The notes below the pieces were generated by a model, which saw only the letters and a program-made list of their open reading frames with translations, did no database searches and was not told the origin of the DNA. Source: Dehalococcoidia bacterium (GTDB lineage: Bacteria > Chloroflexota > Dehalococcoidia > Bin125). Taken from it: a DNA stretch of 64,000 nt. Where the stretch lies: positions 160,001 to 224,000 of the forward strand of contig CAXXSR010000001.1 of NCBI GenBank assembly GCA_963662615.2, in the 5' to 3' direction. The position numbers and the translations under genes are program-made. Shown here piece by piece: positions 1-64,000 of the stretch. Numbering within the stretch: the stretch's first letter is position 1; each line of letters opens with the position of its first letter.

Positions 1-49
1 GCCACGACAGACTACCGCGGGCCCGAGGCTTCCCCTGCCACCTTTCAGT

Positions 50-118
50 CTGATCACGTTGTTCGATCGCCTGGGTAGACGGGCGGGCCTGAAGCACACG
101 CTTGCGCATCGCTTCCGG
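50..118 (+). pseudogene. possible tyrosine recombinase/integrase C-terminal remnant
   Basis: Frame reads LITLFDRLGRRAGLKHTLAHRFR, resembling the RxGxxAG...HxxR box II of tyrosine recombinases; similarity stops before the expected H(S/T)FA; near window edge. Confidence 0.3.
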
Positions 119-137
119 CCTCGACGATTGACACCGG

Positions 138-1124
138 CTACGCTGGCTCGCTGTCAGCAGGTGGCACGACGTCGATGACGACGATCCCGGTTTTCTGCTG
201 CGTCTCCACGTAGCGGTAGGCATCGACGATCGCCTCAAGGGGATACGTTCGATCGATGACCGCGCGAAGGTCGCCCGCCTCCATGCGGTCCTTGAGGAAC
301 TGGACGAACTCCGTTCCGGCCTGTACTGGGAGCGGGATGATCACCCGCTTGCTCCGGGTGATCGAGAACCAGAGCATCAGGAGGGGGTTCTGCCAGAACG
401 GCCCTAGGTCGGTCGTGGCGAAGAGCCCCTGAGGCTTCAGCAATCGCCGACAGCGGAAGAACGTGGTCTTGCCCACGGCGTCCAGGGCACAGTCGAAGTG
501 GTCACCGATCTGGGTGAAGTCCTCCGCAGTGAAGTCGACGACGCGATCGGCGCCGAGGGAGGTAACGAGGTCGAGCTGTCGTGTCCCGACGACCGCCGTC
601 ACGTCGGCACCGAGGGACTTCGCGAGTTGGACCGCCGCCGTGCCGATGGCGCCGGACGCGCCGTAGATGAGGATCCTGTGGCCGGGCTGGAGGCCGAGCC
701 TTTGGAGGCAGCTATGTGCGTACCACGCGCCCTCGCATAGCACGGCCTCATCGAAGTGGGCGCCCGCCGGCATGGCCGCGATCGCTCCGTCATCGGGCAC
801 GCAGAGGTACTCCGCATGCGCTCCGAACTCATCGGGTGACATGCCGAACACGCGCTGGCCTGGGTGGAAGGCTGTGACACCCGCGCCGACCACCTCGACG
901 ACGCCAGCGAACTCCATGCCGAGGATCGTGCGCTTCGGCCGGAGCAGGCCGATCATGGCGCGGACAAAGAAGGGGTGGGCGCGGCGCATACCGCAATCGG
1001 TGCGGTTGACCGTCGTCGCATAGACTTTGACCAAGACCTCGCGCGCCTGCGGCACAGGCTTCGGCACGTCGCGGATCTCAACGACGTCTGGCGGTCCGTA
1101 GCGTGTATTGACAGCCGCTCTCAT
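138..1124 (-). CDS. NAD(P)-dependent alcohol dehydrogenase / quinone oxidoreductase-like (MDR family)
   Basis: 328 aa; YGPPDV N-terminus, GMEFAGVV, nucleotide-binding GASGAIG, C-terminal VIDRTYPLE. Confidence 0.9.
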   Translation of the reverse strand: MRAAVNTRYGPPDVVEIRDVPKPVPQAREVLVKVYATTVNRTDCGMRRAHPFFVRAMIGLLRPKRTILGMEFAGVVEVVGAGVTAFHPGQRVFGMSPDEFGAHAEYLCVPDDGAIAAMPAGAHFDEAVLCEGAWYAHSCLQRLGLQPGHRILIYGASGAIGTAAVQLAKSLGADVTAVVGTRQLDLVTSLGADRVVDFTAEDFTQIGDHFDCALDAVGKTTFFRCRRLLKPQGLFATTDLGPFWQNPLLMLWFSITRSKRVIIPLPVQAGTEFVQFLKDRMEAGDLRAVIDRTYPLEAIVDAYRYVETQQKTGIVVIDVVPPADSEPA

Positions 1125-1474
1125 GGACTCTTCCCTCCGCGACCGCGGTTTCGCGTGGCTCGGCGGTTAGGCCGCGATTCTAAGAGCACAGGTCTAATCC
1201 CCTCAAGACGACCACTGGACAGAGGGCCCACGCGGGTGTTCCTCGCCTCCCGCGGGCCGCGGCGGCCGATGAGAGGCAGGGGAGCTATGAGCCATGAGGA
1301 GTTGTGAGGTCGACCCGTAAGTCGGACTCATGTCGGAAAGACCTGTCGGAGATAAGAATCGATTCTCGTCTCGTGTTCAATCTCGGGAAACGGACTGTGG
1401 AGCGCAGCGCGAACTCTACGTCGGGTACATCTGTCCAACACAGAGCCCCGTACGAGGGCGGGAGCCGGTTGCCG

Positions 1475-3091
1475 TCAGGCGGTGACCATGCGCTTAAACT
1501 GGCAGCCTTCAACGAACAGTTCGAAGAAGTCGGGGGTGGTCTCCAGCTCCACGTGCTCCACCCCCTTGGCCAGGTCCTCGATCCGGCTGCGCATGTCGCC
1601 GGATACGAGTATGATGGTGGCTCCCTCCAGGGCGGCGTTGGCGACCTTGACGATACGGTCCGAGGGGACGTTCGCGATGAAGCCGATGTCTACCGCATTG
1701 CTCGCGTTGATGTAGTTGGCGAACCCCCCGGCCAGGTACAGCCTTCCGATCTCATCGAGGGCGACTCCGTAGCGGCGGAGGACGATGGCCTGGCCGCAGT
1801 AATTCGCCGACTTGGCCTGGGCCAGAGCGGAGACGTCCGCCCTGGACAGGGTCATGCCTTGTTCGGGGGCGAACGTGAACTCCCTCTTCCCGCCCGGGAA
1901 GACGCCCAGTTCGGTCATCTCTCCGGTGCGGCGTAGCTCTGCCAGCAGGTCAACGAGGCCGGAGCCGCAGATGCCCTCCGGTACGCCGCCGCCTATCGTC
2001 TCCAACCGGACCGTCCCGTCCTCAATTCTGACCGCCTCCACGGCACCGTCGTAGCCGGGCATGGCGTAGGTGACCTGGCCGCCCTCGAACGCGGGGCCGG
2101 CGGGGCAGGAGGCGGCCATGAGCCGGTGCCGGTTGCCAACGACCACCTCGGTGTTTGTCCCGACGTCGATCAGCATGACGACGTCTTCCTGCTCGTCCAT
2201 GCCGATAGCGAGCAGGTCCGCTGCGACGTCCGAACCGACGTGACTTCCGATGAGAGGCCCGGTGAAGACCGCAGCAGCGGGGAAAATCCGGAGCCCCAGC
2301 TCGAGGGCGGTGGTGGTGATGGATGTGGTTTCCCGCGCGCCTCGCTCATACTCCAGCTCCACCGTCGACTTATATGGCTTTTCGCCTATTGGCTGCACGT
2401 CCAGGCCGAACAACAGGTCACGCATGGTGGCGTTGCCCACGAACACTGCCTCGTAGATGCGGCGGCGGGCGGTGCCCACCCGCCTGCACATGTCGCCGAT
2501 CTCGAAGTTGACGGCGGACAGCATCACACTCTGCAGCTCGCCCCGGTGGGGCCCTCCGTCGTAGGAGATGCGGTGCATGACGTCGCTGCCCCCGAAGCGC
2601 TGGGGGTTCTCGAAGGAGGACGTGTATGCCACCTCTCCGGACTGCAGGTCCACCAGGTTCATCACGACCGAGGTGGTCCCTACGTCGACGGCTAGGCCGT
2701 AGATCTCGCCGCGGTAGTCGTCCAGCCTGTTGCCGCGGTGGACGACGGCGTCCCCGTCGCGCCGTGTCAGGGGATCGAGTTGGACCTCCCGCCTGACCGT
2801 GCGTGTGAGGATGCGCGGCTGGCGGCGTAAAACCGCGAATTCCACCTCCGCCGAAGAGTCAACAACCGCCGCTTGGCAGGCCAACCGATAGTTGCCTCGA
2901 AGGAAGGCTTCAGCTTCGCTAGGAGGGGACAGGGCCTCGGCTCCCCGGCGCACCTCAACGATGCACTCGTGGCACTCGCCCGTGCGCCCGCAGGAAGTGG
3001 GCACGCGCACGCTGAGGTCGTCGGCATAGTCGAACAGGGCCTTGCCGGGGGTGAGCTCGAGCCGCCGCGCGCCGTGTATCAGCGGGCTCAC
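1475..3091 (-). CDS. ASKHA-domain reductive activator of corrinoid proteins (RACo/DUF4445) with N-terminal 2Fe-2S domain
   Basis: CGRTGECHEC...RLAC ferredoxin motif; DVGTT, NPQRFGGSDV, DVGTNTE, GPAFEG, GICGSG motifs. Confidence 0.9.
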   Translation of the reverse strand: MSPLIHGARRLELTPGKALFDYADDLSVRVPTSCGRTGECHECIVEVRRGAEALSPPSEAEAFLRGNYRLACQAAVVDSSAEVEFAVLRRQPRILTRTVRREVQLDPLTRRDGDAVVHRGNRLDDYRGEIYGLAVDVGTTSVVMNLVDLQSGEVAYTSSFENPQRFGGSDVMHRISYDGGPHRGELQSVMLSAVNFEIGDMCRRVGTARRRIYEAVFVGNATMRDLLFGLDVQPIGEKPYKSTVELEYERGARETTSITTTALELGLRIFPAAAVFTGPLIGSHVGSDVAADLLAIGMDEQEDVVMLIDVGTNTEVVVGNRHRLMAASCPAGPAFEGGQVTYAMPGYDGAVEAVRIEDGTVRLETIGGGVPEGICGSGLVDLLAELRRTGEMTELGVFPGGKREFTFAPEQGMTLSRADVSALAQAKSANYCGQAIVLRRYGVALDEIGRLYLAGGFANYINASNAVDIGFIANVPSDRIVKVANAALEGATIILVSGDMRSRIEDLAKGVEHVELETTPDFFELFVEGCQFKRMVTA

Positions 3092-3100
3092 GTGGTGAAG

Positions 3101-3367
3101 CTACGCCTCCCAGGCGTCTTGGTAGGTGAGGTCGTCGCTGCCGGTGCAGAGGGCGGGCTTGTCGGGACCGTCAACGAAGCTCTGGTTGCGGCAGCTGAAG
3201 CGTGCGGTGCAGCGGTCGTGCACGTCCTTGTACGGGCAGCGCCATTTCGACACCGCGACGGCGGAGGCGGACATGTCCCGGTAGATCCCTTCCAGGCGGG
3301 CGATGCTGGCGCGGTAGCGCGCCCTGTCGAAGCCGTGGTTTGTGCCCACATTTCCACCTGGGTCCAT
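3101..3367 (-). CDS. small Cys-rich hypothetical protein in corrinoid operon
   Basis: 88 aa with CPYK-x4-C-x5-C-x13-C; co-oriented, 9 bp from RACo gene; ATG overlaps upstream TAA. Confidence 0.7.
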   Translation of the reverse strand: MDPGGNVGTNHGFDRARYRASIARLEGIYRDMSASAVAVSKWRCPYKDVHDRCTARFSCRNQSFVDGPDKPALCTGSDDLTYQDAWEA

Positions 3368-3510
3368 TATTCTTGGGCCGGGCGATGGGTGTCAACGCGG
3401 CGGGCGAGCAGCCCGGACTCCTCAATGATCACGGCCGCTCACTCTTCCTGCCGGTACGCCATCACGCGCACCCCGTGCACGCCCTCGATCTCCAGAAGCA
3501 GCTGGGTGGG
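3367..3510 (-). pseudogene. metF: C-terminal remnant of methylenetetrahydrofolate reductase
   Basis: Intergenic frame reads PTQLLLEIEGVHGVRVMAYRQEE*AAVIIEESGLLARR...*, matching the MetF tail (EIxGVxGVHVMAYRQEE); internal TGA at 3439-3441, no start codon. Confidence 0.6.
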
Positions 3511-3512
3511 CG

Positions 3513-4250
3513 TTACTCCTCTGTCGCTTCGACCAGGGACTTGGCCAAGTCGACGCAGGAGATGGCGTCCTCCCCGTAGCCGTCGGCGCCCATGTCCTCC
3601 GCGAACTCCTGCGTCACCGGGGCCCCGCCCACGATCATCTTGAACTCTTCGCGGACTCCGTTGTCTTCGAAGAACTCAATGGTGCGGCCCATGTTGGGCA
3701 TGGTGGTTGTGAGGAGAGCGGACATGCCGACCACTTGCGCCTCGTGCTCAACGGCGGCGTCCATGAACTCCTGCGGTTTGGCGTCGACGCCCAGGTCTTG
3801 CACGACGAAGCCCGCACCCCGGAGCATCATGATGCAAAGGTTCTTGCCAATGTCGTGCAGGTCGCCCTTGACGGTGCCCATGATTATGGTGCCCGTCGGC
3901 TTCACTCCAGAGGCGGAAAGGATAGGCTCGAGGTGGACCATGCCTGCCTTCATGGCCCGGGCTGCGACCAGCACCTCGGGGACGAAGATGATGTTGTCGC
4001 GGAACTTGATGCCCACGATGGCCATACCCGCAATGAGGCCGTCGTCCAGCACGTCGTTGGCGGCGTACTCGTCTGCCAGCGCCTGGGCGACCAGCCGGTC
4101 CACGTCGTGCTGGTTGCCGTAGATCAGGTTGAAGGCGATCTCCTGCATGAGCATGTCGCCCGACGCGAACAGCCCCTCGATGTGCTTTTGCTCGGAGGGC
4201 TTGGCGATGTACTGCAGCTCGCCCGTCAAGCCCTCATGCACTATGGCCAT
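3513..4250 (-). CDS. corrinoid (cobalamin-binding) protein, MttC/MtbC-like
   Basis: GTVKGDLHDIGKN (DxHxxG), SALLTTT, IVGGAP, FVPEVL cap-domain motif. Confidence 0.93.
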   Translation of the reverse strand: MAIVHEGLTGELQYIAKPSEQKHIEGLFASGDMLMQEIAFNLIYGNQHDVDRLVAQALADEYAANDVLDDGLIAGMAIVGIKFRDNIIFVPEVLVAARAMKAGMVHLEPILSASGVKPTGTIIMGTVKGDLHDIGKNLCIMMLRGAGFVVQDLGVDAKPQEFMDAAVEHEAQVVGMSALLTTTMPNMGRTIEFFEDNGVREEFKMIVGGAPVTQEFAEDMGADGYGEDAISCVDLAKSLVEATEE

Positions 4251-4359
4251 GTGTCGGTTCCCCGTGTTTGCCGCATCGCCACGCCCGAACGGGCGCTAAG
4301 TAACGGCCGCGCCCGAACGGGCGCCATGTACCAATTCTGGGAAGGGCGGCTCGCCCGTG

Positions 4360-5433
4360 TCAACGGGCAGCGTCAGCCCCGTCCTTCCGGGGCGCCTGTA
4401 GCCGTCCCTCCTTGTAGGCGGCGATGAACTTCATACAGAAATCGTCTCGCCCCTCAAGCATGTCCCGGGCCAGCCCGTGGCGATCGTCCTCGAGGTCCAG
4501 GTCCAGCACCCTGTCGATCTTGCTCTGCACGGGATCGAGGATGCCGCTGTCCGCGCCGGCCTCGATCGACAGGCGGATAAAAGTGTCGTTGATCAGCTTC
4601 CGCATGGGGAGGCCGAAGGAAACGTTGCTGAGGCCACCGGCCACGTGCAGCTCGGCGCCGTACCGTCGCCTCAGCTCCGCCACGGCGTCGAAGTAGTGAC
4701 GGCCGAAGGCCCCGTCCACGGAGATGGGGAAGACCAGCGCATCGACGTAGAGGTCGCCCAGCGGAATCCCCCGCTCGACGGCTCGGTCGATGAGGGCGCT
4801 CGCGTTCGTCACCCGCTCCTCGTCGTCCGAGGGCATGCCCGACTCGCCGGCGGCGGTCACGATGGCCACGCCGTTGCACGCCCCCACCAAGTCGAACACC
4901 TCTGGCCTTTCCAGCGCGACCGAGTTGACCATGGGCCGGCCCAGCGTCGAATCGTACTCCTCGATGCCCGCCTCGATGATCTCCGAGTTGGATGAGTCGA
5001 TGCTGAGCGGGACGGTTGAGATCTCCTGGACCGTCCGCACCAGCCAGCGCATGCAGCTCTTTTGCACATCGAGCTTGTAGGACACTTCGTCCACGTTCAG
5101 GTCCAGGAAGGCCGCCCCGGCGCTGATCTGCCTGACGGCCTCGGCCTGCACGTAGGCCCGGCCCTCCGCCTGGGCCGTCTCGTCGTCGCCGATTCCGCCG
5201 CGGACCGCGATCATGAAGTGCTTGACCTGGCCCTGCTCGTAGGGCTGGGTCTTCTTGTACCAGTCCGGCACCCGCATGGTGGCAGTCTTGCCGCCGGCGT
5301 CCGTGTAGGTCACCACCTCGGTGCCGTCGTCCAGGGTGCGGTGCCGCCTGCCGTCCCGCAGCACGCTGCGGGTTGTGTGGATGTTCTCCCCCACGATCAC
5401 GAAATCCTTGGGGTTGGTGACCACGGCAGTCAT
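4360..5433 (-). CDS. pterin-binding (DHPS-like) methyltetrahydrofolate:corrinoid methyltransferase, AcsE/MeTr-like
   Basis: IVGENIH, FLDLNVD, LSIDSS, MVNSV, GGLSNVSFGLP motifs. Confidence 0.88.
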   Translation of the reverse strand: MTAVVTNPKDFVIVGENIHTTRSVLRDGRRHRTLDDGTEVVTYTDAGGKTATMRVPDWYKKTQPYEQGQVKHFMIAVRGGIGDDETAQAEGRAYVQAEAVRQISAGAAFLDLNVDEVSYKLDVQKSCMRWLVRTVQEISTVPLSIDSSNSEIIEAGIEEYDSTLGRPMVNSVALERPEVFDLVGACNGVAIVTAAGESGMPSDDEERVTNASALIDRAVERGIPLGDLYVDALVFPISVDGAFGRHYFDAVAELRRRYGAELHVAGGLSNVSFGLPMRKLINDTFIRLSIEAGADSGILDPVQSKIDRVLDLDLEDDRHGLARDMLEGRDDFCMKFIAAYKEGRLQAPRKDGADAAR

Positions 5434-5542
5434 GCGGCGCGCTCCGGGCAAGCATTCAGGTTCGGCTCGCGGGACGTGATGGTCTTGGTCATCAGCCCGG
5501 GCCCGGGCGGTCCACGTCTCCCATGACGGCCCGCAGCCGGGC

Positions 5543-6640
5543 TCAAGAGCCCCGCTCTCCCTGCCCGGAGTGCTCGGCGGTCCAGTCGCGCACGGCCCGC
5601 GGGATCTCGAGCAGGTTCTCGAGGGGGGTGGCGAGCGGGATCGCGCACTCCGGGGCGATCATCTGCACCCCGGCGTCCAGGCACCGGTACACCTCTTTTC
5701 GCACCTCCTCAGGGCCCTTAGCGTACAGGGTGACCGGGTTGTTGATGTTGCCGACCAGGCCGATTCTTCCTCCCGCCACCTCCACTGCCTCGACCGGGTC
5801 GTTCTTGGAGTCGAAGTGGAATGCGGCCATGCCCGAGTGGGCGATGTGGTCCAGCCGGTCCACGGTGTAGCCGCAGATGTGCAAGATGAGCGGGACCGGC
5901 AGGCGCTCCACCATCTCCTGGTGGATGTCCAGCAGGAAGCGGCGGTAGTACTCGCCGGAGACGAGGTCGCCCGTGGCATGGTCCGGGAACGTGAGCGCGT
6001 CGGCGCCGGCGGCGATCTGGGCCTCACCGAACAGGACCGATATCTCCTTCAGCCGATGCAGCGCGTCCAGCGTCATTTCCGGGTCGTCAATGGTCATGAG
6101 GAGGAACCGTTCCACGCCAAAGACGTGGTAGGCCAGCGTCCACGGACCCATGGTCTTGCCCAGGATCGCCACCGTGTCCCCGAACTCCGACCGCAGCATC
6201 TCGATGGACCGGATGATCGTCGTCGTGTCCTGGTGCTCCAGGAAGCCTGGCGGAATGCGGACGTCCTCCGGGCCCTGCCAAATGGGCTTGCTCATCCGAA
6301 CGGTGGGCCAGTTGTCCTTCTGCTCCCACTGGATCTCGCAGCCCAACGCTGACGACTCCTGGATGATGGTGAAGTAGGGCATGATGGCGTCGAAGCCCAG
6401 CTCGGTGTGGCCGGTCGCGGCTAAGCGCGCGTTCATCTCCGGGTCCCGATTGGCGTCTGGGAAGGGCGCGTTGACCAAATCCATCAGCTCCACGGTGGCC
6501 ACGTTGGTGGGGTTGCACACCGGCGTCCTGTCCACCGGCTCTCCGGCCAGGGCGGCGAGCACCCGCTCGCGGGATGTCATGGTCTCCATGGCCCCCATGC
6601 CTCGACTCTCACGCGCTTTCATGGTCTTTGTATCGGCCAT
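5543..6640 (-). CDS. MtaA/CmuA family methyltransferase (UroD superfamily)
   Basis: MTSRERVLAAL..DRTPV, GPWTLA, Zn-binding LHICG, IAPECAIP; start uncertain (6589-6676). Confidence 0.88.
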   Translation of the reverse strand: MADTKTMKARESRGMGAMETMTSRERVLAALAGEPVDRTPVCNPTNVATVELMDLVNAPFPDANRDPEMNARLAATGHTELGFDAIMPYFTIIQESSALGCEIQWEQKDNWPTVRMSKPIWQGPEDVRIPPGFLEHQDTTTIIRSIEMLRSEFGDTVAILGKTMGPWTLAYHVFGVERFLLMTIDDPEMTLDALHRLKEISVLFGEAQIAAGADALTFPDHATGDLVSGEYYRRFLLDIHQEMVERLPVPLILHICGYTVDRLDHIAHSGMAAFHFDSKNDPVEAVEVAGGRIGLVGNINNPVTLYAKGPEEVRKEVYRCLDAGVQMIAPECAIPLATPLENLLEIPRAVRDWTAEHSGQGERGS

Positions 6641-6711
6641 CGTCTCGGGTTCTTTCAGAGCTCGGTCATCAACCAATGTCGTCTGCTTCAGGACTGTAGG
6701 TCCCGGGCACT

Positions 6712-7380
6712 CTACTGCTGGGAGAAGCCAAGAGTGCCGGTGGTCATCTGCCCCCGTGTATCAAACTCTTCGAGCATATCCTCAGTGCCGCTCACGTTCC
6801 GGGCGAGAGGCATCAGCACGCGTACGAGCCCGTCGTACCTGGTGCCGCAGGGGAAAGAGACCGTCGTCTCGCCCACCCGCTCCATCTCGCCGTACCGCTC
6901 CAGTCCCGCCACCGTGGCGCGGATGCGCAGGGCCGGCCGCTTCGCCTCGCCTTCACCGTCGACCGTGTACACCCAGCGCCCGTCGACTTCGCTCGGCGTG
7001 GCGAAGAGGATCATGTCGCTCTTGAGGTCCTTGACCTCAATGCGCCCTGTCGGCAGCGGTAGCTGGGGGGACTTCTCCACAGCCTGCCGGGCCATAAACC
7101 TCAGTGGGCGCCGATAGATGCGGCCGCCCGGGAAGCGGAACTGGTTGGGCTGGCCCTTTACGGCAGCCAGGTCGCCGAGGGCGACCGCCCGGTCCCGGAT
7201 CTGACCCAGCCGCTCTTGGGCGTCCGGCCTGTGGCTGAAGCTCCAAACCGTGATGACCCCATCCTTGTCGTAGAACCCGACGGATATCTCGTCCCCGTGG
7301 GGGTCGATGGAGATCAGGCTCAAGCAATCGCCCAGCTTGGCCAGGGTCTCGATCACCGGCTCTCTGTCGGTCTTCACCAT
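6712..7380 (-). CDS. hypothetical protein in corrinoid operon
   Basis: Co-oriented ORF of ~222 aa from ATG 7380, globular composition, C-terminal RGQMTTGTLGF. Confidence 0.7.
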   Translation of the reverse strand: MVKTDREPVIETLAKLGDCLSLISIDPHGDEISVGFYDKDGVITVWSFSHRPDAQERLGQIRDRAVALGDLAAVKGQPNQFRFPGGRIYRRPLRFMARQAVEKSPQLPLPTGRIEVKDLKSDMILFATPSEVDGRWVYTVDGEGEAKRPALRIRATVAGLERYGEMERVGETTVSFPCGTRYDGLVRVLMPLARNVSGTEDMLEEFDTRGQMTTGTLGFSQQ

Positions 7381-7463
7381 TTCACGACCTCGACTCGTAC
7401 GGGCCGCCCCTCCGTGGGCTCGGGGGCCGGGTGGGCTCCCTGCCGCCACCCTGCCCAGGGACG

Positions 7464-8381
7464 TTACCCTCGAACCGCCCCCACCAGGGCCCGTATGTGG
7501 TTCGGAGTGGTTCCGCAGCACCCGCCCACGATGTTGACCCCCATATCAGCGAGCTTCTTGAACCCCGGTGCCATCCGCTCCGGGGTCTCCGGGTAGACGA
7601 GCTGGCCCTGACGGATTATGGGGATGCCGGCGTTGGAGTTCAGCCACACGTAGCCGTCCGTGACGGAGCGGAAGCGCTCTCCCAGCTCCACCATCACATC
7701 AATGCCGTTACCGCAGTTGGCGCCGACGATGTCCGCCCCGGCCTCCGTGAGCTGATGAACGGCCGACTCGGGCGTGTCGCCCATCATGGTGAAGTACCCC
7801 CGGGGGCCCTTGTCGAAGGTGGTGAGCGCCGCCATCGGGAGGCCGGTATGCGCTTTCACCGCCTTCACCGCGAGCCGGGCTTCTTCCACGGAGATCATGG
7901 TCTCAACTACGATGACGTCCGCTCCACCCTCCTCCAATGCTGTGGCCTGCTCAACGAAGGCATGGTACACGTCCTCGGACGGTGTGGTCCCGACCGGCCT
8001 GATCAGCTCCCCGGTGGGCCCTATGGAGCCGGCCACGTAGCGGCCGCCGGAACCAGGCGCTGCGTCGGCCTGGCTGCGGGCATGCTGCGCGGCGAGCCGA
8101 TTCATCTCCCGCACCTGGTCGCCGTGGCCGTACTTGGCTTGCATGAACCGGCTCCCGCCAAAGGAGTTCGTTTGAACCAGGTCAGAGCCAGCCTGGAAAT
8201 ACTCGGCCGCCATACCCAGGACAACCTCAGGGTGGGTCAGGTTCATTGCCTCCGGGTCGCCCCCCGGCTCCAACCCTTTGAACTGCAGGTACGTGCCGGT
8301 GGCGCCGTCGGCTACCAGGGCGCCGCCCGCGGCCAGCCGCTCCAGAAATGTCAGCTTCCTGGTCTCGGCTCTGGCCGTCAC
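7464..8381 (-). CDS. homocysteine S-methyltransferase family protein (stand-alone MetH N-terminal domain)
   Basis: DGATGT, TNSFG, GSIGPTG, ETM, GANCG, GGCCGTTP zinc motif. Confidence 0.92.
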   Translation of the reverse strand: MTARAETRKLTFLERLAAGGALVADGATGTYLQFKGLEPGGDPEAMNLTHPEVVLGMAAEYFQAGSDLVQTNSFGGSRFMQAKYGHGDQVREMNRLAAQHARSQADAAPGSGGRYVAGSIGPTGELIRPVGTTPSEDVYHAFVEQATALEEGGADVIVVETMISVEEARLAVKAVKAHTGLPMAALTTFDKGPRGYFTMMGDTPESAVHQLTEAGADIVGANCGNGIDVMVELGERFRSVTDGYVWLNSNAGIPIIRQGQLVYPETPERMAPGFKKLADMGVNIVGGCCGTTPNHIRALVGAVRG

Positions 8382-8731
8382 TCAATCCACTCATCTATGG
8401 CCCCAGGCGTCGGGTCCCGCGACCCCTGGTTGTGCAGGTCCCGGATGCGGGCGACGAAGTCCTCGGGCATCCCACTGTTGTATCGCTGGGCCAACTCTGC
8501 GGCGGCGTCCCGCGCGTTGGCATCGACCTCGACAGGCTCACTCCACGTCCAGCCGTCCAGGTACGCGTCGCTGCCGTAGCTGCCGTCGAACATGGCGATC
8601 TCGTCGGCGGCCTCCTGGAAGCGATGGTCGAGCATCACCGACACCCTGCCATCTCCGTCCTCGGCCTGCACCTGGACAGGGACCTCTTTCCAATAGAGGA
8701 CGCGGAGCTTGGCGGTGACTTCGGCATTCAT
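8378..8731 (-). CDS. 'Virulence factor' domain protein (PF13769-like; typically beside folate/methyl-transfer genes)
   Basis: YWKEVPVQV...RFQEAAD..AM...DAYLDGW pattern; 4-bp overlap with downstream gene. Confidence 0.75.
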   Translation of the reverse strand: MNAEVTAKLRVLYWKEVPVQVQAEDGDGRVSVMLDHRFQEAADEIAMFDGSYGSDAYLDGWTWSEPVEVDANARDAAAELAQRYNSGMPEDFVARIRDLHNQGSRDPTPGAIDEWIE

Positions 8732-8808
8732 GGTGGACTCGGCCGAACGATATCACGAGCCTTGTACTTTCCGCATTGCACTACGCGTAGGTGAGGCCCC
8801 TCGCTGCG

Positions 8809-9588
8809 TCAGCCTGCGAACGTCGCTGAAACGCTCCCCACGGTTGTAAAACGAGCGATGATGCGGTCATTCGGTTCGACTGAAACGAGTTCGACGGGCG
8901 ATCCGGGAATGACCAATTGGCCGGCTTTCAGATGCTCGCCGCGCTGATCGAGATGGTTGACGAGCCATCGCAGCGATTTGAGTGGCCCGCCCAGGATCTC
9001 CGCACCGATTCCGGACGCCGCCAACGCCTCATCACGGAAGAGGCCCACGCCTTCCATGTCGAAGTCGAGCGCCGCAGGCGAGATTCGCCGTTCACCGACG
9101 ACCAGCGCCGCATGAAGGCCATTCGAAGCGATCAACTCCTGTGAAGTCGGATCGCCGCACCAGAAGTTGAAGTTGTGGATCTCGATGCCCGCAGCGACCC
9201 ATTCGATCGCGTCGCGCAACTGTCTGTCGTCCGAAACTTCACCAGGCACGTCTTCCCCGATGCGGAGCACAAATTCCGGCTCCACCGCACAGAGCGAATA
9301 GTCAGCCCAGTGGAGCACCGATTCATCGGCGTGGACGTGTGGAGCCAGAAGCCGCCCGGAGATTGGTTCTGAGAGACCGAGCTGCCGGCGGATGGCTTTG
9401 CTGGTACAGCCAACTTTGTAGCCAACGACACGTTCGCCCCGCGCCACGCGATAGTTGAGGAGCTGCTGCTGGACGAGATAGGCATCGTCGAGCGACAGCG
9501 ATTTGACGTCGATGACGGGATCCGATGGCGGCGTCTTGTTGCTCCAGATTTCCCAAAAGGCGCGGGCGGTCTGCTCCAGCTGCTGCAT
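8809..9588 (-). CDS. 2-keto-4-pentenoate hydratase / FAH superfamily
   Basis: DAYLVQ, GYKVGCTS, VEPE, LKAGQLVIPGS motifs. Confidence 0.88.
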   Translation of the reverse strand: MQQLEQTARAFWEIWSNKTPPSDPVIDVKSLSLDDAYLVQQQLLNYRVARGERVVGYKVGCTSKAIRRQLGLSEPISGRLLAPHVHADESVLHWADYSLCAVEPEFVLRIGEDVPGEVSDDRQLRDAIEWVAAGIEIHNFNFWCGDPTSQELIASNGLHAALVVGERRISPAALDFDMEGVGLFRDEALAASGIGAEILGGPLKSLRWLVNHLDQRGEHLKAGQLVIPGSPVELVSVEPNDRIIARFTTVGSVSATFAG

Positions 9589-9918
9589 TTCTCCTCAATC
9601 AGCAGGCACTCTGCCCAAGTGGGAAGGCGAGTTTTGCGTCAGACGTGAGCACGTCATTCTCATCCGTCCTGTGCCGACTGCCTTGCAGCATGGCGCGGCA
9701 GGAGAGTCGCCAATGGAAGCATCGTAATGGCTGGCCCCAGCGCTCGCGCAGTCGATGCTCCGCGGCGGCGGGCCCGCGTCGAGTCGTGGCCAGCATGCAC
9801 GATGGGTTCACGATGACGGGCGAGGAGCGGCGCACAGAACTCAGACCACGAGCCATCGAGACGATCCGTGGTCTAAGCTCTGGCGGAACCGAGCGCCGCC
9901 GTCCCGGGGAGGATTCGG

Positions 9919-11007
9919 ATGCCGCATGCCGATCTCGGTGCGCCCATTGAGCGGCTCGACACCCCGGCCCTGCTGGTTGATCTGGACGCACTGGACCACA
10001 ACATCGCCACCATGGCCACCGCCGCCTCGGCGGTCGGCGCCGCCTGGCGTCCGCACATCAAGGCCGGCAAGGCTCCGGCCTTGGCCGCGCGCCTGATCGC
10101 GGGCGGCGCCGTGGGCGTGACCAGCGCCAAGGTGTCGGAAGCCGAAGCGATGGTCGATGGCGGCATCGACGACATCCTGATCGCCAACGAGATCGTGGGG
10201 CCGGTCAAGATCGCGCGGCTGGCCAAGCTGGCGCGACGCGCGCGGCTGTGCGTGGCCGTGGACGACGCCGGGAACCTGCGCCAAGTGGCCGCCGCTATGC
10301 GCGCCGCCGGGGCCCAGATCGACGTGCTGATCGATGTCAACGTGAACATGAACCGCTGTGGCGTCCGGCCCGATGCGGCCCCAGCCCTCGCGGCCCTGGC
10401 CACTGAGCTCGATGGCGTGGCGCTGCGGGGACTGATGGGCTACGAGGGCCACGTCATGCACATGGACCCGGAGGAGAAGGAGCGCGAGAGCGCCGCCGCC
10501 GCGGACGTCCTGCGTGAAGCCCGCGCCCTGGTTGAGGCCGCCGGCCGGCCCGTGGGCATCACCAGCGGCGGCGGCAGCGGCAACTACGCCATCGCCCTGG
10601 CCCAAGGCCATCTCAACGAGCTTCAAGCCGGCGGCGGCGTGCTGATGGACCGCACGTACGTCGAGATGGGCGTGAAGGGGCATCGACACGCGCTCTTCGT
10701 GCTGTCGCAAATCATCAGCGCGCCCGACGGCGCCCGCGTCATCGGCGACGCGGGCTGGAAGAGCAGCGGGCGTCACACGGGGCTTCCCGTCGTCCAGGGC
10801 CGCGACGACCTGGAGCTCGTGGGCCTGAGCGCGGAGCACACGCACTACCGGCTGCACCCCGGCGCCCAGGTGCGCCCGGGCGATCAGATCACGTTGATCC
10901 CCAGCTACTCCGACTCCACTGTCCTCTTGCACCGCTGCATCCACGCCGTGCGGGACGGCGTCGTGGAAGAGGTCTGGCCGATCACGGCGGCGGGCATGCT
11001 TCAGTAG
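9919..11007 (+). CDS. DSD1-family PLP-dependent enzyme (D-threonine aldolase/D-serine dehydratase-like)
   Basis: LDTPALLVD, RPHIK (PLP Lys), RCGV, GYEGH, DAGWK, SAEH; GGAGG RBS. Confidence 0.9.
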   Translation: MPHADLGAPIERLDTPALLVDLDALDHNIATMATAASAVGAAWRPHIKAGKAPALAARLIAGGAVGVTSAKVSEAEAMVDGGIDDILIANEIVGPVKIARLAKLARRARLCVAVDDAGNLRQVAAAMRAAGAQIDVLIDVNVNMNRCGVRPDAAPALAALATELDGVALRGLMGYEGHVMHMDPEEKERESAAAADVLREARALVEAAGRPVGITSGGGSGNYAIALAQGHLNELQAGGGVLMDRTYVEMGVKGHRHALFVLSQIISAPDGARVIGDAGWKSSGRHTGLPVVQGRDDLELVGLSAEHTHYRLHPGAQVRPGDQITLIPSYSDSTVLLHRCIHAVRDGVVEEVWPITAAGMLQ

Positions 11008-11198
11008 TCAGCCGCCGCGCGCGAGGTGCTCGCGAACGGCGCCGCCGTGCTCACGCACGAGCGCAACGACTACACCGCCAAGCCGTTGAGTGACGGGCGC
11101 GCGCTGTTACGCCTCGGCCGGCGTGGGGGTGGCAGCGGACCGCGCCCTCCATGCTGAACCCAAACGGCTGGGCGTCCCCGGGCAATGCGGTGACCCGC

Positions 11199-12254
11199 TC
11201 AATAGCCGCGGTCCCAGTCGATCACGTTTCGCAGCGGCTGCCCGTCGAGGTAGGCCCGGAGGTTGTCGCAGAAGATCTCGACGGCGCGATGCTGTTGGCG
11301 ATCGGTGGCCCCCGAGACGTGGGGAGTGATGAGGACCCGCTCATCCTGCCACAGGCCCGGATCGGGGTCGCGCTCGAATTCGCCGACATACACATCGAGC
11401 GCCACGCCACGCAGCCGGTCCCGAGCGAGTGCCGCCCGCAGGGCACTCTCATCGATGATCTCGCCGCGCGCGACGTTGACCAGCACCGTCCCCGTGCGCA
11501 TCGCCGCAAAGGCCTGGGCGTCCAGCAAGTTCGTGGTCTCCGGTGTCCATTGGCAGCAGACGGCCACGAACTCGCTCTGCGCGAGCAGCGCCAGAAGGCC
11601 GCTCGCTGGCTCGATTCGCGAGAACCCGGGGAGCAGCTCGCCGGCCGCACCCGCGCGTCGCGTGCCGACAACGTCCATGCCGAGCGCGGCGCAGCGCCGG
11701 CCCACCGCAGATCCGATCCCCCCCGTGCCGATCACGCACGCGGTCTTGCCCTCGAGCGAGACGGGGGCGTAGGCACGATGGTCGAACCGCCCGCCGGCGC
11801 GATCGTGCGGGGCCCTATGCAGCCCGCGGGCGAAGTGCAGGAACGCGGCGATGACGTACTCCGCGATGGGGCCGGTTTCCCCGTAGCCGCGCGTCGTGGT
11901 GACGATCACGTCGCTGCCCCAGAGATCGCCCCGACGCAGATTGCTCGCCCCCGCCGGCCGCTGGTGGAACCAGCGCAGTCGCGGCGCCCGCGCTCGGAGG
12001 TCGAGGGGGAAGGGAAAGCCGCCCAGGATCACCTCGGCCTGGGCCAGCACGGCATCTCGCGCTTCGCGAGAGCCTGCGCCGTGCGCATCGGGCTGGAGGT
12101 AGCGATCGACGGTAAATCGTGGCCAAGTGGTGCGGATCTCGCCGTCGAACCAGCCCCCTGCGTCGGTCAGGTGGACGCGGGGATCGATCCGTTCGATCCG
12201 CGCACGGTCGGCATCATTCAGGCGGACGATCGAGAGAATCTCCACTCGCTCCAT
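11199..12254 (-). CDS. D-2-hydroxyacid dehydrogenase
   Basis: GTGGIG, NVARGEIIDE, LDV, ITPHVSG motifs. Confidence 0.9.
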   Translation of the reverse strand: MERVEILSIVRLNDADRARIERIDPRVHLTDAGGWFDGEIRTTWPRFTVDRYLQPDAHGAGSREARDAVLAQAEVILGGFPFPLDLRARAPRLRWFHQRPAGASNLRRGDLWGSDVIVTTTRGYGETGPIAEYVIAAFLHFARGLHRAPHDRAGGRFDHRAYAPVSLEGKTACVIGTGGIGSAVGRRCAALGMDVVGTRRAGAAGELLPGFSRIEPASGLLALLAQSEFVAVCCQWTPETTNLLDAQAFAAMRTGTVLVNVARGEIIDESALRAALARDRLRGVALDVYVGEFERDPDPGLWQDERVLITPHVSGATDRQQHRAVEIFCDNLRAYLDGQPLRNVIDWDRGY

Positions 12255-12370
12255 TGTCACCAGTCTCAGGGGAAGATTAGCGGCCAACGCACGGCGCGTC
12301 GGATTCTACGGCGGTGTGCCGCAAATCATACTCGTCGGATCTACGTCAATCCCTTTCCTGCCCCCTCCTG

Positions 12371-12416
12371 TTGCCAGCATCGTTGACAGCGACGCCAACG
12401 AATTGACAGCGACGCC
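12371..12416. repeat. three direct repeats TTG(A/C)CAGC, two extended to TTGACAGCGACGCC (possible integrase arm-type sites)
   Basis: ttgccagc at 12371; ttgacagcgacgcc at 12383-12396 and 12403-12416. Confidence 0.6.
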
Positions 12417-12510
12417 TGTGGAATCCAGCCGACAGACGAAGCGTTGCCCCACTAAAGGACGGACCGAGCCGGACGACCCGGAATCATGTGCTGCGGATTT
12501 CAAGAGCGCC

Positions 12511-12646
12511 GCAAGGCGCGATTTTCACACTCTAACTGGACAACTTTTCCTGCTACCCTCCGGAGAGAAGCTCAGCGCATGTCGTTTGCGGCTTCCCAAG
12601 CAGAGGGGCGAGGGGTCGAGTCCCTTCTCCCGCTCCAGATCGTCCG
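12511..12646 (+). repeat. tRNA-Gly(CCC)-derived element, copy A (att-like/pseudo-tRNA)
   Basis: 12591-12637 matches the last 47 nt of the tRNA at 58950-59024 with 3 mismatches; whole element aligns with 29071-29204 in reverse. Confidence 0.85.
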
Positions 12647-12658
12647 GCAGGAGGCACC

Positions 12659-12988
12659 GTGCTCGCACTGTGGGTCAAGGTTCGAGTCCGCCCGGATCAA
12701 CGGGAGCGGTTTCTCAACGCGATTGAGACGGACGCCTTGGGCTCGGAGCGAGACGAGCCGGGCTGCCTGCGGTTCAACGTGCTCCAGGACGCCGAGGACG
12801 AGAACACGTACTACTACTACGAGGTGTATGAGGACGAAGCAGCGGTCGAGGCGCATCGGACGATGTCTCACTACGCGACCTGGAAGGCCGCCGGGGACAC
12901 GCTGGCCGGCCCGGTCGAGGTCACACGCCTGGATACGGTGTTCCCGGCCAACTCCGCGTACTGGGCGAAGAGGGAAAAGGGCAAGTGA
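12659..12988 (+). CDS. ABM family protein (putative quinol monooxygenase/LsrG-like)
   Basis: EPGCLRFNVLQD, YEVY, AHRTMSHY; AGGAGG RBS. Confidence 0.88.
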   Translation: MLALWVKVRVRPDQRERFLNAIETDALGSERDEPGCLRFNVLQDAEDENTYYYYEVYEDEAAVEAHRTMSHYATWKAAGDTLAGPVEVTRLDTVFPANSAYWAKREKGK

Positions 12989-13113
12989 GGACGGCTGCCG
13001 GAAGCGGAGCACAGCCGTCCAGGTGGACAAGGCGGTCGCTGGGGGACCGTGGTCCACTGCCGATCGAACGCACGCCACGCTGTTCTTGAGCCGCACGTGA
13101 CAAGGAGCCTTTG

Positions 13114-14829
13114 ATGCGAACGTACCACGACATTCGCCTGAGCGATCGCACCATCACGACGCAGGAGTTGCACGGCGAGGCGATCGTGAACGCCGGCCGC
13201 TACCTGATCGCCAAGACACTCCTGGCGATGGACGTAGCGACCGCCGACCCGCTGTCGCCGCGGAATCCCCTCATCTTCTCCGCCGGCCCCTTCGCCGGCT
13301 CCACGTTCTCCAACGCCAACCGCACGAGCGTGGGTTGCAAGAGCCCGCTCACGGGCGGCATCAAAGAGGCGAACGGAGGCGGCACCTTCGCCTACGCCCT
13401 GGGGCAGCTCCGCATCGCCGGGTTCACGCTTCTGGATGCCTCGCCGGACTGGGTCGTGCTCCACCTGAAGAAGGGCGGAGGCATGGAGTTTGACGACGCG
13501 GCTCCGTATCTGGGCAAGGGCAATGTCGAAGCGACCGAGATGCTGCTTGCGCAGTACGGCAAGAAGGTCGCGCTCGCGCTCTGTGGGCCTGTGGGCGAGT
13601 ACCAGGACCTCCTGGCGGGCATCACCTTCACCGATAAGGACCGCCGGCCGTCGCGGCTGGCAGCACGGGGCGGCGTGGGCGCTGTCATGGGGTCGAAGCG
13701 GGTCAAGGCCATCGTCGTCGATCTGGACCGCATGCCGCCTTTCGAGGAGCCAAAGAAGGTTAACGCCAGCATCAAGCAATACGCCCAGATGGTTCTCAAA
13801 GACGACGCCATTCAGAAGACCTACGCCCCACTCGGGACGATGGCCATGGCCGACCTCCAGAACTCCCTGGGAGGCTTGCCCGTGCGGAACTTCAGCGCCG
13901 GCCAGCTCGTTGACGTCGACGCCGGCGAGACGTTCAAGCTGGGCGCCGACTACATTGGACCGCTCAACACCTCGCGCGGCGGAGAGCAGACGCACGCCTG
14001 CATGCCGGGCTGCATCATCCAGTGCAGCAACGTCTACCACGACGCCGACGGCAAGGAGGTCGTTTCACCGGTTGAGTACGAGACGCTGGGCTTGTTGGGC
14101 TCCAACTGCGGCCTCACGGACCCGGACGACCTGGCGCAGCTCAACGCCATCGCCAACGACCTCGGCATCGACACCATCGAGACCGGCGCCACGCTCTCGG
14201 TGCTCATGGAGGGCGGGCTGGGCGCCTTTGGCGACGTGAAGTTCATGACCGACTGCCTGGCGGAGATCCGCGAAGGCACGGAGCAGGGGCGCCTCTGGGC
14301 GCAGGGGACGGCGCGCGTCGGCGCGCATTACGGGGTGCGTCGGGTGCCGGTGATCAAACGTCAGGCGATCAGTGCTTACGATCCCCGCGTCGTTGAGGCC
14401 ACGGGCATCGCGATGATGACGACGGCGCAGGGCGCGGACCACACGGTGGGCAACTTGCCCCGCCTGAAGACGCGCGAGATGGATACGGAGTCGCTTGTCA
14501 GCCAGAGCCTGGCCCAACAAACGAAAGTGGCCGCCACGGACTCGCTCGGCCTGTGCGTGTTTGGGCAGAGCGTGACCAACACGCAGTTGGAGTTCCTGAC
14601 CACCGCCCTCAACGCCGCGCACGGCACGAGCCTCAGCGAGGAGTTCTTCGAGGCTCTGGGGCGCGAGACGCTGCGCCTTGAGTGGGAGTTCAACCGCCAG
14701 GCCGGGTTCACAGAAAAGGACGACGAGCTGCCCGCTTTCTTCTACGAAGAGCCTCTGCCCCCGACCGACCGCGTGGCGCGCTTCCACGCCGAGGACGTTC
14801 ACGGGATGTACGAGCGCCTGACCGTCTGA
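13114..14829 (+). CDS. aldehyde:ferredoxin oxidoreductase family protein (W/Mo-pterin)
   Basis: KSPLTGGIKEANGGG, AARGGVGAVMGSK, CMPGCIIQC, EYET, DSLGLC; AAGGAG RBS. Confidence 0.92.
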   Translation: MRTYHDIRLSDRTITTQELHGEAIVNAGRYLIAKTLLAMDVATADPLSPRNPLIFSAGPFAGSTFSNANRTSVGCKSPLTGGIKEANGGGTFAYALGQLRIAGFTLLDASPDWVVLHLKKGGGMEFDDAAPYLGKGNVEATEMLLAQYGKKVALALCGPVGEYQDLLAGITFTDKDRRPSRLAARGGVGAVMGSKRVKAIVVDLDRMPPFEEPKKVNASIKQYAQMVLKDDAIQKTYAPLGTMAMADLQNSLGGLPVRNFSAGQLVDVDAGETFKLGADYIGPLNTSRGGEQTHACMPGCIIQCSNVYHDADGKEVVSPVEYETLGLLGSNCGLTDPDDLAQLNAIANDLGIDTIETGATLSVLMEGGLGAFGDVKFMTDCLAEIREGTEQGRLWAQGTARVGAHYGVRRVPVIKRQAISAYDPRVVEATGIAMMTTAQGADHTVGNLPRLKTREMDTESLVSQSLAQQTKVAATDSLGLCVFGQSVTNTQLEFLTTALNAAHGTSLSEEFFEALGRETLRLEWEFNRQAGFTEKDDELPAFFYEEPLPPTDRVARFHAEDVHGMYERLTV

Positions 14830-15048
14830 CGGCGCTGGCAAGGGTCGCTCAGAAGCGATGCTGCGACCTCCAATGCCTCCCAGGCTGCCGACGCCCTCCG
14901 CTGCGCGCGCGAAGTTCAGCACAGTACCCCGGCTGACCAAGGCAAGCACTCGATGTCGATACCACCCCAGGCGCGGGGGATCGTGCCGATTCAGGAGAAG
15001 CGTATCTCCCAAGCCGCATGCGCCGGCTGACGGAGCGGGGAGAGGGTC

Positions 15049-15456
15049 ATGAATGTGACAGTAGGGCAGATCAGCGAGAGGTCGCTTGAGGTCACGCCTC
15101 AACGCGTAGAGCTGTACGCGCAGGTGACCGGCGATCGCAACCCGCTGCACTTCGACCGTGAGTGGACGGCGCGGACGCGCTTTGGCCGGCTCATAGCGCA
15201 GGGTGGTCTTACGACGGGTTTGCTCCACGCCCTCGTGGTCATGGAGATGCCAGGGCCGGGCTCGGTCTTCATGGAGCAACATTGGCAGTTCCCCGCACCC
15301 GTCTATATTGGCGACACGATCACGGCCCGGGCGGCAGTGACCTGGGTGCATGAGCGCGAGCCAATTGCGCGCCTGGCGATGAACGTGACCAATCAGGACG
15401 GTGCGCAAGTATTGGCCGGAGAGGCGACGATCTACCAGGCCGAGGCGAGAGCGTAG
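15049..15456 (+). CDS. MaoC family dehydratase
   Basis: TGDRNPLHFD, MPGPGS, F.APVYIGDTI. Confidence 0.9.
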   Translation: MNVTVGQISERSLEVTPQRVELYAQVTGDRNPLHFDREWTARTRFGRLIAQGGLTTGLLHALVVMEMPGPGSVFMEQHWQFPAPVYIGDTITARAAVTWVHEREPIARLAMNVTNQDGAQVLAGEATIYQAEARA

Positions 15457-15590
15457 GTCCGCGCCGGCTGGCATTTCCCGCGCCCCCGGACCCCCGCCAT
15501 TCACACGCCGCGTGCGCCGGCTCCCAAAGCGCGCGGTTCGCTCGAACCGACACCGGCGGTGCAAGTCGTTGGCCAACGAGCCCAGCGTCC

Positions 15591-16808
15591 TGGACCTCAG
15601 GGGTCGCCGCGGTCGTCGTCCTCGCGATCGTCGGGCGCCGGCCCTTCGAGGGCGAGGCGGGGGCGGAGCAGGCGGAGCGTCCACTCCTTGGCTTGCAGGT
15701 AGAAGGAGCGGATCCCGCCCACGACGCCCTGGGGCAGCAGCAGAATCACGGCGATCAGGATCATGCCGTAGACGATCTGGCGCAGGATCGGATCGAGGTC
15801 GAGCACCTCGGGGAGAAACCAGACCACGACGGCGCCGGCGAGCGGCCCCAGGAGCCAGCGCGCGCCCCCGAGCAGCAACATCAAGACGATCAGGAGGCTG
15901 TCGAAGGCGTCAAACAGGCGCGGCTCAATATGGCGCAGGAAGTAGCCGTAGTAGACGCCCCCCACCCCCGCGAACAGGCCGCTGATCATGAAGGTGGAGA
16001 CTTTGGTCCAGTTGACGTTGATGCCCAGGGATCCCGCCAGGGGCTCGTTCTCCCGCACCGCCCGCATGGTGCGCCCGAGCGGCGAGTGGGCGATCCCGTA
16101 GACGCCGAGCATCGCCACGCCCAGGAAGGCCAGGATCAGGAAGTAGGCCGGCCGCAGGTCCACGAAATGTTGCCCCAGGACGGACGGAATCCGTTCCGGG
16201 ATAAAGAGCCCTTGGGCGCCGCCGGTGAGATCGCCCCCATTGGTGAGCACGATGGCTAAGAGCTCGCCGGAGGCAAAGGTCAGGATCAAGAAGTGGTGCC
16301 CGCTGACGCGAATGGAGGGGAAGCCCAGCACGCCCGCGGCGAGGGCGGCGGTGATCCCGGCCAGGGGGAGGGCGGCCCAGAAGGAGATGCCGAACTCGCG
16401 CAGGAGGATGGCGCCCAGATAGGCCCCCACGCCCATGAGCGCCGCGTGGGCGATGGAGATCATGCCGATCTGGCCGAAGAGGAGGGCGAGGCCGTAGAGC
16501 ACCACGGCGTTGACGGCGGTGAGGATGGCGATGCTGAGCAGCCGCTGCGTGGGCAGGATCCAGGGCAAGAGGATCAGCAGCGTGGGTATGGCGATCAGCA
16601 GGACGATCCGCTCGGGGGAGGGGGTTAGCAGATCCTCGGGGACGAAGGCGCGCCAGCCGCGGCCGGCATCCGCGGGGGTGTCCCCGCGCCGCTCACTCTT
16701 CAGCAATCGTTGCCCCCTCCGCTCTCACTGCCACCCTTCCGACCGGTCTTGGATGCGAGTCACGATGATAGGTCCCAGCAGCGCTGGGGGCGAGGATGGC
16801 GGCGCCCG
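15591..16808. repeat. 1218-bp direct duplication, copy 1 (copy 2 at 32739-33956)
   Basis: Same sequence at constant offset 17148; identical ORF translations; flanks diverge immediately outside. Confidence 0.93.
15597..16706 (-). CDS. livM: branched-chain amino acid ABC transporter permease (LivM-like), copy 1
   Basis: GQIGMISIAHAALMGVGAY, TGGAQG, SPLGRTMRAVRENE, LLGG...GPLAGA. Confidence 0.88.
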   Translation of the reverse strand: MLKSERRGDTPADAGRGWRAFVPEDLLTPSPERIVLLIAIPTLLILLPWILPTQRLLSIAILTAVNAVVLYGLALLFGQIGMISIAHAALMGVGAYLGAILLREFGISFWAALPLAGITAALAAGVLGFPSIRVSGHHFLILTFASGELLAIVLTNGGDLTGGAQGLFIPERIPSVLGQHFVDLRPAYFLILAFLGVAMLGVYGIAHSPLGRTMRAVRENEPLAGSLGINVNWTKVSTFMISGLFAGVGGVYYGYFLRHIEPRLFDAFDSLLIVLMLLLGGARWLLGPLAGAVVVWFLPEVLDLDPILRQIVYGMILIAVILLLPQGVVGGIRSFYLQAKEWTLRLLRPRLALEGPAPDDREDDDRGDP

Positions 16809-17312
16809 GCGGCTTCATGGTGGGCGACGCGCTCTACAGCTTCGAGATCGTCGAACGCGACAGCCGCTCCGAACAGGATCTGGCGGTGCCCGCGGTGATC
16901 GAGCTGGTTGGGGACATCGGCGTGCGGTACGTCATCGGTTCCATGCGGGACGACTACTCCGTCATCACGCAGGAGTACGCGAACCAGGAGGGCGTCATCC
17001 TGTTCCCCGGCTCGATGATTCACCAGACGTACCTCACCCCGGAGACCGTGGCCCCCGGTGGCGAGAAGCGTTTCCGCTTCAAGGTTCACCCGACTCACTT
17101 CGTCAGGGACGTGTTCTTGGCGGTGGGGGTGTCCGACTTCGTCCCGGAAGCGAAGAGCTCGGTGCTCTTCATCCGGGATGACCCCGTGGGCGATGCTGTC
17201 CCGCCATTCTGGACGTGGCGGAGCCGAAGGTGGGCCGCGAGCCGCCGGCTTTCCTCAAATCCCCGCCGGGCACGACCGACTTTGCCCCCATCGTGACGCG
17301 GTTGAAGGCCTT
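16809..17312 (+). pseudogene. internal fragment of ABC substrate-binding protein (paralogue of 31035-32461), frameshifted
   Basis: GGFMVGDALYSFEIVERDSRSE vs GGVQVGDTIYSLEIEERDIRSD; frame change near 17218 restores PPGTTDFAP; no signal peptide or C-terminus. Confidence 0.8.
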
Positions 17313-17447
17313 GGCGCTCAGAAACTCTCCTCAGAGCGCCGTCATTGCCGGCCGCTGGCGGCGGAGGTTCACACGTCTGGCTGCGCGACCCCGCCCGGTC
17401 CGACGACAGCGTCCTCACGCTCTCGCGGGAAGATCCCCCCTCTGGTC

Positions 17448-18995
17448 TCAAATTGACGCGCGCATCCAATCGGCAATGCGCTCACCGATCATGATGCAGG
17501 GGAGGTTGGTGTTCGCAGTGGGAATCGCTGGCATAATGGAGGCGTCGACTACGCGCAGGTTTTGCAGCCCGCGGACACGTCCCTGCTGATCGACGACGGC
17601 ACTGGGGTCGTCCGGCGGACCCATCTTGCAGGTGCAGCTCAGATGGTTGCCCGTGGTGGCCTCGGCGCGGAGGTACTCGTCCAGCGCCGCATCATCGCGC
17701 AGGGTGGCCTCGTCCAGCCCCACCACCCGCTCCGTCATCTCACGCATGGCCGGCGAGTGGACCATGTCCCAGGAGAGCCGCGTGCCCTCCCGCAAGCGGC
17801 GCATGTCGTTGGGGTCGTCGCCATAATTGAGGGTGACCAGCGGCGCCTCATGGCAGTCAGCGCTGCGAAGACGGACGCGGCCGCGCGTCTTGGGCACATG
17901 CTCAAGGACGACTCCCATGACGAAGAGCCTCAGCCAGCCATACGCGTCCTTTAACTCCGGCCCCTCTGACCAGGTGGCATACGTGAGCGGCAGCAGCTGC
18001 ATGTCGTTGGCGCGTGCGCTCCCTTCCGATGTGTAGCGGAGGGTGACCTGAACGACCGGATCCTCTGCCTTGGCATCCATCCCTTCCTTGTACAGGCACC
18101 GGATCACCGCCACCGGGTGATCGGTCAGGTTGGCGCCAACGCCCGGCAGATCCACCATGATTGGGATGCCCAGCGCCTCCAACTCCGCCCGGGGCCCCAC
18201 ACCAGAGCGCCAAAGGATGGGCGGCGTCTGAATCGCGCCCGCGGAGAGCACGATGTGCCGACCAGAGACGGTCTGCATTTCGCCGCCGCACTCCACCTCC
18301 AGGCCGACGGCGCGGTCCCCTTCGAAGATCACACGATTGACCAGGCAGTCGGCGCGGATGCTCAAGTTGAGGCGGTGGCGCGCCGGCGCCAGGTAGCCCA
18401 CCGCGGTGTCGATACGGGCACGGCCACTCCGATTCATGGCGATAGGGCTGACGCCGGTTGAGTCGGGGTGGTTGTGGTCCGGCGCGTACTCGTAGCCATG
18501 GTCGATGCACGCGGTCATGAAGGCCTTGTGCAAGGGGAGGAGTTCATGCTCTTTCCAGCGCACGATAGGGATGGGGCCTCCCTGCCCGTGGTAATCGCCG
18601 CCCTCATCTTGGTCGTCCTCCAGGCGGCGGAAGTAGGGGAGGACGTCTTTCCAGGACCAGTCTGGGTTGCCCAGCGCCGCCCATTCGTCGTAGTCGGTGG
18701 GACCAGTGCGCACGGCCATACAACCGTTGACGGACGAAGAGCCGCCGACGACTTTCCCGCGCGGCAACTGGATCATGCGGCCGGGAAACGCCTCGCCTTC
18801 GAAGTTCCAGTCGTGCGCGTCCAGCGAATGACAGTAGCTGCTGGCCAGATCGTCGGGCCTCTGGTCTAGGTTGGCGTAGTCGGGGCCCGCCTCCAGGAGC
18901 AGGACGCTGCGATGGCTGTCCTCGCTCAACCGTGCCGCCAGCACCGCGCCTGATGATCCCGCACCCACAATGATGACGTCGTATTCCGCTGACAT
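17448..18995 (-). CDS. GMC family oxidoreductase (choline dehydrogenase/MftG-like)
   Basis: YDVIIVGAGSSG, RGKVVGGSSSVNG, GVGANLTDH, HLSCTCKMG, ANTN; ATG at 18995. Confidence 0.92.
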   Translation of the reverse strand: MSAEYDVIIVGAGSSGAVLAARLSEDSHRSVLLLEAGPDYANLDQRPDDLASSYCHSLDAHDWNFEGEAFPGRMIQLPRGKVVGGSSSVNGCMAVRTGPTDYDEWAALGNPDWSWKDVLPYFRRLEDDQDEGGDYHGQGGPIPIVRWKEHELLPLHKAFMTACIDHGYEYAPDHNHPDSTGVSPIAMNRSGRARIDTAVGYLAPARHRLNLSIRADCLVNRVIFEGDRAVGLEVECGGEMQTVSGRHIVLSAGAIQTPPILWRSGVGPRAELEALGIPIMVDLPGVGANLTDHPVAVIRCLYKEGMDAKAEDPVVQVTLRYTSEGSARANDMQLLPLTYATWSEGPELKDAYGWLRLFVMGVVLEHVPKTRGRVRLRSADCHEAPLVTLNYGDDPNDMRRLREGTRLSWDMVHSPAMREMTERVVGLDEATLRDDAALDEYLRAEATTGNHLSCTCKMGPPDDPSAVVDQQGRVRGLQNLRVVDASIMPAIPTANTNLPCIMIGERIADWMRASI

Positions 18996-19221
18996 CGCCC
19001 CTGCCCCCCCCGAGCATGCGACCGCGCCGGCGTGAGCTGGGCGCCGCCGTCCGGCGCATCGTAGCATCGCGCAGGTGGAGGACGAAAAGAAACCGGCGGT
19101 TCCGCTGCGAGCAAAGCGGCGCGGCCACACCGGCGGCGGTGGACGGCAGGAGGCGGTGCACTGACGCGACGCCGCGCACGCACGCCCCGGCGGACTCCGG
19201 GAAGCGGTTGGGAGAATCAGT

Positions 19222-19932
19222 ATGTCCGAGCGCCGCACCGCGCCAGCCAGCTTCCTCTCGCGAGCCGGCTTTCCCGGCTACGTCGTCGTGGCAGCGCTCA
19301 TCGCCCTGCTCTTTTTCAGCGCCTGCGGTGGCGACGATTCCGGCGATGCGGCCGCCGCTCCCGCGATCGACTCCACTTCGGCCGGGGCGGAAGTCCCGAC
19401 TGCCGCCGCCGACAGCGCGGCAGTCCCGGCTGACGATGACGGGGCCGCCGCCGCCGCCGCCACGCCTGACGCCGACGCCCCGGTGCCCGCCGAGGCGGGC
19501 CGGCGGCCGCAGACTGGCGAGACTGTATCCGTCCACTATCACGGGACGCTCGATGACGGCGAGGTGTTCGACTCCTCACGTGAGCGAGCGACACCGTTCA
19601 CTTTTGTGGTCGGAGTCGGTAATGTCATCCCAGGGTTCGATGAAGCCGTGCTGGGCCTGGCGATCGGCGAGACGGTCACCGTCCGCATCCCGCCGGCCGA
19701 GGCCTACGGCGAACGCAACCCCGACCTGGTGGCGGAGGTGGCGTGGGACGAGGCCCCGGCGAGCCTCAGCAGCCTGCGCGGGAGCCTCACTGTTGGCGAC
19801 CGCCTCCCGCTAGGCAGCGGCGGAGCGGTCATCGTCGTTGCCCTCACGGACGAGAGCGTCACCCTCGATCAGAATCATCGCTTGGCCGGCCAGGCGCTCA
19901 CGTTTGAGCTCGAGCTTCTCTCGATCGAGTGA
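19222..19932 (+). CDS. FKBP-type peptidyl-prolyl isomerase (SlyD-like), predicted lipoprotein
   Basis: VHYHGTLDDGEVFDSS, VIPGFDEA, AYG, NHRLAGQALTF; FSAC lipobox then Ala/Asp linker. Confidence 0.9.
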   Translation: MSERRTAPASFLSRAGFPGYVVVAALIALLFFSACGGDDSGDAAAAPAIDSTSAGAEVPTAAADSAAVPADDDGAAAAAATPDADAPVPAEAGRRPQTGETVSVHYHGTLDDGEVFDSSRERATPFTFVVGVGNVIPGFDEAVLGLAIGETVTVRIPPAEAYGERNPDLVAEVAWDEAPASLSSLRGSLTVGDRLPLGSGGAVIVVALTDESVTLDQNHRLAGQALTFELELLSIE

Positions 19933-20214
19933 GGCGTTGCCCGTGAGCGCGCGCATGCCCACCCCGCCGCTACTACAGCGCTTGAGAGGGCGACGTCGCG
20001 GCCCTCCTCGGCGTGAGGGGCGGGTGTGGTCACCTCGCTCCCAGCGATTGCGGTGGCTCGCCAGGCAAGGTCGCCCTCCACGCCAATCACTGGGTTCCGA
20101 CGTGGCGGTGTTCAGTGCGACGAGGGACTTTTCAGGGATGACGAACTCAGGGACGATGGATGCTCGGCGGGGAGCCGAGCCGGCAGCACCGCGCTGTCGG
20201 AGGGAGGAGATGCC

Positions 20215-20952
20215 GTGGACGGCGTTCTATCGGATATCAAAGCGCTCACCTTCGACGTTGGCGGCACGGTTTTCGACTGGCACAGCACAATCCGCGACGA
20301 AGTCGCTCGACTCGCTGGGGAGCGTGGGGTCGAGGTCGATGCTCCCAAGCTGACGAATGACTGGCGCTCACGGATGTTCGAGCTGCTCGCCTCCGTGCGC
20401 AGCGGTGATCTCCCCTGGATGAACGCCGATCAAATGCACCGCCGGGCGCTGGACGACATCCTGCCGAACCACCCCACGCTGGCGCTCAGCGCCGCCGCGC
20501 GTGACGATCTCAACCTCGTGTGGCATCGCCTCAGGGTCTGGCCGGACTTCCCGCCCGCTCTCGAGCGATTGCGCAGCCGCTACACGGTCGTGGTGCTGAC
20601 AATACTGAGTTGGTCCATCGCCGTTGACAGCTCCAAGCGTGGCGGGCTCTGGTGGGATGGAATCATCTCCTGTGAGTTCTTGGGGCATTACAAGCCCGAC
20701 CGGGAGGTCTACGAGAATGGCGTCCGCCTCCTGGGCGTCGCTCCCGAGCAGGCCATGATGGTGGCCGCCCACCCAGGCGATCTCCGCGGCGCCAAGGCTG
20801 CCGGGCTGCACACCGCCTACGTCCCGCGACCCGACGAACGCGGACCCGGCACCCTTGCCGGCTTCGATGACCCGGACCTCTCGCCGCAAGCCGACTTCGA
20901 CATCAATGCGCGGGACTTCGCCGACCTGGCGCGGCGTCTGGTGGGCGGATAG
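20215..20952 (+). CDS. haloacid dehalogenase type II (HAD)
   Basis: FDVGGTVFDW, YKPD, MMVAAHPGDL; GTG after GGAGGAG. Confidence 0.88.
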   Translation: MDGVLSDIKALTFDVGGTVFDWHSTIRDEVARLAGERGVEVDAPKLTNDWRSRMFELLASVRSGDLPWMNADQMHRRALDDILPNHPTLALSAAARDDLNLVWHRLRVWPDFPPALERLRSRYTVVVLTILSWSIAVDSSKRGGLWWDGIISCEFLGHYKPDREVYENGVRLLGVAPEQAMMVAAHPGDLRGAKAAGLHTAYVPRPDERGPGTLAGFDDPDLSPQADFDINARDFADLARRLVGG

Positions 20953-20978
20953 ATGGGGACCCCGCGGAGGAGAGCCGG

Positions 20979-21971
20979 ATGAACGCGCTGCCCCTCGACG
21001 TCGTTGGCGTGGGAAACGCCATCGTCGATGTGATCGCTGCGGCGGCGGACTCCGAGCTGCGGCGGCTCGGGCTCGAAAAGGGCGCGATGCAGTTGATCGA
21101 TTCGGCTCGCGTACACGAGCTGTACGAGCGGATGGCTGCCGGGGTCGAAGTCTCCGGCGGCTCCGCCGCCAATACGCTTGCCGGCATCGCCTCACTGGGC
21201 GGCAGGGCAGCCTTTATTGGCAAGGTCCGAGATGATCAGTTCGGCGAGGTGTTCAGCCACGACCTCCAGGCCGCCGGCGTCGAATGCCGCACACGCCCCG
21301 CGACGGCTGGAGCGCCGACCGGGCGTAGCCTCATCTTCGTGACGCCCGACGCGCAGCGCACCATGCAGACCTACCTCGGCGTGAGCGGGGAACTCGGCCC
21401 GGACGACATCGATCCGGAGGTCATTGGCCGGGCCCGCATCACCTATCTGGAGGGCTACTTGTTCGATAAGGACGAGGCCAAGGATGCGTTCATCAAGGCG
21501 GCGGAGATCGCCCATGCCGCCGGACGCAAGGTGGCGCTGTCCCTGTCCGATCGGCTCTGCGTCGATCGCCACCGCGCCTCGTTCCAGGATCTGGTCTCGC
21601 GGCACGTTGACATCCTGTTCGCCAACGAGGCCGAGATCACGGCTCTGTTCGAGGTCCGGGACTTCGACGCCGCGACGCACGAGATCCAGGGCCACTGCGC
21701 GATGGCGGCGCTCACCCGCGGGGCGGAGGGCGCGACCATCGTCACCGCCGAGTCCAGCATCGCCATCGCCGCCACGCCTGTGGCGCGGGTGATCGACACC
21801 ACCGGCGCGGGCGACCTCTTCGCCGCGGGAGTGCTCTACGGGCTCAGCCAACGCCTGGAACTCGCCGCCTGCGGGCGCATTGGCAGCATGGCCGCCGCCG
21901 AGATCATCAGCCATTACGGCGCCCGGCCTGAAACTTCACTCGCCACACTGCTGGCTCAGGAGAGCGGCTGA
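20979..21971 (+). CDS. PfkB family carbohydrate/adenosine kinase
   Basis: GNAIVD, SGGSAANT, FANEAE, DTTGAGD. Confidence 0.92.
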   Translation: MNALPLDVVGVGNAIVDVIAAAADSELRRLGLEKGAMQLIDSARVHELYERMAAGVEVSGGSAANTLAGIASLGGRAAFIGKVRDDQFGEVFSHDLQAAGVECRTRPATAGAPTGRSLIFVTPDAQRTMQTYLGVSGELGPDDIDPEVIGRARITYLEGYLFDKDEAKDAFIKAAEIAHAAGRKVALSLSDRLCVDRHRASFQDLVSRHVDILFANEAEITALFEVRDFDAATHEIQGHCAMAALTRGAEGATIVTAESSIAIAATPVARVIDTTGAGDLFAAGVLYGLSQRLELAACGRIGSMAAAEIISHYGARPETSLATLLAQESG

Positions 21972-22185
21972 GTTCGTAATGGCGAGCCGCCGCGACCGTC
22001 GCCGTGTTCGAGGATCCGGTGGCGCGTGTCGCGGCCCTCGCAATCTGCCCCGGTGCAGGCGAACTAGACGTCAGGACGCTCTAGGGCCGCTTTCTGATCG
22101 ACGACACGAATCGGCAGATCGGGCACGCCGTGGTGATGGTGCGCTGGGAGAGCTGGCCTCGCGGCCGGCTGAACGGATCGATGGA

Positions 22186-23622
22186 CTAGACAGCCGGCCG
22201 GGAGAGCATGTGGGGCTCCACTCGGCGGGGGAGCCAGCTGCCGTCAAGAGGGCTGCCAACCAAGGCTCCGTCCTCCACAATGACCTTGCCCCGCAGCACG
22301 GTGACGACCGGATAGCCCCGGCAGGCGAAGCCCTCCCAGATGCTGTAGTCCGAGTCCGCGTGCAGATTGTCCAGTGTGATCGTTCTTTCGAGGCTGGGAT
22401 CGATCATGACGAAGTCGGCGTCGCTGCCGGGCAAGATCGCACCCTTGCGCGGGTAGAGCCCCAGGATCTTCGCCGCGTTCGTGGCGATGACGTCGGCAAA
22501 CCGCTGGAGGGGCATCCCACGTTCTTGGACGAGCTTGGTGAAGGCGACAGGAACGCGCGTCTCGATCCCGTTGTGACCACCGCAGACCGAATCAAGCGTC
22601 TGCCCCCAGAGCTTCACGTCTTTCGAGGTGGTGTACTCGTCCGTCGCGGTGGTGGCAAGCCGCCCGTCCATGAGCCCGGCGATCAGCGCCTCGCGGTCGG
22701 CCGCTGACTTGAGGGCGGGATAGGTATGGATCGCCGTTCCGCCCGGCCGTTTGTAATCGTCCCCCGTGAAGTGGAGGTAGTGGTGCAGCGCTTCGCCGTA
22801 CACGGGGAGGCCTTGATCGCGCGCCTCGGCGATGGCCTCGACTCCCTCCTTCGCCGTCGTATGGACGAAATAGATGCCGACGCCTGCCCGCTTCGCCATG
22901 CGGATCACGGTCCGGAAGGCGACGTCCTCGGAGAGGTTGCTGTGGACCAGCGGCAAATTGTAGCCCTGATCGCGGCCCTCCCGCTTGAGCTTCTCGCGCG
23001 TGTAGCGAACGATCTCGTCCTCCTCAGCGTGGACGGCCATGATGCCGCCCGACCTCGCGACCTCTTCGAAGACAGCGCTGAGGTGGCCGTAGGGCACCCG
23101 AGTCGGGCCAAACGTCGTGAAGACCTTGAAGCTCGCGACGCCCTCCTGCACCGCCTCCCCGATCTCCCCCAGGGTCGTTGGCGGCACCTCGCCGGTCAGG
23201 ATGGCGTGAAAGGTGAAGTCCGTGTGGCAGTGACCGGCGAAGTGCGCCTTCCGATCATCGATGCGCTCCATGATCGACGGCGCCGACGCTTCTCCATCGC
23301 GGCGCTCCCGCGGCCAGGCGAAATCGACGATGGTGGTGACGCCGCCGAACGCCGCCGCGCGACTGGCGCCCTCCGTGCCCTGCGTGAAAACGTCGGGCCG
23401 GCCGGCCCACTCGATTCGGACGCGATGCGCGATATGCGCATGGGGCTCGATCCCACCCGGGAAGACGATCTTGCCCGTGGCGTCAATGACGCGCGCCGCG
23501 TCGTCGTCCAAGGAGCCGCGCGCGGCAAGCGCGACGATCGTTTCGCCGACAACGCCGATATCGAGGGGCGCGACGGTCTCCGGAGTGACGACCTCCCCAC
23601 CGCGGATGATCAGGTCCAGCAG
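22186..23622 (-). CDS. dihydropyrimidinase/hydantoinase-like amidohydrolase
   Basis: In-frame N-terminus LLDLIIRGGEVV from a CTG after GAGGT; PGGIEPHAH, GGVTT, SFKVF, HAEE, NAAKILGLYPRKG. Confidence 0.88.
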   Translation of the reverse strand: MLDLIIRGGEVVTPETVAPLDIGVVGETIVALAARGSLDDDAARVIDATGKIVFPGGIEPHAHIAHRVRIEWAGRPDVFTQGTEGASRAAAFGGVTTIVDFAWPRERRDGEASAPSIMERIDDRKAHFAGHCHTDFTFHAILTGEVPPTTLGEIGEAVQEGVASFKVFTTFGPTRVPYGHLSAVFEEVARSGGIMAVHAEEDEIVRYTREKLKREGRDQGYNLPLVHSNLSEDVAFRTVIRMAKRAGVGIYFVHTTAKEGVEAIAEARDQGLPVYGEALHHYLHFTGDDYKRPGGTAIHTYPALKSAADREALIAGLMDGRLATTATDEYTTSKDVKLWGQTLDSVCGGHNGIETRVPVAFTKLVQERGMPLQRFADVIATNAAKILGLYPRKGAILPGSDADFVMIDPSLERTITLDNLHADSDYSIWEGFACRGYPVVTVLRGKVIVEDGALVGSPLDGSWLPRRVEPHMLSRPAV

Positions 23623-23704
23623 CTGCGCACCTCACATCCGCGTCGTCGCGGTCCGGCACCGCGTCGCTGGGCCGAAGGATAGACCCCTCGACAAGAGCGA
23701 GGGG

Positions 23705-25291
23705 TCACGTGGCGGGACGTCCGCGCCGCAACGCCCGCCCCGGCAGCGCGCCGGTGTTTTTGCCCTGGTCGATCACGAGCTGCCCGTTCACGATCACGTA
23801 CTCGATGCCCTGCGGGAACTGGCGCGGGTCCGAGCGAGACGCGGGGGCGTGGACGGTCTCGGCATCGAAGACGACGACGTCGGCGCGAAACCCGTCGCGC
23901 AGCAGGCCGCGGTCGGGCAGGCCCAGGCGCTGGGCCGGGAACGACGTCATCTTGCGGATCGCCTCTTCCAGGGAGAGCGTGCGCTCCCGCCGGACGAAAT
24001 GCCCCAAGACGTGGGGGAAGCAGCCGTAGGTTCGAGGACTGGGATGCGCGCCGAGGAGGATCGCGTCGCTGGCGATCATGCCGTACGGGTGCGCCACGAA
24101 GGCCGGGATCGCCGTTTCCGCGGGGGCGGCGCCGATCCAGGTGAGGCCGAGGTTCTCGGCGAGGATCAGGTCCGCCAGCGCGTCGACCGGATCTTGGTTC
24201 CGCGTGGCGGCAATCTCGGCGATGGTGCGGCCGTCGTATTGGACGTTGTCCGGCTGCGTGAAGTTCGTCAGCCAGCCCAGCTCCCAGCCTTGGCGCGCTG
24301 GCCGGCGGCTGAGTTCCTCCTTAATCCGCGCCCGGTCCGCCGGGCGATCGAGCGCCTGGATGATCCCTTCGGGTCCGCCCTCTTTCGTCCAATCAGGCAG
24401 GAGGATCGTGGCGGTGGTGCTGGCATACGGATAGGGGTAGGCGTCAAAGGTGACGTCCAGGCCGTCGCGGCGGGCGTCCTCCACGAGTTCCAGATAGGCG
24501 TGGCGACCCGCGGGGCTGTCGGTGGGCTGGTAGTAGTGCGTCAGGTGCACCGGGGCGTCGCTGCGACGCCCGATCTCCAGCGCCTCCTCCCAAGGCAGGA
24601 GTGGGCTTTGCGCCCGCAGGCTGGAGCGCGTGTGCGTATGGTAGAAGCCTCCCGCTCTGCCGCAGACTTCCATCAGCGCCACCAGCTCGTCCGTGCTCGC
24701 GTACGATCCTGGAGGGTAATCGAGGCCCGTGGAGAGCCCCCAGGCGCCCGCCTCCATCGCCTCGCGCACGACGGACTGCATCTCCGCGACTTCCTCCTCG
24801 CTGGCTGGACGGTCGTGCCAGCCCACGGACCAGATGCGGACGGGCGAGCCGCCCAGGATGTGGGCCACGTTGATGGCCACGGTGCGATCGTAGCGGTCGA
24901 GCAGATCGCCCACGGTGAGCCAGTGGGCCGCTTGCGGCGGGTACCCGTTCAGCCCGGCGTTGAGCCAGATGTACCGATCCCGCTCCTCCCGCGAGCGGAA
25001 CGGCGCGTAGGAGATCCCGTCGACGCCGATGAGCTCGGTCGTGACCCCCTGCCGGACCTTCGGATCGTGGTGCGGCTCCCCGAAAATCGTGAACCCGGCA
25101 TGCGAGTGCAGGTCGATGAAGCCGGGGCAGACGACGCGAGCGGAGGCGTCGATGGTGCGGCGGGCCACGATTCCGTCCGCCGTCCCGCGTTGAATCGCTA
25201 CCCGATCGCCGTCCACGAGCACGTGCGCGCGGAAGCCGGGACTCCCGCTCCCGTCGATGATGAGGCCGCCGCGGATCAGCAGATCGACCAT
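23705..25291 (-). CDS. N-acyl-D-amino acid deacylase (D-aminoacylase family)
   Basis: PGFIDLHSH, QGVTTE, GLSTGLDYPPG, HPSPRTYGCF, AIRKMTS. Confidence 0.92.
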   Translation of the reverse strand: MVDLLIRGGLIIDGSGSPGFRAHVLVDGDRVAIQRGTADGIVARRTIDASARVVCPGFIDLHSHAGFTIFGEPHHDPKVRQGVTTELIGVDGISYAPFRSREERDRYIWLNAGLNGYPPQAAHWLTVGDLLDRYDRTVAINVAHILGGSPVRIWSVGWHDRPASEEEVAEMQSVVREAMEAGAWGLSTGLDYPPGSYASTDELVALMEVCGRAGGFYHTHTRSSLRAQSPLLPWEEALEIGRRSDAPVHLTHYYQPTDSPAGRHAYLELVEDARRDGLDVTFDAYPYPYASTTATILLPDWTKEGGPEGIIQALDRPADRARIKEELSRRPARQGWELGWLTNFTQPDNVQYDGRTIAEIAATRNQDPVDALADLILAENLGLTWIGAAPAETAIPAFVAHPYGMIASDAILLGAHPSPRTYGCFPHVLGHFVRRERTLSLEEAIRKMTSFPAQRLGLPDRGLLRDGFRADVVVFDAETVHAPASRSDPRQFPQGIEYVIVNGQLVIDQGKNTGALPGRALRRGRPAT

Positions 25292-25450
25292 GGCACTCTG
25301 GCCCCCTTCGCATGCCCGCCGGGCGAGCCGACACCCGCCGGAGTGTACACGCGCTGCCAGGGACCACGAGCGAATCTGTCGGGGTGTGGCGCGTTGGCCA
25401 TGCTGATCAGCGCCATGCTGACCGGCGGTGCGCCCTCCGCGGTGGAGCTG

Positions 25451-26422
25451 CTAGGCGTTCACCACGTTGACCGGCGCGCCGTCCAGAAACGCCTTCAAGT
25501 TGCCCACAGCGATGTCCAGCAGGCGTTGGCGCGACTCCTTGGCGTACCAGGAGATGTGGGGAGTGATGATGCAGCGAGGTGCGCCAATCAACGGGCTGTC
25601 GGGCGGAGGCGGCTCCGTGTCCAGCACGTCCAAGGCGGCCCCGGCGATCTGCCCGGCCCGCAGGGCGTCGGCCAGCGCCTGCGAGTCCACCAAGGGCCCG
25701 CGACTGGTGTTCAGGAGGATGGCCGTGGGTTTCATCAAGCGCAGGCGTTCCGCGTTCACGAGGCGATCGGTTTCCGGAGTCAAGGGGCAGTGCAGGCTAA
25801 TCACGTCGGCCTCGCGGAAGAGCCGTTCCATCGATGTGTACTGCACGGGCAGGCCGCCGAGCTGCGCCGGAGTCAGCTCGACCGCATCATGGGCGATGAT
25901 ACGCATTCCCATGGCCGCGGCGATGCGAGCAAAGGCCAGGCCTATCCGACCGAGTCCGACCACGCCCAGTGTCTTGTCCGTCAGTTCAATCATGGGGGCA
26001 AGCGCAAAGCACCAATCCTCGCTTGTGCTCCACTCGCCGCGATGCACGGCGTCGCTGTGTATGCCCACGTGCCGGACGAGCTCGAGCATCAAGGCGGTCG
26101 CGTGCTGCGACACGGAGTTCGTGCCATAGGTCGGGATGTTCGTGACGGGGATCCCTCTGCTCTTCGCCGCGCCAACGTCGACGACGTCAAAGCCCGTCGC
26201 CATCACCCCCACGTATCGCAGCTGCGGCAATTCGTCGATCGTGTCGGCGGACAGAGGGGTCTTGTTGGTGAAGACGTAGGGCGCGTCTCTAGCACGCGCG
26301 ACAATCTGGTCGTCCGGAGTACGGTCATACACCGTGAGGTCACCAAAGATCTCCAGCGACTCCCATGACAGGTCCCCTGGGTTGAGCGTGTAACCATCCA
26401 AGACCACGATCGGTTCGGGCAC
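25451..26422 (-). CDS. hprA: glycerate dehydrogenase/hydroxypyruvate reductase (D-2-hydroxyacid dehydrogenase)
   Basis: IVVLDGYTLNPGDLSW, ATGFDVVD, GLGRIG, LHCPLT, NTSRG, ITPHISW. Confidence 0.82.
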   Translation of the reverse strand: MPEPIVVLDGYTLNPGDLSWESLEIFGDLTVYDRTPDDQIVARARDAPYVFTNKTPLSADTIDELPQLRYVGVMATGFDVVDVGAAKSRGIPVTNIPTYGTNSVSQHATALMLELVRHVGIHSDAVHRGEWSTSEDWCFALAPMIELTDKTLGVVGLGRIGLAFARIAAAMGMRIIAHDAVELTPAQLGGLPVQYTSMERLFREADVISLHCPLTPETDRLVNAERLRLMKPTAILLNTSRGPLVDSQALADALRAGQIAGAALDVLDTEPPPPDSPLIGAPRCIITPHISWYAKESRQRLLDIAVGNLKAFLDGAPVNVVNA

Positions 26423-26470
26423 GGTGCGGTCCTTCCATTGCGGCCGACTTCAGCGGGATCGGAGCCACGG

Positions 26471-26746
26471 TCAGCGGCGACCCGAGGGCGTCAGTTGCTC
26501 ATCCCCGCGCGCCAGGGCGGTAGAAATCGTCACAAGCAAGCGCCGCGCCGATTGCGCCGAAAGTTCAACCGCCACCCGCGCTCCCGGCCCGGCGGCCGGG
26601 TTGACGAAATCAAGGCAGAGGGCGTGCTCCATGGTTGCGTGGAAGGGATGGTCGAACGAGACGTTGACTTGTTCGAGCGGGAACCAGCCTTGCGCGCCTT
26701 TCCCGCTTCCAACGATTTCCGCCTTCTCGACGATCATGGTGCACAT
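26471..26746 (-). CDS. DUF6295-like small conserved protein
   Basis: MCTMI...GSGKG..GWF..DHPFHA..EHAL..DF...RVAVEL; GAGGAG RBS. Confidence 0.75.
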   Translation of the reverse strand: MCTMIVEKAEIVGSGKGAQGWFPLEQVNVSFDHPFHATMEHALCLDFVNPAAGPGARVAVELSAQSARRLLVTISTALARGDEQLTPSGRR

Positions 26747-26780
26747 GGACTCTCTCCTCGCCAGGACCCACCGGGCCGCG

Positions 26781-27545
26781 TCAGTCTGACCCGACAAGAT
26801 GTGTCTGGAAGAACGCGAACAGCTTCTGCCAGCCATCCACCGCCTGCTCCTGCCGATACATCGGCCGGTCATAGTAGAAGAAGCCGTGTCCCGCTCCGTC
26901 GTAGATGTGGAACTCGTACGCCTTGCCATGTTTCTTTAACTCCTGCTCGTGCTGCGCGACCTGTTCCGGCGTCGGAGATTGGTCGTCCGCGCCGAAGAGG
27001 CCCAGCAGGGGACAGGAGAGGTCGGCCGTGTAGTCGATGGGAGCGACCGGCTGTTTGGGGCTGAGATCCTCCTGCGCCATCACCACGCGACCGCCCCAGC
27101 AGTCGACCGCCGCGTTGAAGCCCTGCGATCGGGAGGCGGCAAGAACCGTTTGGCGGCCGCCCGAGCAGGTGCCCATCACGCCGACCTTCCCGTTGAGGTA
27201 GGGGAGGGAGCGCAGGAAGCGCATGCTGCCCTCAGCATCGCCGACGACCTGGTCGTCCGGAACACCGCCCTGCGCGCGGACCGCGGCGGCGACGTCCTCG
27301 GGGGTCCCGTGCCCCTCGCGGTGATACAGATTCGGGGAGATGGCCACATAGCCATGGTGGGCGAAGCGGCGCGTCGTCTCCCTGTACCACTCGTCCCAGC
27401 CGGGGATGTGATGGAGGAGAACCACGCCGGGAAACGGCCCGGCGCCCATGGGCCGCGCGAGGTAGGCATAGATCGCATCGCCCCCGTGGCCCGACACGGT
27501 CGTGGTCTCCGCGATCATGCCTTCGTACGAATCGGTTCGGTACAA
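26781..27545 (-). CDS. dienelactone hydrolase family protein
   Basis: GTCSGG nucleophile motif, GADD, GAGHGF; TTG start after GGAGG. Confidence 0.9.
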   Translation of the reverse strand: MYRTDSYEGMIAETTTVSGHGGDAIYAYLARPMGAGPFPGVVLLHHIPGWDEWYRETTRRFAHHGYVAISPNLYHREGHGTPEDVAAAVRAQGGVPDDQVVGDAEGSMRFLRSLPYLNGKVGVMGTCSGGRQTVLAASRSQGFNAAVDCWGGRVVMAQEDLSPKQPVAPIDYTADLSCPLLGLFGADDQSPTPEQVAQHEQELKKHGKAYEFHIYDGAGHGFFYYDRPMYRQEQAVDGWQKLFAFFQTHLVGSD

Positions 27546-27937
27546 ATGGAGCCTCCCTTGCTTGTCCCTTCGATCCGTCCCAACAGGCGGGCAACCGGCG
27601 AGACGCGCCCCAGCCTTCCAAGCGGCGGCCCAGCGCATCCCCCTGCGCCCACGGAGTTCACGGCTCCGTGCGGCTTGCGGTCGCAGGCCGTACCGACTGG
27701 CATTCTAGGCGATGCGATCGTCGATGGAGCGCGTTGTTCCGAGGAGAACTCGCCGCGGGTCCTTTCCACGTCGGACTGGGCGAGTGGCTGCCTGGACCCA
27801 CGGGGTGATCCGCACTGCCCACAGGGAGCGCGGCCAGGAGGGGTAGCGACCCCCAAATGTCAGCGAGAACTCGGGGAGGCGCTCGCCTGTTGGGCGGCGA
27901 CGTAGGTCGAACTGCCCGGGCGACCCGGAGGGCCGCG

Positions 27938-28960
27938 TCAGTTCGGCAGGAAGATGCCCTTGCCGGTCGTCTGGCTGTCGAACAGCTTGTAGGCCTGCTC
28001 GGCCTCCTCCAGCTTGAAGCGGTGGGTCAGCAGCTTGGGCAGCGGCAACTCGTGGTCAATGACGAAGCGGGCGCACTCCGCCTGCCCAACATTGCTGAAG
28101 GTCCATGACCCGTAGATCGTCAGCTGCTTGTGGATGATGTCGGGGCTGATGTCGAACGTGGTCGTGTTCCCCTCGCCCACGAAGCAGACACGGCCCCAGT
28201 GCGCCGCGCTCTTGACGGCGTTGACTCTCGCCTCCGGGTTGCCGGTGCAGTCCAGGGTCGTCTGGGCGCCCTCACCATGAGTCAGATCCTGGATCGCTTT
28301 GACCACGTCTCCTTCGCGCGCGTCCAGGACCACGTCCGCCCCGAAGTCGGCGGCAAGGCTGACACGCTCGGGGACCGGGTCGATGGCGATCACGCGGGCG
28401 CCCATCGCCTTTGCCAACATCGTGGCGCTGAGGCCCACGGGACCTTGACCGAAGATTGCGAGCGTGTCGCGACCGGAGACAGCCAATCGGGACAGGGCGA
28501 CGTACGCCGTGGCCGTGCCGCACGAGATCGACGCCCCCTCCTCGAAGCTCAGCTCGTCCTGAAGCGGGACCAACATGTAGGGGTGCACCAGCATCATTGG
28601 CGCGTGCCCCCCGTTCGCGGTGGACCCGTAGACCTGGTGGCCGTAGAGGCACATCTGCGTGTAGCCGACCTGGCAGTGCTTGCATTCCCCGCAGCCGCTG
28701 TAGTGGTGCACCATGACGCGCCGGCCGATCGGCGCTTCTTCTTCCAGGACGGCCGACCCGCGCGCCAGGACTACGCCGCAGGGCTCGTGGCCGCGCACGA
28801 TGGGACGGAACGCCTCCGTGGGCGCTCGATAGCCCGTCAGGTCGCTGCCGCACATGCCGGACGCCCTGATCTCCACCACCACTTCCCGAGGCCCGGGCGC
28901 CGGATCCGGGAAGTCGCGCAGCTCAAGGTTGCGCTCACCGAGAAAGACAACGCCACGCAT
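27938..28960 (-). CDS. zinc-binding alcohol dehydrogenase (MDR)
   Basis: CGSD, GHE, CGECKHC-x7-C structural Zn, GQGPVG. Confidence 0.92.
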   Translation of the reverse strand: MRGVVFLGERNLELRDFPDPAPGPREVVVEIRASGMCGSDLTGYRAPTEAFRPIVRGHEPCGVVLARGSAVLEEEAPIGRRVMVHHYSGCGECKHCQVGYTQMCLYGHQVYGSTANGGHAPMMLVHPYMLVPLQDELSFEEGASISCGTATAYVALSRLAVSGRDTLAIFGQGPVGLSATMLAKAMGARVIAIDPVPERVSLAADFGADVVLDAREGDVVKAIQDLTHGEGAQTTLDCTGNPEARVNAVKSAAHWGRVCFVGEGNTTTFDISPDIIHKQLTIYGSWTFSNVGQAECARFVIDHELPLPKLLTHRFKLEEAEQAYKLFDSQTTGKGIFLPN

Positions 28961-29070
28961 TTCCTTACTCCCTTTCAGCGCTCCTGGACCGACGACTCGG
29001 CGCGACGGCTACTGGTCGCCAGGCGGACGTCTGCGCACGCTCGCGCTTCGCCCTAGCACACTCGCGGTTC

Positions 29071-29204
29071 CCGGAGATCGAAGCAGGAGAAGGGGCCCGA
29101 ACCCTCTACCCTCTGCCTGGGAAGTCGGAAGCGAGACGCGCTGTGCTTCTCCCTGGAGGGTAGCAGGAAAGGTTGTCGAGTTCGGGTGTGAGATCGCGCC
29201 TCGC
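29071..29204 (-). repeat. tRNA-Gly(CCC)-derived element, copy B (att-like/pseudo-tRNA)
   Basis: Reverse strand contains cttcccaggcagagggtagagggttcgggccccttctcctgct (tRNA 3' part) and the same upstream flank (acaac.tttcctgctaccctcc) as copy A. Confidence 0.85.
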
Positions 29205-29311
29205 GACAGTCTAAACATTTGATTTGTCCCGTCCTCCATAGTCCGCAGTCGTCCGCGTTGGCGGCGACCTCTCGGGCTGCTCGCCGGCGGCCGTTCGGGG
29301 AGTTCTGGGCG

Positions 29312-30727
29312 TCAGCCGCCGCTGGTCCCCAGCGCGTCCCCGTCCGCCGCCGGCACATCCGCGACGGTGACATGGGGAAAGGCGCTGCGATAGGAGAACC
29401 AGTACGCCGTGCGCGTGGGCAGGGGCGCCAGCTGCCGGCCCTCCAACGGTCCCGCCACTGCCTGCCCGCTGAGGGTCCAGAGGGATCCCGTCTCGCGGTC
29501 GCGGTAGGCGTCCCCCTCGGCGTCGAAGGTAAGGCGCTGCCCATCCGCGGTGGAGTCGAAGGCGGCGGCGGTGGGCCCGCGGGCGGAGGAGAAGACAACG
29601 ATGGCCCGGCCGTCGATGTCGTCGTTGACCGCTGCGGTGCCTAGCCGATCGAGCGGATAGGCGCGCGCCGTCTGGCCAATCTGCACGCCCAGCACCAGCT
29701 CCGCCAAATCAAGCCTGGTATCGGCGAGGACATCTGCATCAACGGGGGAGGGGAGACGCCCGGCGTTGACGAGCGCCTTGTACGAGGAGGATTCGTCGTC
29801 GCTGTAGTCGCTGCCGAAGCCCGTGTCGGTACTGAGCGCCAGCGTATCCGGATGCAGCTGCCGCCATGTCGCCCAGGGGGCCAGCTGCGACGGCAGCGCC
29901 TGCAAGCGGCTCCCCGTGAGCGTTCCCAACACCGCCTCCCCGGCCGTCTGGAACCAGTAGGAGTTCGTCTGGCGGTCGAACATCACCAGGTCGTTCTGGT
30001 GGAGCGCATGGGTGTTGCCGAAGGTCAGCGCCCGTCCCTCCACCACGCGGTCGTACACGGCCGCGCTGTGGCAGAGCGGGCAGTAGGTGATGAGGACGGC
30101 GCGGCCGCCCAGCGTGTCGTTGACGATTTCGTGCCGTCGCAAGATGGCGAGGGGGAACGCGTAGGGCCGGCCGTCTTCTGCAACGTAGCCCAGGACGGTC
30201 GCCCCGTCCGTCAGGAATCCGGCCTCCGCCGCCGGGACGTAGCGAACCGCGCCGACGCGCGCTCGGGCGGCCGGGGGGAGAAGATGGCGGGCGGCGTCGA
30301 GCGGGGGGATGGCGTCCACGAGGGAGCGGATGAAGTCCTCGTCGGCCTCGGCAAACGAGACGTGGGGCCCATCCGAGAAGCCGAACTGGATATCCGCGAG
30401 CTCCACGGAGCGAATGCTCGTATCCACCCCGGCAATGATTCCGCGACTGCCGTCATCAGCGGGGGCCGCGGCCGCCGCCGGCGCCGGGTCGGGCGTGGCA
30501 CGCTTGACCTCGGCAACGCGAGGGGCTTGCTCCGCCGGGGCCGGCGATCCAGGGGTGCCCCCCGTCGTGTCGGTTGGCGTGACGCTGCCGGCGGCCGCTG
30601 CGGGGGTGGCGGCGATGTCGGTGGGAAGAGCGTCGTCGCCCTCGCCCTCGCCTGCGCAAGCGGCCGCTGCCAGCCCGGCCGCGATGCAGAGGACGGCGGC
30701 GCCCGTCCAACGCCGGCGTGGTGGCAC
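29312..30727 (-). CDS. DUF3179 domain lipoprotein
   Basis: DAIPPLD, HEIVND, TYCPLCHS, MFDRQTNSYW, DRETGSLW, YWFSY; AAAC lipobox; GTG after GGAGG. Confidence 0.87.
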   Translation of the reverse strand: MPPRRRWTGAAVLCIAAGLAAAACAGEGEGDDALPTDIAATPAAAAGSVTPTDTTGGTPGSPAPAEQAPRVAEVKRATPDPAPAAAAAPADDGSRGIIAGVDTSIRSVELADIQFGFSDGPHVSFAEADEDFIRSLVDAIPPLDAARHLLPPAARARVGAVRYVPAAEAGFLTDGATVLGYVAEDGRPYAFPLAILRRHEIVNDTLGGRAVLITYCPLCHSAAVYDRVVEGRALTFGNTHALHQNDLVMFDRQTNSYWFQTAGEAVLGTLTGSRLQALPSQLAPWATWRQLHPDTLALSTDTGFGSDYSDDESSSYKALVNAGRLPSPVDADVLADTRLDLAELVLGVQIGQTARAYPLDRLGTAAVNDDIDGRAIVVFSSARGPTAAAFDSTADGQRLTFDAEGDAYRDRETGSLWTLSGQAVAGPLEGRQLAPLPTRTAYWFSYRSAFPHVTVADVPAADGDALGTSGG

Positions 30728-30967
30728 GATCCGTCCCTCCGGACGTCTCCGTCGCCGCTGCCGGCGGCTCCTGCGGCGGAACGCGCCGACGGTGCGCAAG
30801 GCGCGATCGGCGACGGTGAAACATGGGCTTTCGCACACGGAACGTAGCAGACGCTGCCAATTGTCTGGCGAGCGGGCGGGGGCGCCAGGTCAGTCGTGGC
30901 GATCCCTGCCACAGCCGCCGGTCAGTAGCTGCGTCGAACGGCGGAGAGTTCCTCAATACCGGGGCGT

Positions 30968-31007
30968 AGAAAGAACGGAAGGCCGGTCCGCTACGGACCG
31001 GCCTTCC
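30968..31007 (-). terminator. rho-independent terminator after SBP gene
   Basis: 14-bp stem ggaaggccggtccg/cggaccggccttcc (30977-31007) followed on minus strand by gttctttct. Confidence 0.75.
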
Positions 31008-31034
31008 CTATTCTCCGACAATCGGAGGCCGAGA

Positions 31035-32461
31035 TCAGGGCATTTCAATGTCCGGGAGCGCGGCCGGAAGGCCCGGCTCCGGGTCGTACCACTGACAGGT
31101 CATATCGGCCTTCGTTTCCCCGCCGGCTGCGTGGCACAGCTCAAAACCGTGCTCCACGATGTGACGGCTGTCGAAGTAGATCTCGCCGTATGGCCCATCG
31201 AAGCGGACGGTCTCAATGTACGCCGCAATGGCGTCGGTGTCGGTCACCGTCCCGGTGTTGACCCAGGCTTCCGCGAGAACCTTGATGTAGGGGCCGGTCA
31301 TGAGCGCGTGCCCGACAATGGAGCCTCGCTCGCCGCCAGAGGCGCGGAACCGGTCCCAGTACTCGTTGACGTTGGCCAGGCCCGATTCCCAACAGGCCAT
31401 CATGCAGGCGAAGACGATGGACTTCTCGTACCCGTTCGGGAACGAGTCCAGAAGTCAATGGGGTCGAGGGCATGCAGATAATAGGCGTCCGCGGCGTCCA
31501 GCTCGGCGCCAACGCGGATCATCTCATACATGTCCGTCGCGATGTACCAGAGGAAGGCGACGTCCGCGCCCGCTGCCTTGACCTGCGTCATGAAGGGCGC
31601 GAAATCGGTCGTGCCGGGCGGGTAGAGGATAACGTCCAACGGCTCGCGGCCGGCTTCCCGCTCCGCCCACACCCAGAACGGCGGGGCGGTCTGCCCAACG
31701 GCGTCGTTCGGGATCAAGAGCACGGAGGTCTTGGCCTCCGGGATGTAGTCGGACACCGCCTGCGCGAAGATCGTCTCCTTGACGATGTCATTCGGGTGCA
31801 CCTTGAAGAGGTAGTGCTTGCTGCCGCCGAGAGCCGCGCTCTCGGTAGTCAGGTAGGTCTGGTGCGCCGTGGAGCCGGAGAACATGATGACGCCCGCCTC
31901 GTTCGTGATCTCCTGCGTGAGGACGGCGTAGTCATCGAACATGGGACCGACGATGTACTGCACCTCAAGGTCCCGGACCAGGTCGATCACCGCCGGCACG
32001 GCCAGGGCGCTGTCCGAGCGGATGTCGCGTTCCTCGATTTCCAGGGAGTAGATCGTGTCGCCCACCTGGACTCCGCCGTCGGGGTGGCAGACGGCGCATT
32101 CGCCGCGGTTGATCTCGTCAACGGCCAGATGCACGGCCTGCGAGGTCGGCACACCCCAGGGGATGGCCTTTCCGCTCAGCGACCCGATCAGGCCGATCTT
32201 GATCACGCCCCTCTGCACTGCCGGAGCGGCGGCGGGCGCCGGTTCGGGCGCGGGGGCCGGAGCCGGCTCTGGGGCCGGAGCGGCGGCGGGCTCTGGGGCC
32301 GGAGCGGCGGCGGGCTCTGGGGCCGGAGCGGCGGCGGCGGCCGGCGCAGCCTCATCGTCGTCATCGCCGCAGGCGGCCGCGAGCGCGAGCGCCAACACGA
32401 TGAGGAGCAAAAACGGCAACGCGGCGAGGCGCCGCGCTCGGTGTAGGCGAAGCTTATACAT
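31035..32461 (-). CDS. branched-chain amino acid-type ABC substrate-binding lipoprotein, split by a 1-bp frameshift near 31451
   Basis: AAAC lipobox, IKIGLIGSLSG, YPPGTTDF; adding one C joins ...PIDF to LDSFPNGYEK... and the C-terminal GPYGEIYFD frame. Confidence 0.82.
32265..32336. repeat. 3 x 24-bp perfect tandem repeat encoding (AAPAPEPA)n linker
   Basis: ggctctggggccggagcggcggcg three times. Confidence 0.9.
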
Positions 32462-32738
32462 CTCGCTGCTTTCCTCTCTCCTTCTCGCTTCTTGCTTGCT
32501 TGTGTGTCGTCCCGGTGGCGGGAACGCCTCCTCGCTTTCGCAGGTTTCTTGAACCGTCGAACTCTTCCTCCCTTCCGGGACAGGGCGCCTGATCACGCTC
32601 CTTGGACCCGGGCAACCGTCCCAAACGATAGGCGTAACAGATAATCCGGCACAAGGCAAGATCGTTGATTGGCGGGCAGCGCGGTCCGGAAGGCGGCAGG
32701 CGATCGATGGGAACGGTCGAATCGTGAGTGCCGCACCG

Positions 32739-33956
32739 TGGACCTCAGGGGTCGCCGCGGTCGTCGTCCTCGCGATCGTCGGGCGCCGGCCCTTCGAGGG
32801 CGAGGCGGGGGCGGAGCAGGCGGAGCGTCCACTCCTTGGCTTGCAGGTAGAAGGAGCGGATCCCGCCCACGACGCCCTGGGGCAGCAGCAGAATCACGGC
32901 GATCAGGATCATGCCGTAGACGATCTGGCGCAGGATCGGATCGAGGTCGAGCACCTCGGGGAGAAACCAGACCACGACGGCGCCGGCGAGCGGCCCCAGG
33001 AGCCAGCGCGCGCCCCCGAGCAGCAACATCAAGACGATCAGGAGGCTGTCGAAGGCGTCAAACAGGCGCGGCTCAATATGGCGCAGGAAGTAGCCGTAGT
33101 AGACGCCCCCCACCCCCGCGAACAGGCCGCTGATCATGAAGGTGGAGACTTTGGTCCAGTTGACGTTGATGCCCAGGGATCCCGCCAGGGGCTCGTTCTC
33201 CCGCACCGCCCGCATGGTGCGCCCGAGCGGCGAGTGGGCGATCCCGTAGACGCCGAGCATCGCCACGCCCAGGAAGGCCAGGATCAGGAAGTAGGCCGGC
33301 CGCAGGTCCACGAAATGTTGCCCCAGGACGGACGGAATCCGTTCCGGGATAAAGAGCCCTTGGGCGCCGCCGGTGAGATCGCCCCCATTGGTGAGCACGA
33401 TGGCTAAGAGCTCGCCGGAGGCAAAGGTCAGGATCAAGAAGTGGTGCCCGCTGACGCGAATGGAGGGGAAGCCCAGCACGCCCGCGGCGAGGGCGGCGGT
33501 GATCCCGGCCAGGGGGAGGGCGGCCCAGAAGGAGATGCCGAACTCGCGCAGGAGGATGGCGCCCAGATAGGCCCCCACGCCCATGAGCGCCGCGTGGGCG
33601 ATGGAGATCATGCCGATCTGGCCGAAGAGGAGGGCGAGGCCGTAGAGCACCACGGCGTTGACGGCGGTGAGGATGGCGATGCTGAGCAGCCGCTGCGTGG
33701 GCAGGATCCAGGGCAAGAGGATCAGCAGCGTGGGTATGGCGATCAGCAGGACGATCCGCTCGGGGGAGGGGGTTAGCAGATCCTCGGGGACGAAGGCGCG
33801 CCAGCCGCGGCCGGCATCCGCGGGGGTGTCCCCGCGCCGCTCACTCTTCAGCAATCGTTGCCCCCTCCGCTCTCACTGCCACCCTTCCGACCGGTCTTGG
33901 ATGCGAGTCACGATGATAGGTCCCAGCAGCGCTGGGGGCGAGGATGGCGGCGCCCG
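32739..33956. repeat. 1218-bp direct duplication, copy 2
   Basis: Same sequence as 15591-16808. Confidence 0.93.
32745..33854 (-). CDS. livM: branched-chain amino acid ABC transporter permease (LivM-like), copy 2
   Basis: Protein identical to 15597-16706; upstream of co-oriented SBP gene. Confidence 0.9.
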   Translation of the reverse strand: MLKSERRGDTPADAGRGWRAFVPEDLLTPSPERIVLLIAIPTLLILLPWILPTQRLLSIAILTAVNAVVLYGLALLFGQIGMISIAHAALMGVGAYLGAILLREFGISFWAALPLAGITAALAAGVLGFPSIRVSGHHFLILTFASGELLAIVLTNGGDLTGGAQGLFIPERIPSVLGQHFVDLRPAYFLILAFLGVAMLGVYGIAHSPLGRTMRAVRENEPLAGSLGINVNWTKVSTFMISGLFAGVGGVYYGYFLRHIEPRLFDAFDSLLIVLMLLLGGARWLLGPLAGAVVVWFLPEVLDLDPILRQIVYGMILIAVILLLPQGVVGGIRSFYLQAKEWTLRLLRPRLALEGPAPDDREDDDRGDP

Positions 33957-34062
33957 CCCGCTTGATGCCACGGCGTCCTGGCCCCGCGGGAGCCGCCCAC
34001 GACGAGGAGGACTGTGGGGCGCCACCGCACTGTGTCTCGGGTGTGTGCCGCAGCCGTGTCCC

Positions 34063-35043
34063 TCAGAAGATGGCGATGGGGTTCACGGGCGACGCCGTGC
34101 CCCGCTCTAGGCGCAGCGGCCCCAGCGTGAGCAGGAACTCCCAGCGGTTGCGCTCCCGGCAGGCCGCGGCGAGCCGGCCCAGCTGCAAGTTGCAGAGCAT
34201 GTGCAGCCCCATGTAGACGATGCCGATCTGGTGGATGGGGCGCACCCAGCCGTCGATGCCGCTGGGGACGACGTCGGCCATGCCGTCGCAGCCGAAGATC
34301 GCAACGCCGTGTTCATGCAGCCAGGGGAGGCAGTCGGTGCCCAGGCCGGCGACGCCGTCTTCGGGAGCGTCCGACCCCTCGGCGGTCAGCTCCACCACCA
34401 GCGGCCAGGGGCCGCGCGCCTGGCGACGCGCGTCGCGGCCAATGGAGACAAACAGGACGTCGCCCTCCTCCACACGCACGCCCTGGCGGTCGGCCGCGGC
34501 CTGGAGCTCGTCGACAGTGATGCGTTCGCGCGGCTCCAGCCAGTCGACGCCGCGCAGGGCGGGGATGTCCAGGAGGACGCCACGGGTGAAGATGCCGTCC
34601 TTGCCGGACATAATGCTGTTGCGGTGGGCGCCGTTGCTCTTCACCTCACTGGCGTCGAAGCCGTTGTAAATCTTGCCGCCCACAATGAAGTGGCAGAGCG
34701 CATCCAGGTGGGTGTTGGAGAAGCCGTGCAGGTCCATGGCGAGGTAGTCGGCGCTGAAGGCCATGCCGGGGATGACAGCGCTCTCAGGCACGTCCCCGGC
34801 GATCACCATGCGATGCATCGCCGGCTCCGGATTGTCCACGGCCCGCGTCACGGCGATAGGGAGGGCGCAGCTCACCGTCACGCCCTCTTTGACCAGGGCG
34901 GCGGCGGCGAGGCGCTTGGCGTCCGTGATGAAGTTGAGGGTGCCGCGCTCGTCGTCGGGACCCCAGCGGCCCCAGTTCGATACCCGCTGCGCTATAGCGT
35001 CCACGTCGGCCTTGCTCAAGACAGCGGGGGCGTCGGCCATCAC
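34063..35043 (-). CDS. cyclase family protein (kynurenine formamidase-like metal hydrolase)
   Basis: SNWGRWGPDDERGTLN, HGFSNTHLDALCH, RGVLLD, GTASPVNP. Confidence 0.9.
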   Translation of the reverse strand: MMADAPAVLSKADVDAIAQRVSNWGRWGPDDERGTLNFITDAKRLAAAALVKEGVTVSCALPIAVTRAVDNPEPAMHRMVIAGDVPESAVIPGMAFSADYLAMDLHGFSNTHLDALCHFIVGGKIYNGFDASEVKSNGAHRNSIMSGKDGIFTRGVLLDIPALRGVDWLEPRERITVDELQAAADRQGVRVEEGDVLFVSIGRDARRQARGPWPLVVELTAEGSDAPEDGVAGLGTDCLPWLHEHGVAIFGCDGMADVVPSGIDGWVRPIHQIGIVYMGLHMLCNLQLGRLAAACRERNRWEFLLTLGPLRLERGTASPVNPIAIF

Positions 35044-35153
35044 ACGTCCTTTCCAGTCCTGCCTGCGGCTTGAGCGGGAGTATAAGACTGCGCCGTCGTA
35101 GCGCTCAAGGCGTCGCAGCTTGACTTGGCGCCGCGCCCCATCTCAGGCGGGTT

Positions 35154-35990
35154 CTACTCGTACACGTGGTTGGGAAGGAGCTCCATCTTCCTGAGCGCCA
35201 TCTGGCCGTTGGTGTATTTGATGCCCGTTTCATCATGGCCGGGAAAAATGAAGCCATCTCTCTCCCGCGCGATGCGCTCGATCTTTCCGGTGGAGGCGAT
35301 CAGGTTCTCAACGTTGTTGGCCACGGTATTGGCAACAGGCGGCGGACCGAAGGCGTCGTGCGTCTGGACGGCGTCAGCCACCAGCATGGCCCAGCCGGTG
35401 TGGTCGAGGCGAGTGAGCACGCCCATTGAGCCGGGCGTGTGGCCGGGCAGGCTGACGATCCAGAGATCCTTCAGGATCTCCTGGTCCCCGTACACCAGAG
35501 TGGGGCGCTTTTGCCCCAGGAAGTTCCAGTCCGCGCGAACGAAGAAATTCTCCGCCTCCCAGACGTTGCTGACGAACTTGTGCTCGTCCTCATGCACCAC
35601 GATCGTCGCGCCCGCGTCCTGGAACAGGCGCAGGCCGCCGGCGTGGTCGGCATGCAAGTGACTCACGATCACGTACTTAAAATCCTCCGGGCCCAGCCCC
35701 TGAGCCTTGAGGCCGCTTTCCAGCAACTTCTCCGGAGTGATTGCGCTGAGGTCGATTATCCCTTGCCACTCCGGGAGCCACTCCTCCTTGAAGTTGGTGG
35801 AGATTCCCGTGTCGAACAGGATCAGACCGTCAGGATGCTCGATCACAAACGCCATTGAAGGGCAGCGATACCATGTCCGCCGTCCCTCACCGCGGCCCGG
35901 CAACAAGATTTCGTTGGGGTTGGGGAACTGCAGGAGGTCGTAGTCGATCGCCATATACCCCAGATTCATTCCTTTGAGTCGAATTGCCAC
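35154..35990 (-). CDS. N-acyl homoserine lactonase family metallo-beta-lactamase-fold hydrolase
   Basis: LFDTG, SHLHADHAGG (HxHxDH), PGHTPG, ADA, PGHD. Confidence 0.88.
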   Translation of the reverse strand: MAIRLKGMNLGYMAIDYDLLQFPNPNEILLPGRGEGRRTWYRCPSMAFVIEHPDGLILFDTGISTNFKEEWLPEWQGIIDLSAITPEKLLESGLKAQGLGPEDFKYVIVSHLHADHAGGLRLFQDAGATIVVHEDEHKFVSNVWEAENFFVRADWNFLGQKRPTLVYGDQEILKDLWIVSLPGHTPGSMGVLTRLDHTGWAMLVADAVQTHDAFGPPPVANTVANNVENLIASTGKIERIARERDGFIFPGHDETGIKYTNGQMALRKMELLPNHVYE

Positions 35991-36188
35991 CTCACCACTC
36001 CTCTCTCGGCGGAGAACGTGCGAAACACGGGCGCTTCGGGACGGCCACGCTCCCGCCGGCCGGCCTCGCCGCGCCTGCGTATCTTAGATTCGGCCCGTCA
36101 ACGGGTCCAGGCGATCGCGACGATCGGCTCCGGAGCGCGGCAAGACTTTCGCAAGAAGTCCGTCTGGTGGATGCGCTAGCGTGTCGAT

Positions 36189-37514
36189 ATGCGCCACGAC
36201 CTAGCGTTGGCTCTCGGCGTATCGCTCCTTCTGCTCCTTGTGGCTTGCTCAGGAGGCGGCGACGCTGAGGCGCCTCGGAATGGGGCGCCACAGGCGGTGG
36301 CCGCGCTACAGACGGTGGCCGCGCCAGAGGGCGAGGAACCGGCAGCATCGGCGGGCGTCGTCCAGCAGCCCCAGGCGCCGTCCGGCGGGACGGCAGGCCC
36401 CGCGGAGGCTCCGCCAGCGGCCGGCCGCAGCGCGCCTCCGGATGACGCCGACCCGCGAGCGGAACCGGCGACCGCGCCGGCGCCGGCGGGGCCCACTCTG
36501 CAGACGCCCGAATTCGAGGGGCTCAGCGGGTGGATCAACAGCGATGCGCTCATCCTGTCGGCGCTCATCCAGCAGAATCGCGTGGTCCTGATCGACTTTT
36601 GGACCTACACTTGCGTGAACTGCGTTCGCACGCTGCCCTTCCTCCGGGAATGGCACGAGAAATACAGCGACCGCGGACTCACGATCATTGGCGTGCATGC
36701 GCCCGAGTTTGAGTTCGAGAAGGATCGCACCAATGTGCTCGGGGCGGTCGAACGCTTCCAGCTCCAATACTCCATCGCCCAGGACAATGAGATGGCCACC
36801 TGGCGGGCCTTTCGAAACCGCTCCTGGCCCGCCAAGTACCTCATTGGGACGGATGGCGCGCTCCGCTATCAGCACTTCGGCGAAGGGGCCTACGTGGAGA
36901 CCGAAAAGGAGATTCGCGGCGCCTTGGAAGATGCGGGCTGGGACGTGAGCGATGTGCCCCTGGGCACTGTGGACGTGCAAGAGGTCGACCCCAACCTCAC
37001 CGTCGTCACCCGCGAGCTGTATGGCGGCTACCAGCAGAATTACAACTCCGACGGCGTCTACGCGTGGCAACCGGAGTATTACCAGGGCCCCGACCGCGAG
37101 GTTCTTTACGAGGACACTCGGCCAGACTTACACGCGACCAACTTTTGGTACTTGCAGGGGCTGTGGCGGAACGAGGCCGAGGCGATCGTCCACGCCCGCG
37201 AGACCGAGGCGTACGAGGACTACATTGCTGTGCGCTTCGTGGCTCGCAGCGTCAACGTGGTCATTCAGCCCGTGCGCGACCAGCCGTTCGACGTGGTGAT
37301 TGAACTAGCAGGTCGCCCTCTCACTCTCGAGGAGCTGGGGGCCGACGTCAGCCACGACGATCAGGGCCGCAGCGTCCTTCATGTGGACGAGCCGCGGATG
37401 TATGCCATCGTCGAGCTGCCGGGGATCGGTGAGCATGATCTGACGCTGCGCTCCAACTCCGACAACTTCGCCGTGTTCGCCTTTACGTTCGGCGCCTACA
37501 CGGAGGGCCCCTAG
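36189..37514 (+). CDS. thioredoxin-like redoxin lipoprotein (DipZ C-terminal-like)
   Basis: LVAC lipobox; DFWTYTCVNC, GVHAPEFEFEK, HFGEG, AFTFG. Confidence 0.88.
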   Translation: MRHDLALALGVSLLLLLVACSGGGDAEAPRNGAPQAVAALQTVAAPEGEEPAASAGVVQQPQAPSGGTAGPAEAPPAAGRSAPPDDADPRAEPATAPAPAGPTLQTPEFEGLSGWINSDALILSALIQQNRVVLIDFWTYTCVNCVRTLPFLREWHEKYSDRGLTIIGVHAPEFEFEKDRTNVLGAVERFQLQYSIAQDNEMATWRAFRNRSWPAKYLIGTDGALRYQHFGEGAYVETEKEIRGALEDAGWDVSDVPLGTVDVQEVDPNLTVVTRELYGGYQQNYNSDGVYAWQPEYYQGPDREVLYEDTRPDLHATNFWYLQGLWRNEAEAIVHARETEAYEDYIAVRFVARSVNVVIQPVRDQPFDVVIELAGRPLTLEELGADVSHDDQGRSVLHVDEPRMYAIVELPGIGEHDLTLRSNSDNFAVFAFTFGAYTEGP

Positions 37515-37725
37515 GCCGCTCCGGCGGGCGGCGTCGTATTTGCCACCCGCGCGCCGCCGCCGGCGCATCCTGCGGCCCGTCTCGCCTTTCATGCTCCCGT
37601 GTCTGAACCGGGATCGCTCTCCCCGACGCCGAATCAACCGGCGATACTAGTCGCCCAGCCAGCCGGCCGAAATTCGGCATGGCATTGGCAACAGGAGCAG
37701 TGGCAACAGAATGAGGAGGAGAGTT

Positions 37726-38145
37726 GTGGCATCTATCGTGAGCAAGCCGTCGGTGAGCGCCGCGGCCGCTCAGCAGGCGATCGGCGCGGCCGAGGCGAAG
37801 GCGCGCGAGATCGGCATCGCGGCAGTGACCGCCGTCGTGGATGAATCCGGGGTCCTCAAAGCCTTCAGTCGCATGGACGGCGCTCCCGTGATTAGTGTGG
37901 ACATCGCGATGGACAAGGCCTACACGGCGACGTTCGGCCTTGCCACCGACCAACTCTTTGAGCGCATCAAGGACGACCCCGCGAATCTTGCCGGTCTGCC
38001 GGCGCTGCCTCGCATCACCGTGCTGGGCGGCGGTGAACCGATCCTGGCGGGTGAGACGCCGGCGGGCGCCGTTGGCGTGAGCGGCGGGACCTGGCGGCAA
38101 GACAAGGAATGCGCGCAGGCTGGGGTGGCGGCGATCGGTTCGTGA
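37726..38145 (+). CDS. GlcG/HbpS family heme-binding protein
   Basis: AVVDESG...RMDGA...KAYTA, GGG.P, GVSGG...D; GAGGAGGAG RBS. Confidence 0.88.
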   Translation: MASIVSKPSVSAAAAQQAIGAAEAKAREIGIAAVTAVVDESGVLKAFSRMDGAPVISVDIAMDKAYTATFGLATDQLFERIKDDPANLAGLPALPRITVLGGGEPILAGETPAGAVGVSGGTWRQDKECAQAGVAAIGS

Positions 38146-38196
38146 TAGGCGCCGCGTGATAGACGCCCCGTGACAGGAGCCTCGTAATAGGCGAAC
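38141..38196. repeat. 4 x 14-bp imperfect tandem repeat, consensus CGTGATAGGCGCCN
   Basis: cgtgataggcgccg / cgtgatagacgccc / cgtgacaggagcct / cgtaataggcgaac. Confidence 0.8.
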
Positions 38197-38323
38197 CTGC
38201 AACACGTACACGGCTTCATCCCACGCCCGGACGCGCCGCGCCCCGCCGTCCGGCCATGCCGTATCATCCCAGCGCCCGTTCGGACCGCCCCGGACCGCGG
38301 CGGCCGGGGCCGAGAGGGAGAGC

Positions 38324-39589
38324 GTGATGCCAGAGAGCAACGGCAGCTCCGTCCTGCTCCGCTGTGGCCATCTCTTCGATGGCACGGGCCGGTCGCTGCA
38401 GCGGGACCAGGCGATCCTCATCGCCGACGGGCGCATCACCGCCGTGGGGCCGGCCGCTGAGGTCGAGCAACGGACCCCGCCGGCGGCCGAGCGGATCGAC
38501 CTTGGCGAAGCCTGCGTCATCCCTGGGCTCATTGACGGTCACACCCATACCAGCCTGCTCGGCGACCGCCAGCCCTACGTGGTGCAGTTCGCCGCCTCCG
38601 ACGAGCTGATGATCGCGATCGCCGCCAAGAACCTCCGCCGCCATCTCTTGGCGGGCGTGACCACGATCCGCGAGCACGGCGCCCGCAACATGGTCGGCTT
38701 CACCGTTCGCGAGGCGGTGCGCCGGGGCTACCTCATGGGCCCGCGGATGCTCGTCAGCGGCCGGCCGATCACGAAGCCGGGCGGGCACTTCCACTTCTGC
38801 AACGAGACGGCGGCGGACGCGGAGGCGGTGCGGCAGTCGGTGCGCCGCCTGGCGGAGCAGGGAGCGGACTACATCAAGATCATGGCGTCCGGCGGCGCCA
38901 CGGAAGGGACGGATCCCGGCGTCGCCTCCTACTCGCTTGAGGAGCTGCGGGCGGCCGCGCAGGAGGCACACCGGTTGGGACGCCGCACCGCCGTGCACAC
39001 CCGTGCCACCGAAGGGATGCGGCGCGCCGTCGCTGCCGGCCACGACCTGTTGGAGCACGCCGAGTTCAAAGAGCCAGACGGGGAGCAGCACTTCGACCCT
39101 GAGCTGGCGCGGGCGATCGCCGCGTCGAACATGTACGTGAGCCCTACGCTCCAGGGCCTTTCAGCCTATCCGCGCATCGTGGAGCTTGCGGCACGGCGAG
39201 ACACCGGCGAGCTGGGTGAGGAAGAGGAACGGGAGCTGGAGGAACGCCAGCAGCGACTCGAGGCCCGGCTCGCCGTCTTCCGGCGGTTTCTGGACGCGGG
39301 GATCGAAGATCGCATCGTGCCCGGAACCGATGCGGGCGTGTTCTGGGTAGAGTTCGGCCGCATTGGCTACGACCTGGAACTCCTGGTGCAGGCGGGCCTG
39401 GCGCCGGCGGACGCGCTCAGGGCAGCCACGCGCACCGCGGCGGAAGCCGTGGGGCTGAGCGATGAGATCGGCACGATCGAGGCCGGCAAGGTCGCCGACC
39501 TGGTCGCGGTCGATGGCGATCCAACAGCGGACATCGGCGCCGTCAGCCGGGTGCTGGCCGTCTACCAAGCCGGGAACCTGGTCACCTAG
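38324..39589 (+). CDS. metal-dependent amidohydrolase (Xaa-Pro dipeptidase-like subgroup)
   Basis: PGLIDGHTH, GVTTIR, YIKIMASGG, AVH, LEH, GTDAG, GKVADL. Confidence 0.9.
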   Translation: MMPESNGSSVLLRCGHLFDGTGRSLQRDQAILIADGRITAVGPAAEVEQRTPPAAERIDLGEACVIPGLIDGHTHTSLLGDRQPYVVQFAASDELMIAIAAKNLRRHLLAGVTTIREHGARNMVGFTVREAVRRGYLMGPRMLVSGRPITKPGGHFHFCNETAADAEAVRQSVRRLAEQGADYIKIMASGGATEGTDPGVASYSLEELRAAAQEAHRLGRRTAVHTRATEGMRRAVAAGHDLLEHAEFKEPDGEQHFDPELARAIAASNMYVSPTLQGLSAYPRIVELAARRDTGELGEEEERELEERQQRLEARLAVFRRFLDAGIEDRIVPGTDAGVFWVEFGRIGYDLELLVQAGLAPADALRAATRTAAEAVGLSDEIGTIEAGKVADLVAVDGDPTADIGAVSRVLAVYQAGNLVT

Positions 39590-39619
39590 GGCGCCAGGCC
39601 GCAGCGGTGACCGCCGTGC

Positions 39620-40246
39620 TTAGATCCCCGGCGATCGGAAGCCGTCGATTTCGAAACCGTACTCGCGGCCAGCATCGACGAGCGCGTCGAACAGGTATTG
39701 ACCGAACGAGCGCTCGCTGTGAAGCAGGTACGAGCGGTCCCCCCCAAGGTCATGTCGGACGATGTCCGTGACCACGCCGGCGACGGAGCTGCGCAGGGCC
39801 GCTCCATTGGGCGTGACCGAATCGTCGAAGTCGATGGCACACACCTTGGAGAGGACCGGGGCGGCACGGTCTCCGACGAGCCGGATCATGGCTCTGGCAT
39901 GTGTCACATCGACGGCGCTGACATCGTCCGAGTGACCGAGCTCCTGGACCTTCGCCGCAAGCGCAGGAGCCGTGCTGGGCGGGCCCAGCAGCAGCCATTC
40001 ACCGGGCCCGGAGCCAATGATGACGCCGCTGGACTCGTCGCGCCGCAATCGCCCGAAGGGCACGCCAAGCGCCTTTGCCACCGGGCCATTCGCAGGGGCG
40101 TGCACGAGCACCTTGGCGAGGGGCGTGCAGTCCGTGATTCGCTGCGCCGCAGTGCTTCGCTGCGCCGTGACCTCCCAACCGTCCACCACGACCCCCGGCG
40201 CGATGCAGGCGATGGGACTGCGGGCAAGAGGCACGGAGTCAGGCAC
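39620..40246 (-). CDS. soxG: heterotetrameric sarcosine oxidase gamma subunit / N-methylglutamate dehydrogenase MgdD
   Basis: GPGEWLL, VLSKVCAID, RSFGQYL; GTGCCTGA overlap with alpha subunit. Confidence 0.85.
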   Translation of the reverse strand: MPDSVPLARSPIACIAPGVVVDGWEVTAQRSTAAQRITDCTPLAKVLVHAPANGPVAKALGVPFGRLRRDESSGVIIGSGPGEWLLLGPPSTAPALAAKVQELGHSDDVSAVDVTHARAMIRLVGDRAAPVLSKVCAIDFDDSVTPNGAALRSSVAGVVTDIVRHDLGGDRSYLLHSERSFGQYLFDALVDAGREYGFEIDGFRSPGI

Positions 40247-43142
40247 GGAGACGGGCGCCTTCCGGATCGAAATGGGCGTGCTGCGCCATGACGGTGACCG
40301 GGATCTCCTCTCCGTCCGGCAAGCGGACGCGAACGATCGTGCCGGCCGCGGCCAGATCTGGCGCAACGAAGCCGAGGCAGATGGAGCGACTGAGCGTGGG
40401 CGACATGCGGCTGGAGGTGATGCGGCCCACGATCTCGTCGCGCCGTCCGACGATCTGCGCTCCCTCCGGCGGCACGACCGTGCCGTCGACCGGCTGCAGG
40501 CCCACGAGGCGGGGGTAATCGGCTCGCTCCTTCTGCCAGAGGAGTTCCGGCTTGCCCACGAAGTCCTCTTTGTCCAGCTTCACCAGTCCGTCCAGGCCCG
40601 CGCCAAAGGCCTGCGTCAGGGCGTCGGTGTCTTGGCCGACGATCAGATGTCCTTTCTCCAGCCGCATGATGCGTTGCGCTTCCACACCAAAGGGACGGAT
40701 GCCGAGATCAGCCCCCACCTCCAGCAACGTCTCCCAGAGATGGAGACCGTAGCTGGCGGGCGCGTGGATCTCGTAACTCAGCTCTCCCGTGAAGCCAATG
40801 CGCCACATGAAGCAGTCCTGAATGCCGGCGATTCGTCCCGTGCGCACCCGCATGTAAGGGAAGGCTTGGGGATCGAGATCGATACCGTCCACGACCCGCC
40901 GCATCAGCTCTCGCGACTTGGGGCCGGCCACATTCATGCTGGCGTAAGCAGCGGTCATGGGGGTCACGTGCACCCGCCACTCGGGGTGGACGGTCTGGAG
41001 CCACTCCTCCATCCACTGCCAGACGGCCTCGGGGCCGGCGGAGGTGGTGGTCATCAGGTAGCGGTTCTCGCCCAGGCGACCGGTGACACCGTCGTCGATG
41101 ACGACGCCGTCTTCGCCGCACAAGACGCCGTAGCGGACGGAGCCAACGGCCAGCCGGGACCAGCGGTTGACGTACAGCAAGTTGAGGAGCTGGGGGACGT
41201 CGGGGCCGCGCAGGTCGAACTTGCCAAGCGGGGTGACGTCGATCATGCCCACCGTTTGGCGGACGTTACGGACTTCCGCCTCCGGATCGCCGTAGTGATC
41301 GGGACGGATCCAGTGGCCGGCGACGAGCGGTCTCGCCCCGTGCGCCTCGTGCCAGGGTTGCAAGGGGGAAAGACTGAGCGGCTCGAAACTCCGTCCGGCC
41401 AGGGCGCCCAGCGAGATGGGGGCGTAGGGCGGACGCCACGTCGTCGCGCCGGTCTCCTCCATCGTGCGGCCGGTGGCCTCGGCGTGAACGGCAATGGCGT
41501 TCACCAGCTCCAGCTTTCCCTGGGCCGCACCCATGCCCACCGTGGTGTAGCGCTTCGTCAGCTCCAGGGAGTCGTACCCCTCATGCACGGCCGTGACGAT
41601 GTCCTTCGATGAAACGTCCTCGGAGAAGTCGACAATGCCGTGGCTGGCGCCGCGGAACAGGGCGGGATGATCCTGGATGGGGAGGTCGGGGATCGGCACG
41701 GGTGAGCGGTCGGCCGTCCTGTCCGGGACCGCCGAAACGCCGGGATCGTCGGCAGTCAGCGTCCGCTGGCGCGTCGCAGCGCGGCCAGTCGAAGCGCGTT
41801 GTGTCGAAGCGCGGTGGGCCGCTTCCGCGCCCACGGCTCGCGCATGGGCGAGCAGCTGGTCCAGGGTGCCGTCACCCACGATGCGGCCGGTGGCGAGGAC
41901 GTTGTGCGGTGGTTCGGCGGGGAAAAAGCGAGCCGCCCTGCGGTTGTAGAGGGGGCGGTCCCCGGCCATGTTGAGGAGCGCCGTCGGTGCGGTCCAGCCC
42001 ACGGAGGTGACGAGGAGATCCGCTTCCACCGTTTCGCCGCCGGCTATTTCTACCTCCCGCACCCGTCCGCGGCCGCGGGCCCGCACAACGTCGCCGCCGC
42101 TGCGTGCGTCCACCACCCGCGCGATCTCCACTCCCGCACGCTGGAGATCGGCGGCGGCGGCGTCCCCTTCCTCATTGGCCGTCAGGACCACCGCCCGATC
42201 GCCGGGCTTCACGGCGTACAGGTTGATCAGCCGGCGCGCCGCCGAAGCCAGCATCACTCCCGGCTTGTCGTTGCCGTCAAAGACGTAGGGGCGCTCAATC
42301 AGTCCCGGCGCGACGATCAGCACCTTGGCGCGCGCCTTGATGAGACGCTCTTCAACGTTGGCGACGTGCCGCTGCGCCACCGCCACCCAGTTGTCGTCGT
42401 AGCGCCCGGTCACGACGGAGTTGCTCATCACTTCGATATTCGCGCTCGCCGCCACCGCGTCGCGGAGCGCTTGGAGGATCGCGAGCTCGGCCTCGCCTCC
42501 CCAGCGGAGATGGCCGCCCAGCTCGTGTTCCTCGTCGACGAGCAGCACCTTCGCTCCCGACTCGGCGGCGGCGATCGCGGCGCCCATGCCCGCGGGTCCG
42601 CCCCCCGCAATCAGGACATCCGGGTGCGCATAGCGCGCGTCGAAGAGCGCCTCGGGCCGGCGTGAGGGCGCGGTCCCGCCCGGCGTGAACCGTCGCAATA
42701 CCTTCTGATACAGGGGCCAGAATGCTTGTGGCGCCATGAACGTCTTGTAATAGAAGCCGGGGGGCAGGAAGCGACCCGCCGCCTGATTGACTGACTTGAG
42801 GTCGAAGCGGAGCGACGGCCAAACGTTCTGGGCCCGCACGACCATCCCCGGCTCCAGGCGCCGGTGAGCCCCGCGCACGTTGGGCTCATCGCCCACCTGC
42901 ACAAGGCATCCCGGGTCAATGAAGCTCGCCGTCAGCAGTCCCCGCGGACGGTGGTACTTAAAGCTGCGGGAGAAGACGCGCTCGCCGCAGGCGGCCAAGG
43001 CGGAGATGATGGTGTCGCCTCTGTAGGCCGGGTACTCGGCGCCATTCCAGGTGAACGTCAACGGCGCCCCCCGGTCGATTACCTCGCCCGGCTGCGGGCC
43101 CAAGCGCATGGTCATGCGGGACTCGATCGATGTGGTCGTCAC
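40239..43142 (-). CDS. soxA: sarcosine oxidase alpha subunit / N-methylglutamate dehydrogenase MgdC
   Basis: RSFKYHRPRG, GGGPAG, KRYTTVGMG..QGK, GcvT-like DVTPLGK and RIGFTGELSYE. Confidence 0.92.
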   Translation of the reverse strand: MTTTSIESRMTMRLGPQPGEVIDRGAPLTFTWNGAEYPAYRGDTIISALAACGERVFSRSFKYHRPRGLLTASFIDPGCLVQVGDEPNVRGAHRRLEPGMVVRAQNVWPSLRFDLKSVNQAAGRFLPPGFYYKTFMAPQAFWPLYQKVLRRFTPGGTAPSRRPEALFDARYAHPDVLIAGGGPAGMGAAIAAAESGAKVLLVDEEHELGGHLRWGGEAELAILQALRDAVAASANIEVMSNSVVTGRYDDNWVAVAQRHVANVEERLIKARAKVLIVAPGLIERPYVFDGNDKPGVMLASAARRLINLYAVKPGDRAVVLTANEEGDAAAADLQRAGVEIARVVDARSGGDVVRARGRGRVREVEIAGGETVEADLLVTSVGWTAPTALLNMAGDRPLYNRRAARFFPAEPPHNVLATGRIVGDGTLDQLLAHARAVGAEAAHRASTQRASTGRAATRQRTLTADDPGVSAVPDRTADRSPVPIPDLPIQDHPALFRGASHGIVDFSEDVSSKDIVTAVHEGYDSLELTKRYTTVGMGAAQGKLELVNAIAVHAEATGRTMEETGATTWRPPYAPISLGALAGRSFEPLSLSPLQPWHEAHGARPLVAGHWIRPDHYGDPEAEVRNVRQTVGMIDVTPLGKFDLRGPDVPQLLNLLYVNRWSRLAVGSVRYGVLCGEDGVVIDDGVTGRLGENRYLMTTTSAGPEAVWQWMEEWLQTVHPEWRVHVTPMTAAYASMNVAGPKSRELMRRVVDGIDLDPQAFPYMRVRTGRIAGIQDCFMWRIGFTGELSYEIHAPASYGLHLWETLLEVGADLGIRPFGVEAQRIMRLEKGHLIVGQDTDALTQAFGAGLDGLVKLDKEDFVGKPELLWQKERADYPRLVGLQPVDGTVVPPEGAQIVGRRDEIVGRITSSRMSPTLSRSICLGFVAPDLAAAGTIVRVRLPDGEEIPVTVMAQHAHFDPEGARLRA

Positions 43143-43456
43143 GGCCGGCCCTCGGGGTCGGTCTCCCCTGCTCCCGCCGCGCCGTCCGGGTCCAGGCGGA
43201 GCTGGGCCGACGGCCGGCGGACGGCGCGAATCTCGTCGGACACGGTGTGACGCTCCATGACGAAGAAGCGCCTGCAACCGTCTCGGTGAAACCAGCGCTC
43301 GGTCGTCCAACCGGCTGGGTTCGACTGCATATACAGGTAGCGCCGCCATTCCTGCGGACGAGTCGCGTTCGGGTCCGGGCGCGACCGCTCCTCGCCGAGG
43401 TAGGTGAACTCCGCGGCGTTGCGCGGCCCACAATGGATGCAAGGGATGCGTAGCAA
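43139..43456 (-). CDS. soxD: sarcosine oxidase delta subunit / MgdB
   Basis: IPCIHCGPR..EF, YLY, E.W.H..GC, R.T. Confidence 0.9.
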   Translation of the reverse strand: MLRIPCIHCGPRNAAEFTYLGEERSRPDPNATRPQEWRRYLYMQSNPAGWTTERWFHRDGCRRFFVMERHTVSDEIRAVRRPSAQLRLDPDGAAGAGETDPEGRP

Positions 43457-43473
43457 CGCTGCACCTGCCCCGA

Positions 43474-44772
43474 CTAGTGCCCGACCGACGCCGCCCCCTT
43501 CTCGCCGACGAGACGGCCATCGTCGAAGCGAGAGAGCGCGAATGGCTCAATGATTTCCGGCGTCCTGCCCGTGGCGATGAGGGCGGCCATCGCTTCACCG
43601 GCCACCGGTCCGGCCTTGAATCCGTAAGTGCCCCAACCGACGTCCACGTAGAAGCCGTCCACCGGCGTCGCTCCGATGATCGGGGAGAAGTCGGGCGTCA
43701 TGTCGCAGATGCCCGCCCACTGTCGGAGCACCCGCAGCTGGGCCAGCGACGGCATCAGTTGGAGGACGTGGCCGGCGAGTTCCTCGGTGAATTCCAGTGA
43801 GCCGCGAGTCGAATAGGAGGGGTACGGGTCCACGCTCGCTCCGAAGACCAGTTCGCCCCGCGTGGTCTGGTTCACATAGACATGCAGCGTCCCGGAGACC
43901 ACCACCGGATCGAGGAAGAACTGCACAGGCTCCGTGACCGCGGCTTGCAGTGGGAAGGTCAGGATGGGCAGCTCAACCCCTGCCATCGCGGCGATTCGGG
44001 ACGACCAACCGGCCGTGCAGTTGATCACAACGGGCGCGGCGATGGGCCCCTTGGTGGTGACGACTCCGTCCACCTTCCCGTCACGCGCGTGGACGCTGAG
44101 TACCTCCGTGTTTTGGTGGATCTGCACGCCCAGGGCGTCAGCGCCGCGAGCGTAGCCCCAGACCACGGCGTCGTGGCGGATAATGCCGCCGGGCGGGTGG
44201 TAGAGCGCCCCCAGGATCGGATAGCGTGCGTTTGCGGACACGTCCATGTACGGCACAAGCTTCTTCACGGCAGCGGGATCGATGACCTCGGATTCTACCC
44301 CCCGGATCTTGTTGACCTCAGCTCGCCAGAACATGGTCCGCAGGGAGGAGTCGTTGTGCGCGAGGGTCAGGTGGCCGCGTTGCTCGAACATCACGTTGAA
44401 ATTCAGCTTCGCGGCCAAGTGCTCGTACAGCTCCAGCGAGCGCTGATAGAAGTCCACCCCTTCGCCGGTGAGGTAGTTCGAGCGGATAATGGCCGTGTTG
44501 CGGCCGGAGGCGCCGCTGCCGATGTAACTTTTTTCCAGCACGGCGACGTTGCGGATGCCGTGGTCTGCCGCGAGGTGGTAGGCAGTCGCGAGGCCGTGCA
44601 CGCCGCCGCCCACAATGACCACGTCATAGGAGGCGGCAAGCTCATGAGTGGACCAGGCCCGCGGCCACTGCTCCCCAAAAAGACCGTGGCGGAACAAGCT
44701 GAGGGCCGAGTAGCCGGACGCGCCTTGAGGCCGGCTGCTCTTGCGCCGCGCCCGGCTCAGGAGAGATCGCAT
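43474..44772 (-). CDS. soxB: sarcosine oxidase beta subunit / N-methylglutamate dehydrogenase MgdA
   Basis: GGGVHGLATAYHL, GRNTAIIRSNY, RHDAVVWGYA, GWGTYGFKA. Confidence 0.92.
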   Translation of the reverse strand: MRSLLSRARRKSSRPQGASGYSALSLFRHGLFGEQWPRAWSTHELAASYDVVIVGGGVHGLATAYHLAADHGIRNVAVLEKSYIGSGASGRNTAIIRSNYLTGEGVDFYQRSLELYEHLAAKLNFNVMFEQRGHLTLAHNDSSLRTMFWRAEVNKIRGVESEVIDPAAVKKLVPYMDVSANARYPILGALYHPPGGIIRHDAVVWGYARGADALGVQIHQNTEVLSVHARDGKVDGVVTTKGPIAAPVVINCTAGWSSRIAAMAGVELPILTFPLQAAVTEPVQFFLDPVVVSGTLHVYVNQTTRGELVFGASVDPYPSYSTRGSLEFTEELAGHVLQLMPSLAQLRVLRQWAGICDMTPDFSPIIGATPVDGFYVDVGWGTYGFKAGPVAGEAMAALIATGRTPEIIEPFALSRFDDGRLVGEKGAASVGH

Positions 44773-44898
44773 GGCGCCCCCGGATGGTCTTGCCGGCGGC
44801 ACGGTCGCAGCCGCGCTGCGGCGAGGTGGCTCAGGCAACGCAGCAGCGCGCCGCCTTGAGCCGTGCGCGCCGCCCAGGGACGGGGCGCGGTCACCCAT

Positions 44899-46257
44899 CT
44901 AGAAGAGGGTGAGGTAGCGATCAACTTCCCAGTCCGTCACCGTTCGGTGGAACTCAGCGAATTCTTCCCGTTTAGTCCGCACGAAGTAGTCGATGTAGTC
45001 CCCGCCGGGGACGGGACCGAGGGCGCGACGCAGCACGTCGTCGCGTTCGAGCACGTCGACGGCGTGGGCCAGCGTCTGCGGCATGATCTGAATCCCGCGC
45101 GCCTGCACTGCATCGAGCGGGAGATCGTAGAGGTTGTCGGCGTTCGGCTCTCCGGGATCGAGACAGCGGTCGATCCCGTCGAGCCCAGCCGCGAGCATGA
45201 CGGTGAAGGCGAGGTAGGGGTTGGCGGCGCCATCGACGCTGCGATTCTCGACCCGGCCCGGTTCCGGGACGCGCAACATCTGGGTGCGGTTGTTGCCGCC
45301 GTACGTCGCGTAGGCCGGGGCCCAGGTTGCGCCGGAAGCCGGCGGACCGACTCCAATGCGCTTGTACGAGTTCACCGTGGGATTGGTCACCGCCGCCATG
45401 GCTGTGGCATGGTCCAGCAGGCCGGCGATGAACTGGTAGGCCAAGCGGGAGAGTCCCAGTCCGCGTGCATCGGCGGGGTCACAGAAGAGCGGTTGTCCCG
45501 TCTCGGTGTCCCAGAGGCTGCTGTGCACGTGCATTCCGTTGCCGGTGAGATGCTGGAACGGCTTGGGCATGAATGTGGCCGCGAGCCCCACCTGGTCCGC
45601 CAGCGTGTGCACCATGTAGCGGAAGAAGATGGCGCGGTCCGCCGTGGTCAAGGCGTCGGCGTAGGCGAAGTTCTGCTCGAACTGCCCGTTGGCATCTTCG
45701 TGGTCGTTGGCGTAGTTGGACCAGCCCAGCGCATTCATGTACCGGGAGACCTTGGTGAGGTGGTCATACATGCGGGTGAGGCCTTTGGCGTCGTAGCAGG
45801 GCTGCTCGGCGGTATCGAGTGGATCGGCCAGAGCGATTCCGCCCTCCGGCCTCCGGCGCACCAGGAAGTATTCGGCCTCCACACCGCAGTTGAGGAGCAT
45901 TCGTCGCTCTTGAAGCTGCGCGAGCTGGCGCTTGAGGATGACCCGGGGTGCGTACGGCCAGGCCGCACCGTTGACGCGAATGTCGCAGTGAAGAACGGCC
46001 AGCCCCTTCTGCCAGGGGACGGGGGTGTAGGAGCTGGGGTCGGGGATGGCCATCATGTCGGGGTCGGCGGGGCTTTGGCCCATGGGACCCGCCGCGAAGC
46101 CCGCGAAGCCGACGCCCTCGGTCATCAGCGCATCGAAAGCGCCGGCCGGCACGAGCTTGGCGCAGGGCTTCCCGTGCATGTCGACGAACATCGCGAAGAA
46201 GAACTCGATGCCGTCCTCGGCGGCGCGACGCTGGAGATCGGCGTGGGCCTCGGCCAT
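44899..46257 (-). CDS. glnT: GlnT-type glutamate--ammonia ligase / gamma-glutamylmethylamide synthetase (GmaS)
   Basis: AKLVPA, GFAGFA, QPCYD, NDHEDANGQFEQN, GNNRTQM; adjacent to glxBCD and sox-like genes. Confidence 0.9.
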   Translation of the reverse strand: MAEAHADLQRRAAEDGIEFFFAMFVDMHGKPCAKLVPAGAFDALMTEGVGFAGFAAGPMGQSPADPDMMAIPDPSSYTPVPWQKGLAVLHCDIRVNGAAWPYAPRVILKRQLAQLQERRMLLNCGVEAEYFLVRRRPEGGIALADPLDTAEQPCYDAKGLTRMYDHLTKVSRYMNALGWSNYANDHEDANGQFEQNFAYADALTTADRAIFFRYMVHTLADQVGLAATFMPKPFQHLTGNGMHVHSSLWDTETGQPLFCDPADARGLGLSRLAYQFIAGLLDHATAMAAVTNPTVNSYKRIGVGPPASGATWAPAYATYGGNNRTQMLRVPEPGRVENRSVDGAANPYLAFTVMLAAGLDGIDRCLDPGEPNADNLYDLPLDAVQARGIQIMPQTLAHAVDVLERDDVLRRALGPVPGGDYIDYFVRTKREEFAEFHRTVTDWEVDRYLTLF

Positions 46258-46426
46258 AGCCCCTCCTCATCAGGCCTGAGTTCCGCGCGAGCGAAGGGCC
46301 CCAAGGATACGCCACCCGCCGGAGCGGGAAAACCGCCTGCCGCAACGGTCACGGGGAGTGCGCGCTGTGTAATATGGGCGTGCTGCCTGCCTTGCAAGCG
46401 GCGAAGTGGGGGGCCCGGCTGCAACC

Positions 46427-47323
46427 GTGTGTGGAATCGTTGGGCTCCAACTGAAGAACCCCGCGCTGTATCCCCAACTCGGCGCGCTGCTCACGCCGAT
46501 GCTCCTGGCCATGAGCGAGCGGGGGCCGGATTCCGCCGGGCTCGCGCTCTATGAAGACGGGCTCGGTGAGGGCAGTTCCCGCTATTCGTTACGGGCGCCC
46601 GCCCCCGGGTTCGACTGGGAGCGTCTCGCCAGCCGCATTGAGAGTGCGCTCGACGTGAGGGCCGGCCTCCGCTGCGTCGCGGATGATGCGATCGTCACGG
46701 TCGACGCGGACCCCGACTTGATCCTGCAGTGGCTCAGCAAGGAGGCGCCGGAGGTGCGGGTGTTCGCGGTTGGCAGGGCAATGGAGATCTATAAGGACGT
46801 GGGGGCGCCCAGCGAAATTTGCCGCCGCTACGGAATCACGAGCCGCGCCGGCTACCAGGGCTTGGGACATACCCGCATGGCCACCGAGTCCGCCGTCACT
46901 ACGGATCACTCGCACCCGTTCGCCTCCGCGGCGGACCTCTGCCTGGTCCACAACGGGACTTTCTCGAATTACGCCACCATCCGCCGCCTCCTGATGGACG
47001 AAGGACTTCACTTCGACACGGACAACGACTCCGAAGTCGCGGCGCGGTTCATCGCGCGGCAAATGGCGAACGGGAGCGACCTGCGCGAGGCGCTTGAGCG
47101 TCTCCTGACGGAGCTGGACGGCTTCTTCACGCTGCTGGTCGCCTCCCGGGATCAGTTCGCCGTGGTTCGCGATGCCTTCGCCTGCAAGCCGGCAGTGATC
47201 GCGGAGTGCGACGACTACGTCGCCATGGCGTCGGAGTACCGCGCTCTCGCCGAGCTACCTGGAATCGATGAAGCGACCGTCTTCGAGCCGATGCCCGAGG
47301 ACATCCACGTATGGTCACGCTGA
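46427..47323 (+). CDS. glxB: class II glutamine amidotransferase / N-methylglutamate synthase subunit A (MgsA)
   Basis: N-terminal (M)CGIVG, ERGPDSAG, GHTRMATES, VHNG, NDSEV, FACKP. Confidence 0.9.
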   Translation: MCGIVGLQLKNPALYPQLGALLTPMLLAMSERGPDSAGLALYEDGLGEGSSRYSLRAPAPGFDWERLASRIESALDVRAGLRCVADDAIVTVDADPDLILQWLSKEAPEVRVFAVGRAMEIYKDVGAPSEICRRYGITSRAGYQGLGHTRMATESAVTTDHSHPFASAADLCLVHNGTFSNYATIRRLLMDEGLHFDTDNDSEVAARFIARQMANGSDLREALERLLTELDGFFTLLVASRDQFAVVRDAFACKPAVIAECDDYVAMASEYRALAELPGIDEATVFEPMPEDIHVWSR

Positions 47324-47988
47324 GCTGCGCCGATCAGAGCACGCGCCAGATCAACGCAGCCCTGGCGCAGCTTCCCGAAGGCGCGCGAGTGACCATCGCC
47401 GAGCCCAAGGGACGGCACAACCTCGCGGTCGGGTTGGAGAACAAGATCCAGGTGGAAATCGACGGGAACGCCGGGTACTTCATCGGCGGACTGTGCGATG
47501 GGCCCCAGATCACCGTGAACGGCTTCGTGGGCTGGTCCGTGGGCGAAAATCTCATGAGCGGCACGGTCCGAGTGAAGGGGAACGCCTCGGAATGCGCCGG
47601 CGCCTCCAGCCACGGCGGCACGATCATTATCGAAGGCGACGCATCCTCCCGCGCCGGAATCTCGTTGAAGGGCGGCACCGTGCTCGTCGCTGGTGATGTG
47701 GGGCACATGAGTGGATTCATGGCCCAGGCGGGGATCATCTTGATCGGCGCGGACGCGGGGGAGGCGCTGGGCGATTCACTGTATGAGGCGGTGATCTACG
47801 TTGGTGGACGGATTCGATCGCTTGGTGCAGACGCGCAGGTAGAGGAGCTGACGGGAGATGACGTCGCCGTCGTGAGACGGCTGGCCGGCCTCGCGGGGTT
47901 CGCGCATATCAACCCGGAGAACGTGACCCGCGTCGGCTCCGCGCGCCGGCTCTATCATTTCGACTCTCTAAAAGATCACCAGTATTGA
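47311..47988 (+). CDS. glxC: GXGXG-domain protein / N-methylglutamate synthase subunit B (MgsB)
   Basis: GRHNLAVG, ENLMSG, GISLKG, GHMSGFMAQAG, LGDSLYE. Confidence 0.9.
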   Translation: MVTLSCADQSTRQINAALAQLPEGARVTIAEPKGRHNLAVGLENKIQVEIDGNAGYFIGGLCDGPQITVNGFVGWSVGENLMSGTVRVKGNASECAGASSHGGTIIIEGDASSRAGISLKGGTVLVAGDVGHMSGFMAQAGIILIGADAGEALGDSLYEAVIYVGGRIRSLGADAQVEELTGDDVAVVRRLAGLAGFAHINPENVTRVGSARRLYHFDSLKDHQY

Positions 47989-49358
47989 TGCCCGGACCGG
48001 AGGTCGATCGCCCCCCGCTTCCCATGGACGCCTGGAGACGGAGCGACACGTTCCCTCCCGAGACCATTGCCCATATCCAGCGCATGGCCGCCGAAGGGCA
48101 CTACGAGATCCGCGGCTGGGGGGCGAAGCGAGCGCTGCCCAAATTTGACGATCTCGTGTTCCTCACGGCGTCGGCGTCACGCTATCCCTTGGAGGGGTAC
48201 CGGGAGCGCTGCGAGACCAAGACCGTCCTCGGGACCCGCTTCGCCAAACGGCCCCTGGAGCTGGAGATTCCCATCACGATTGCCGGGATGAGCTTCGGCG
48301 CGCTCTCGGCGCGCGCCAAGGAGGCTCTGGGGAGGGGGGCGAGCGCGGCGGGGACCTCCACGACGACCGGCGACGGCGGCATGACGCGGGAGGAGCGCCA
48401 GGCCTCCACGCTGCTCGTCTACCAGTGCCTCCCCTCCCGCTACGGGTTCAATCCGAGCGATCTCCGCAATGCGGATGCCATCGAGATCGTGATCGGGCAA
48501 GGGGCGAAGCCGGGCGGCGGAGGCATTCTCCTGGGCCAGAAGGTGAGTGAGCGGGTCGCGGAGATGCGCACCCTGCCGCCCGGCATTGACCAACGGTCGG
48601 CGTCCCGCCATCCCGACTGGGTGGGACCCGATGATCTGCGGATCAAGATCGAAGAGCTGCGGGAGGCCACGCACTGGGAGAAGCCGATCTTCGTCAAGCT
48701 CGGCGCCACCCGCGTCACCAACGACGTGAAGCTCGTCGTCGCCTCGGGCGCTGACGTCGTCGTGGTGGACGGCCTGGAGGGTGGGACTGCGGCCACGCAG
48801 GATATCTTCCTTGAGCACGCGGGCATCCCCACCCTGGCCGCCGTGCGGCAAGCGGCCGACGCTCTCCGCGAGATCGGGATGGAGGAGCAGGTACAACTCG
48901 TGGTCTCCGGGGGCATTCGCTCCGGAGCCGACGTGGCCAAGGCGCTCGCCCTGGGCGCCAACGCCGTCTCGCTCGGGACCGCGGCGTTGATCGCGCTCGG
49001 CTGCAACAGCCGCACGTATATGCATGACGGCAAGCCGGTCGATGTGACCACCGATTATCACGCGCTGGGGACGGAACCCGGATCCTGTCACCATATGCAC
49101 ACGGGCAGGTGCCCGGTTGGCATCGCCACCCAAGACCCCCAATTGGAGCAGCGACTCGATCCGGACCTGGGCGCCGAACGCGTTGCCAACTACCTCCAGG
49201 CCTTGACCATGGAGCTGACAGCACTGGCGAGGGCCTGCGGCAAGTCGGACGTGCACAATCTGGAGCCGGAAGACCTTGTGGCTCTGACGATCGAGGCGGC
49301 GGCCATGGCCCGGGTCCCATTGGCGGGCACGAACTGGATCCCGGGTTGGCAGAGCTGA
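47988..49358 (+). CDS. glxD: FMN-binding glutamate synthase family / N-methylglutamate synthase subunit C (MgsC)
   Basis: SRYPLEGYRE, GMSFGALS, GQGAKPGGGG, RHPDW, CPVGIATQD. Confidence 0.92.
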   Translation: MPGPEVDRPPLPMDAWRRSDTFPPETIAHIQRMAAEGHYEIRGWGAKRALPKFDDLVFLTASASRYPLEGYRERCETKTVLGTRFAKRPLELEIPITIAGMSFGALSARAKEALGRGASAAGTSTTTGDGGMTREERQASTLLVYQCLPSRYGFNPSDLRNADAIEIVIGQGAKPGGGGILLGQKVSERVAEMRTLPPGIDQRSASRHPDWVGPDDLRIKIEELREATHWEKPIFVKLGATRVTNDVKLVVASGADVVVVDGLEGGTAATQDIFLEHAGIPTLAAVRQAADALREIGMEEQVQLVVSGGIRSGADVAKALALGANAVSLGTAALIALGCNSRTYMHDGKPVDVTTDYHALGTEPGSCHHMHTGRCPVGIATQDPQLEQRLDPDLGAERVANYLQALTMELTALARACGKSDVHNLEPEDLVALTIEAAAMARVPLAGTNWIPGWQS

Positions 49359-49401
49359 CTCGGACGGGCACTTCCGCGTCGCGCCACTTGCGAGCGGGCG
49401 C

Positions 49402-50142
49402 TTGAGCCGTCGACTATCCTTGTCGCCGGTCGGGAGGGTTGCCGTGCCGCCATCGCCGTTCACGCCGGACCTGTCCACACTGCTGGCGGCGCTCCGCCAC
49501 GGCGACAGCTTTTTCCCAAGCGGGGCGATGGCGTTCTCCCATGGCCTGGAAAGCCGGCACGCGGATGGGCGCCTGACGACGCCCGACGCCGTAGAGGCGT
49601 TCATCATCGGTCAGGTGCGCGGCCGCTGGGCGACGTGTGACCGCGGCGTCCTGGTGGCAGCCCACGACGCCGGCGACGACCTGGAGGCGGTAGAGAGCGC
49701 CGACCAGCTCCTGGAGGCGCTCACCTTGTCGAAGGAGCTTCGAGAGGGCTCGCGAAGGGCGGGCGCCGCCTTGCTCAGTGTGCACGTTGGCCTGGGCACG
49801 CGGAACGCACGGGCTTACGACGCCGGGACGGCGGCGGGCAGCGCGCCCAGGCACCTGGCGGCCATCCAGGGATTGGTTTGGCGCGGCAGCGGCCTGCCTC
49901 GCGATCACGCCTGCGCCATGAGCGGCCACAGCCTTTGCGTCGGCCTGCTGGGCGCGGCCTTGCGACTGGGAGCGATTGGACATGTGATGGCGCAACGCCT
50001 CCTCGCGACTACGCATCAGACTCTCGCTGCCGTGCTCCGATCCGATCCGCCGCCGCTGAACGAACTCCATAGCTATGCGCCCGCCGCCGAGATCGCCGTC
50101 ATGCGCCACGAGACGCAGCTCGGTCGCCTGTTCGCGAACTGA
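49402..50142 (+). CDS. ureF: urease accessory protein UreF
   Basis: DSFFPSGAMAFSHGLE, AALRLG, HET...RLFAN. Confidence 0.9.
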   Translation: MSRRLSLSPVGRVAVPPSPFTPDLSTLLAALRHGDSFFPSGAMAFSHGLESRHADGRLTTPDAVEAFIIGQVRGRWATCDRGVLVAAHDAGDDLEAVESADQLLEALTLSKELREGSRRAGAALLSVHVGLGTRNARAYDAGTAAGSAPRHLAAIQGLVWRGSGLPRDHACAMSGHSLCVGLLGAALRLGAIGHVMAQRLLATTHQTLAAVLRSDPPPLNELHSYAPAAEIAVMRHETQLGRLFAN

Positions 50143-50161
50143 TCGTGTCAAGGGATGAACG

Positions 50162-50860
50162 ATGCTACTCACACCGACGGAGATGGAGCGCCTGACAATC
50201 TTTTGCGCCGCGGAGCTGGCCCGCAAGCGGCGGGCGCGCGGCCTCCAGCTGAATCATCCCGAGACCGTTGCCTACATCGCCGACGAAATCCTTGAAGGCG
50301 CCCGCGACGGGAAGTCGGTCGCGGAGCTGATCAGCTTCGGCGCGACTCTCCTGACCACAGATGACGTCTTGCCCGGCGTAGCCGAGATGACGCCGATTAT
50401 CCAGGTGGAGGGCAGCTTCGACGACGGGACCAAACTGGTTACCGTCCACGATCCGATCAGACCCGGCGCCAAGGCGGTGGAGCCCGCCGCTCGCATTCCC
50501 GGCGAAGTGATCACCGCCGAAGGCGAAATCGAAATTAACGCGGGGCGGCGCCGGATCGCCGTGGTAGTGACCAATACGGGCGACCGGCCGGTGCAAGTCG
50601 GCAGCCATTACCACTTCTTTGAGGTCAACCGCTTCCTGGAGTTCGATCGCGCCGCCGCCTTCGGCATGCACCTGGACGTTCCCGCCGGCACGGCGCTGCG
50701 CTTCGAGCCCGGCGAGAGCAAAGAGGTGACGGTGGTGGAGTTTGGAGGTAGCGGAGATCTGTTCGGCCTCAACAGTCTGACGAACGGGCCGTTCCGCCTC
50801 GCCGGCGTTCGAGAGGCGGCGGTCCAACGCGCGCGCGCGCGCGGATTCAAGGGAGCCTGA
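50162..50860 (+). CDS. ureAB: fused urease gamma/beta subunit
   Basis: [20 protein letters not shown] then [25 protein letters not shown]. Confidence 0.93.
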
Positions 50861-50863
50861 GCG

Positions 50864-52576
50864 ATGGCCACGATCTCTCGCCGCCACTACGCCACGCTGT
50901 ATGGACCAACGACCGGCGACGCGATCCGGCTGGGTGACACGTCCCTCTTGGCCGAGATTGAGCGCGACCATGCCGTCCCCGGCGACGAATGCTTGCACGG
51001 CGGCGGGAAAACCCTCCGCGACGGGCTCGGGCAGGTCCCCGGGCTCACCAGTGCCGCGGGCTCGCTGGACATGCTGATCAGCAACGTCGTCGTGATTGAT
51101 CCCGTCCTCGGCATCGTCAAGGGTGATCTCGGTATCAAGGAGGGGCGCATCGTCGGGATCGGCAAGGCGGGCAATCCCGCCATCATGGACGGCGTGGATG
51201 CGCGCCTGCTGTGCGGCGCGGCGACCACGGTCCGCGACGGCGAGGGCCTCATCGCCACGCCGGGTGGCATCGACTGCCACGTGCATTTCGACAGCGCGCA
51301 GCTGGTCGAGCACGCGATCAGCTGCGGGATCACGACCATGCTGGGGGGCTCGCTGGGGCCGATCACCGTCGGCATTGACTCGGGCGGCGCCTGGAACGTC
51401 GGCAAGATGCTGCAGGCCGCCGAGCAGTGGCCAATGAACTTTGGCTTTCTGGGCCGCGGCAACTCCTCCAAGCCGGAGTCCCTGGTGGAACAGATCCAGG
51501 CCGGCTGCGTTGGTCTCAAGATCCACGAGGACTGGGGGGCCATGCCCGCTGTGATTGACTGTTGCCTCGCCGTCGCTGACGACATGGACGTGCAGGTCCA
51601 GCTCCATACCGACACGCTGAATGAGAGCGGTTTCCTGGAGGACACGCTGGCGGCGATCAAGGGCCGCACGATCCACATGTACCACGCCGAAGGCGCCGGC
51701 GGGGGTCATGCGCCCGACATCATCCGCGTCGCGGGCGAGCCCTACTGTCTCCCCTCGTCGACGAACCCTACGAACCCCTACACGGTCAACACCTTCGATG
51801 AGCACCTGGACATGATCATGGTCTGCCATCACCTCAACCCGGCCGTCCCGGAGGACGTCGCCTTCGCTGAGAGCCGCATCCGCCCGGAGACCATCGCCGC
51901 GGAGGACGTGCTCCACGACATGGGCGCCATCTCCATGCTGGACTCCGATAGCCAGGGCATGGGCCGGATCAACGAAGTGATCTGCCGCACTTGGCAGCTC
52001 GCCAGCAAGATGAAGGACCAGCGCGGCCGGCTCCCGGAGGAGAGCGGTCAGCACGGCGACAACGAGCGAATCAAGCGGTACATCGCGAAGTACACGATCA
52101 ACCCGGCGCGCACCTTCGGCATTGCCGCGGAGGTCGGCTCACTTGAAGCCGGCAAGCTCGCCGACGTGGTCCTCTGGCGCCCCGCCTTCTTCGGCGTGAA
52201 GCCCGAGCTCATGATCAAGGGCGGCTTCATTGTCTGGTCGGCGATGGGCGACAGCGCGGCGTCACTCATGACCTGTGAGCCGGTCATCATGCGGCCGCAG
52301 TGGGGCGCCTTCGGAGGAGCGCCGAAGGCCCTCAGTCTGAGTTTCGTCTCGCAAGCGGCTGTCGATCGCGACATTCAGGAACGCCTGCGCCTCGGCAAGG
52401 AGGTCGTGGCAGCGAAGGAGACGCGCCGGCTCGGCAAGTCTGCGATGCTGCACAACGACGCCTGCCCCGAGGTGCGCGTGAATCCCGAGACGTTTGAGGT
52501 TCACGTCGACGGGGAACTGGCGACCTGCGAGCCCGCCAGCGAACTGCCGCTGGCACGACGGTACATGTTGCGATGA
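50864..52576 (+). CDS. ureC: urease alpha subunit (divergent clade)
   Basis: [46 protein letters not shown]. Confidence 0.93.
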
Positions 52577-53208
52577 CAGGCGACTCGAATCCCCAAACTT
52601 CCCACCGCCCTCGGATCGGCATCGGCGGACCGGTCGGTTCCGGCAAGACGGCGCTGATCGAATCGCTGATCCCCCGGCTCGGCGCACGAGGGTATGAGCT
52701 GGCCGTCATCACCAACGACCTGGTGACCCAAGAGGATGCGGAGCGGCTGCGGCGCTCCGGCCTGATCGTGCCCGAGCGCGTGCTGGCAGTGGAGACCGGC
52801 GCCTGTCCGCACACCGCCATCCGCGAGGATCCCACCCTGAATCTGGAGGCCGCTCGCCTTCTCGAGCGCCGCTTCCCGTCCCTGGACCTCATCTTGATCG
52901 AGAGCGGCGGTGACAATCTCGCCTCCACGTTCTCTCGGGAACTCATCGGCTACTGGCTCTTCGTAATCGATGTCGCGGCGGGCGATGATATCCCCCGCAA
53001 AGGTGGTCCGGGGATCACGCAGTGCGACCTGCTGGTGATCAACAAGGTTGACTTGGCGCCGTACGTGCATGCGGATGTGCAGGCGATGGAGAGGGACGCC
53101 GCCGCCGGGCGCGACAACCGTCCCGTGGCGCTGACGAACTGTCTCACGGGCGAGGGGGTGGAGGCGGTGGCAGACCGGCTCGCGGGCGCCGTCCTCGCCG
53201 CGGTCTAA
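52573..53208 (+). CDS. ureG: urease accessory GTPase UreG
   Basis: [27 protein letters not shown]. Confidence 0.95.
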
Positions 53209-53215
53209 GCCTGAC

Positions 53216-54055
53216 GTGGCCGATTCCTCAGATGCGCGCGCGGAGTTCCGCTTTCGCCGGAGCCCGTCCGGGGAGACCTACCTTGCCTCCCACTACGCTC
53301 CCTATCCGTTCCACATTGCGCGAGTGCTGCACCCCGATCCGGGCTGGCCGGACCTCCCGACACTTTGCCTCCAAAGCGCCTCGGGCGGCCTGTTCCAGGG
53401 AGACCGGCTCGCTGTGGCGGTCGAGATGGGGGAGGAGACGGTGGCCCAAATCACGTCCCAATCGGCAACCAAGGCCCACGGGATGCCTCGCCGCCCAGCG
53501 ATGCAGACCGTGGCGCTGAACTTGGATTCGGATTCGTACCTGGAATACCTCGCGGATCCCGTGATCCTCTTCCCCGCATCACGTGTCAGCAGCTCGCTGC
53601 GGATCCGTATCGCCCCCGGCGCCCGCGCCATCGCGCGGGAATCCTTCCTCCACCACGACCCGGCCGGGTCCTGCGACCCAGCCTTCGACCTCTTCGTCAG
53701 CGCCGTGTCGGTGGAAGACTCGGCCGGCGCACTCCTTGCCCTTGATCGACAGCGCATTGAGCGTCCGGGCGACCACGACGAAGTTCGTGAGGCGCTCCGC
53801 CACCATCGTGCCCAGGGCTCGATATACATTGTCGGGGCTGAGCCGACCCCAGAACTGCTGACCGCCCTCCGCGATGTCATTCCCCAGAATGACGAGCTGT
53901 ACGGCGGCGTGTCGAGCTTGCCGCACGGCTGCGGCGCGTATGCGCGCGTCTTGGCCCGCGACGGCCAAACCCTCCGTTCGGTGCTGGATCTGGCAGGCGC
54001 CGTCGCGCGTCGAATCATCACGGGGCGTTCGACCAAGGCGACCTGGCGGAAGTGA
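53216..54055 (+). CDS. ureD: urease accessory protein UreD
   Basis: SGGLFQGD, SQSATK, LEYLADPVI. Confidence 0.88.
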   Translation: MADSSDARAEFRFRRSPSGETYLASHYAPYPFHIARVLHPDPGWPDLPTLCLQSASGGLFQGDRLAVAVEMGEETVAQITSQSATKAHGMPRRPAMQTVALNLDSDSYLEYLADPVILFPASRVSSSLRIRIAPGARAIARESFLHHDPAGSCDPAFDLFVSAVSVEDSAGALLALDRQRIERPGDHDEVREALRHHRAQGSIYIVGAEPTPELLTALRDVIPQNDELYGGVSSLPHGCGAYARVLARDGQTLRSVLDLAGAVARRIITGRSTKATWRK

Positions 54056-54248
54056 GTGGTCAGCGCCCCAATTGCGACTCCACCCGCGCGCCTGTCCGTC
54101 CGACCTGCCGGGGCGAAGTCGGCATGCCCGGTGTAGGCTAGGCCTGCGCCCCGATCACCGGCAGCCGACCGCGCTAGCCGCGATGAGAGGCGCGGCACGC
54201 TCGCTCCTGCCCACGATCCCGCAAGCGAGGCGGGAGGGGGATGACACA

Positions 54249-55529
54249 ATGCGGCGGTTCACGGGGCTCACCATTGCCGCGTTCGCGCTGGCGGCGCTGG
54301 CCCTATCGGCCTGCGGAGGTGGCACCGACGACGCCTCCGAGCCGGCAGCGAGCAGCGAGCCGGTGGCGGCGGCGGAACCGGCGATCGCCGAGCGTCCCGC
54401 GGAGAGCGGCGAATCCAGCAGCCCACCTTCGCAGGAGGTCGCCGAGCCGGCTGACCAGGTCCGGGCCGAGTCCGCCCCGGACGCATCGGCGGAGGCCGCG
54501 GTCGCGGAACTGCCGGAGCTACTTCAGGCGCTGCTCGATGCCGGGCGGCTGCGCCTGGGTGTTGTCGGCGCGGCGATGGCCGTGCGCGCGCCCGCGCTGG
54601 GGACGTGGGTGGGGGCGAGCGGATCGTCTGACCGCGACGGCAACATCCCCACCGAGCCGGACCACCTCTTCCGCGTTGGCGACATGTCAATCCCGCTCGT
54701 CGCCGCCCTCATGCTGCAGCTTGCCGAGGAGGGCGTGCTCAGCCTGGACGATCCGCTCAGCGCGTACGTTGCCGATTTTCCCAATGGCGACGAGATCACG
54801 CTGCGCCAACTGCTCAATCACACCAGTGGCGTCGTCGACCTCTTCGATGACCGCGTGGGCGTCGCCCGGGAGGTCAGCGAGAGGCCCAACAAGGTCTGGA
54901 CGGCCGAGGAAGTGGTGGCGAGCACGACGGCGGCGCCGCCGTACTTCGAGCCGGGGGCCGGCTGGCGCTTTTCACGCACCGGGTACATCCTGCTGGGGAT
55001 GGTTGTGGAGGCCGCCACGGGGTCGCCGCTGAGCGTGGAGCTGCGGCGGCGGTTCTTCGAGCCGCTCGAACTCTCGCACACATTCATTGCGGAAGCGGAC
55101 ACGGACCCCGGCAGTATCGTTGAGGGGTTCGACGTGTTCGGGCGGTTTTTCGGTCCCTACACCGCCTGGAACACCGCGCTGGGAGCGGCGACAGGCGCCA
55201 TGGTTTCCAGCGCCGGCGATACGGTCCGCTGGGTCGAGGCGCTCTTCAGCGGCTCCCTCCTGAGCGACGCGTCCAGCGCGGAGATGCTCACCTTCGTGGA
55301 GGAGTTTCTCCCGCCAGGATTCGGCTACGGGCTGGGGATCGCCAGATTGGAGACGGGGCTCGGGGTCATGTTGACGCATGTCAGCGAGGGGCCGCCCGGT
55401 TTCGCCTCCGCCATGAGCTATTGGCCCGAGCACGACATCGCCGTGGTGGTGCTCGCCAACACGGGGGACGCGAGCTTCATTGACTTCTTTGTCGAGGTCG
55501 CGGGGCTCGTGTTGCAGCAACAGGGCTAG
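54249..55529 (+). CDS. beta-lactamase/serine hydrolase-fold lipoprotein with degenerate catalytic motifs
   Basis: LSAC lipobox; LSLDDPL, ITLRQLLNHTSG, FEPG, YGLG, VVVLAN; SxxK position reads DMSI. Confidence 0.85.
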   Translation: MRRFTGLTIAAFALAALALSACGGGTDDASEPAASSEPVAAAEPAIAERPAESGESSSPPSQEVAEPADQVRAESAPDASAEAAVAELPELLQALLDAGRLRLGVVGAAMAVRAPALGTWVGASGSSDRDGNIPTEPDHLFRVGDMSIPLVAALMLQLAEEGVLSLDDPLSAYVADFPNGDEITLRQLLNHTSGVVDLFDDRVGVAREVSERPNKVWTAEEVVASTTAAPPYFEPGAGWRFSRTGYILLGMVVEAATGSPLSVELRRRFFEPLELSHTFIAEADTDPGSIVEGFDVFGRFFGPYTAWNTALGAATGAMVSSAGDTVRWVEALFSGSLLSDASSAEMLTFVEEFLPPGFGYGLGIARLETGLGVMLTHVSEGPPGFASAMSYWPEHDIAVVVLANTGDASFIDFFVEVAGLVLQQQG

Positions 55530-55789
55530 CCGGCGCTCGTTTTCGTTGAAGAGCTGAGCGAGCGCCCTCCGCGCATGCGCCGCGTCGATGGCCCCTCATC
55601 GCACCGATGTGCTCGCCACGTTCGATGACACGCCGCCGCCGCCGACCGGCGAGCCCGGCCTCGGCGCGTCGAAGGCGAATCGGAGATATAGCGCGGCAAC
55701 GATCGTTCGTGTTGCGTAGCGGACCGCGCGGGGACGTGCGGCGCTGAGCACGCATCGATTTGTCCTTGCAGCGCCGTGTTGACTGCGGC

Positions 55790-56156
55790 CGCGACTTTGT
55801 CGCCCGCGCTAAGCGTATCGGCATCGAAACGGTGCTGATGCCCGTCCGGGCGCCCCAGGCAAACGGGGGCGCGGAGCGATGGGTCGGCGCGCTCCGCCGG
55901 GAGTGCCTCGACCACATCATCCTGCTCGGAGATCGCCACTTGCGCAGGGTGCTGGCCGAGTACGTCGCCTACGACAACGCGACGCGGCCGCACCAGGCCC
56001 TAGGCCAGGAGCCGCCCGCTGGCCCGCGTCGGCAGCGCCGCCCCATCGGCCCGGGGCAGATCGTCGCCGTGCCCATCCTCGGCGGCCTGCATCATGCCTA
56101 TCATTGGGCAGCCGCGTGCCGCCCAGGCGATGCAGACGGGGTTTTGCGCCGCTACA
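55790..56156 (+). mobile_element. truncated IS (integrase-core DDE transposase C-terminus plus probable right end)
   Basis: PVRAPQANGGAERWVGALRRECLDH, YDNATRPHQALG, PILGGLHHAY; ends gttttgcgccgctaca; N-terminal part missing. Confidence 0.8.
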
Positions 56157-56261
56157 ACATCAGGATCCTGAAGCAAGTCTGCAGGTCCCGCGATCGACAT
56201 CCCTGACTGCTGGGGAACATTTTCAACTCGAGCGACACGGCTCCAGGTGCTTCCCGGTTCC

Positions 56262-58787
56262 CTAGCGTGAGGGTTGCTCCCATGTAGCCGGGGCACTCAT
56301 GTCGACCCACACGCCTTCCCCAAAATCGATCGTTGTCGCCGTGTTGAGGAACGCGGGCGCGCCAGGCCGGAACGTCAAGAACGATTGCGTAACGCGATCC
56401 CAGGCGAAGACGGCGTTGACCTGGTCGATGATGCTCTCAATGGCGTCCTCGATAGGGGTCCCACTCGGACCGGTCCAAAGGACCAAGTTGAAGCCGTCGG
56501 CAAGGGCGACCGTTCGAGGCGCCGCGAAGTCGGGTTGAGGCCAGAAGGTTCCGCTTGGCTCGGTAACGAAGATGAAGACCGCGTCCCCCTGCGAGATTTC
56601 GTCAAGCGTGTTGAGGAACGCCGGCGCTGACGGCCGGTAGCTGAGGAACTCGTCGGCGCTCGGGTCCCAGGTGAAGATCGAGTCGAATGAATCCAGGATG
56701 TCAGCGGACGCTTCCTCAACGGGAGTGTTGCCGAGCCACCCTACGAGGCTCCAGCCCGGAGTGAGGTTGTATCCCAGCTCGAACAAGGGACCATCCAATC
56801 CCGGCGGCGGCAGGCTTGGCGCGTCGGAACCGAGGTAGACGGGAGTCCCGGGACTAAGGGAGACGCCGAGCGCTTCCTCGGTGCCACTCGACGCAGTGAC
56901 CGCCGCGTTGAAGGGTCCGCCGCCAGCCGGCACGAGTAGAGCGTAGACCGCGTTGCCCGGAAGGGCGTCCAGCGTCTGCCGACCGCTTCCGCCGAACTGC
57001 GGATTCGAGGCCGTCCCCCCCGTCTGGAGGGGTACGAGCAACCCCGCTTGTCCTACGCCCAGGCGCGGTAGGGTGAGGGCGCTGTTGGTCAGATTGGCGA
57101 GAAGGAGCAAGTCGAAGCCGTCGAAGCTGGCATCGAGCCCCGGGGGGCCGGCCGCGAGGAGCAACAGGGCTGCCTCCGCATTCGCGGGCGCGTTCGTGAG
57201 CTGGGTGATGTCGCCGCGCGTGAGCGTGGTAATCCCGAAGATGTCGGCGCCGTCCAGGAGATTGGGAATGAACGGCGTCTCGGGCGAGCCGGCAATCAAC
57301 GGATTCGCCTCGCGTGGCCCAGCGAAGGTCTCCTGCACAGCGCCCGTGACGGCGCCGACCACGACTTCCGTGTTGCTGCCGATGAGATAGCGGCCGGTCC
57401 CGCCATTGGGGCTACCCCCGCTCGTGTCGACCGTTGCCTGGTCGGCGTGGAGGACTGAGGCGAAGATCTTGATGGTGCCACCGGCGCCACCGCCACCTCG
57501 GCCCCCGCCCGCCCCTGCGCCGCCTCGCTCGCCGCCGCCACCCCCACCGCCGCCGCCGCCGGGCACGCCGAAGACCACCAGGGGGGCGGACCCGGTTGAT
57601 CCGTTCCCGCCGTCCGCTCCAGGGCCGCCGCCGTCACCGCGCGCGCCGCCTGTTCCGCCGGCGTCAGCGCCCTTGCCGCCGTTTGCGCCGCCCGCGCCGG
57701 ACTGGGACGGGCCACCCATTGCGCCGGCCGTTCCCGCGCCACCGCGCGCGTGCGCCGTACCTTCGACCCGGGCCTCGCCGAGAACGATGAATTCGATCGC
57801 GCCGCCTCCAGCGCCTCCAGCGCCTCCAGCGCCTCCAGCGCCCCCGGCCCCGCCATCGCCACCGGCTCCGCCAGATCCACCGGAGCCGCCGCCGGTGAGG
57901 GTGCAGCCGGAGCCGCCACCGCCGCCGCCTGCGCCACCGCCCCCCCCGCCACCGGCGCCGCCACCCCCGCCGGCACCGCTCCCGCCGGCAGCGCCTGCCG
58001 TGAGCGCCTCGCCGCTGGACGCGTTCTGTCCGCCGCCACCACCGGTCCCCTGCGCACCGAAGGCGCCGGGGTTACCGGCGTCGCCACCGAGCCCGGGCCC
58101 ACCGCCTCCACACCCCGTGACGGTTTTGGGCCCGCCCGCGCCGCCCGTCCCCCGAGCGCCACCGTTTGCGCCTGTGACGGTCGCGCCGGTCGCGCCAGGC
58201 CCGCCAGGCGTCGTGCTGCCAAAGCCGGCGCGGCCGGTCGTGCCCGCCGATCCGGCGAGGCCATCGCCCCCCTTACCACCAGCGGTCCCACCACCGCCGT
58301 TGCCGCCTGAGGTGAAGGCGCCGCCAGCGGAACCGCCGCCGCCACCGCCGCGGCCGTTTCCGCCGGTCCCGCTCGTGCCACCGGTTCCGCCAGCCGGGCC
58401 GGCGCCACCACCCGGACCCGGGGCGGCCTCATTCGTGGAGATATCAATCACGACGTCCAGCCCGATAGTCAGATTGTTCGCCACCACGATCGATGCCGGC
58501 CGAGCGCCTGTCACCTCGACACGGAAACTGCCGGGGATGTCCAGATCTCCCGCGATGTAGAAGCGGCTGATGCCGTCCTCGACTGCTGCGGTGAACGGCG
58601 TGCCGCGGAACGCGCTCGCGTCCCCGTCCCCATCGCCACTAATGGTGAGGGCGTCGGTGTCGATCGCGATGACGTCTGCCTGGGCCTGCGCGGGGCTGAC
58701 GCCGCCGAAGATCGTCAGCGTCCCAAGGATCGCGGCCAGTAGGGCAGCCCGCGGGTCTGGCCTGATCGTCGTGCGCAGAGCATGCAT
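56262..58787 (-). CDS. secreted Gly-rich (PGRS-like) surface protein with two C-terminal repeat domains
   Basis: Signal peptide ending PAQA; ~300-aa GGxGG tract; two LxxG(W/F)xLVxW...WD...FLxxRPxAPAFLNT repeats. Confidence 0.8.
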   Translation of the reverse strand: MHALRTTIRPDPRAALLAAILGTLTIFGGVSPAQAQADVIAIDTDALTISGDGDGDASAFRGTPFTAAVEDGISRFYIAGDLDIPGSFRVEVTGARPASIVVANNLTIGLDVVIDISTNEAAPGPGGGAGPAGGTGGTSGTGGNGRGGGGGGSAGGAFTSGGNGGGGTAGGKGGDGLAGSAGTTGRAGFGSTTPGGPGATGATVTGANGGARGTGGAGGPKTVTGCGGGGPGLGGDAGNPGAFGAQGTGGGGGQNASSGEALTAGAAGGSGAGGGGGAGGGGGGGAGGGGGGSGCTLTGGGSGGSGGAGGDGGAGGAGGAGGAGGAGGGAIEFIVLGEARVEGTAHARGGAGTAGAMGGPSQSGAGGANGGKGADAGGTGGARGDGGGPGADGGNGSTGSAPLVVFGVPGGGGGGGGGGERGGAGAGGGRGGGGAGGTIKIFASVLHADQATVDTSGGSPNGGTGRYLIGSNTEVVVGAVTGAVQETFAGPREANPLIAGSPETPFIPNLLDGADIFGITTLTRGDITQLTNAPANAEAALLLLAAGPPGLDASFDGFDLLLLANLTNSALTLPRLGVGQAGLLVPLQTGGTASNPQFGGSGRQTLDALPGNAVYALLVPAGGGPFNAAVTASSGTEEALGVSLSPGTPVYLGSDAPSLPPPGLDGPLFELGYNLTPGWSLVGWLGNTPVEEASADILDSFDSIFTWDPSADEFLSYRPSAPAFLNTLDEISQGDAVFIFVTEPSGTFWPQPDFAAPRTVALADGFNLVLWTGPSGTPIEDAIESIIDQVNAVFAWDRVTQSFLTFRPGAPAFLNTATTIDFGEGVWVDMSAPATWEQPSR

Positions 58788-58949
58788 GATTCTCCCCACT
58801 CCCGATCGAGATTCGCGGCGTCCACGCAGGGAAGCGCGGAGGACGCGTACCGTCAATCGACGCGCCGCCAGCCCTAGCTCAGACACGATGTGCGTCGTCC
58901 CTGGGCAGAGGCGGCCAAATCCGCTGCTCGGCTAGGAGGAGGCGTGTTC

Positions 58950-59024
58950 TGGAGCGGGAGAAGGGGCTCGAACCCTCGACCCTCTGCTTGGGAAGCAGAT
59001 GCTCTACCGCTGAGCTACTCCCGC
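58950..59024 (-). tRNA. tRNA-Gly (CCC)
   Basis: GCGGGAG TA GCTC AGCGGTA GAGC A TCTGC TTCCCAA GCAGA GGGTC GAGGG TTCGAGC CCCTT CTCCCGC T CCA; complete cloverleaf with encoded CCA. Confidence 0.97.
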
Positions 59025-59035
59025 TCGCGCCTCTC

Positions 59036-59041
59036 ATTGTA
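59036..59041 (-). promoter_or_regulatory. probable -10 element of tRNA-Gly promoter
   Basis: TACAAT ending 11 nt upstream of the tRNA 5' end. Confidence 0.45.
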
Positions 59042-59075
59042 GCGGTCGCCGTTTCTCGCTTGCGGACTGGGGCGG

Positions 59076-60917
59076 CTAGCCCGCCGCCGGCCCCGGCCTC
59101 ACCAGCGCGAGTTCCAGCCGGTATCGCCCCGTTCCCGTCTCGTCAAACGACCGCATCCGGATCGTGAACTCCCCCGTCGACGGCAGCGCCACACCGTCGA
59201 TCAGAGGATTCAGATCGCCGCCACTGTCGTCATCGAACGCCACGATCATCCCTGCCTCGGTCAGCAGCTCCAGGGCGACGTCGAACTCCTCGTCGAGGGC
59301 GATGGCGGCCACCGTGACGATGTCTCCCTCCACACCCGCGAACGTCCAGTCGTCAACATCTCCTGGCTTGTCGATGGCCCCAAAGACCGTCTGATTGGGC
59401 GCGATCGGTCCGCCGTCCAATTCGGACGTCACCCGGATTTGCACGCTCCAGCGGTCGCATGAGCGCTCGTTGCATGACTCCAGCTCTACCGTGAACGCTC
59501 CCGCTTCTTCGAACAGGTACGGGACGGCCGCCGCCATGCCGATCTCCGTCCCATGCAGACGCCAGGTCCGCGTCGTTGGCCCGCCCAGCGAGACGTCTCT
59601 GAACGTCACCTCAACGGGCACCACGAACGACGTCGCATCCACGGCGACGGCTGCTCGTACGAGCGGCTCGGGTTCGATCGTCAGCGACAACGTGTATGCC
59701 CCCGTTCCTCCGCCGGGGAAGGCCTGTGCGTCAATGGCGTAGGTCCCGGTCTCGCTCAGGATCAGGTTGGCGATGCGCGCATTTGTTCCTGCCCCGCCAT
59801 CATCGTCCGTCGCGATCTGTTCACCATCCGGACCGAAGAGGAACAGCAGCGTGTCGAGCGCGTCGTCCGCCGCCACGAGATCGATCATCAGCTCAGCACC
59901 CGCCGGCGCTGCAAACGTGAACCGGTCAACGTCGTCCTCAAAGTCAACGCGATTGTTGAGTGGCTCGCCGGGGGTGATGGCTCCGCCGTCGTTCGCTTCT
60001 ACGGCAACGGCGCCGCGCGCTACGTCACAGTCGTCGCCACGGCACGCCGTCAAGGAGACGGAGTAGACGCCGCCGGCGGCGTACTGATGGACCGGCTCTC
60101 GGCGCTCGGACCGCCCGCCGTCGCCGAAGTCCCACAGGAACCGCGTTGCATTGCGCGTGTCATTGAGAAACGTCACCGTGAGCGGCGCTACGCCGGTGGC
60201 CGGCCGGAATCGGAACGCAGTGCGTACCGCATCCGCCGGCGCGACGTCGAGTGACAGGGCGTAGACGCCCACGGTATCGAGGAAGGCGCCCGCCTCGATG
60301 GTGTAGCGGCCCGACTGGGGCAGGGCGAAATCGCGGATCGTGGCGGTGGACGACTCGTCGGTGTCGTCGTTGAAGGCCGCCAGGACGCCGTCCGGCCCGA
60401 ACAGCCGCAGCACGGGGTCCACAGGGGACCCGGTGTCGGGCTCCATCGTGACGTCCACCAGGCTGCCCGCCACACCCTCAAACGTCCACTCGTCCACGTC
60501 GCCGGGCTGATTGATCGACCCGTATACGTGGCTCCCGCCGAGGATCGTGCCGCCGTCCAAGGCGTCGCGCCCCTCAACGTTGACCAGCCGGATCGCGCTG
60601 GCGCAGGACGCCATCGCGCAGGCCTCCAGCTCCACCACGAACAGACCCGGTCGCACGTACAGATGGGCGGGCTCGCGCTCGCTGCTGGTGGCGCCATCGC
60701 CGAAGTCCCAATGAAACCGTTCGGCGCCGCTCGAGCGGTTGCTGACGCTCACCAGCAATGGCGCCAGGCCGCTGTCGGCGCTCAGCTCGAAGTCCGCCAG
60801 CGGCCCCCCGACCTGCTGCGCCCCCAGCCGCGGCGATGCGGCGGCGGCGGCGATGAGCGTCGCCAGCAGCGCTAAGAGAACCGGCCTCGCACGGCGCGAA
60901 CGGCATGCAGAGTTCAT
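59076..60917 (-). CDS. secreted protein with alternating PKD and pre-peptidase C-terminal (PPC) domains
   Basis: Three PKD-like units (WDFGDG...P.H.Y) alternating with three PPC units (DVD.(W/F)TF...GPDG....DDD); ATGA overlap with amidase gene. Confidence 0.85.
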   Translation of the reverse strand: MNSACRSRRARPVLLALLATLIAAAAASPRLGAQQVGGPLADFELSADSGLAPLLVSVSNRSSGAERFHWDFGDGATSSEREPAHLYVRPGLFVVELEACAMASCASAIRLVNVEGRDALDGGTILGGSHVYGSINQPGDVDEWTFEGVAGSLVDVTMEPDTGSPVDPVLRLFGPDGVLAAFNDDTDESSTATIRDFALPQSGRYTIEAGAFLDTVGVYALSLDVAPADAVRTAFRFRPATGVAPLTVTFLNDTRNATRFLWDFGDGGRSERREPVHQYAAGGVYSVSLTACRGDDCDVARGAVAVEANDGGAITPGEPLNNRVDFEDDVDRFTFAAPAGAELMIDLVAADDALDTLLFLFGPDGEQIATDDDGGAGTNARIANLILSETGTYAIDAQAFPGGGTGAYTLSLTIEPEPLVRAAVAVDATSFVVPVEVTFRDVSLGGPTTRTWRLHGTEIGMAAAVPYLFEEAGAFTVELESCNERSCDRWSVQIRVTSELDGGPIAPNQTVFGAIDKPGDVDDWTFAGVEGDIVTVAAIALDEEFDVALELLTEAGMIVAFDDDSGGDLNPLIDGVALPSTGEFTIRMRSFDETGTGRYRLELALVRPGPAAG

Positions 60918-61843
60918 GGACGCTTGCTTTCCCCGATCCCTTGCACGATGGGCCGAGCCGCGAGGATGGCCGCCACCTCCGCGCGCGCGATTTGGCTGCG
61001 CCGCAACCCACCTTGGCGAATGGTGGGGACGAGCCGCGCTGCCTCCTCGGGATCGGTGATCACCACCGGCTCCAGAATCACGGCCGGAATGCCAATCGCC
61101 CCTCGTGCGACGCCCCAATCTTCGAAGAACAGGCCGAAGTTCACGAAGCTCTGTGACGCCTTACCGGGGCTGAGCAGGCTCCACATGGTTTCATGCACCA
61201 CTTGGGCCACTGCCCGGTCATGGTCGCGCTGGCCGGAGCCGGGGTCGCGGAAGAGCGTTACCAGGCCGTTCCCCGGCCCGTCCAGCGCGTTGTGATGAAT
61301 GGAGAACATCACCTCCGCGCCGGCGTCCACGCACAGTTTGCCCCGTGCCTCCAGCCCCTTCGGATCGTTCGGGCCGGGCGCGTCGGAGAGGAAGGGCGGC
61401 GGTGGCTCGTCGGCGGCGCCCGTCTCCGGCCAGCCCGCGGCCGCTCCGTCCCAAGTCATGATCACGCGCACGCCGGCTGCTTCCAGCCCTCGACGCACGG
61501 CATGCGCGACGTCCAGGTTCAGGTCCACTTCGCGAAGCGGCACGGCGTGCTTGCCGATGCTCGCTTCCGTCACCGCGCCCACGTCTCCGAGCAGCGCGTG
61601 CCCGGGATCCAGGCAGACGCTGTAGCCGTCAGCCGACGCGCCGGCTCCGGCGTGCAGCCACAGCCCGATCGCCACCCATGCCAGCGCCCCAGCGACGACG
61701 GCGCCCGCCGCACTCCAGCGATGCCGTCGCTGATGGCCACGGGTTCGGCTATCCACAGGGGGAGGATACGCGTGGGCCCCGCCGGCACAAGGGCGAAGGC
61801 GCAGCAGGCGGGCGCGGCTCGATGCTGTCGTTCCCCGCCTCAC
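60914..61843 (-). CDS. N-acetylmuramoyl-L-alanine amidase (Amidase_3)
   Basis: VCLDPGH, EVDLNL, SIHHNA, AVILE; N-terminal TM segment; start uncertain. Confidence 0.82.
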   Translation of the reverse strand: MRRGTTASSRARLLRLRPCAGGAHAYPPPVDSRTRGHQRRHRWSAAGAVVAGALAWVAIGLWLHAGAGASADGYSVCLDPGHALLGDVGAVTEASIGKHAVPLREVDLNLDVAHAVRRGLEAAGVRVIMTWDGAAAGWPETGAADEPPPPFLSDAPGPNDPKGLEARGKLCVDAGAEVMFSIHHNALDGPGNGLVTLFRDPGSGQRDHDRAVAQVVHETMWSLLSPGKASQSFVNFGLFFEDWGVARGAIGIPAVILEPVVITDPEEAARLVPTIRQGGLRRSQIARAEVAAILAARPIVQGIGESKRP

Positions 61844-61868
61844 GTCAAAGTCAGCGGCGGCCAGGGAG

Positions 61869-62882
61869 CTATCCGTCCGCGCGCATGTCCGCCAAGACGC
61901 TGCCGCGCCGCTCCCACATCCGCAGCGCCGTTGCCAGGCCGGCGGTCAGCAGTCCCAGGACGCCGAAAATCAAGTAGTTCCGCAACGCGACCCCGGCCGC
62001 ATCCGCGCCTATGTCCAGCAGCGCCGCGTTGAGGGGATCGGCGGCGCCGTCGGCGGCGCTGCGCAGGCCGATGCGCGCTCCCAGCGTCGCCACCGTCATC
62101 AGCGCCCCGGCTGCCGCCAGCGCCAGGCCCACGTTCTGGATCCGCACCAGGTCGCGACTCAGCGCTGCCACCGTCACGATCAACAGCACCGCGAGGCCCA
62201 ACAGCACGGCGCCGCCGATCTGCCAAGCGCCGTGGGCCTCCTCCGTGAGCTGCGCCATGGTGAAGCGGACCGCTCCGCTGCGGAAGAGGCCGCCGCCGGC
62301 CGCACCCGACTCGCGCTCGAAGGTGCCGGTGCCCTCGTCGTAGATCGCGGACGCGGACTCGGCCAGGATCCGCTCGCGCAGCTCTGTTTGCGACATCGTG
62401 GCCAACTCCTGCCCTGGGATCACGATGTCCAGGGGGTAGTGCGGGATCGCGACATCCGCCGCGCCGGTCGCCGCCGCCTCCCCTGCGTCCGCCACGAGCG
62501 ACTCGTAATCGCGATCGAGCAGGGCGTCGACTTCGGTCAGCGGCGCCAGGACGTCCTGCAAGATCCGTTCGGCGTTCTCGCGCTCGGAGATCTGGATAAG
62601 GGACCACACGGCGATGAGGACGGCGAAGACGGCGGCCAGCACCGCCATCGCAGCCCAGCGACCGGCCCGACGCCGGGAGGGCCAATCTTCGTCCCTGGGC
62701 GCCTGCCGGCGGATCCGGCGAACCCGACTCACCACCACCGACTCCGTGAGCCCTACGTCGATGGCCGGCGCGTCGACGAACTCCACCTCTTCCACGTCCG
62801 ATCGCCCGGTCCCGGGCTGCGGCCGGCGGGCAGGGTTGCTCTCTGAGGGGGGCTGCGGTTCGAAGGGTGAGCGTCCACTCAC
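61869..62882 (-). CDS. hypothetical membrane protein
   Basis: 337 aa, four hydrophobic segments; GTGA overlap with RDD gene. Confidence 0.7.
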   Translation of the reverse strand: MSGRSPFEPQPPSESNPARRPQPGTGRSDVEEVEFVDAPAIDVGLTESVVVSRVRRIRRQAPRDEDWPSRRRAGRWAAMAVLAAVFAVLIAVWSLIQISERENAERILQDVLAPLTEVDALLDRDYESLVADAGEAAATGAADVAIPHYPLDIVIPGQELATMSQTELRERILAESASAIYDEGTGTFERESGAAGGGLFRSGAVRFTMAQLTEEAHGAWQIGGAVLLGLAVLLIVTVAALSRDLVRIQNVGLALAAAGALMTVATLGARIGLRSAADGAADPLNAALLDIGADAAGVALRNYLIFGVLGLLTAGLATALRMWERRGSVLADMRADG

Positions 62883-63367
62883 GGCCTCGGCTCCGCGATC
62901 GCCCGGCCTTGCCCCTCCACCACCATCGTCCCTGCCAGCTGATCGTGGAGCGTGCGTCCCAGCGGATCGATCATGCTCGCCAGCAACCCCAATCCGAAGA
63001 GCAACGCCGACGGGTACATCAACGCCGACCGCCCCACGGCCCTCCGCAGCCCCACGGTGCGCCCCCCACCGTCAACGACGCGCAAGCCGAGCAGCCGCGC
63101 CCCTGCCGTCCCCGAGCCGACAGCGCCGATGCTGAAGTAGACCAACGGCGTGGCGAGCCACAGAGCCGCCACCGCGTATCCCCACGCCCACTCTGTCCCG
63201 GAGGGGTCCACGTCCAGCCAGTTCGTCTGTAGGAGCACCGTGAGTCCACCCAGTGCGACGAACAGCGGCAGCACCAGGATGAGCACCAGCCCGTCCACCG
63301 CGAGCGCCACCAGGCGCGCCTCGCGTCGCGCCGGCGCGGCCGGCTGGGTCAGGTGCGGATCCGTCAC
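62879..63367 (-). CDS. RDD family protein
   Basis: RLVALAVD, T.G.RLLGLRVV, LHDQLAGTMVV. Confidence 0.88.
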   Translation of the reverse strand: MTDPHLTQPAAPARREARLVALAVDGLVLILVLPLFVALGGLTVLLQTNWLDVDPSGTEWAWGYAVAALWLATPLVYFSIGAVGSGTAGARLLGLRVVDGGGRTVGLRRAVGRSALMYPSALLFGLGLLASMIDPLGRTLHDQLAGTMVVEGQGRAIAEPRP

Positions 63368-63423
63368 GAGCCCATCATAGGCGCGCGCGACAGGATGGCC
63401 GCGCGACGGCGTACCATCGCCCT

Positions 63424-64000
63424 ATGCGTCGCCGCATGCCTCCGCCACGCTGGCTTCCTCTCACGCTCCTTGCCGCTCTCGCGATCGCATCCATCGTGAC
63501 CGTGTCGGCGGGCGCAGCCGGCGTCGGCGCCGCAAGCTTGGGCGGACACTCGCTGAGCAGCGCCATTGACGACGCCGTCGCGGGCGACCGCTTCAGCCTC
63601 TTCGATTTCGAAGCGCGCAGTGTGTTCAACCGCTGGCTGGGCGAGGTGGGCGCTTTCGTCAGCGGCCGGCGCGATCGCGGCGCCGAGGCGGATCGCACCT
63701 TGGAGCGCTACTTCACCCTGGGCGAGCAGATCGTCGCCCGTGCGACCGCGGCCGGCGAGCCGCTGACGGACGCCCAGATCGAATCCTTGCGCGCGGAACG
63801 ACGCGAACTGGAGAATCGCATCGAGCGCATTCTGGAGTCGCGCATCGCCGACGCCTACCGCGAACTGGGCTTCAGCCGGCCCTTGCCACTCTTTGGCGCA
63901 CAGGAGATCCTCTGGCCGCCCGTGGACGCTGAGCTGGAGCGGCCGCCGCGGGTCCTCACCGTCTCCCCGCGAGAGGAGATCCGCCTCCTTCGCCTGGTCC
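63424..64000 (+). CDS. hypothetical exported protein (partial, runs off window)
   Basis: Open frame MRRRMPPPRWLPLTLLAALAIA...WPPVDAELERPPRVLTVSPREEI with N-terminal hydrophobic segment. Confidence 0.65.
   Translation, partial: MRRRMPPPRWLPLTLLAALAIASIVTVSAGAAGVGAASLGGHSLSSAIDDAVAGDRFSLFDFEARSVFNRWLGEVGAFVSGRRDRGAEADRTLERYFTLGEQIVARATAAGEPLTDAQIESLRAERRELENRIERILESRIADAYRELGFSRPLPLFGAQEILWPPVDAELERPPRVLTVSPREEIRLLRLV

Follow-up and report, generated by a model that had tools for sequence, protein, structure and literature searches.

Anticodon-centred sites account for 2083 of 3919 Islander islands (PMC4383910). In Dehalococcoides, tandem direct-repeat scars occur downstream of ssrA, and 15 of the islands there are without an integration module (PMC3146451), while ICEKp1, ICEclc and ICEEc1 each have a documented promoter in the end of the element, 5' of attP (PMC13023037). 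We analysed a 64-kb window, meaning the whole stretch at positions 160,001 to 224,000 of contig CAXXSR010000001.1 (assembly GCA_963662615.2, Dehalococcoidia bacterium), and found that two copies of a partly tRNA-derived repeat, A and B, are probably att scars. The features concerned are as follows, in window coordinates.

12468..12482, + strand: 15-nt imperfect inverted repeat (13/15) of the 3' end of A, a possible outer boundary or arm site
12503..12647, + strand: copy A, whole unit (arm, tRNA 5' relic, replaced segment, tRNA 3' half and tail)
12503..12562, + strand: non-tRNA arm of A, putative P arm of an element
12551-12559, + strand: extended -10 motif TGCTACCCT of A, a putative promoter
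12563..12577, + strand: relic of tRNA-Gly nt 3-17 in A (13/15 match; T to A at nt 8 is common to A and B)
12578..12591, + strand: 14-nt segment of A in place of tRNA nt 18-29 (in the best alignment, 5 shared substitutions and 2 insertions)
12592..12637, + strand: tRNA-Gly(CCC) 3' half of A, anticodon loop to CCA, putative att core (43/46 identical to the host tRNA)
12638..12647, + strand: tail of A, common to B
12659..14829, + strand: ABM monooxygenase and aldehyde:ferredoxin oxidoreductase genes downstream of A (ABM start at 12659)
27938..28960, - strand: Zn-dependent alcohol dehydrogenase gene downstream of B (start at 28960)
29071..29212, - strand: copy B, whole unit
29080..29124, - strand: tRNA-Gly 3' half of B (5 substitutions, CCA broken)
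29125..29153, - strand: relic of tRNA nt 3-17 (29153-29139) and replaced segment (29138-29125) of B
29154..29212, - strand: non-tRNA arm of B
29165-29157, - strand: extended -10 motif TGCTACCCT of B
58950..59024, - strand: intact host tRNA-Gly(CCC), called by ARAGORN and Rfam, the presumed integration target

Local alignment of 12503-12647(+) with 29212-29071(-) gave 117 identical columns in 145; it scored 169, while 1000 shuffles reached 39 at most. BLASTN within the window returned a 138-nt match at 81.9% identity (E 1.6e-31). Aligned by itself, the upstream part outside the tRNA scored 75 (shuffle maximum 30, n = 5000). Both ends of the unit are sharp and common to the two copies, and the genes on all four sides are unrelated. 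The first-pass annotation had described an element of about 135 bp, aligning over its whole length at about 80%, with a shared upstream flank absent from the real tRNA locus, an extended -10-like motif, a common tail and a co-oriented gene behind each copy; this description stands, except that the unit, although a real repeat, measures about 145 nt.

The host tRNA-Gly(CCC) lies near an RDD-family gene, as it does in three Chloroflexi/Dehalococcoidia genomes. Between the anticodon loop and CCA (46 nt), A has 3 differences from this tRNA and B has 5 as well as one gap, and none of the 46 positions carries a change common to both copies. On the 5' side of the loop, A and B share 6 substitutions in 27 nt and 2 insertions, an asymmetry (Fisher p = 0.0017) that is overstated if nt 18-29 were swapped in one event, which would leave about three events, all of them 5' of the loop. 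The anticodon-to-acceptor part noted at first pass is thus present in both copies, while the remodelling of the 5' half noted with it is genuine but uneven: nt 3-17 survive, just one of the 15 positions having a change common to both copies, and 14 other bases stand in place of nt 18-29. Within the window, a 13/15 match to nt 3-17 is reached by A, B and the tRNA only.

On these alignments, both copies carry a common foreign arm, fused at the anticodon loop to a 3' half in which no base yet differed from the host tRNA at the time A and B parted. The identity block begins at a crossover subsite known to Islander, tRNA nt 30, the base before the loop, and extends to CCA; a break at this place is the hallmark of the attR-type scars that tRNA-integrating elements leave. 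Islander further places a fragment downstream of its tRNA, in the same orientation and 2-200 kb away; B lies downstream of tRNA-Gly(CCC) in direct orientation at 30 kb, and A is inverted on the opposite strand. The tail of A and B is unlike the host tRNA's own trailer.

As had been stated at the outset, neither copy forms a cloverleaf. ARAGORN and Rfam call only the real tRNA in the window, and A and B belong to no Rfam family. The acceptor stem pairs at 4/7 (A) and 5/7 (B) positions and the anticodon stem at 3/5 (A) and 2/5 (B), nt 8 is A in both copies (U8 in the tRNA), the T-loop is altered in both, the CCA is broken in B and the anticodon loop is also changed. Fold z-scores of +0.31 and -0.73 indicate that neither strand beats shuffles, and the consensus fold, drawn from two sequences, shows little covariation. 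Divergence between A and B is 9/46 in the tRNA part and 10/57 in the arm, which suggests that the copies have decayed evenly since their split, with no sign of RNA function.

We searched for further copies and for relatives of the arm. A profile search of the window and of the tRNA loci of three Dehalococcoidia (L001-L003) turned up A, B and the genuine tRNAs and nothing else, apart from a weak match at 26694-26646 (E 0.22) that falls inside a coding region and was set aside. A strict arm, relic and loop pattern had no match in 185,579 GTDB genomes, a pattern exact at about 22 positions that most copies 10% diverged would escape, in a collection that does not include the source species; the three relatives are themselves distant (27-31% protein identity). 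BLASTN of A and B against phages and plasmids returned tRNA parts or short chance words only. Four phage loci were examined: two are att-type sites beside integrase genes, where the tRNA-Gly match starts at the same anticodon loop, and the other two are whole tRNAs. Since the two phage sites have no 5' tRNA relic, the arm of A and B is not canonical.

Database peptides read antisense over tRNA-Gly(CCC) 3' halves behave similarly, 20 of 28 departing from the tRNA directly past the loop (one borderline) and 8 staying tRNA, and the departing arms group into families across different records (P0130/P0151/P0154 and P0146/P0148). One peptide, P0137, has another T-arm, yet 9 of its 21 residues are in register with the arm of A and B, a match of 5e-5 per trial (10 of 153,143 background frames) for a sequence that was picked by search from a candidate pool of unstated size and is known as peptide, not DNA. 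It does not retain the -10 in register. A different T-arm beside a similar arm is what would be expected if the arm is the element's and the 3' half each host's, and P0137 probably represents a third arm of the family, attached to another type of tRNA-Gly. Another search gave 21 new hits, none of them with an arm of this family. The backing that these antisense peptides, P0137 included, give to an att arm is suggestive only.

Taken together, these comparisons point to an element family that recombines at the anticodon loop of tRNA-Gly(CCC), with A and B likely being decayed scars, either attR or tandem junctions. The first reading had offered, as one of two options, attachment scars left by a single tRNA-targeting family, and this proposal is favoured by the identity block starting at the loop, the position of B and the probable third arm; the choice between two integrations and one scar copied once is about even. 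We propose that an integrase, since lost or encoded elsewhere, put an element into tRNA-Gly(CCC), and that the insertion rebuilt the tRNA gene while pushing arm and tRNA 3' half downstream. B would then mark the far end of an accreted region of about 30 kb, and A would be an older or duplicated scar that was inverted afterwards. The arm itself may derive from a captured whole tRNA gene, with nt 3-17 left as a mere relic because only the 3' half of the captured tRNA had to remain intact.

What seems unusual about the arm is that it retains these tRNA nucleotides together with an extended -10 motif pointing at a co-oriented gene. The window has 6 occurrences of TGnTAnnnT, of which 5 lie directly upstream of a co-oriented gene. 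A sigma-70 scanner reported no full promoter and no scored -35/-10 pair at A or B, and conservation around the -10 between the copies is not significant (P = 0.60). Expression of the ABM-AOR and Zn-ADH genes may today depend on this outward -10, and the scars would then have been retained for that reason.

Neither a tyrosine nor a serine recombinase was found among the window's 56 genes and 218 gap frames, which, for the window, answers in the negative the initial call for a cognate integrase, and none occurs in 42 ORFs beside the three relatives' tRNAs. The window likewise contains no tmRNA and no DsiB/DsiA serine recombinase module of the kind that defines Dehalococcoides ssrA islands; its only mobile-element gene piece is an IS3/IS481-type (rve_3) transposase fragment at 55760-56206. 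The 29-59 kb segment shows no compositional break (GC 0.67-0.68, tetranucleotide r 0.96-0.99 against other segments). The missing recombinase, in the window and beside the relatives' tRNAs, and the inversion of A count against the scar reading, as do the lack of a 5' relic at the two phage sites, the mismatch between tail and trailer, the uniform composition and the non-significant -10 conservation.

Two further ideas were discarded. The first was that the tail of an integrase is encoded antisense through the site, in the manner of DsiB and ssrA. None of the protein matches had a recombinase domain, and TBLASTN with the antisense frame had no match with E below 0.5. Both copies are open in one antisense frame, with a shared stop, and its 10 synonymous changes of 20 (p = 0.025) are the best of six frames and so not significant once corrected. 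A and B as the ends of one large inverted duplication with livK paralogues was rejected because gene order differs and the paralogues, at 57% protein identity, are far older.

The alternative that survives best, though we consider it unlikely, is that an entire tRNA-Gly gene, together with its own promoter, was acquired by duplication or gene transfer, inactivated locally by a leader deletion, the nt 8 change and the nt 18-29 swap, and then copied once by short duplication, with no need for site-specific recombination. Such a pseudogene accounts directly for the 5' relic, which carries the host's D-loop bases and not those of L001-L003; TGCTAnnnT is found in the tRNA-Gly promoters of two relatives, the trailer CCAGAT of two relatives is as in A, and the region, with no recombinase nearby, does generate short duplications (15591-16819 equals 32739-33967 at 99.8%). 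However, no similarity was detected between the arm and the sequences upstream of the host tRNA or of the three relatives' tRNAs, the arm's -10 ends 1 nt before tRNA nt 1 rather than the 8-11 nt of real promoters, every shared change lies 5' of the anticodon loop, and P0137 suggests the same arm with another tRNA type.

We regard as improbable a MITE-like non-autonomous unit of about 180 nt with imperfect inverted repeats, carrying promoter and pseudo-tRNA, moved in trans and capturing genes as a portable promoter. The sharp common boundaries amid unrelated genes and the transposase fragment would suit it, as would the inverted repeat bounding A, an 8-mer of which recurs at a similar place upstream of B. 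Two other such inverted-repeat sites exist in the window, the 8-mer occurs there 11 times, and the far-upstream A/B alignment is equalled by 28% of random pieces; the terminal-repeat observations at A and B are moreover post hoc. Searches returned two copies only, from a window that covers 64 kb of the genome, and target-site duplication is absent, the longest words common to the flanks being 5 nt and lying away from the ends of the 145-nt unit.

It is very improbable that A and B are live borders in an integrase-free, integron-like array, each a tRNA-derived site with its own promoter that an integrase recombines in trans, so that Dehalococcoidia add and shuffle single metabolic genes downstream of tRNA-Gly, with an arm family that, from P0137, extends across hosts. 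Of the hallmarks of an integron cassette array, IntI and attC hairpins, neither is seen: the window has no integrase, and neither strand of the copies folds better than shuffles. An active cassette system is not demonstrated by the present data. The first-pass annotation's second proposal, a mobile promoter or recombination site helping to build the cargo array, is likewise not demonstrated, with two copies only, no recombinase in the window and no target-site duplication; the suggested copy count, taken over the window, the three tRNA loci and the strict GTDB scan, yielded nothing beyond A and B.

Least credible is a functional tRNA-derived leader or regulatory RNA that controls the downstream genes, like tRNA-Other of Bacillus cereus, an island-end pseudo-tRNA that acts inside a larger regulatory RNA (PMC3399842): each copy does sit between a -10 motif and a co-oriented gene, but divergence is equally high in tRNA part and arm, T-loop, anticodon loop and CCA are mutated, folding, covariation and Rfam speak against it, and the strict pattern found no copy among the GTDB genomes.

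Most likely, then, A and B are tRNA scars of a common sort in which the arm itself keeps a remnant of the tRNA's 5' half as well as a promoter-like motif directed at metabolic genes. Read as att scars, they would date and delimit an accreted stretch of catabolic genes in a probable Dehalococcoidia genome, a region that, with its integrase lost and its composition like the host's, island finders would overlook. As fossils, the scars would also record how an attP arm can come from the capture of an entire tRNA gene, and how a promoter at the element's end was retained for cargo genes. Their value is for specialists in island evolution, and nothing is overturned; active cassette borders would carry far greater weight, as a means by which these bacteria could have expanded their catabolic gene sets.

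Among known systems, the attR tDNA fragments of Islander subsite A resemble A and B in that the 3' fragment begins at the anticodon loop, and B is like them in lying downstream of its cognate tRNA, in the same orientation, 30 kb off (PMC4383910). Unlike Islander islands, there is no integrase between tRNA and fragment, the fragments are decayed and A is inverted, and the arm of A and B additionally has a relic of tRNA nt 3-17 (PMC4383910). The ssrA islands of Dehalococcoides, whose hosts probably share the class Dehalococcoidia with ours, likewise show several scars downstream of one RNA gene, a conserved non-host motif immediately upstream, metabolic cargo and an often absent integration module; they target the ssrA T-loop with a 20-nt repeat, whereas A and B concern the anticodon loop of tRNA-Gly(CCC) with 46 nt, and they have DsiB/DsiA serine recombinases, of which our window has none (PMC3146451). 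The ssrA-island module also carries a tRNA-Gly-like locus, comparable by description to A and B as an element-borne pseudo-tRNA-Gly of the same class with its 3' end best conserved, although that locus forms a full cloverleaf within the module's fifth gene and ours are intergenic and without a fold (PMC3146451). The tRNA-Other of B. cereus is, like A and B, a pseudo-tRNA bordering an island; it is transcribed and has phenotypes, in contrast to the even decay of A and B (PMC3399842). The P3'end and Pcirc promoters have been tested in intact ICEs, where they drive the integrase after excision, while at A and B there is only a motif, and this faces cargo genes (PMC13023037). They nevertheless share with A and B a position in the element end just 5' of the att core, and ICEclc likewise targets tRNA-Gly (PMC13023037).

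Copies A and B, two tRNA-Gly-derived units, are 81.9% identical over 138 nt (E 1.6e-31 within the window), which bears out the match of about 80% over their whole length noticed in the first-pass annotation. Local alignment extends this to 145 columns, 117 of them identical (12503-12647(+) versus 29212-29071(-)), with a score of 169 against a maximum of 39 in 1000 shuffles. The non-tRNA upstream part is homologous on its own (score 75, maximum of 5000 shuffles 30), and its description as a flank common to both copies and foreign to the real tRNA locus also holds. Five parts make up each copy:

Arm: 57-60 nt, ending in TGCTACCCT, unrelated to what lies upstream of tRNA-Gly in the host or in three relatives
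Relic of tRNA nt 3-17: 13/15 match in A and in B
Replaced segment: 14 bases standing where tRNA nt 18-29 would be
tRNA 3' half: anticodon loop to CCA
Tail: 9-10 nt, common to A and B

The 5' half, previously read as remodelled, is replaced only at nt 18-29, whereas nt 3-17 are kept; a 13/15 match to these nucleotides occurs in the window only in A, B and the host tRNA, and in its D-loop bases the relic follows the host and differs from the three relatives.

The window has a single tRNA, tRNA-Gly(CCC), located at 58950-59024(-). A and B are not tRNAs and, as first observed, form no cloverleaf: pairing in the stems is disrupted, nt 8 is A, both have a changed T-loop and B a changed CCA, and folding is no different from that of shuffles. 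Between anticodon loop and CCA, the part of the host tRNA that both copies had correctly been said to contain, A differs from the host at 3 and B at 6 of 46 positions. These differences never coincide, so over this core the common ancestor was identical to the host tRNA. On the 5' side of the anticodon loop, 6 of 27 nt have substitutions common to both copies, which also have 2 insertions in common (Fisher p=0.0017). The test is weaker if a single event altered nt 18-29, leaving about three events, all of them 5' of the loop. Changes since the split of A and B are evenly spread (arm 10/57, relic 3/19, replaced part 5/13, core 9/46, tail 1/10). Taken together with the ancestral core, this indicates that the tRNA part was kept intact before the split and has been drifting since. 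One T-loop position has the relatives' base in A and the host's base in B, a pattern compatible with two events separated in time, and also with one transition.

The tRNA 3' 43-mer matched three loci, one labelled Chloroflexi and two Dehalococcoidia; in all three an intact tRNA lies close to an RDD gene and to a homologue of the protein encoded at 61872-62882 (27-31% identity). We infer that 58950 is the native tRNA locus and that the host belongs to Dehalococcoidia. A strict pattern for the element had 0 matches in the GTDB genome collection, where the source species is not represented. One relative's contig (L003, 1-210) ends 95 nt past its tRNA-Gly, with a 14-nt direct repeat in those 95 nt and an imperfect 18-nt direct repeat on both sides of the tRNA; this end may be an attL with arm sites.

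Among four phage or plasmid loci examined, two were whole tRNAs and two were tRNA-Gly 3' fragments beside integrase genes, both beginning at the anticodon loop without a 5' relic. The antisense frame open in both A and B was then used as a protein query, and successive searches gave 3, 12 and 22 matches. Four of the 12 lay over a tRNA-Gly half, and eight, matching in several stretches of longer proteins, were left out (two of the eight inspected); the 22 included P0137, one of the database peptides, itself. In this set of 28 tRNA-overlapping peptides, selected by search and not a random sample, 20 (one borderline) leave the tRNA just past the anticodon loop, and 8 continue as its 5' half. The departing arms group into families across records (P0130/P0151/P0154; P0146/P0148), joined to tRNA-Gly(CCC) 3' halves and visible as spurious antisense ORFs alone. 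Frequent splitting of this tRNA type just past the anticodon loop is evident from these peptides. P0137 has a different T-arm, yet 9 of 21 residues match the A/B arm in register (chance 5e-5 per trial; 10 of 153,143 background frames reach 9, and 36 reach its BLOSUM score). At an assumed few hundred to a thousand trials, this match would be borderline significant. The -10 is not retained in register in P0137, seen at the peptide level, and none of the 21 new matches was a further member of the A/B arm family.

Each copy precedes a co-oriented gene, as had been noted: ABM and then aldehyde:ferredoxin oxidoreductase genes start 11 nt 3' of A, and a Zn-alcohol dehydrogenase gene 110 nt 3' of B. 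The 5' neighbours, a divergent 2-hydroxyacid dehydrogenase gene and a DUF3179 gene, are unrelated. Between A and the dehydrogenase gene lies a perfect 14-nt direct repeat, TTGACAGCGACGCC (12383-12416, spacing 20 nt), a candidate for regulator boxes or arm sites; directly past B's tail, an imperfect 15-nt direct repeat (29035-29070, spacing 21 nt) could be arm-type binding sites. The extended -10-like motif reported earlier is present in both copies, but a standard promoter scanner scores no promoter at either, and the 16-nt identical run over it is expected by chance (P=0.60). TGnTAnnnT occurs six times in the window, five of them, including A and B, just upstream of a co-oriented gene, and two of the three relatives' tRNA-Gly genes carry it at distances of 8 and 10 nt upstream of the tRNA. 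In A and B a single nucleotide separates its end from the position of tRNA nt 1, which would place the start of a transcript within the relic; promoter activity is a prediction from the motif.

Catabolic genes follow one another through the window, whose sequence composition is uniform. A corrinoid methyltransferase cluster occupies 1475-8731(-) (RACo activator, corrinoid protein, MtaA-like, methyl-THF and homocysteine methyltransferases), and genes for sarcosine oxidase subunits, type III glutamine synthetase, glutamate synthase-like subunits and urease are grouped at 39620-54055, which suggests methylamine/urea nitrogen use. A 1229-bp direct duplicate (15591-16819 and 32739-33967, 99.8% identical) comprises a LivM-type permease gene together with some 110 nt of upstream sequence, and is either a recent single-gene duplication or an assembly artefact. 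Its first copy adjoins an N-terminally truncated livK paralogue (16796-17296). A LivK-type binding protein gene (31035-32659(-)), apparently split into two overlapping ORFs by a frameshift or sequencing error, has a 75% inverted nucleotide match to 16807-17309. The first gene downstream of the tRNA (56262-58886(-)) encodes an 874-aa, probably secreted Gly-rich protein with no Pfam/NCBIfam match.

We lean towards A and B being attR-type or tandem-junction scars, the attachment-scar option of the first-pass annotation. The element's attP would have consisted of arm plus tRNA 3' half, and recombination at the anticodon loop would have restored the tRNA, leaving arm and displaced 3' half downstream; A may have been inverted or copied later. 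Junction at the loop, common arm and position of B are observed directly; an integrase, the order of events and the descent of the arm from a complete tRNA gene are postulated. The cognate integrase sought in the window was absent: 56 genes and 218 gap frames contained neither a tyrosine nor a serine recombinase. The integrase genes may have been lost or may act in trans. The recombinase search found only an IS3/IS481-type transposase core fragment (55760-56206(+), 2.7 kb downstream of the tRNA). A duplicated tRNA pseudogene carrying a promoter of its own, for which the relic of nt 3-17 and the near-perfect 1229-bp duplication nearby both speak, appears rather unlikely. A MITE-like unit is decidedly improbable: a 13/15 inverted repeat surrounding A and, at B, an 8-mer, both post hoc, point to it, but no target duplication was found. 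The proposed mobile promoter building a cargo array is unsupported, and so is an active cassette system, which has only a slim chance; a regulatory RNA is scarcely probable.

Several known systems resemble this arrangement. PMC8371274 reviews the 7-bp anticodon loop in its role as overlap region, and promoters at the element end, upstream of attP, were tested in three ICEs (PMC13023037). One pseudo-tRNA, tRNA-Other, has a regulatory role (PMC3399842). Dehalococcoides has ssrA scars in tandem whose upstream motif is conserved, as well as 15 islands that lack an integration module, and a tRNA-Gly-like locus inside the ssrA-island module is folded (PMC3146451); ssrA islands are present in Dehalogenimonas too (PMC13390414). 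IME1 elements of Dehalococcoides carry a tyrosine recombinase and integrate downstream of tRNA or pseudo-tRNA genes (bioRxiv 10.64898/2026.09.15.751708). Our literature search, with most subscription papers outside its scope, returned no account of an att arm retaining a tRNA 5'-half relic, weak evidence that such an arm is new. Islander recognises an island by a tRNA, the fragment displaced from it and an integrase; 2083 of its 3919 islands are anticodon-centred (PMC4383910). B agrees with them in fragment and orientation, A departs in orientation and neither has the integrase; we therefore describe A and B as working like attR scars, and do not class them as Islander islands. The feature is real and probably a variant of a well-known type of scar; its relic-bearing arm and promoter motif facing cargo genes merit attention when the complete genome becomes available.

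Follow-up and report, generated by a model that had tools for sequence, protein, structure and literature searches.

Does the divergent urease encoded directly behind N-methylglutamate (NMG) pathway genes in a Dehalococcoidia bacterium still split urea, or has its pocket been altered to accept a methylated substrate such as N-methylurea? The locus lies in a 64,000-nt stretch, hereafter the window (GCA_963662615.2, contig CAXXSR010000001.1, positions 160,001-224,000). A sequence-only reading had placed ureF-ureAB-ureC-ureG-ureD behind mgsABC on the plus strand, with gmaS and the sox genes divergent; open reading frames (ORFs), Pfam and NCBIfam agreed on this order and on the strands. The features, in window coordinates, are:

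39620..40366, minus strand: SoxG/MgdD-like gamma subunit of N-methylglutamate dehydrogenase (Pfam SoxG, GCV_T)
40239..43598 (longest ORF), minus strand: SoxA/MgdC-like alpha subunit (Pfam GCV_T, SO_alpha_A3, Fer2_4)
43474..44898, minus strand: SoxB/MgdA-like FAD subunit (Pfam DAO)
44899..46257, minus strand: GmaS, gamma-glutamylmethylamide synthetase family (Gln-synt_C; TIGR03105, 624.6 bits, cut-off 469.6)
46406..47323, plus strand: MgsA/GlxB, class-II amidotransferase domain (GATase_6, GATase_7)
47311..47988, plus strand: MgsB/GlxC, GXGXG domain (PF01493)
47985..49358, plus strand: MgsC/GlxD, FMN glutamate-synthase domain (PF01645, 330 bits)
49359..49443, plus strand: spacer between mgsC and ureF (43 nt with the longest ureF ORF, 85 nt with the likelier GTG start)
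49402..50142, likely start 49444, plus strand: UreF (PF01730)
50162..50860, plus strand: UreAB, fused urease gamma and beta, 232 aa (Urease_gamma at residues 1-99, Urease_beta at 113-209)
50864..52576, plus strand: UreC, catalytic alpha subunit, short-loop subclass (TIGR01792, 836.6 bits, cut-off 680)
51344..51394, plus strand: codons of the 17-residue short loop, UreC residues 161-177, which replaces the Ala167 stretch
51944..51964, plus strand: codons of SDSQGMG, UreC 361-367 (Asp362, nickel ligand; Gly365, at the place of Klebsiella aerogenes Ala363)
52573..53208, plus strand: UreG GTPase, P-loop GGPVGSGKT and CPH motif (TIGR00101, 258 bits, cut-off 204)
53216..54055, plus strand: UreD (PF01774)

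The NMG part comprises a GmaS-family ligase, whose family NCBIfam names 'type III glutamate-ammonia ligase', and a three-part synthase with GATase, GXGXG and FMN glutamate-synthase domains. ORFs resembling the beta, alpha and gamma subunits of NMG dehydrogenase are also present, with scores below the NCBIfam soxA and soxB cut-offs: the SoxB-like ORF scored 501 bits, slightly under 529 (TIGR01373), and the SoxA-like ORF 848.9 bits, under 1164 (TIGR01372). About 170 N-terminal residues of the latter matched no family and overlap the SoxB-like gene; this 5' stretch may mean that the gene starts elsewhere or that a delta subunit is encoded separately. In the urease part, UreAB scored 353 bits against the 'bifunctional gamma/beta' model NF009671 (cut-off 243), and the accessory genes for UreD, UreF and UreG (with its P-loop and CPH motif) are all in the window. 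A tblastn search of the whole genome with a clade UreE as the query gave no match; not every urease comes with a UreE.

A gap of 43 bp without evident terminator had been claimed between mgsC and ureF. The figure holds for the longest ureF ORF, which starts with TTG at 49402, but a GTG at 49444 would give a product of 232 aa and follows, by 5 nt, the Shine-Dalgarno-like GGGAGGG at 49432-49438. Since UreF ORFs at 67 loci had a median length of 235 aa, which the 232-aa product fits, a gap of 85 nt is more likely. The claim about the terminator stood: the gap held no terminator-like site and folded no better than shuffled sequences (z = +1.09), and the region 44500-56500 showed no excess of such sites (6, versus 5.1 expected from shuffles). 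Co-transcription of the urease genes with mgsABC is plausible from this arrangement.

Is the catalytic subunit that of a urease? UreC passed the cut-off of the urease-alpha equivalog TIGR01792 and scored 894.8 bits against NF009686 (cut-off 354). The nickel ligands of K. aerogenes urease are His134, His136, carbamylated Lys217, His246, His272 and Asp360. All six metal ligands of the window's UreC (HVH at 139-141, K219, H248, H274 and D362) fell in the ligand columns of the alignment, and His219, Asp221, the Cys319-His320 flap and Arg336 were found in KIHEDWG, MVCHHL and SRIRPET, residues with catalytic or substrate roles in urease. The accessible part of PMC7433671 gives partial support for these roles. 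The earlier statement that the ligands and the CHH flap are kept was thus borne out.

The wall of the pocket is another matter. In HMMER alignments with jack bean and Klebsiella-type urease, the window's UreC showed a 3-residue gap, with 17 residues in place of the canonical 20; the other motif is SDSQGMG, and the canonical wall (the loop with Ala167, and Ala363 of SDSQAMG) is absent. Both changes had been noticed before and were confirmed. Counting along the 8hcn chain, Ala167 falls within the replaced stretch and Ala363 corresponds to the Gly of SDSQGMG. The suggestion that these two alanines line the site of the urea amino group agrees with the available part of PMC7433671, where the urea nitrogen bound to Ni(2) is held by the main-chain carbonyl groups of Ala170 and Ala366 (Sporosarcina pasteurii numbering). 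Moreover, 45 alignment columns tell 81 clade UreC sequences apart from 12 canonical sequences. Their clusters lie directly behind HxH (Ile138Asp), within the loop at 158-172 and at 463-478, and comprise Thr224Ala and Thr225Met after KxHEDWG as well as Ser358Gly and Ala363Gly. Judged from these alignments, the remodelling of the clade pocket is coordinated.

These changes raise the idea of an amidohydrolase for N-alkylureas (N-methylurea) or N-methyl-amides, which we consider unlikely. The short loop and Ala363Gly would make room for the methyl group, and the products would be methylamine, ammonia and CO2, with GmaS, MgsABC and Mgd taking up the methylamine. The altered residues are indeed found where the urea nitrogen is held, and the second-shell changes are coordinated; however, all residues for urea catalysis are kept and, as far as the text of PMC7433671 goes, Ala167 and Ala363 make their contacts through backbone atoms, so that side-chain changes need not shift specificity. 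According to the available portion of PMC9699525, methylated amines support growth of Aminobacter niigataensis MD1 whereas dimethylurea as a carbon source does not, which also speaks against this idea, although MD1 may not be a carrier of the clade.

The variant is not confined to the window. We sampled the 120 best UreC homologues among the matches listed (one being the window's own protein) and fetched 80 loci, 63 of them informative. The short loop and SDSQGMG were present in 120/120 of these homologues and in the UreC of 80/80 loci; on alignment evidence this is a conserved clade trait, neither chance nor private to the window. From Alpha- and Gammaproteobacteria (Burkholderiales among them) to Chloroflexota, clade UreC proteins show 76-87% identity, UreAB is fused in 76/80 loci, and the genes run (E)F-AB-C-G-D. 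A tree built with FastTree showed the UreC proteins of the window and of locus L026 nested among alphaproteobacterial sequences, and any urease was found in only 4 of 24 relatives of the window's family; both results fit acquisition by transfer. Our search of the literature found no enzyme assays of clade members.

Copy number points in two directions. The clade gene is the sole urease-type gene in 5 of the 16 genomes examined and, within an alphaproteobacterial sample of 301 genomes, in 4 of the 11 that carry the clade; that genomes which make urea have the clade enzyme as their only urease argues against N-methylurea as the substrate. A canonical urease is kept in addition to the clade copy in 10/16 examined genomes. 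A difference in function between the two enzymes would account for this more readily, and the coexistence favours hydrolysis of N-methylurea. In the window's own genome only one urease-alpha match exceeded the cut-off, namely the clade copy, and no urea carboxylase did. The genome's single arginase-family gene lies 1.4 Mb away and scores above the cut-off of the RocF equivalog; no Urt-type binding protein was found there by tblastn.

Does the clade follow methylamine genes, as the proposed test of co-occurrence with gmaS-mgs demanded? In the alphaproteobacterial sample, MgsC-like genes were present in 10/10 clade-bearing versus 40/290 other genomes (p = 7e-9, uncorrected for phylogeny), the latter being 12/70 with another urease and 28/220 without a urease match. 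Among Burkholderiales the counts were 18/23 clade carriers versus 22/277 others (p = 7e-14, likewise uncorrected), and all 16 hand-picked carriers had such a gene. Within the window's family, MgsC orthologues of 80-82% identity occurred in 5/24 relatives, and the urease adjoins NMG genes in all 5 urease-bearing genomes, in two arrangements. Across genomes the clade is associated with MgsC-like genes; other ureases are not. The test succeeded at this level but not in adjacency: NMG genes lay within 10 kb of the cassette in only 3/63 informative loci. They adjoin it in three unrelated lineages (L026 with the window, L066 and L086). A GmaS-family gene was within 10 kb in 9/63 loci, in L024 directly upstream of ureE.

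Co-occurrence in two independent samples and in 16/16 hand-picked carriers, together with adjacency in the three lineages and in 5/5 family genomes, speaks for hydrolysis of N-methylurea. It is doubtful, but conceivable, that the short-loop subclass is not urea-specific and that its methylamine product is captured by gamma-glutamylating GS-III/GlxBCD systems (NMG and its paralogues); hydrolysis of N-alkylureas or N-methyl-amides would account for the near confinement of the subclass, in contrast to canonical urease, to genomes with GS-III/GlxBCD. If true, this would define a new way into methylamine metabolism, and the subclass would be the first urease from nature whose specificity has shifted. 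Against it, 5/23 Burkholderiales carriers had no MgsC-like gene, and in 9 carriers the sole match was a 53-60% identical GS-like/GlxBCD paralogue, which may have another amine specificity.

The neighbourhoods of the cassette also weigh against a methylated substrate: the usual neighbours are mostly not methylamine genes but genes for urea/amide uptake and urea-producing enzymes. Urt-type urea/amide transporter genes were near the cassette in 37/63 informative loci, and representative Urt proteins exceeded the UrtA, B, C and D cut-offs. UreE was present in 47/63, and on plasmids of Aminobacter and Methylobacterium radiotolerans the cassette lies beside allantoin/urate catabolism genes. AmiR (25/63), aliphatic amidase AmiE (17/63) and CbbQ/VWA genes (15/63) were usually codirectional with the cassette, which would suit a hydrolase of short-chain amides or acyl-ureas (formamide, acetamide, acetylurea) working beside the amidase under AmiC/AmiR; related binding-protein systems transport amides with short chains, and also urea, in Methylophilus (PMC10781810, in the part available). 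Such an activity is nevertheless very improbable: aliphatic amides are already covered by AmiE, the full urea-specific catalytic set is kept, and neither the window nor its genome gave a tblastn match to amiC, amiR or amiE.

At 7/63 loci a tandem DmgH-like ureohydrolase pair was found. These loci hold hypB, hypA, the DmgH-like alpha/beta pair and then the cassette, with an NMT1-type ABC transporter, and 4 of them (L014, L030, L055 and L063) have a GS-III-like gene; the pair of L007, which follows hypB and hypA, scored 596 and 556 bits against metformin hydrolase subunits A and B. Here a true urease could have a metabolic tie to methylamines: degradation of guanidino or ureido compounds that bear methyl groups would give urea and methylated amines (e.g. 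dimethylguanidine to dimethylamine and urea), urease and NMG then being the two branches of a single pathway. The chemistry of DmgH, and growth with dimethylguanidine, have been published (PMC11399263, partial text). As an account of the clade we regard this tie as quite improbable, since a DmgH-like gene was found in only 1 of 301 Alphaproteobacteria (carrier G125), away from its urease. The window's genome had no DmgH-like gene by tblastn, its sole arginase-family gene being the distant RocF-type one, and no guanidine riboswitch was found in the 7 loci or the window.

The reading that we favour, with somewhat more confidence than doubt, is that of a genuine urease belonging to a new subclass, whose tie to the use of methylated nitrogen would lie in ecology or co-inheritance. 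From the residues kept and the company of the genes, the clade would be a widespread urease subclass, most likely still urea-splitting. In the window, ureF-ureAB-ureC-ureG-ureD would encode a genuine nickel-dependent urease of this distinct, horizontally spread subclass, marked by fused gamma-beta, the (E)F-AB-C-G-D order, the 3-residue-shorter loop for the Ala167 stretch and Ala363Gly. Urea from the cell's arginase or from uptake would be converted to ammonia and CO2. The cassette was probably acquired from Alphaproteobacteria. Placed directly downstream of the NMG operon, it is likely to be reached by that operon's transcripts or to share its regulation, the two forming one putative organic-nitrogen-scavenging island. 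The link to methylamine genes would then reflect shared ecology or co-inheritance, not shared chemistry.

How does this urease compare with known systems? The window's UreC is about 59% identical to representatives of canonical Ni-urease (K. aerogenes UreABC, S. pasteurii, jack bean) and scored 700-707 bits against the solved structures. It shares with them the nickel ligands, the carbamylated-lysine motif, His219/Asp221, the CHH flap, Arg336 and UreD/F/G, and differs in the shortened and rewritten Ala167 loop, in Ala363Gly and in some 45 clade columns concentrated near the active site; the clade's fusion and gene order, and the window genome's lack of ureE, are further differences. The two-chain architecture resembles that of Helicobacter-type ureases (fused gamma-beta UreA plus UreB), among which Helicobacter mustelae UreA2B2 is a second, iron-containing urease. 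However, the window's UreAB fell below the cut-off of NF010592, the equivalog for Helicobacter UreA (258 versus 353 bits), and fits NF009671, nickel accessory genes are present, and Helicobacter UreB chains scored below K. aerogenes chains.

In A. niigataensis, according to the accessible text of Sinn et al. 2024 (PMC11399263), DmgH yields dimethylamine and urea, with a 'urease encoded downstream'. The 7 clade loci likewise place the urease after a DmgH-like pair, and Aminobacter plasmids carry the clade urease at 76% identity; the window is without dmgH, and the urease behind the Aminobacter operon may not be of this clade. An AmiC/AmiR-controlled amide operon, whose genes AmiC, AmiR and AmiE are absent at the window, is common elsewhere in the clade. 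With methylotroph NMG clusters (e.g. Methylobacterium; PMC5017803, in part) the window shares the gene families and the divergent two-operon layout. The available part of that paper reports no urease at the 3' end of described clusters, whereas the window and 4 relatives have a codirectional urease cassette there.

In the ORF list and the Pfam and NCBIfam scans, the window showed two divergent operons of the N-methylglutamate (NMG) pathway followed by a urease cassette. As the sequence-only reading had described, mgsABC (alias glxBCD) and the urease genes lie on one strand, and gmaS and the sox-like genes are divergent:

39620-40366, minus strand, soxG-like gene
40239-43598, minus strand, soxA-like gene
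43474-44898, minus strand, soxB-like gene
44899-46257, minus strand, gmaS
46406-49358, plus strand, mgsA, mgsB and mgsC
49402-54055, plus strand, ureF, fused ureAB, ureC, ureG and ureD

The 43-bp gap reported earlier between mgsC and ureF holds for the longest ureF ORF but not for the likelier start: GTG at 49444, with GGGAGGG 5 nt upstream, yields a 232-aa UreF of the usual length, so the gap is probably 85 nt. The spacer contained no terminator-like site and folded no better than its shuffles, in agreement with the earlier remark that no terminator was evident. An Rfam scan of the window returned one tRNA gene (58953-59024, minus strand) and nothing relevant; no guanidine riboswitch was found.

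Several other features of the window were recorded. Downstream, the longest form of a beta-lactamase-family (PF00144) ORF (53874-55529) shares about 180 nt with the 3' end of ureD, and a later start is therefore probable. A corrinoid methyltransferase set on the minus strand (1475-6676; RACo-like activase, B12-binding, pterin-binding and URO-D/MtaA-like proteins) hints at demethylation of methylated compounds, encoded in the genome region that also contains the NMG genes. An aldehyde:ferredoxin oxidoreductase-family gene lies at 13111-14829. A 1229-nt direct repeat of 99.8% identity (15591-16819 and 32739-33967), each copy with a BPD_transp_2 permease ORF (15597-16706; 32745-33854) of identical Pfam scores, may reflect either a genuine duplication or an artefact of assembly.

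The UreC of the window shares about 59% identity with canonical representatives and aligned end to end with solved ureases (700-707 bits). It retains all metal ligands, KIHEDWG, the MVCHHL flap and SRIRPET; the claim that the nickel ligands and the CHH flap are kept was thus borne out. The same alignment displayed both of the changes noticed before: the Klebsiella-type stretch of 20 residues is replaced by one of 17 residues, leaving a 3-residue gap, and SDSQAMG has become SDSQGMG. By residue count along the aligned 8hcn chain, Ala167 falls within the replaced stretch, and Ala363 coincides with the introduced glycine. These alanines had been said to line the urea amino-group site, and this is right: in the available text of a review of the urease mechanism (PMC7433671), their counterparts Ala170 and Ala366 hold the Ni(2)-bound nitrogen of urea through backbone carbonyls, and the C-beta of Ala366 contacts the Ni(2)-side water. 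As a caveat, the contacts are made via backbone atoms. UreG of the window carries the P-loop and the CPH motif, and UreE was not found by tblastn anywhere in the genome.

The short loop and SDSQGMG define a widespread subclass (the clade below). In a search of 5.8 billion proteins, the best 120 hits (one being the window's own protein) were 81-100% identical and all carried both features, as did all of the 80 loci that were retrieved from species genomes. Among the named carriers are Pseudomonas asturiensis, P. syringae group strains, Stutzerimonas stutzeri, Paraburkholderia caffeinilytica, Pararobbsia alpina, Methylophilus, Methylopila, Hansschlegelia and Bosea; in Aminobacter, Methylobacterium radiotolerans, Shinella and Ancylobacter the gene is on megaplasmids, and it also occurs in marine and Chloroflexota genomes. 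The clade was present in about 3% of the species sampled from Alphaproteobacteria and about 8% of those sampled from Burkholderiales (24/301 genomes in the order sample). In the sample of the class Gammaproteobacteria only the chosen central genome (the centre) carried it: of the 299 other scored genomes none did, and one further genome was unscored.

In a FastTree tree of 110 UreC rows (local support values only, root uncertain), 81 clade rows stood behind a long stem (length 0.26, support 100). Distant urease-like families lacking the CHH flap formed the next group, and the clade, the odd paralogues and these families were set apart from canonical ureases with support 97. The window UreC paired with that of a MAG labelled Dehalococcoidia (L026), among alphaproteobacterial rows. 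Forty-five alignment columns set the 81 clade sequences apart from 12 canonical sequences; these columns cluster downstream of HxH, within the loop, downstream of KxHEDWG, near Asp360 and at 463-478. Representatives at 50% identity failed as a separator, as canonical ureases and the clade share clusters; more distant urease-like families surfaced there.

Other urease-like paralogues also came to light. Those at L031 (19906-21615, minus strand), L103 and L099 (genome G007) keep the metal ligands with altered flaps and pockets: MVAHRL, MACHLL or ITCHNL replaces MVCHHL, and KIHEDYG or KIHEDWS is found. They are probably neofunctionalised urease homologues; in the tree, L103 and L031b lay inside or adjoining the clade rows and L099 outside. 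G007 has three non-canonical urease copies and no canonical one. Large families 39-55% identical to window UreC (representatives P0126, P0128-P0130, P0133, P0136, P0143 and P0156) retain the ligands HxH, K, H, H and D; they have no CHH flap, and their pocket loops are short or missing. For these divergent families, with P0126 searched, no solved structure was closer than canonical urease.

The window's genome had one urease-alpha match over the cut-off, no urea carboxylase over the cut-off, and one arginase-family gene over the RocF equivalog cut-off; tblastn detected no UrtA, AmiR, AmiE or DmgH. Within its family, 4 of 24 genomes had a urease-type match, all four belonging to the clade (85-86% identity). 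In these four relatives gmaS and the mgd genes precede the cassette and mgsCBA is divergent; in the window it is mgsABC that precedes it. A sixth family genome (G019) has the NMG cluster oriented as in the window and no urease. The two arrangements show that the urease-NMG linkage is old within the family and add little beyond that, because inversion of the NMG block would preserve adjacency and co-direction.

Copy number varied among carriers. Ten of 16 hand-picked genomes had the clade enzyme plus a canonical urease, five (the window's included) had the clade enzyme only, and one had it with two odd paralogues. The 11 carriers among 301 Alphaproteobacteria, centre included and called by at least 77% identity rather than by motif, comprised four with a canonical urease (second hit 57-60% identical), four with the clade enzyme only and three with other paralogues.

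We then used the window's MgsC as query against these genome samples (E <= 1e-120), excluding the centre from Fisher tests. With kinship ignored, MgsC hits were present in 10/10 carriers vs 40/290 other Alphaproteobacteria (301 genomes, p = 7e-9) and in 18/23 carriers vs 22/277 other Burkholderiales (301 genomes, p = 7e-14); the clade does co-occur with MgsC-like genes across genomes, along the lines of the test that had been proposed. The 51 hits among the 301 Alphaproteobacteria fell in 11/11 clade carriers, 12/70 other urease-bearing genomes and 28/220 without a urease match. The association is real and specific to the short-loop subclass. All 16 hand-picked (non-random) carriers also had an MgsC hit, 13 at 67% identity or more. 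In nine carriers the sole hit was only 53-60% identical, and four such loci examined were operons of GS-like, GlxB, GlxC and GlxD genes. These run in one direction (L127, 9080-13699; L128, 9461-14090; L129, 5852-10483; L130, 5585-10216) and are 28-32% (GmaS), 31-34% (MgsA), 38-42% (MgsB) and 53-55% (MgsC) identical to the window's proteins; they are NMG-gene paralogues in carriers without a close MgsC. The clade urease and MgsC genes are mostly unlinked in the sampled genomes: both Aminobacter plasmids have them on one replicon, hundreds of kb apart, and the urease replicon pMRAD01 has no MgsC.

This association is what one would predict if the altered pocket had shifted specificity towards N-methylated ureas or amides, with N-methylurea hydrolysis feeding GmaS, Mgs and Mgd. 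It would also be expected if the NMG pathway and a mobile module for amide/urea scavenging had replicons in common, or an ecotype, namely methylotrophic, organic-nitrogen-scavenging bacteria. We regard a shift in specificity as unlikely. Weakly against its dimethyl variant, Aminobacter MD1, which is not a confirmed clade carrier, failed to use dimethylurea as carbon source in one growth test described in the available text of PMC9699525.

All ORFs of the 80 loci were clustered, and flanking genes were counted over the 63 loci with at least 8 kb of flank.

Genes flanking the short-loop urease gene (loci of 63)
ureF + ureAB: 58
ureG + ureD: 53
ureE: 47
Urt-type transporter genes: 37
AmiR: 25
aliphatic amidase AmiE: 17
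CbbQ/VWA: 15
NMT1-type binding protein: 9
GS-III/GmaS-family gene: 9
tandem ureohydrolase pair: 7, plus L072 with a single copy
cytosine-deaminase-like gene replacing ureG/ureD: 7
at least two of mgsABC: 3 (L026, L066, L086)
none of these features: 9

Three recurring neighbour families were rejected: one of 419 aa is a shadow ORF, rich in Arg, Ala and Gly, on the strand opposite an Amidohydro_3 gene, and those of 196 and 170 aa are antisense within urt genes. Among solved structures, the one nearest to the Urt-like binding protein is 8tg1, an 'extracellular ligand-binding receptor', for which a literature search found no relevant paper. A GmaS-family ligase (L024, 6572-7879; TIGR03105, 676 bits) lies directly upstream of ureE in the clade cassette of a 2.0-Mb gammaproteobacterial genome.

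On the Aminobacter and M. radiotolerans plasmids, the cassette adjoins allantoin and urate genes. At L007 (1463-8071), an operon of NMT1-type ABC transporter, hypB, hypA and the tandem ureohydrolase pair leads directly into the cassette; similar operons occur at L014, L030, L031, L051, L055 and L063, and four of the seven loci also have a GS-III-like gene. The pair is very close to the alpha and beta subunits of metformin/dimethylguanidine hydrolase (DmgH; 596 and 556 bits for L007 against metformin hydrolase subunits A and B). In the available text of PMC11399263, dimethylguanidine hydrolase yields dimethylamine and urea, and a urease is reported downstream. Rfam detected no guanidine riboswitch at these seven loci, only tRNAs and two 5_ureB_sRNA hits antisense to ureC, which we read as coding-sequence conservation. 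A true urease within a route of this kind would couple urea and methylamines directly. However, a DmgH-like protein was found in only 1/301 sampled Alphaproteobacteria, too rare to be the general cause of the methylamine link; we rejected it as such and consider the coupled route quite improbable.

The gene neighbourhoods of the clade point to urea as substrate. Because the catalytic set is intact, the neighbours are urea-related and the enzyme is the sole urease in urea-making genomes, urea stays the likeliest substrate, counting the plain and the coupled reading together, and we lean towards the plain reading that the short-loop enzyme would be a true urease acting on urea.

Databases name clade proteins plain urease or 'urease subunit alpha'. 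In the searched literature (most subscription journals outside its scope), neither the subclass nor its pocket nor its methylamine-gene link was described; within the same scope, no paper brought together methylurea, urease and methylamine, and the subclass was absent from work on second, paralogous or fused ureases, amide operons with urease, and Methylophilus urease. Were specificity shifted, substituted ureas would gain through this enzyme a new way into C1 and nitrogen metabolism. Should it be an ordinary urease, the subclass would still mark a mobile nitrogen-scavenging module and offer a natural experiment on the pocket features that are truly required to hydrolyse urea. Few metalloenzymes have been studied as thoroughly as urease, and its pocket residues generally count as invariant, yet here they are rewritten across a large, well-conserved subclass.
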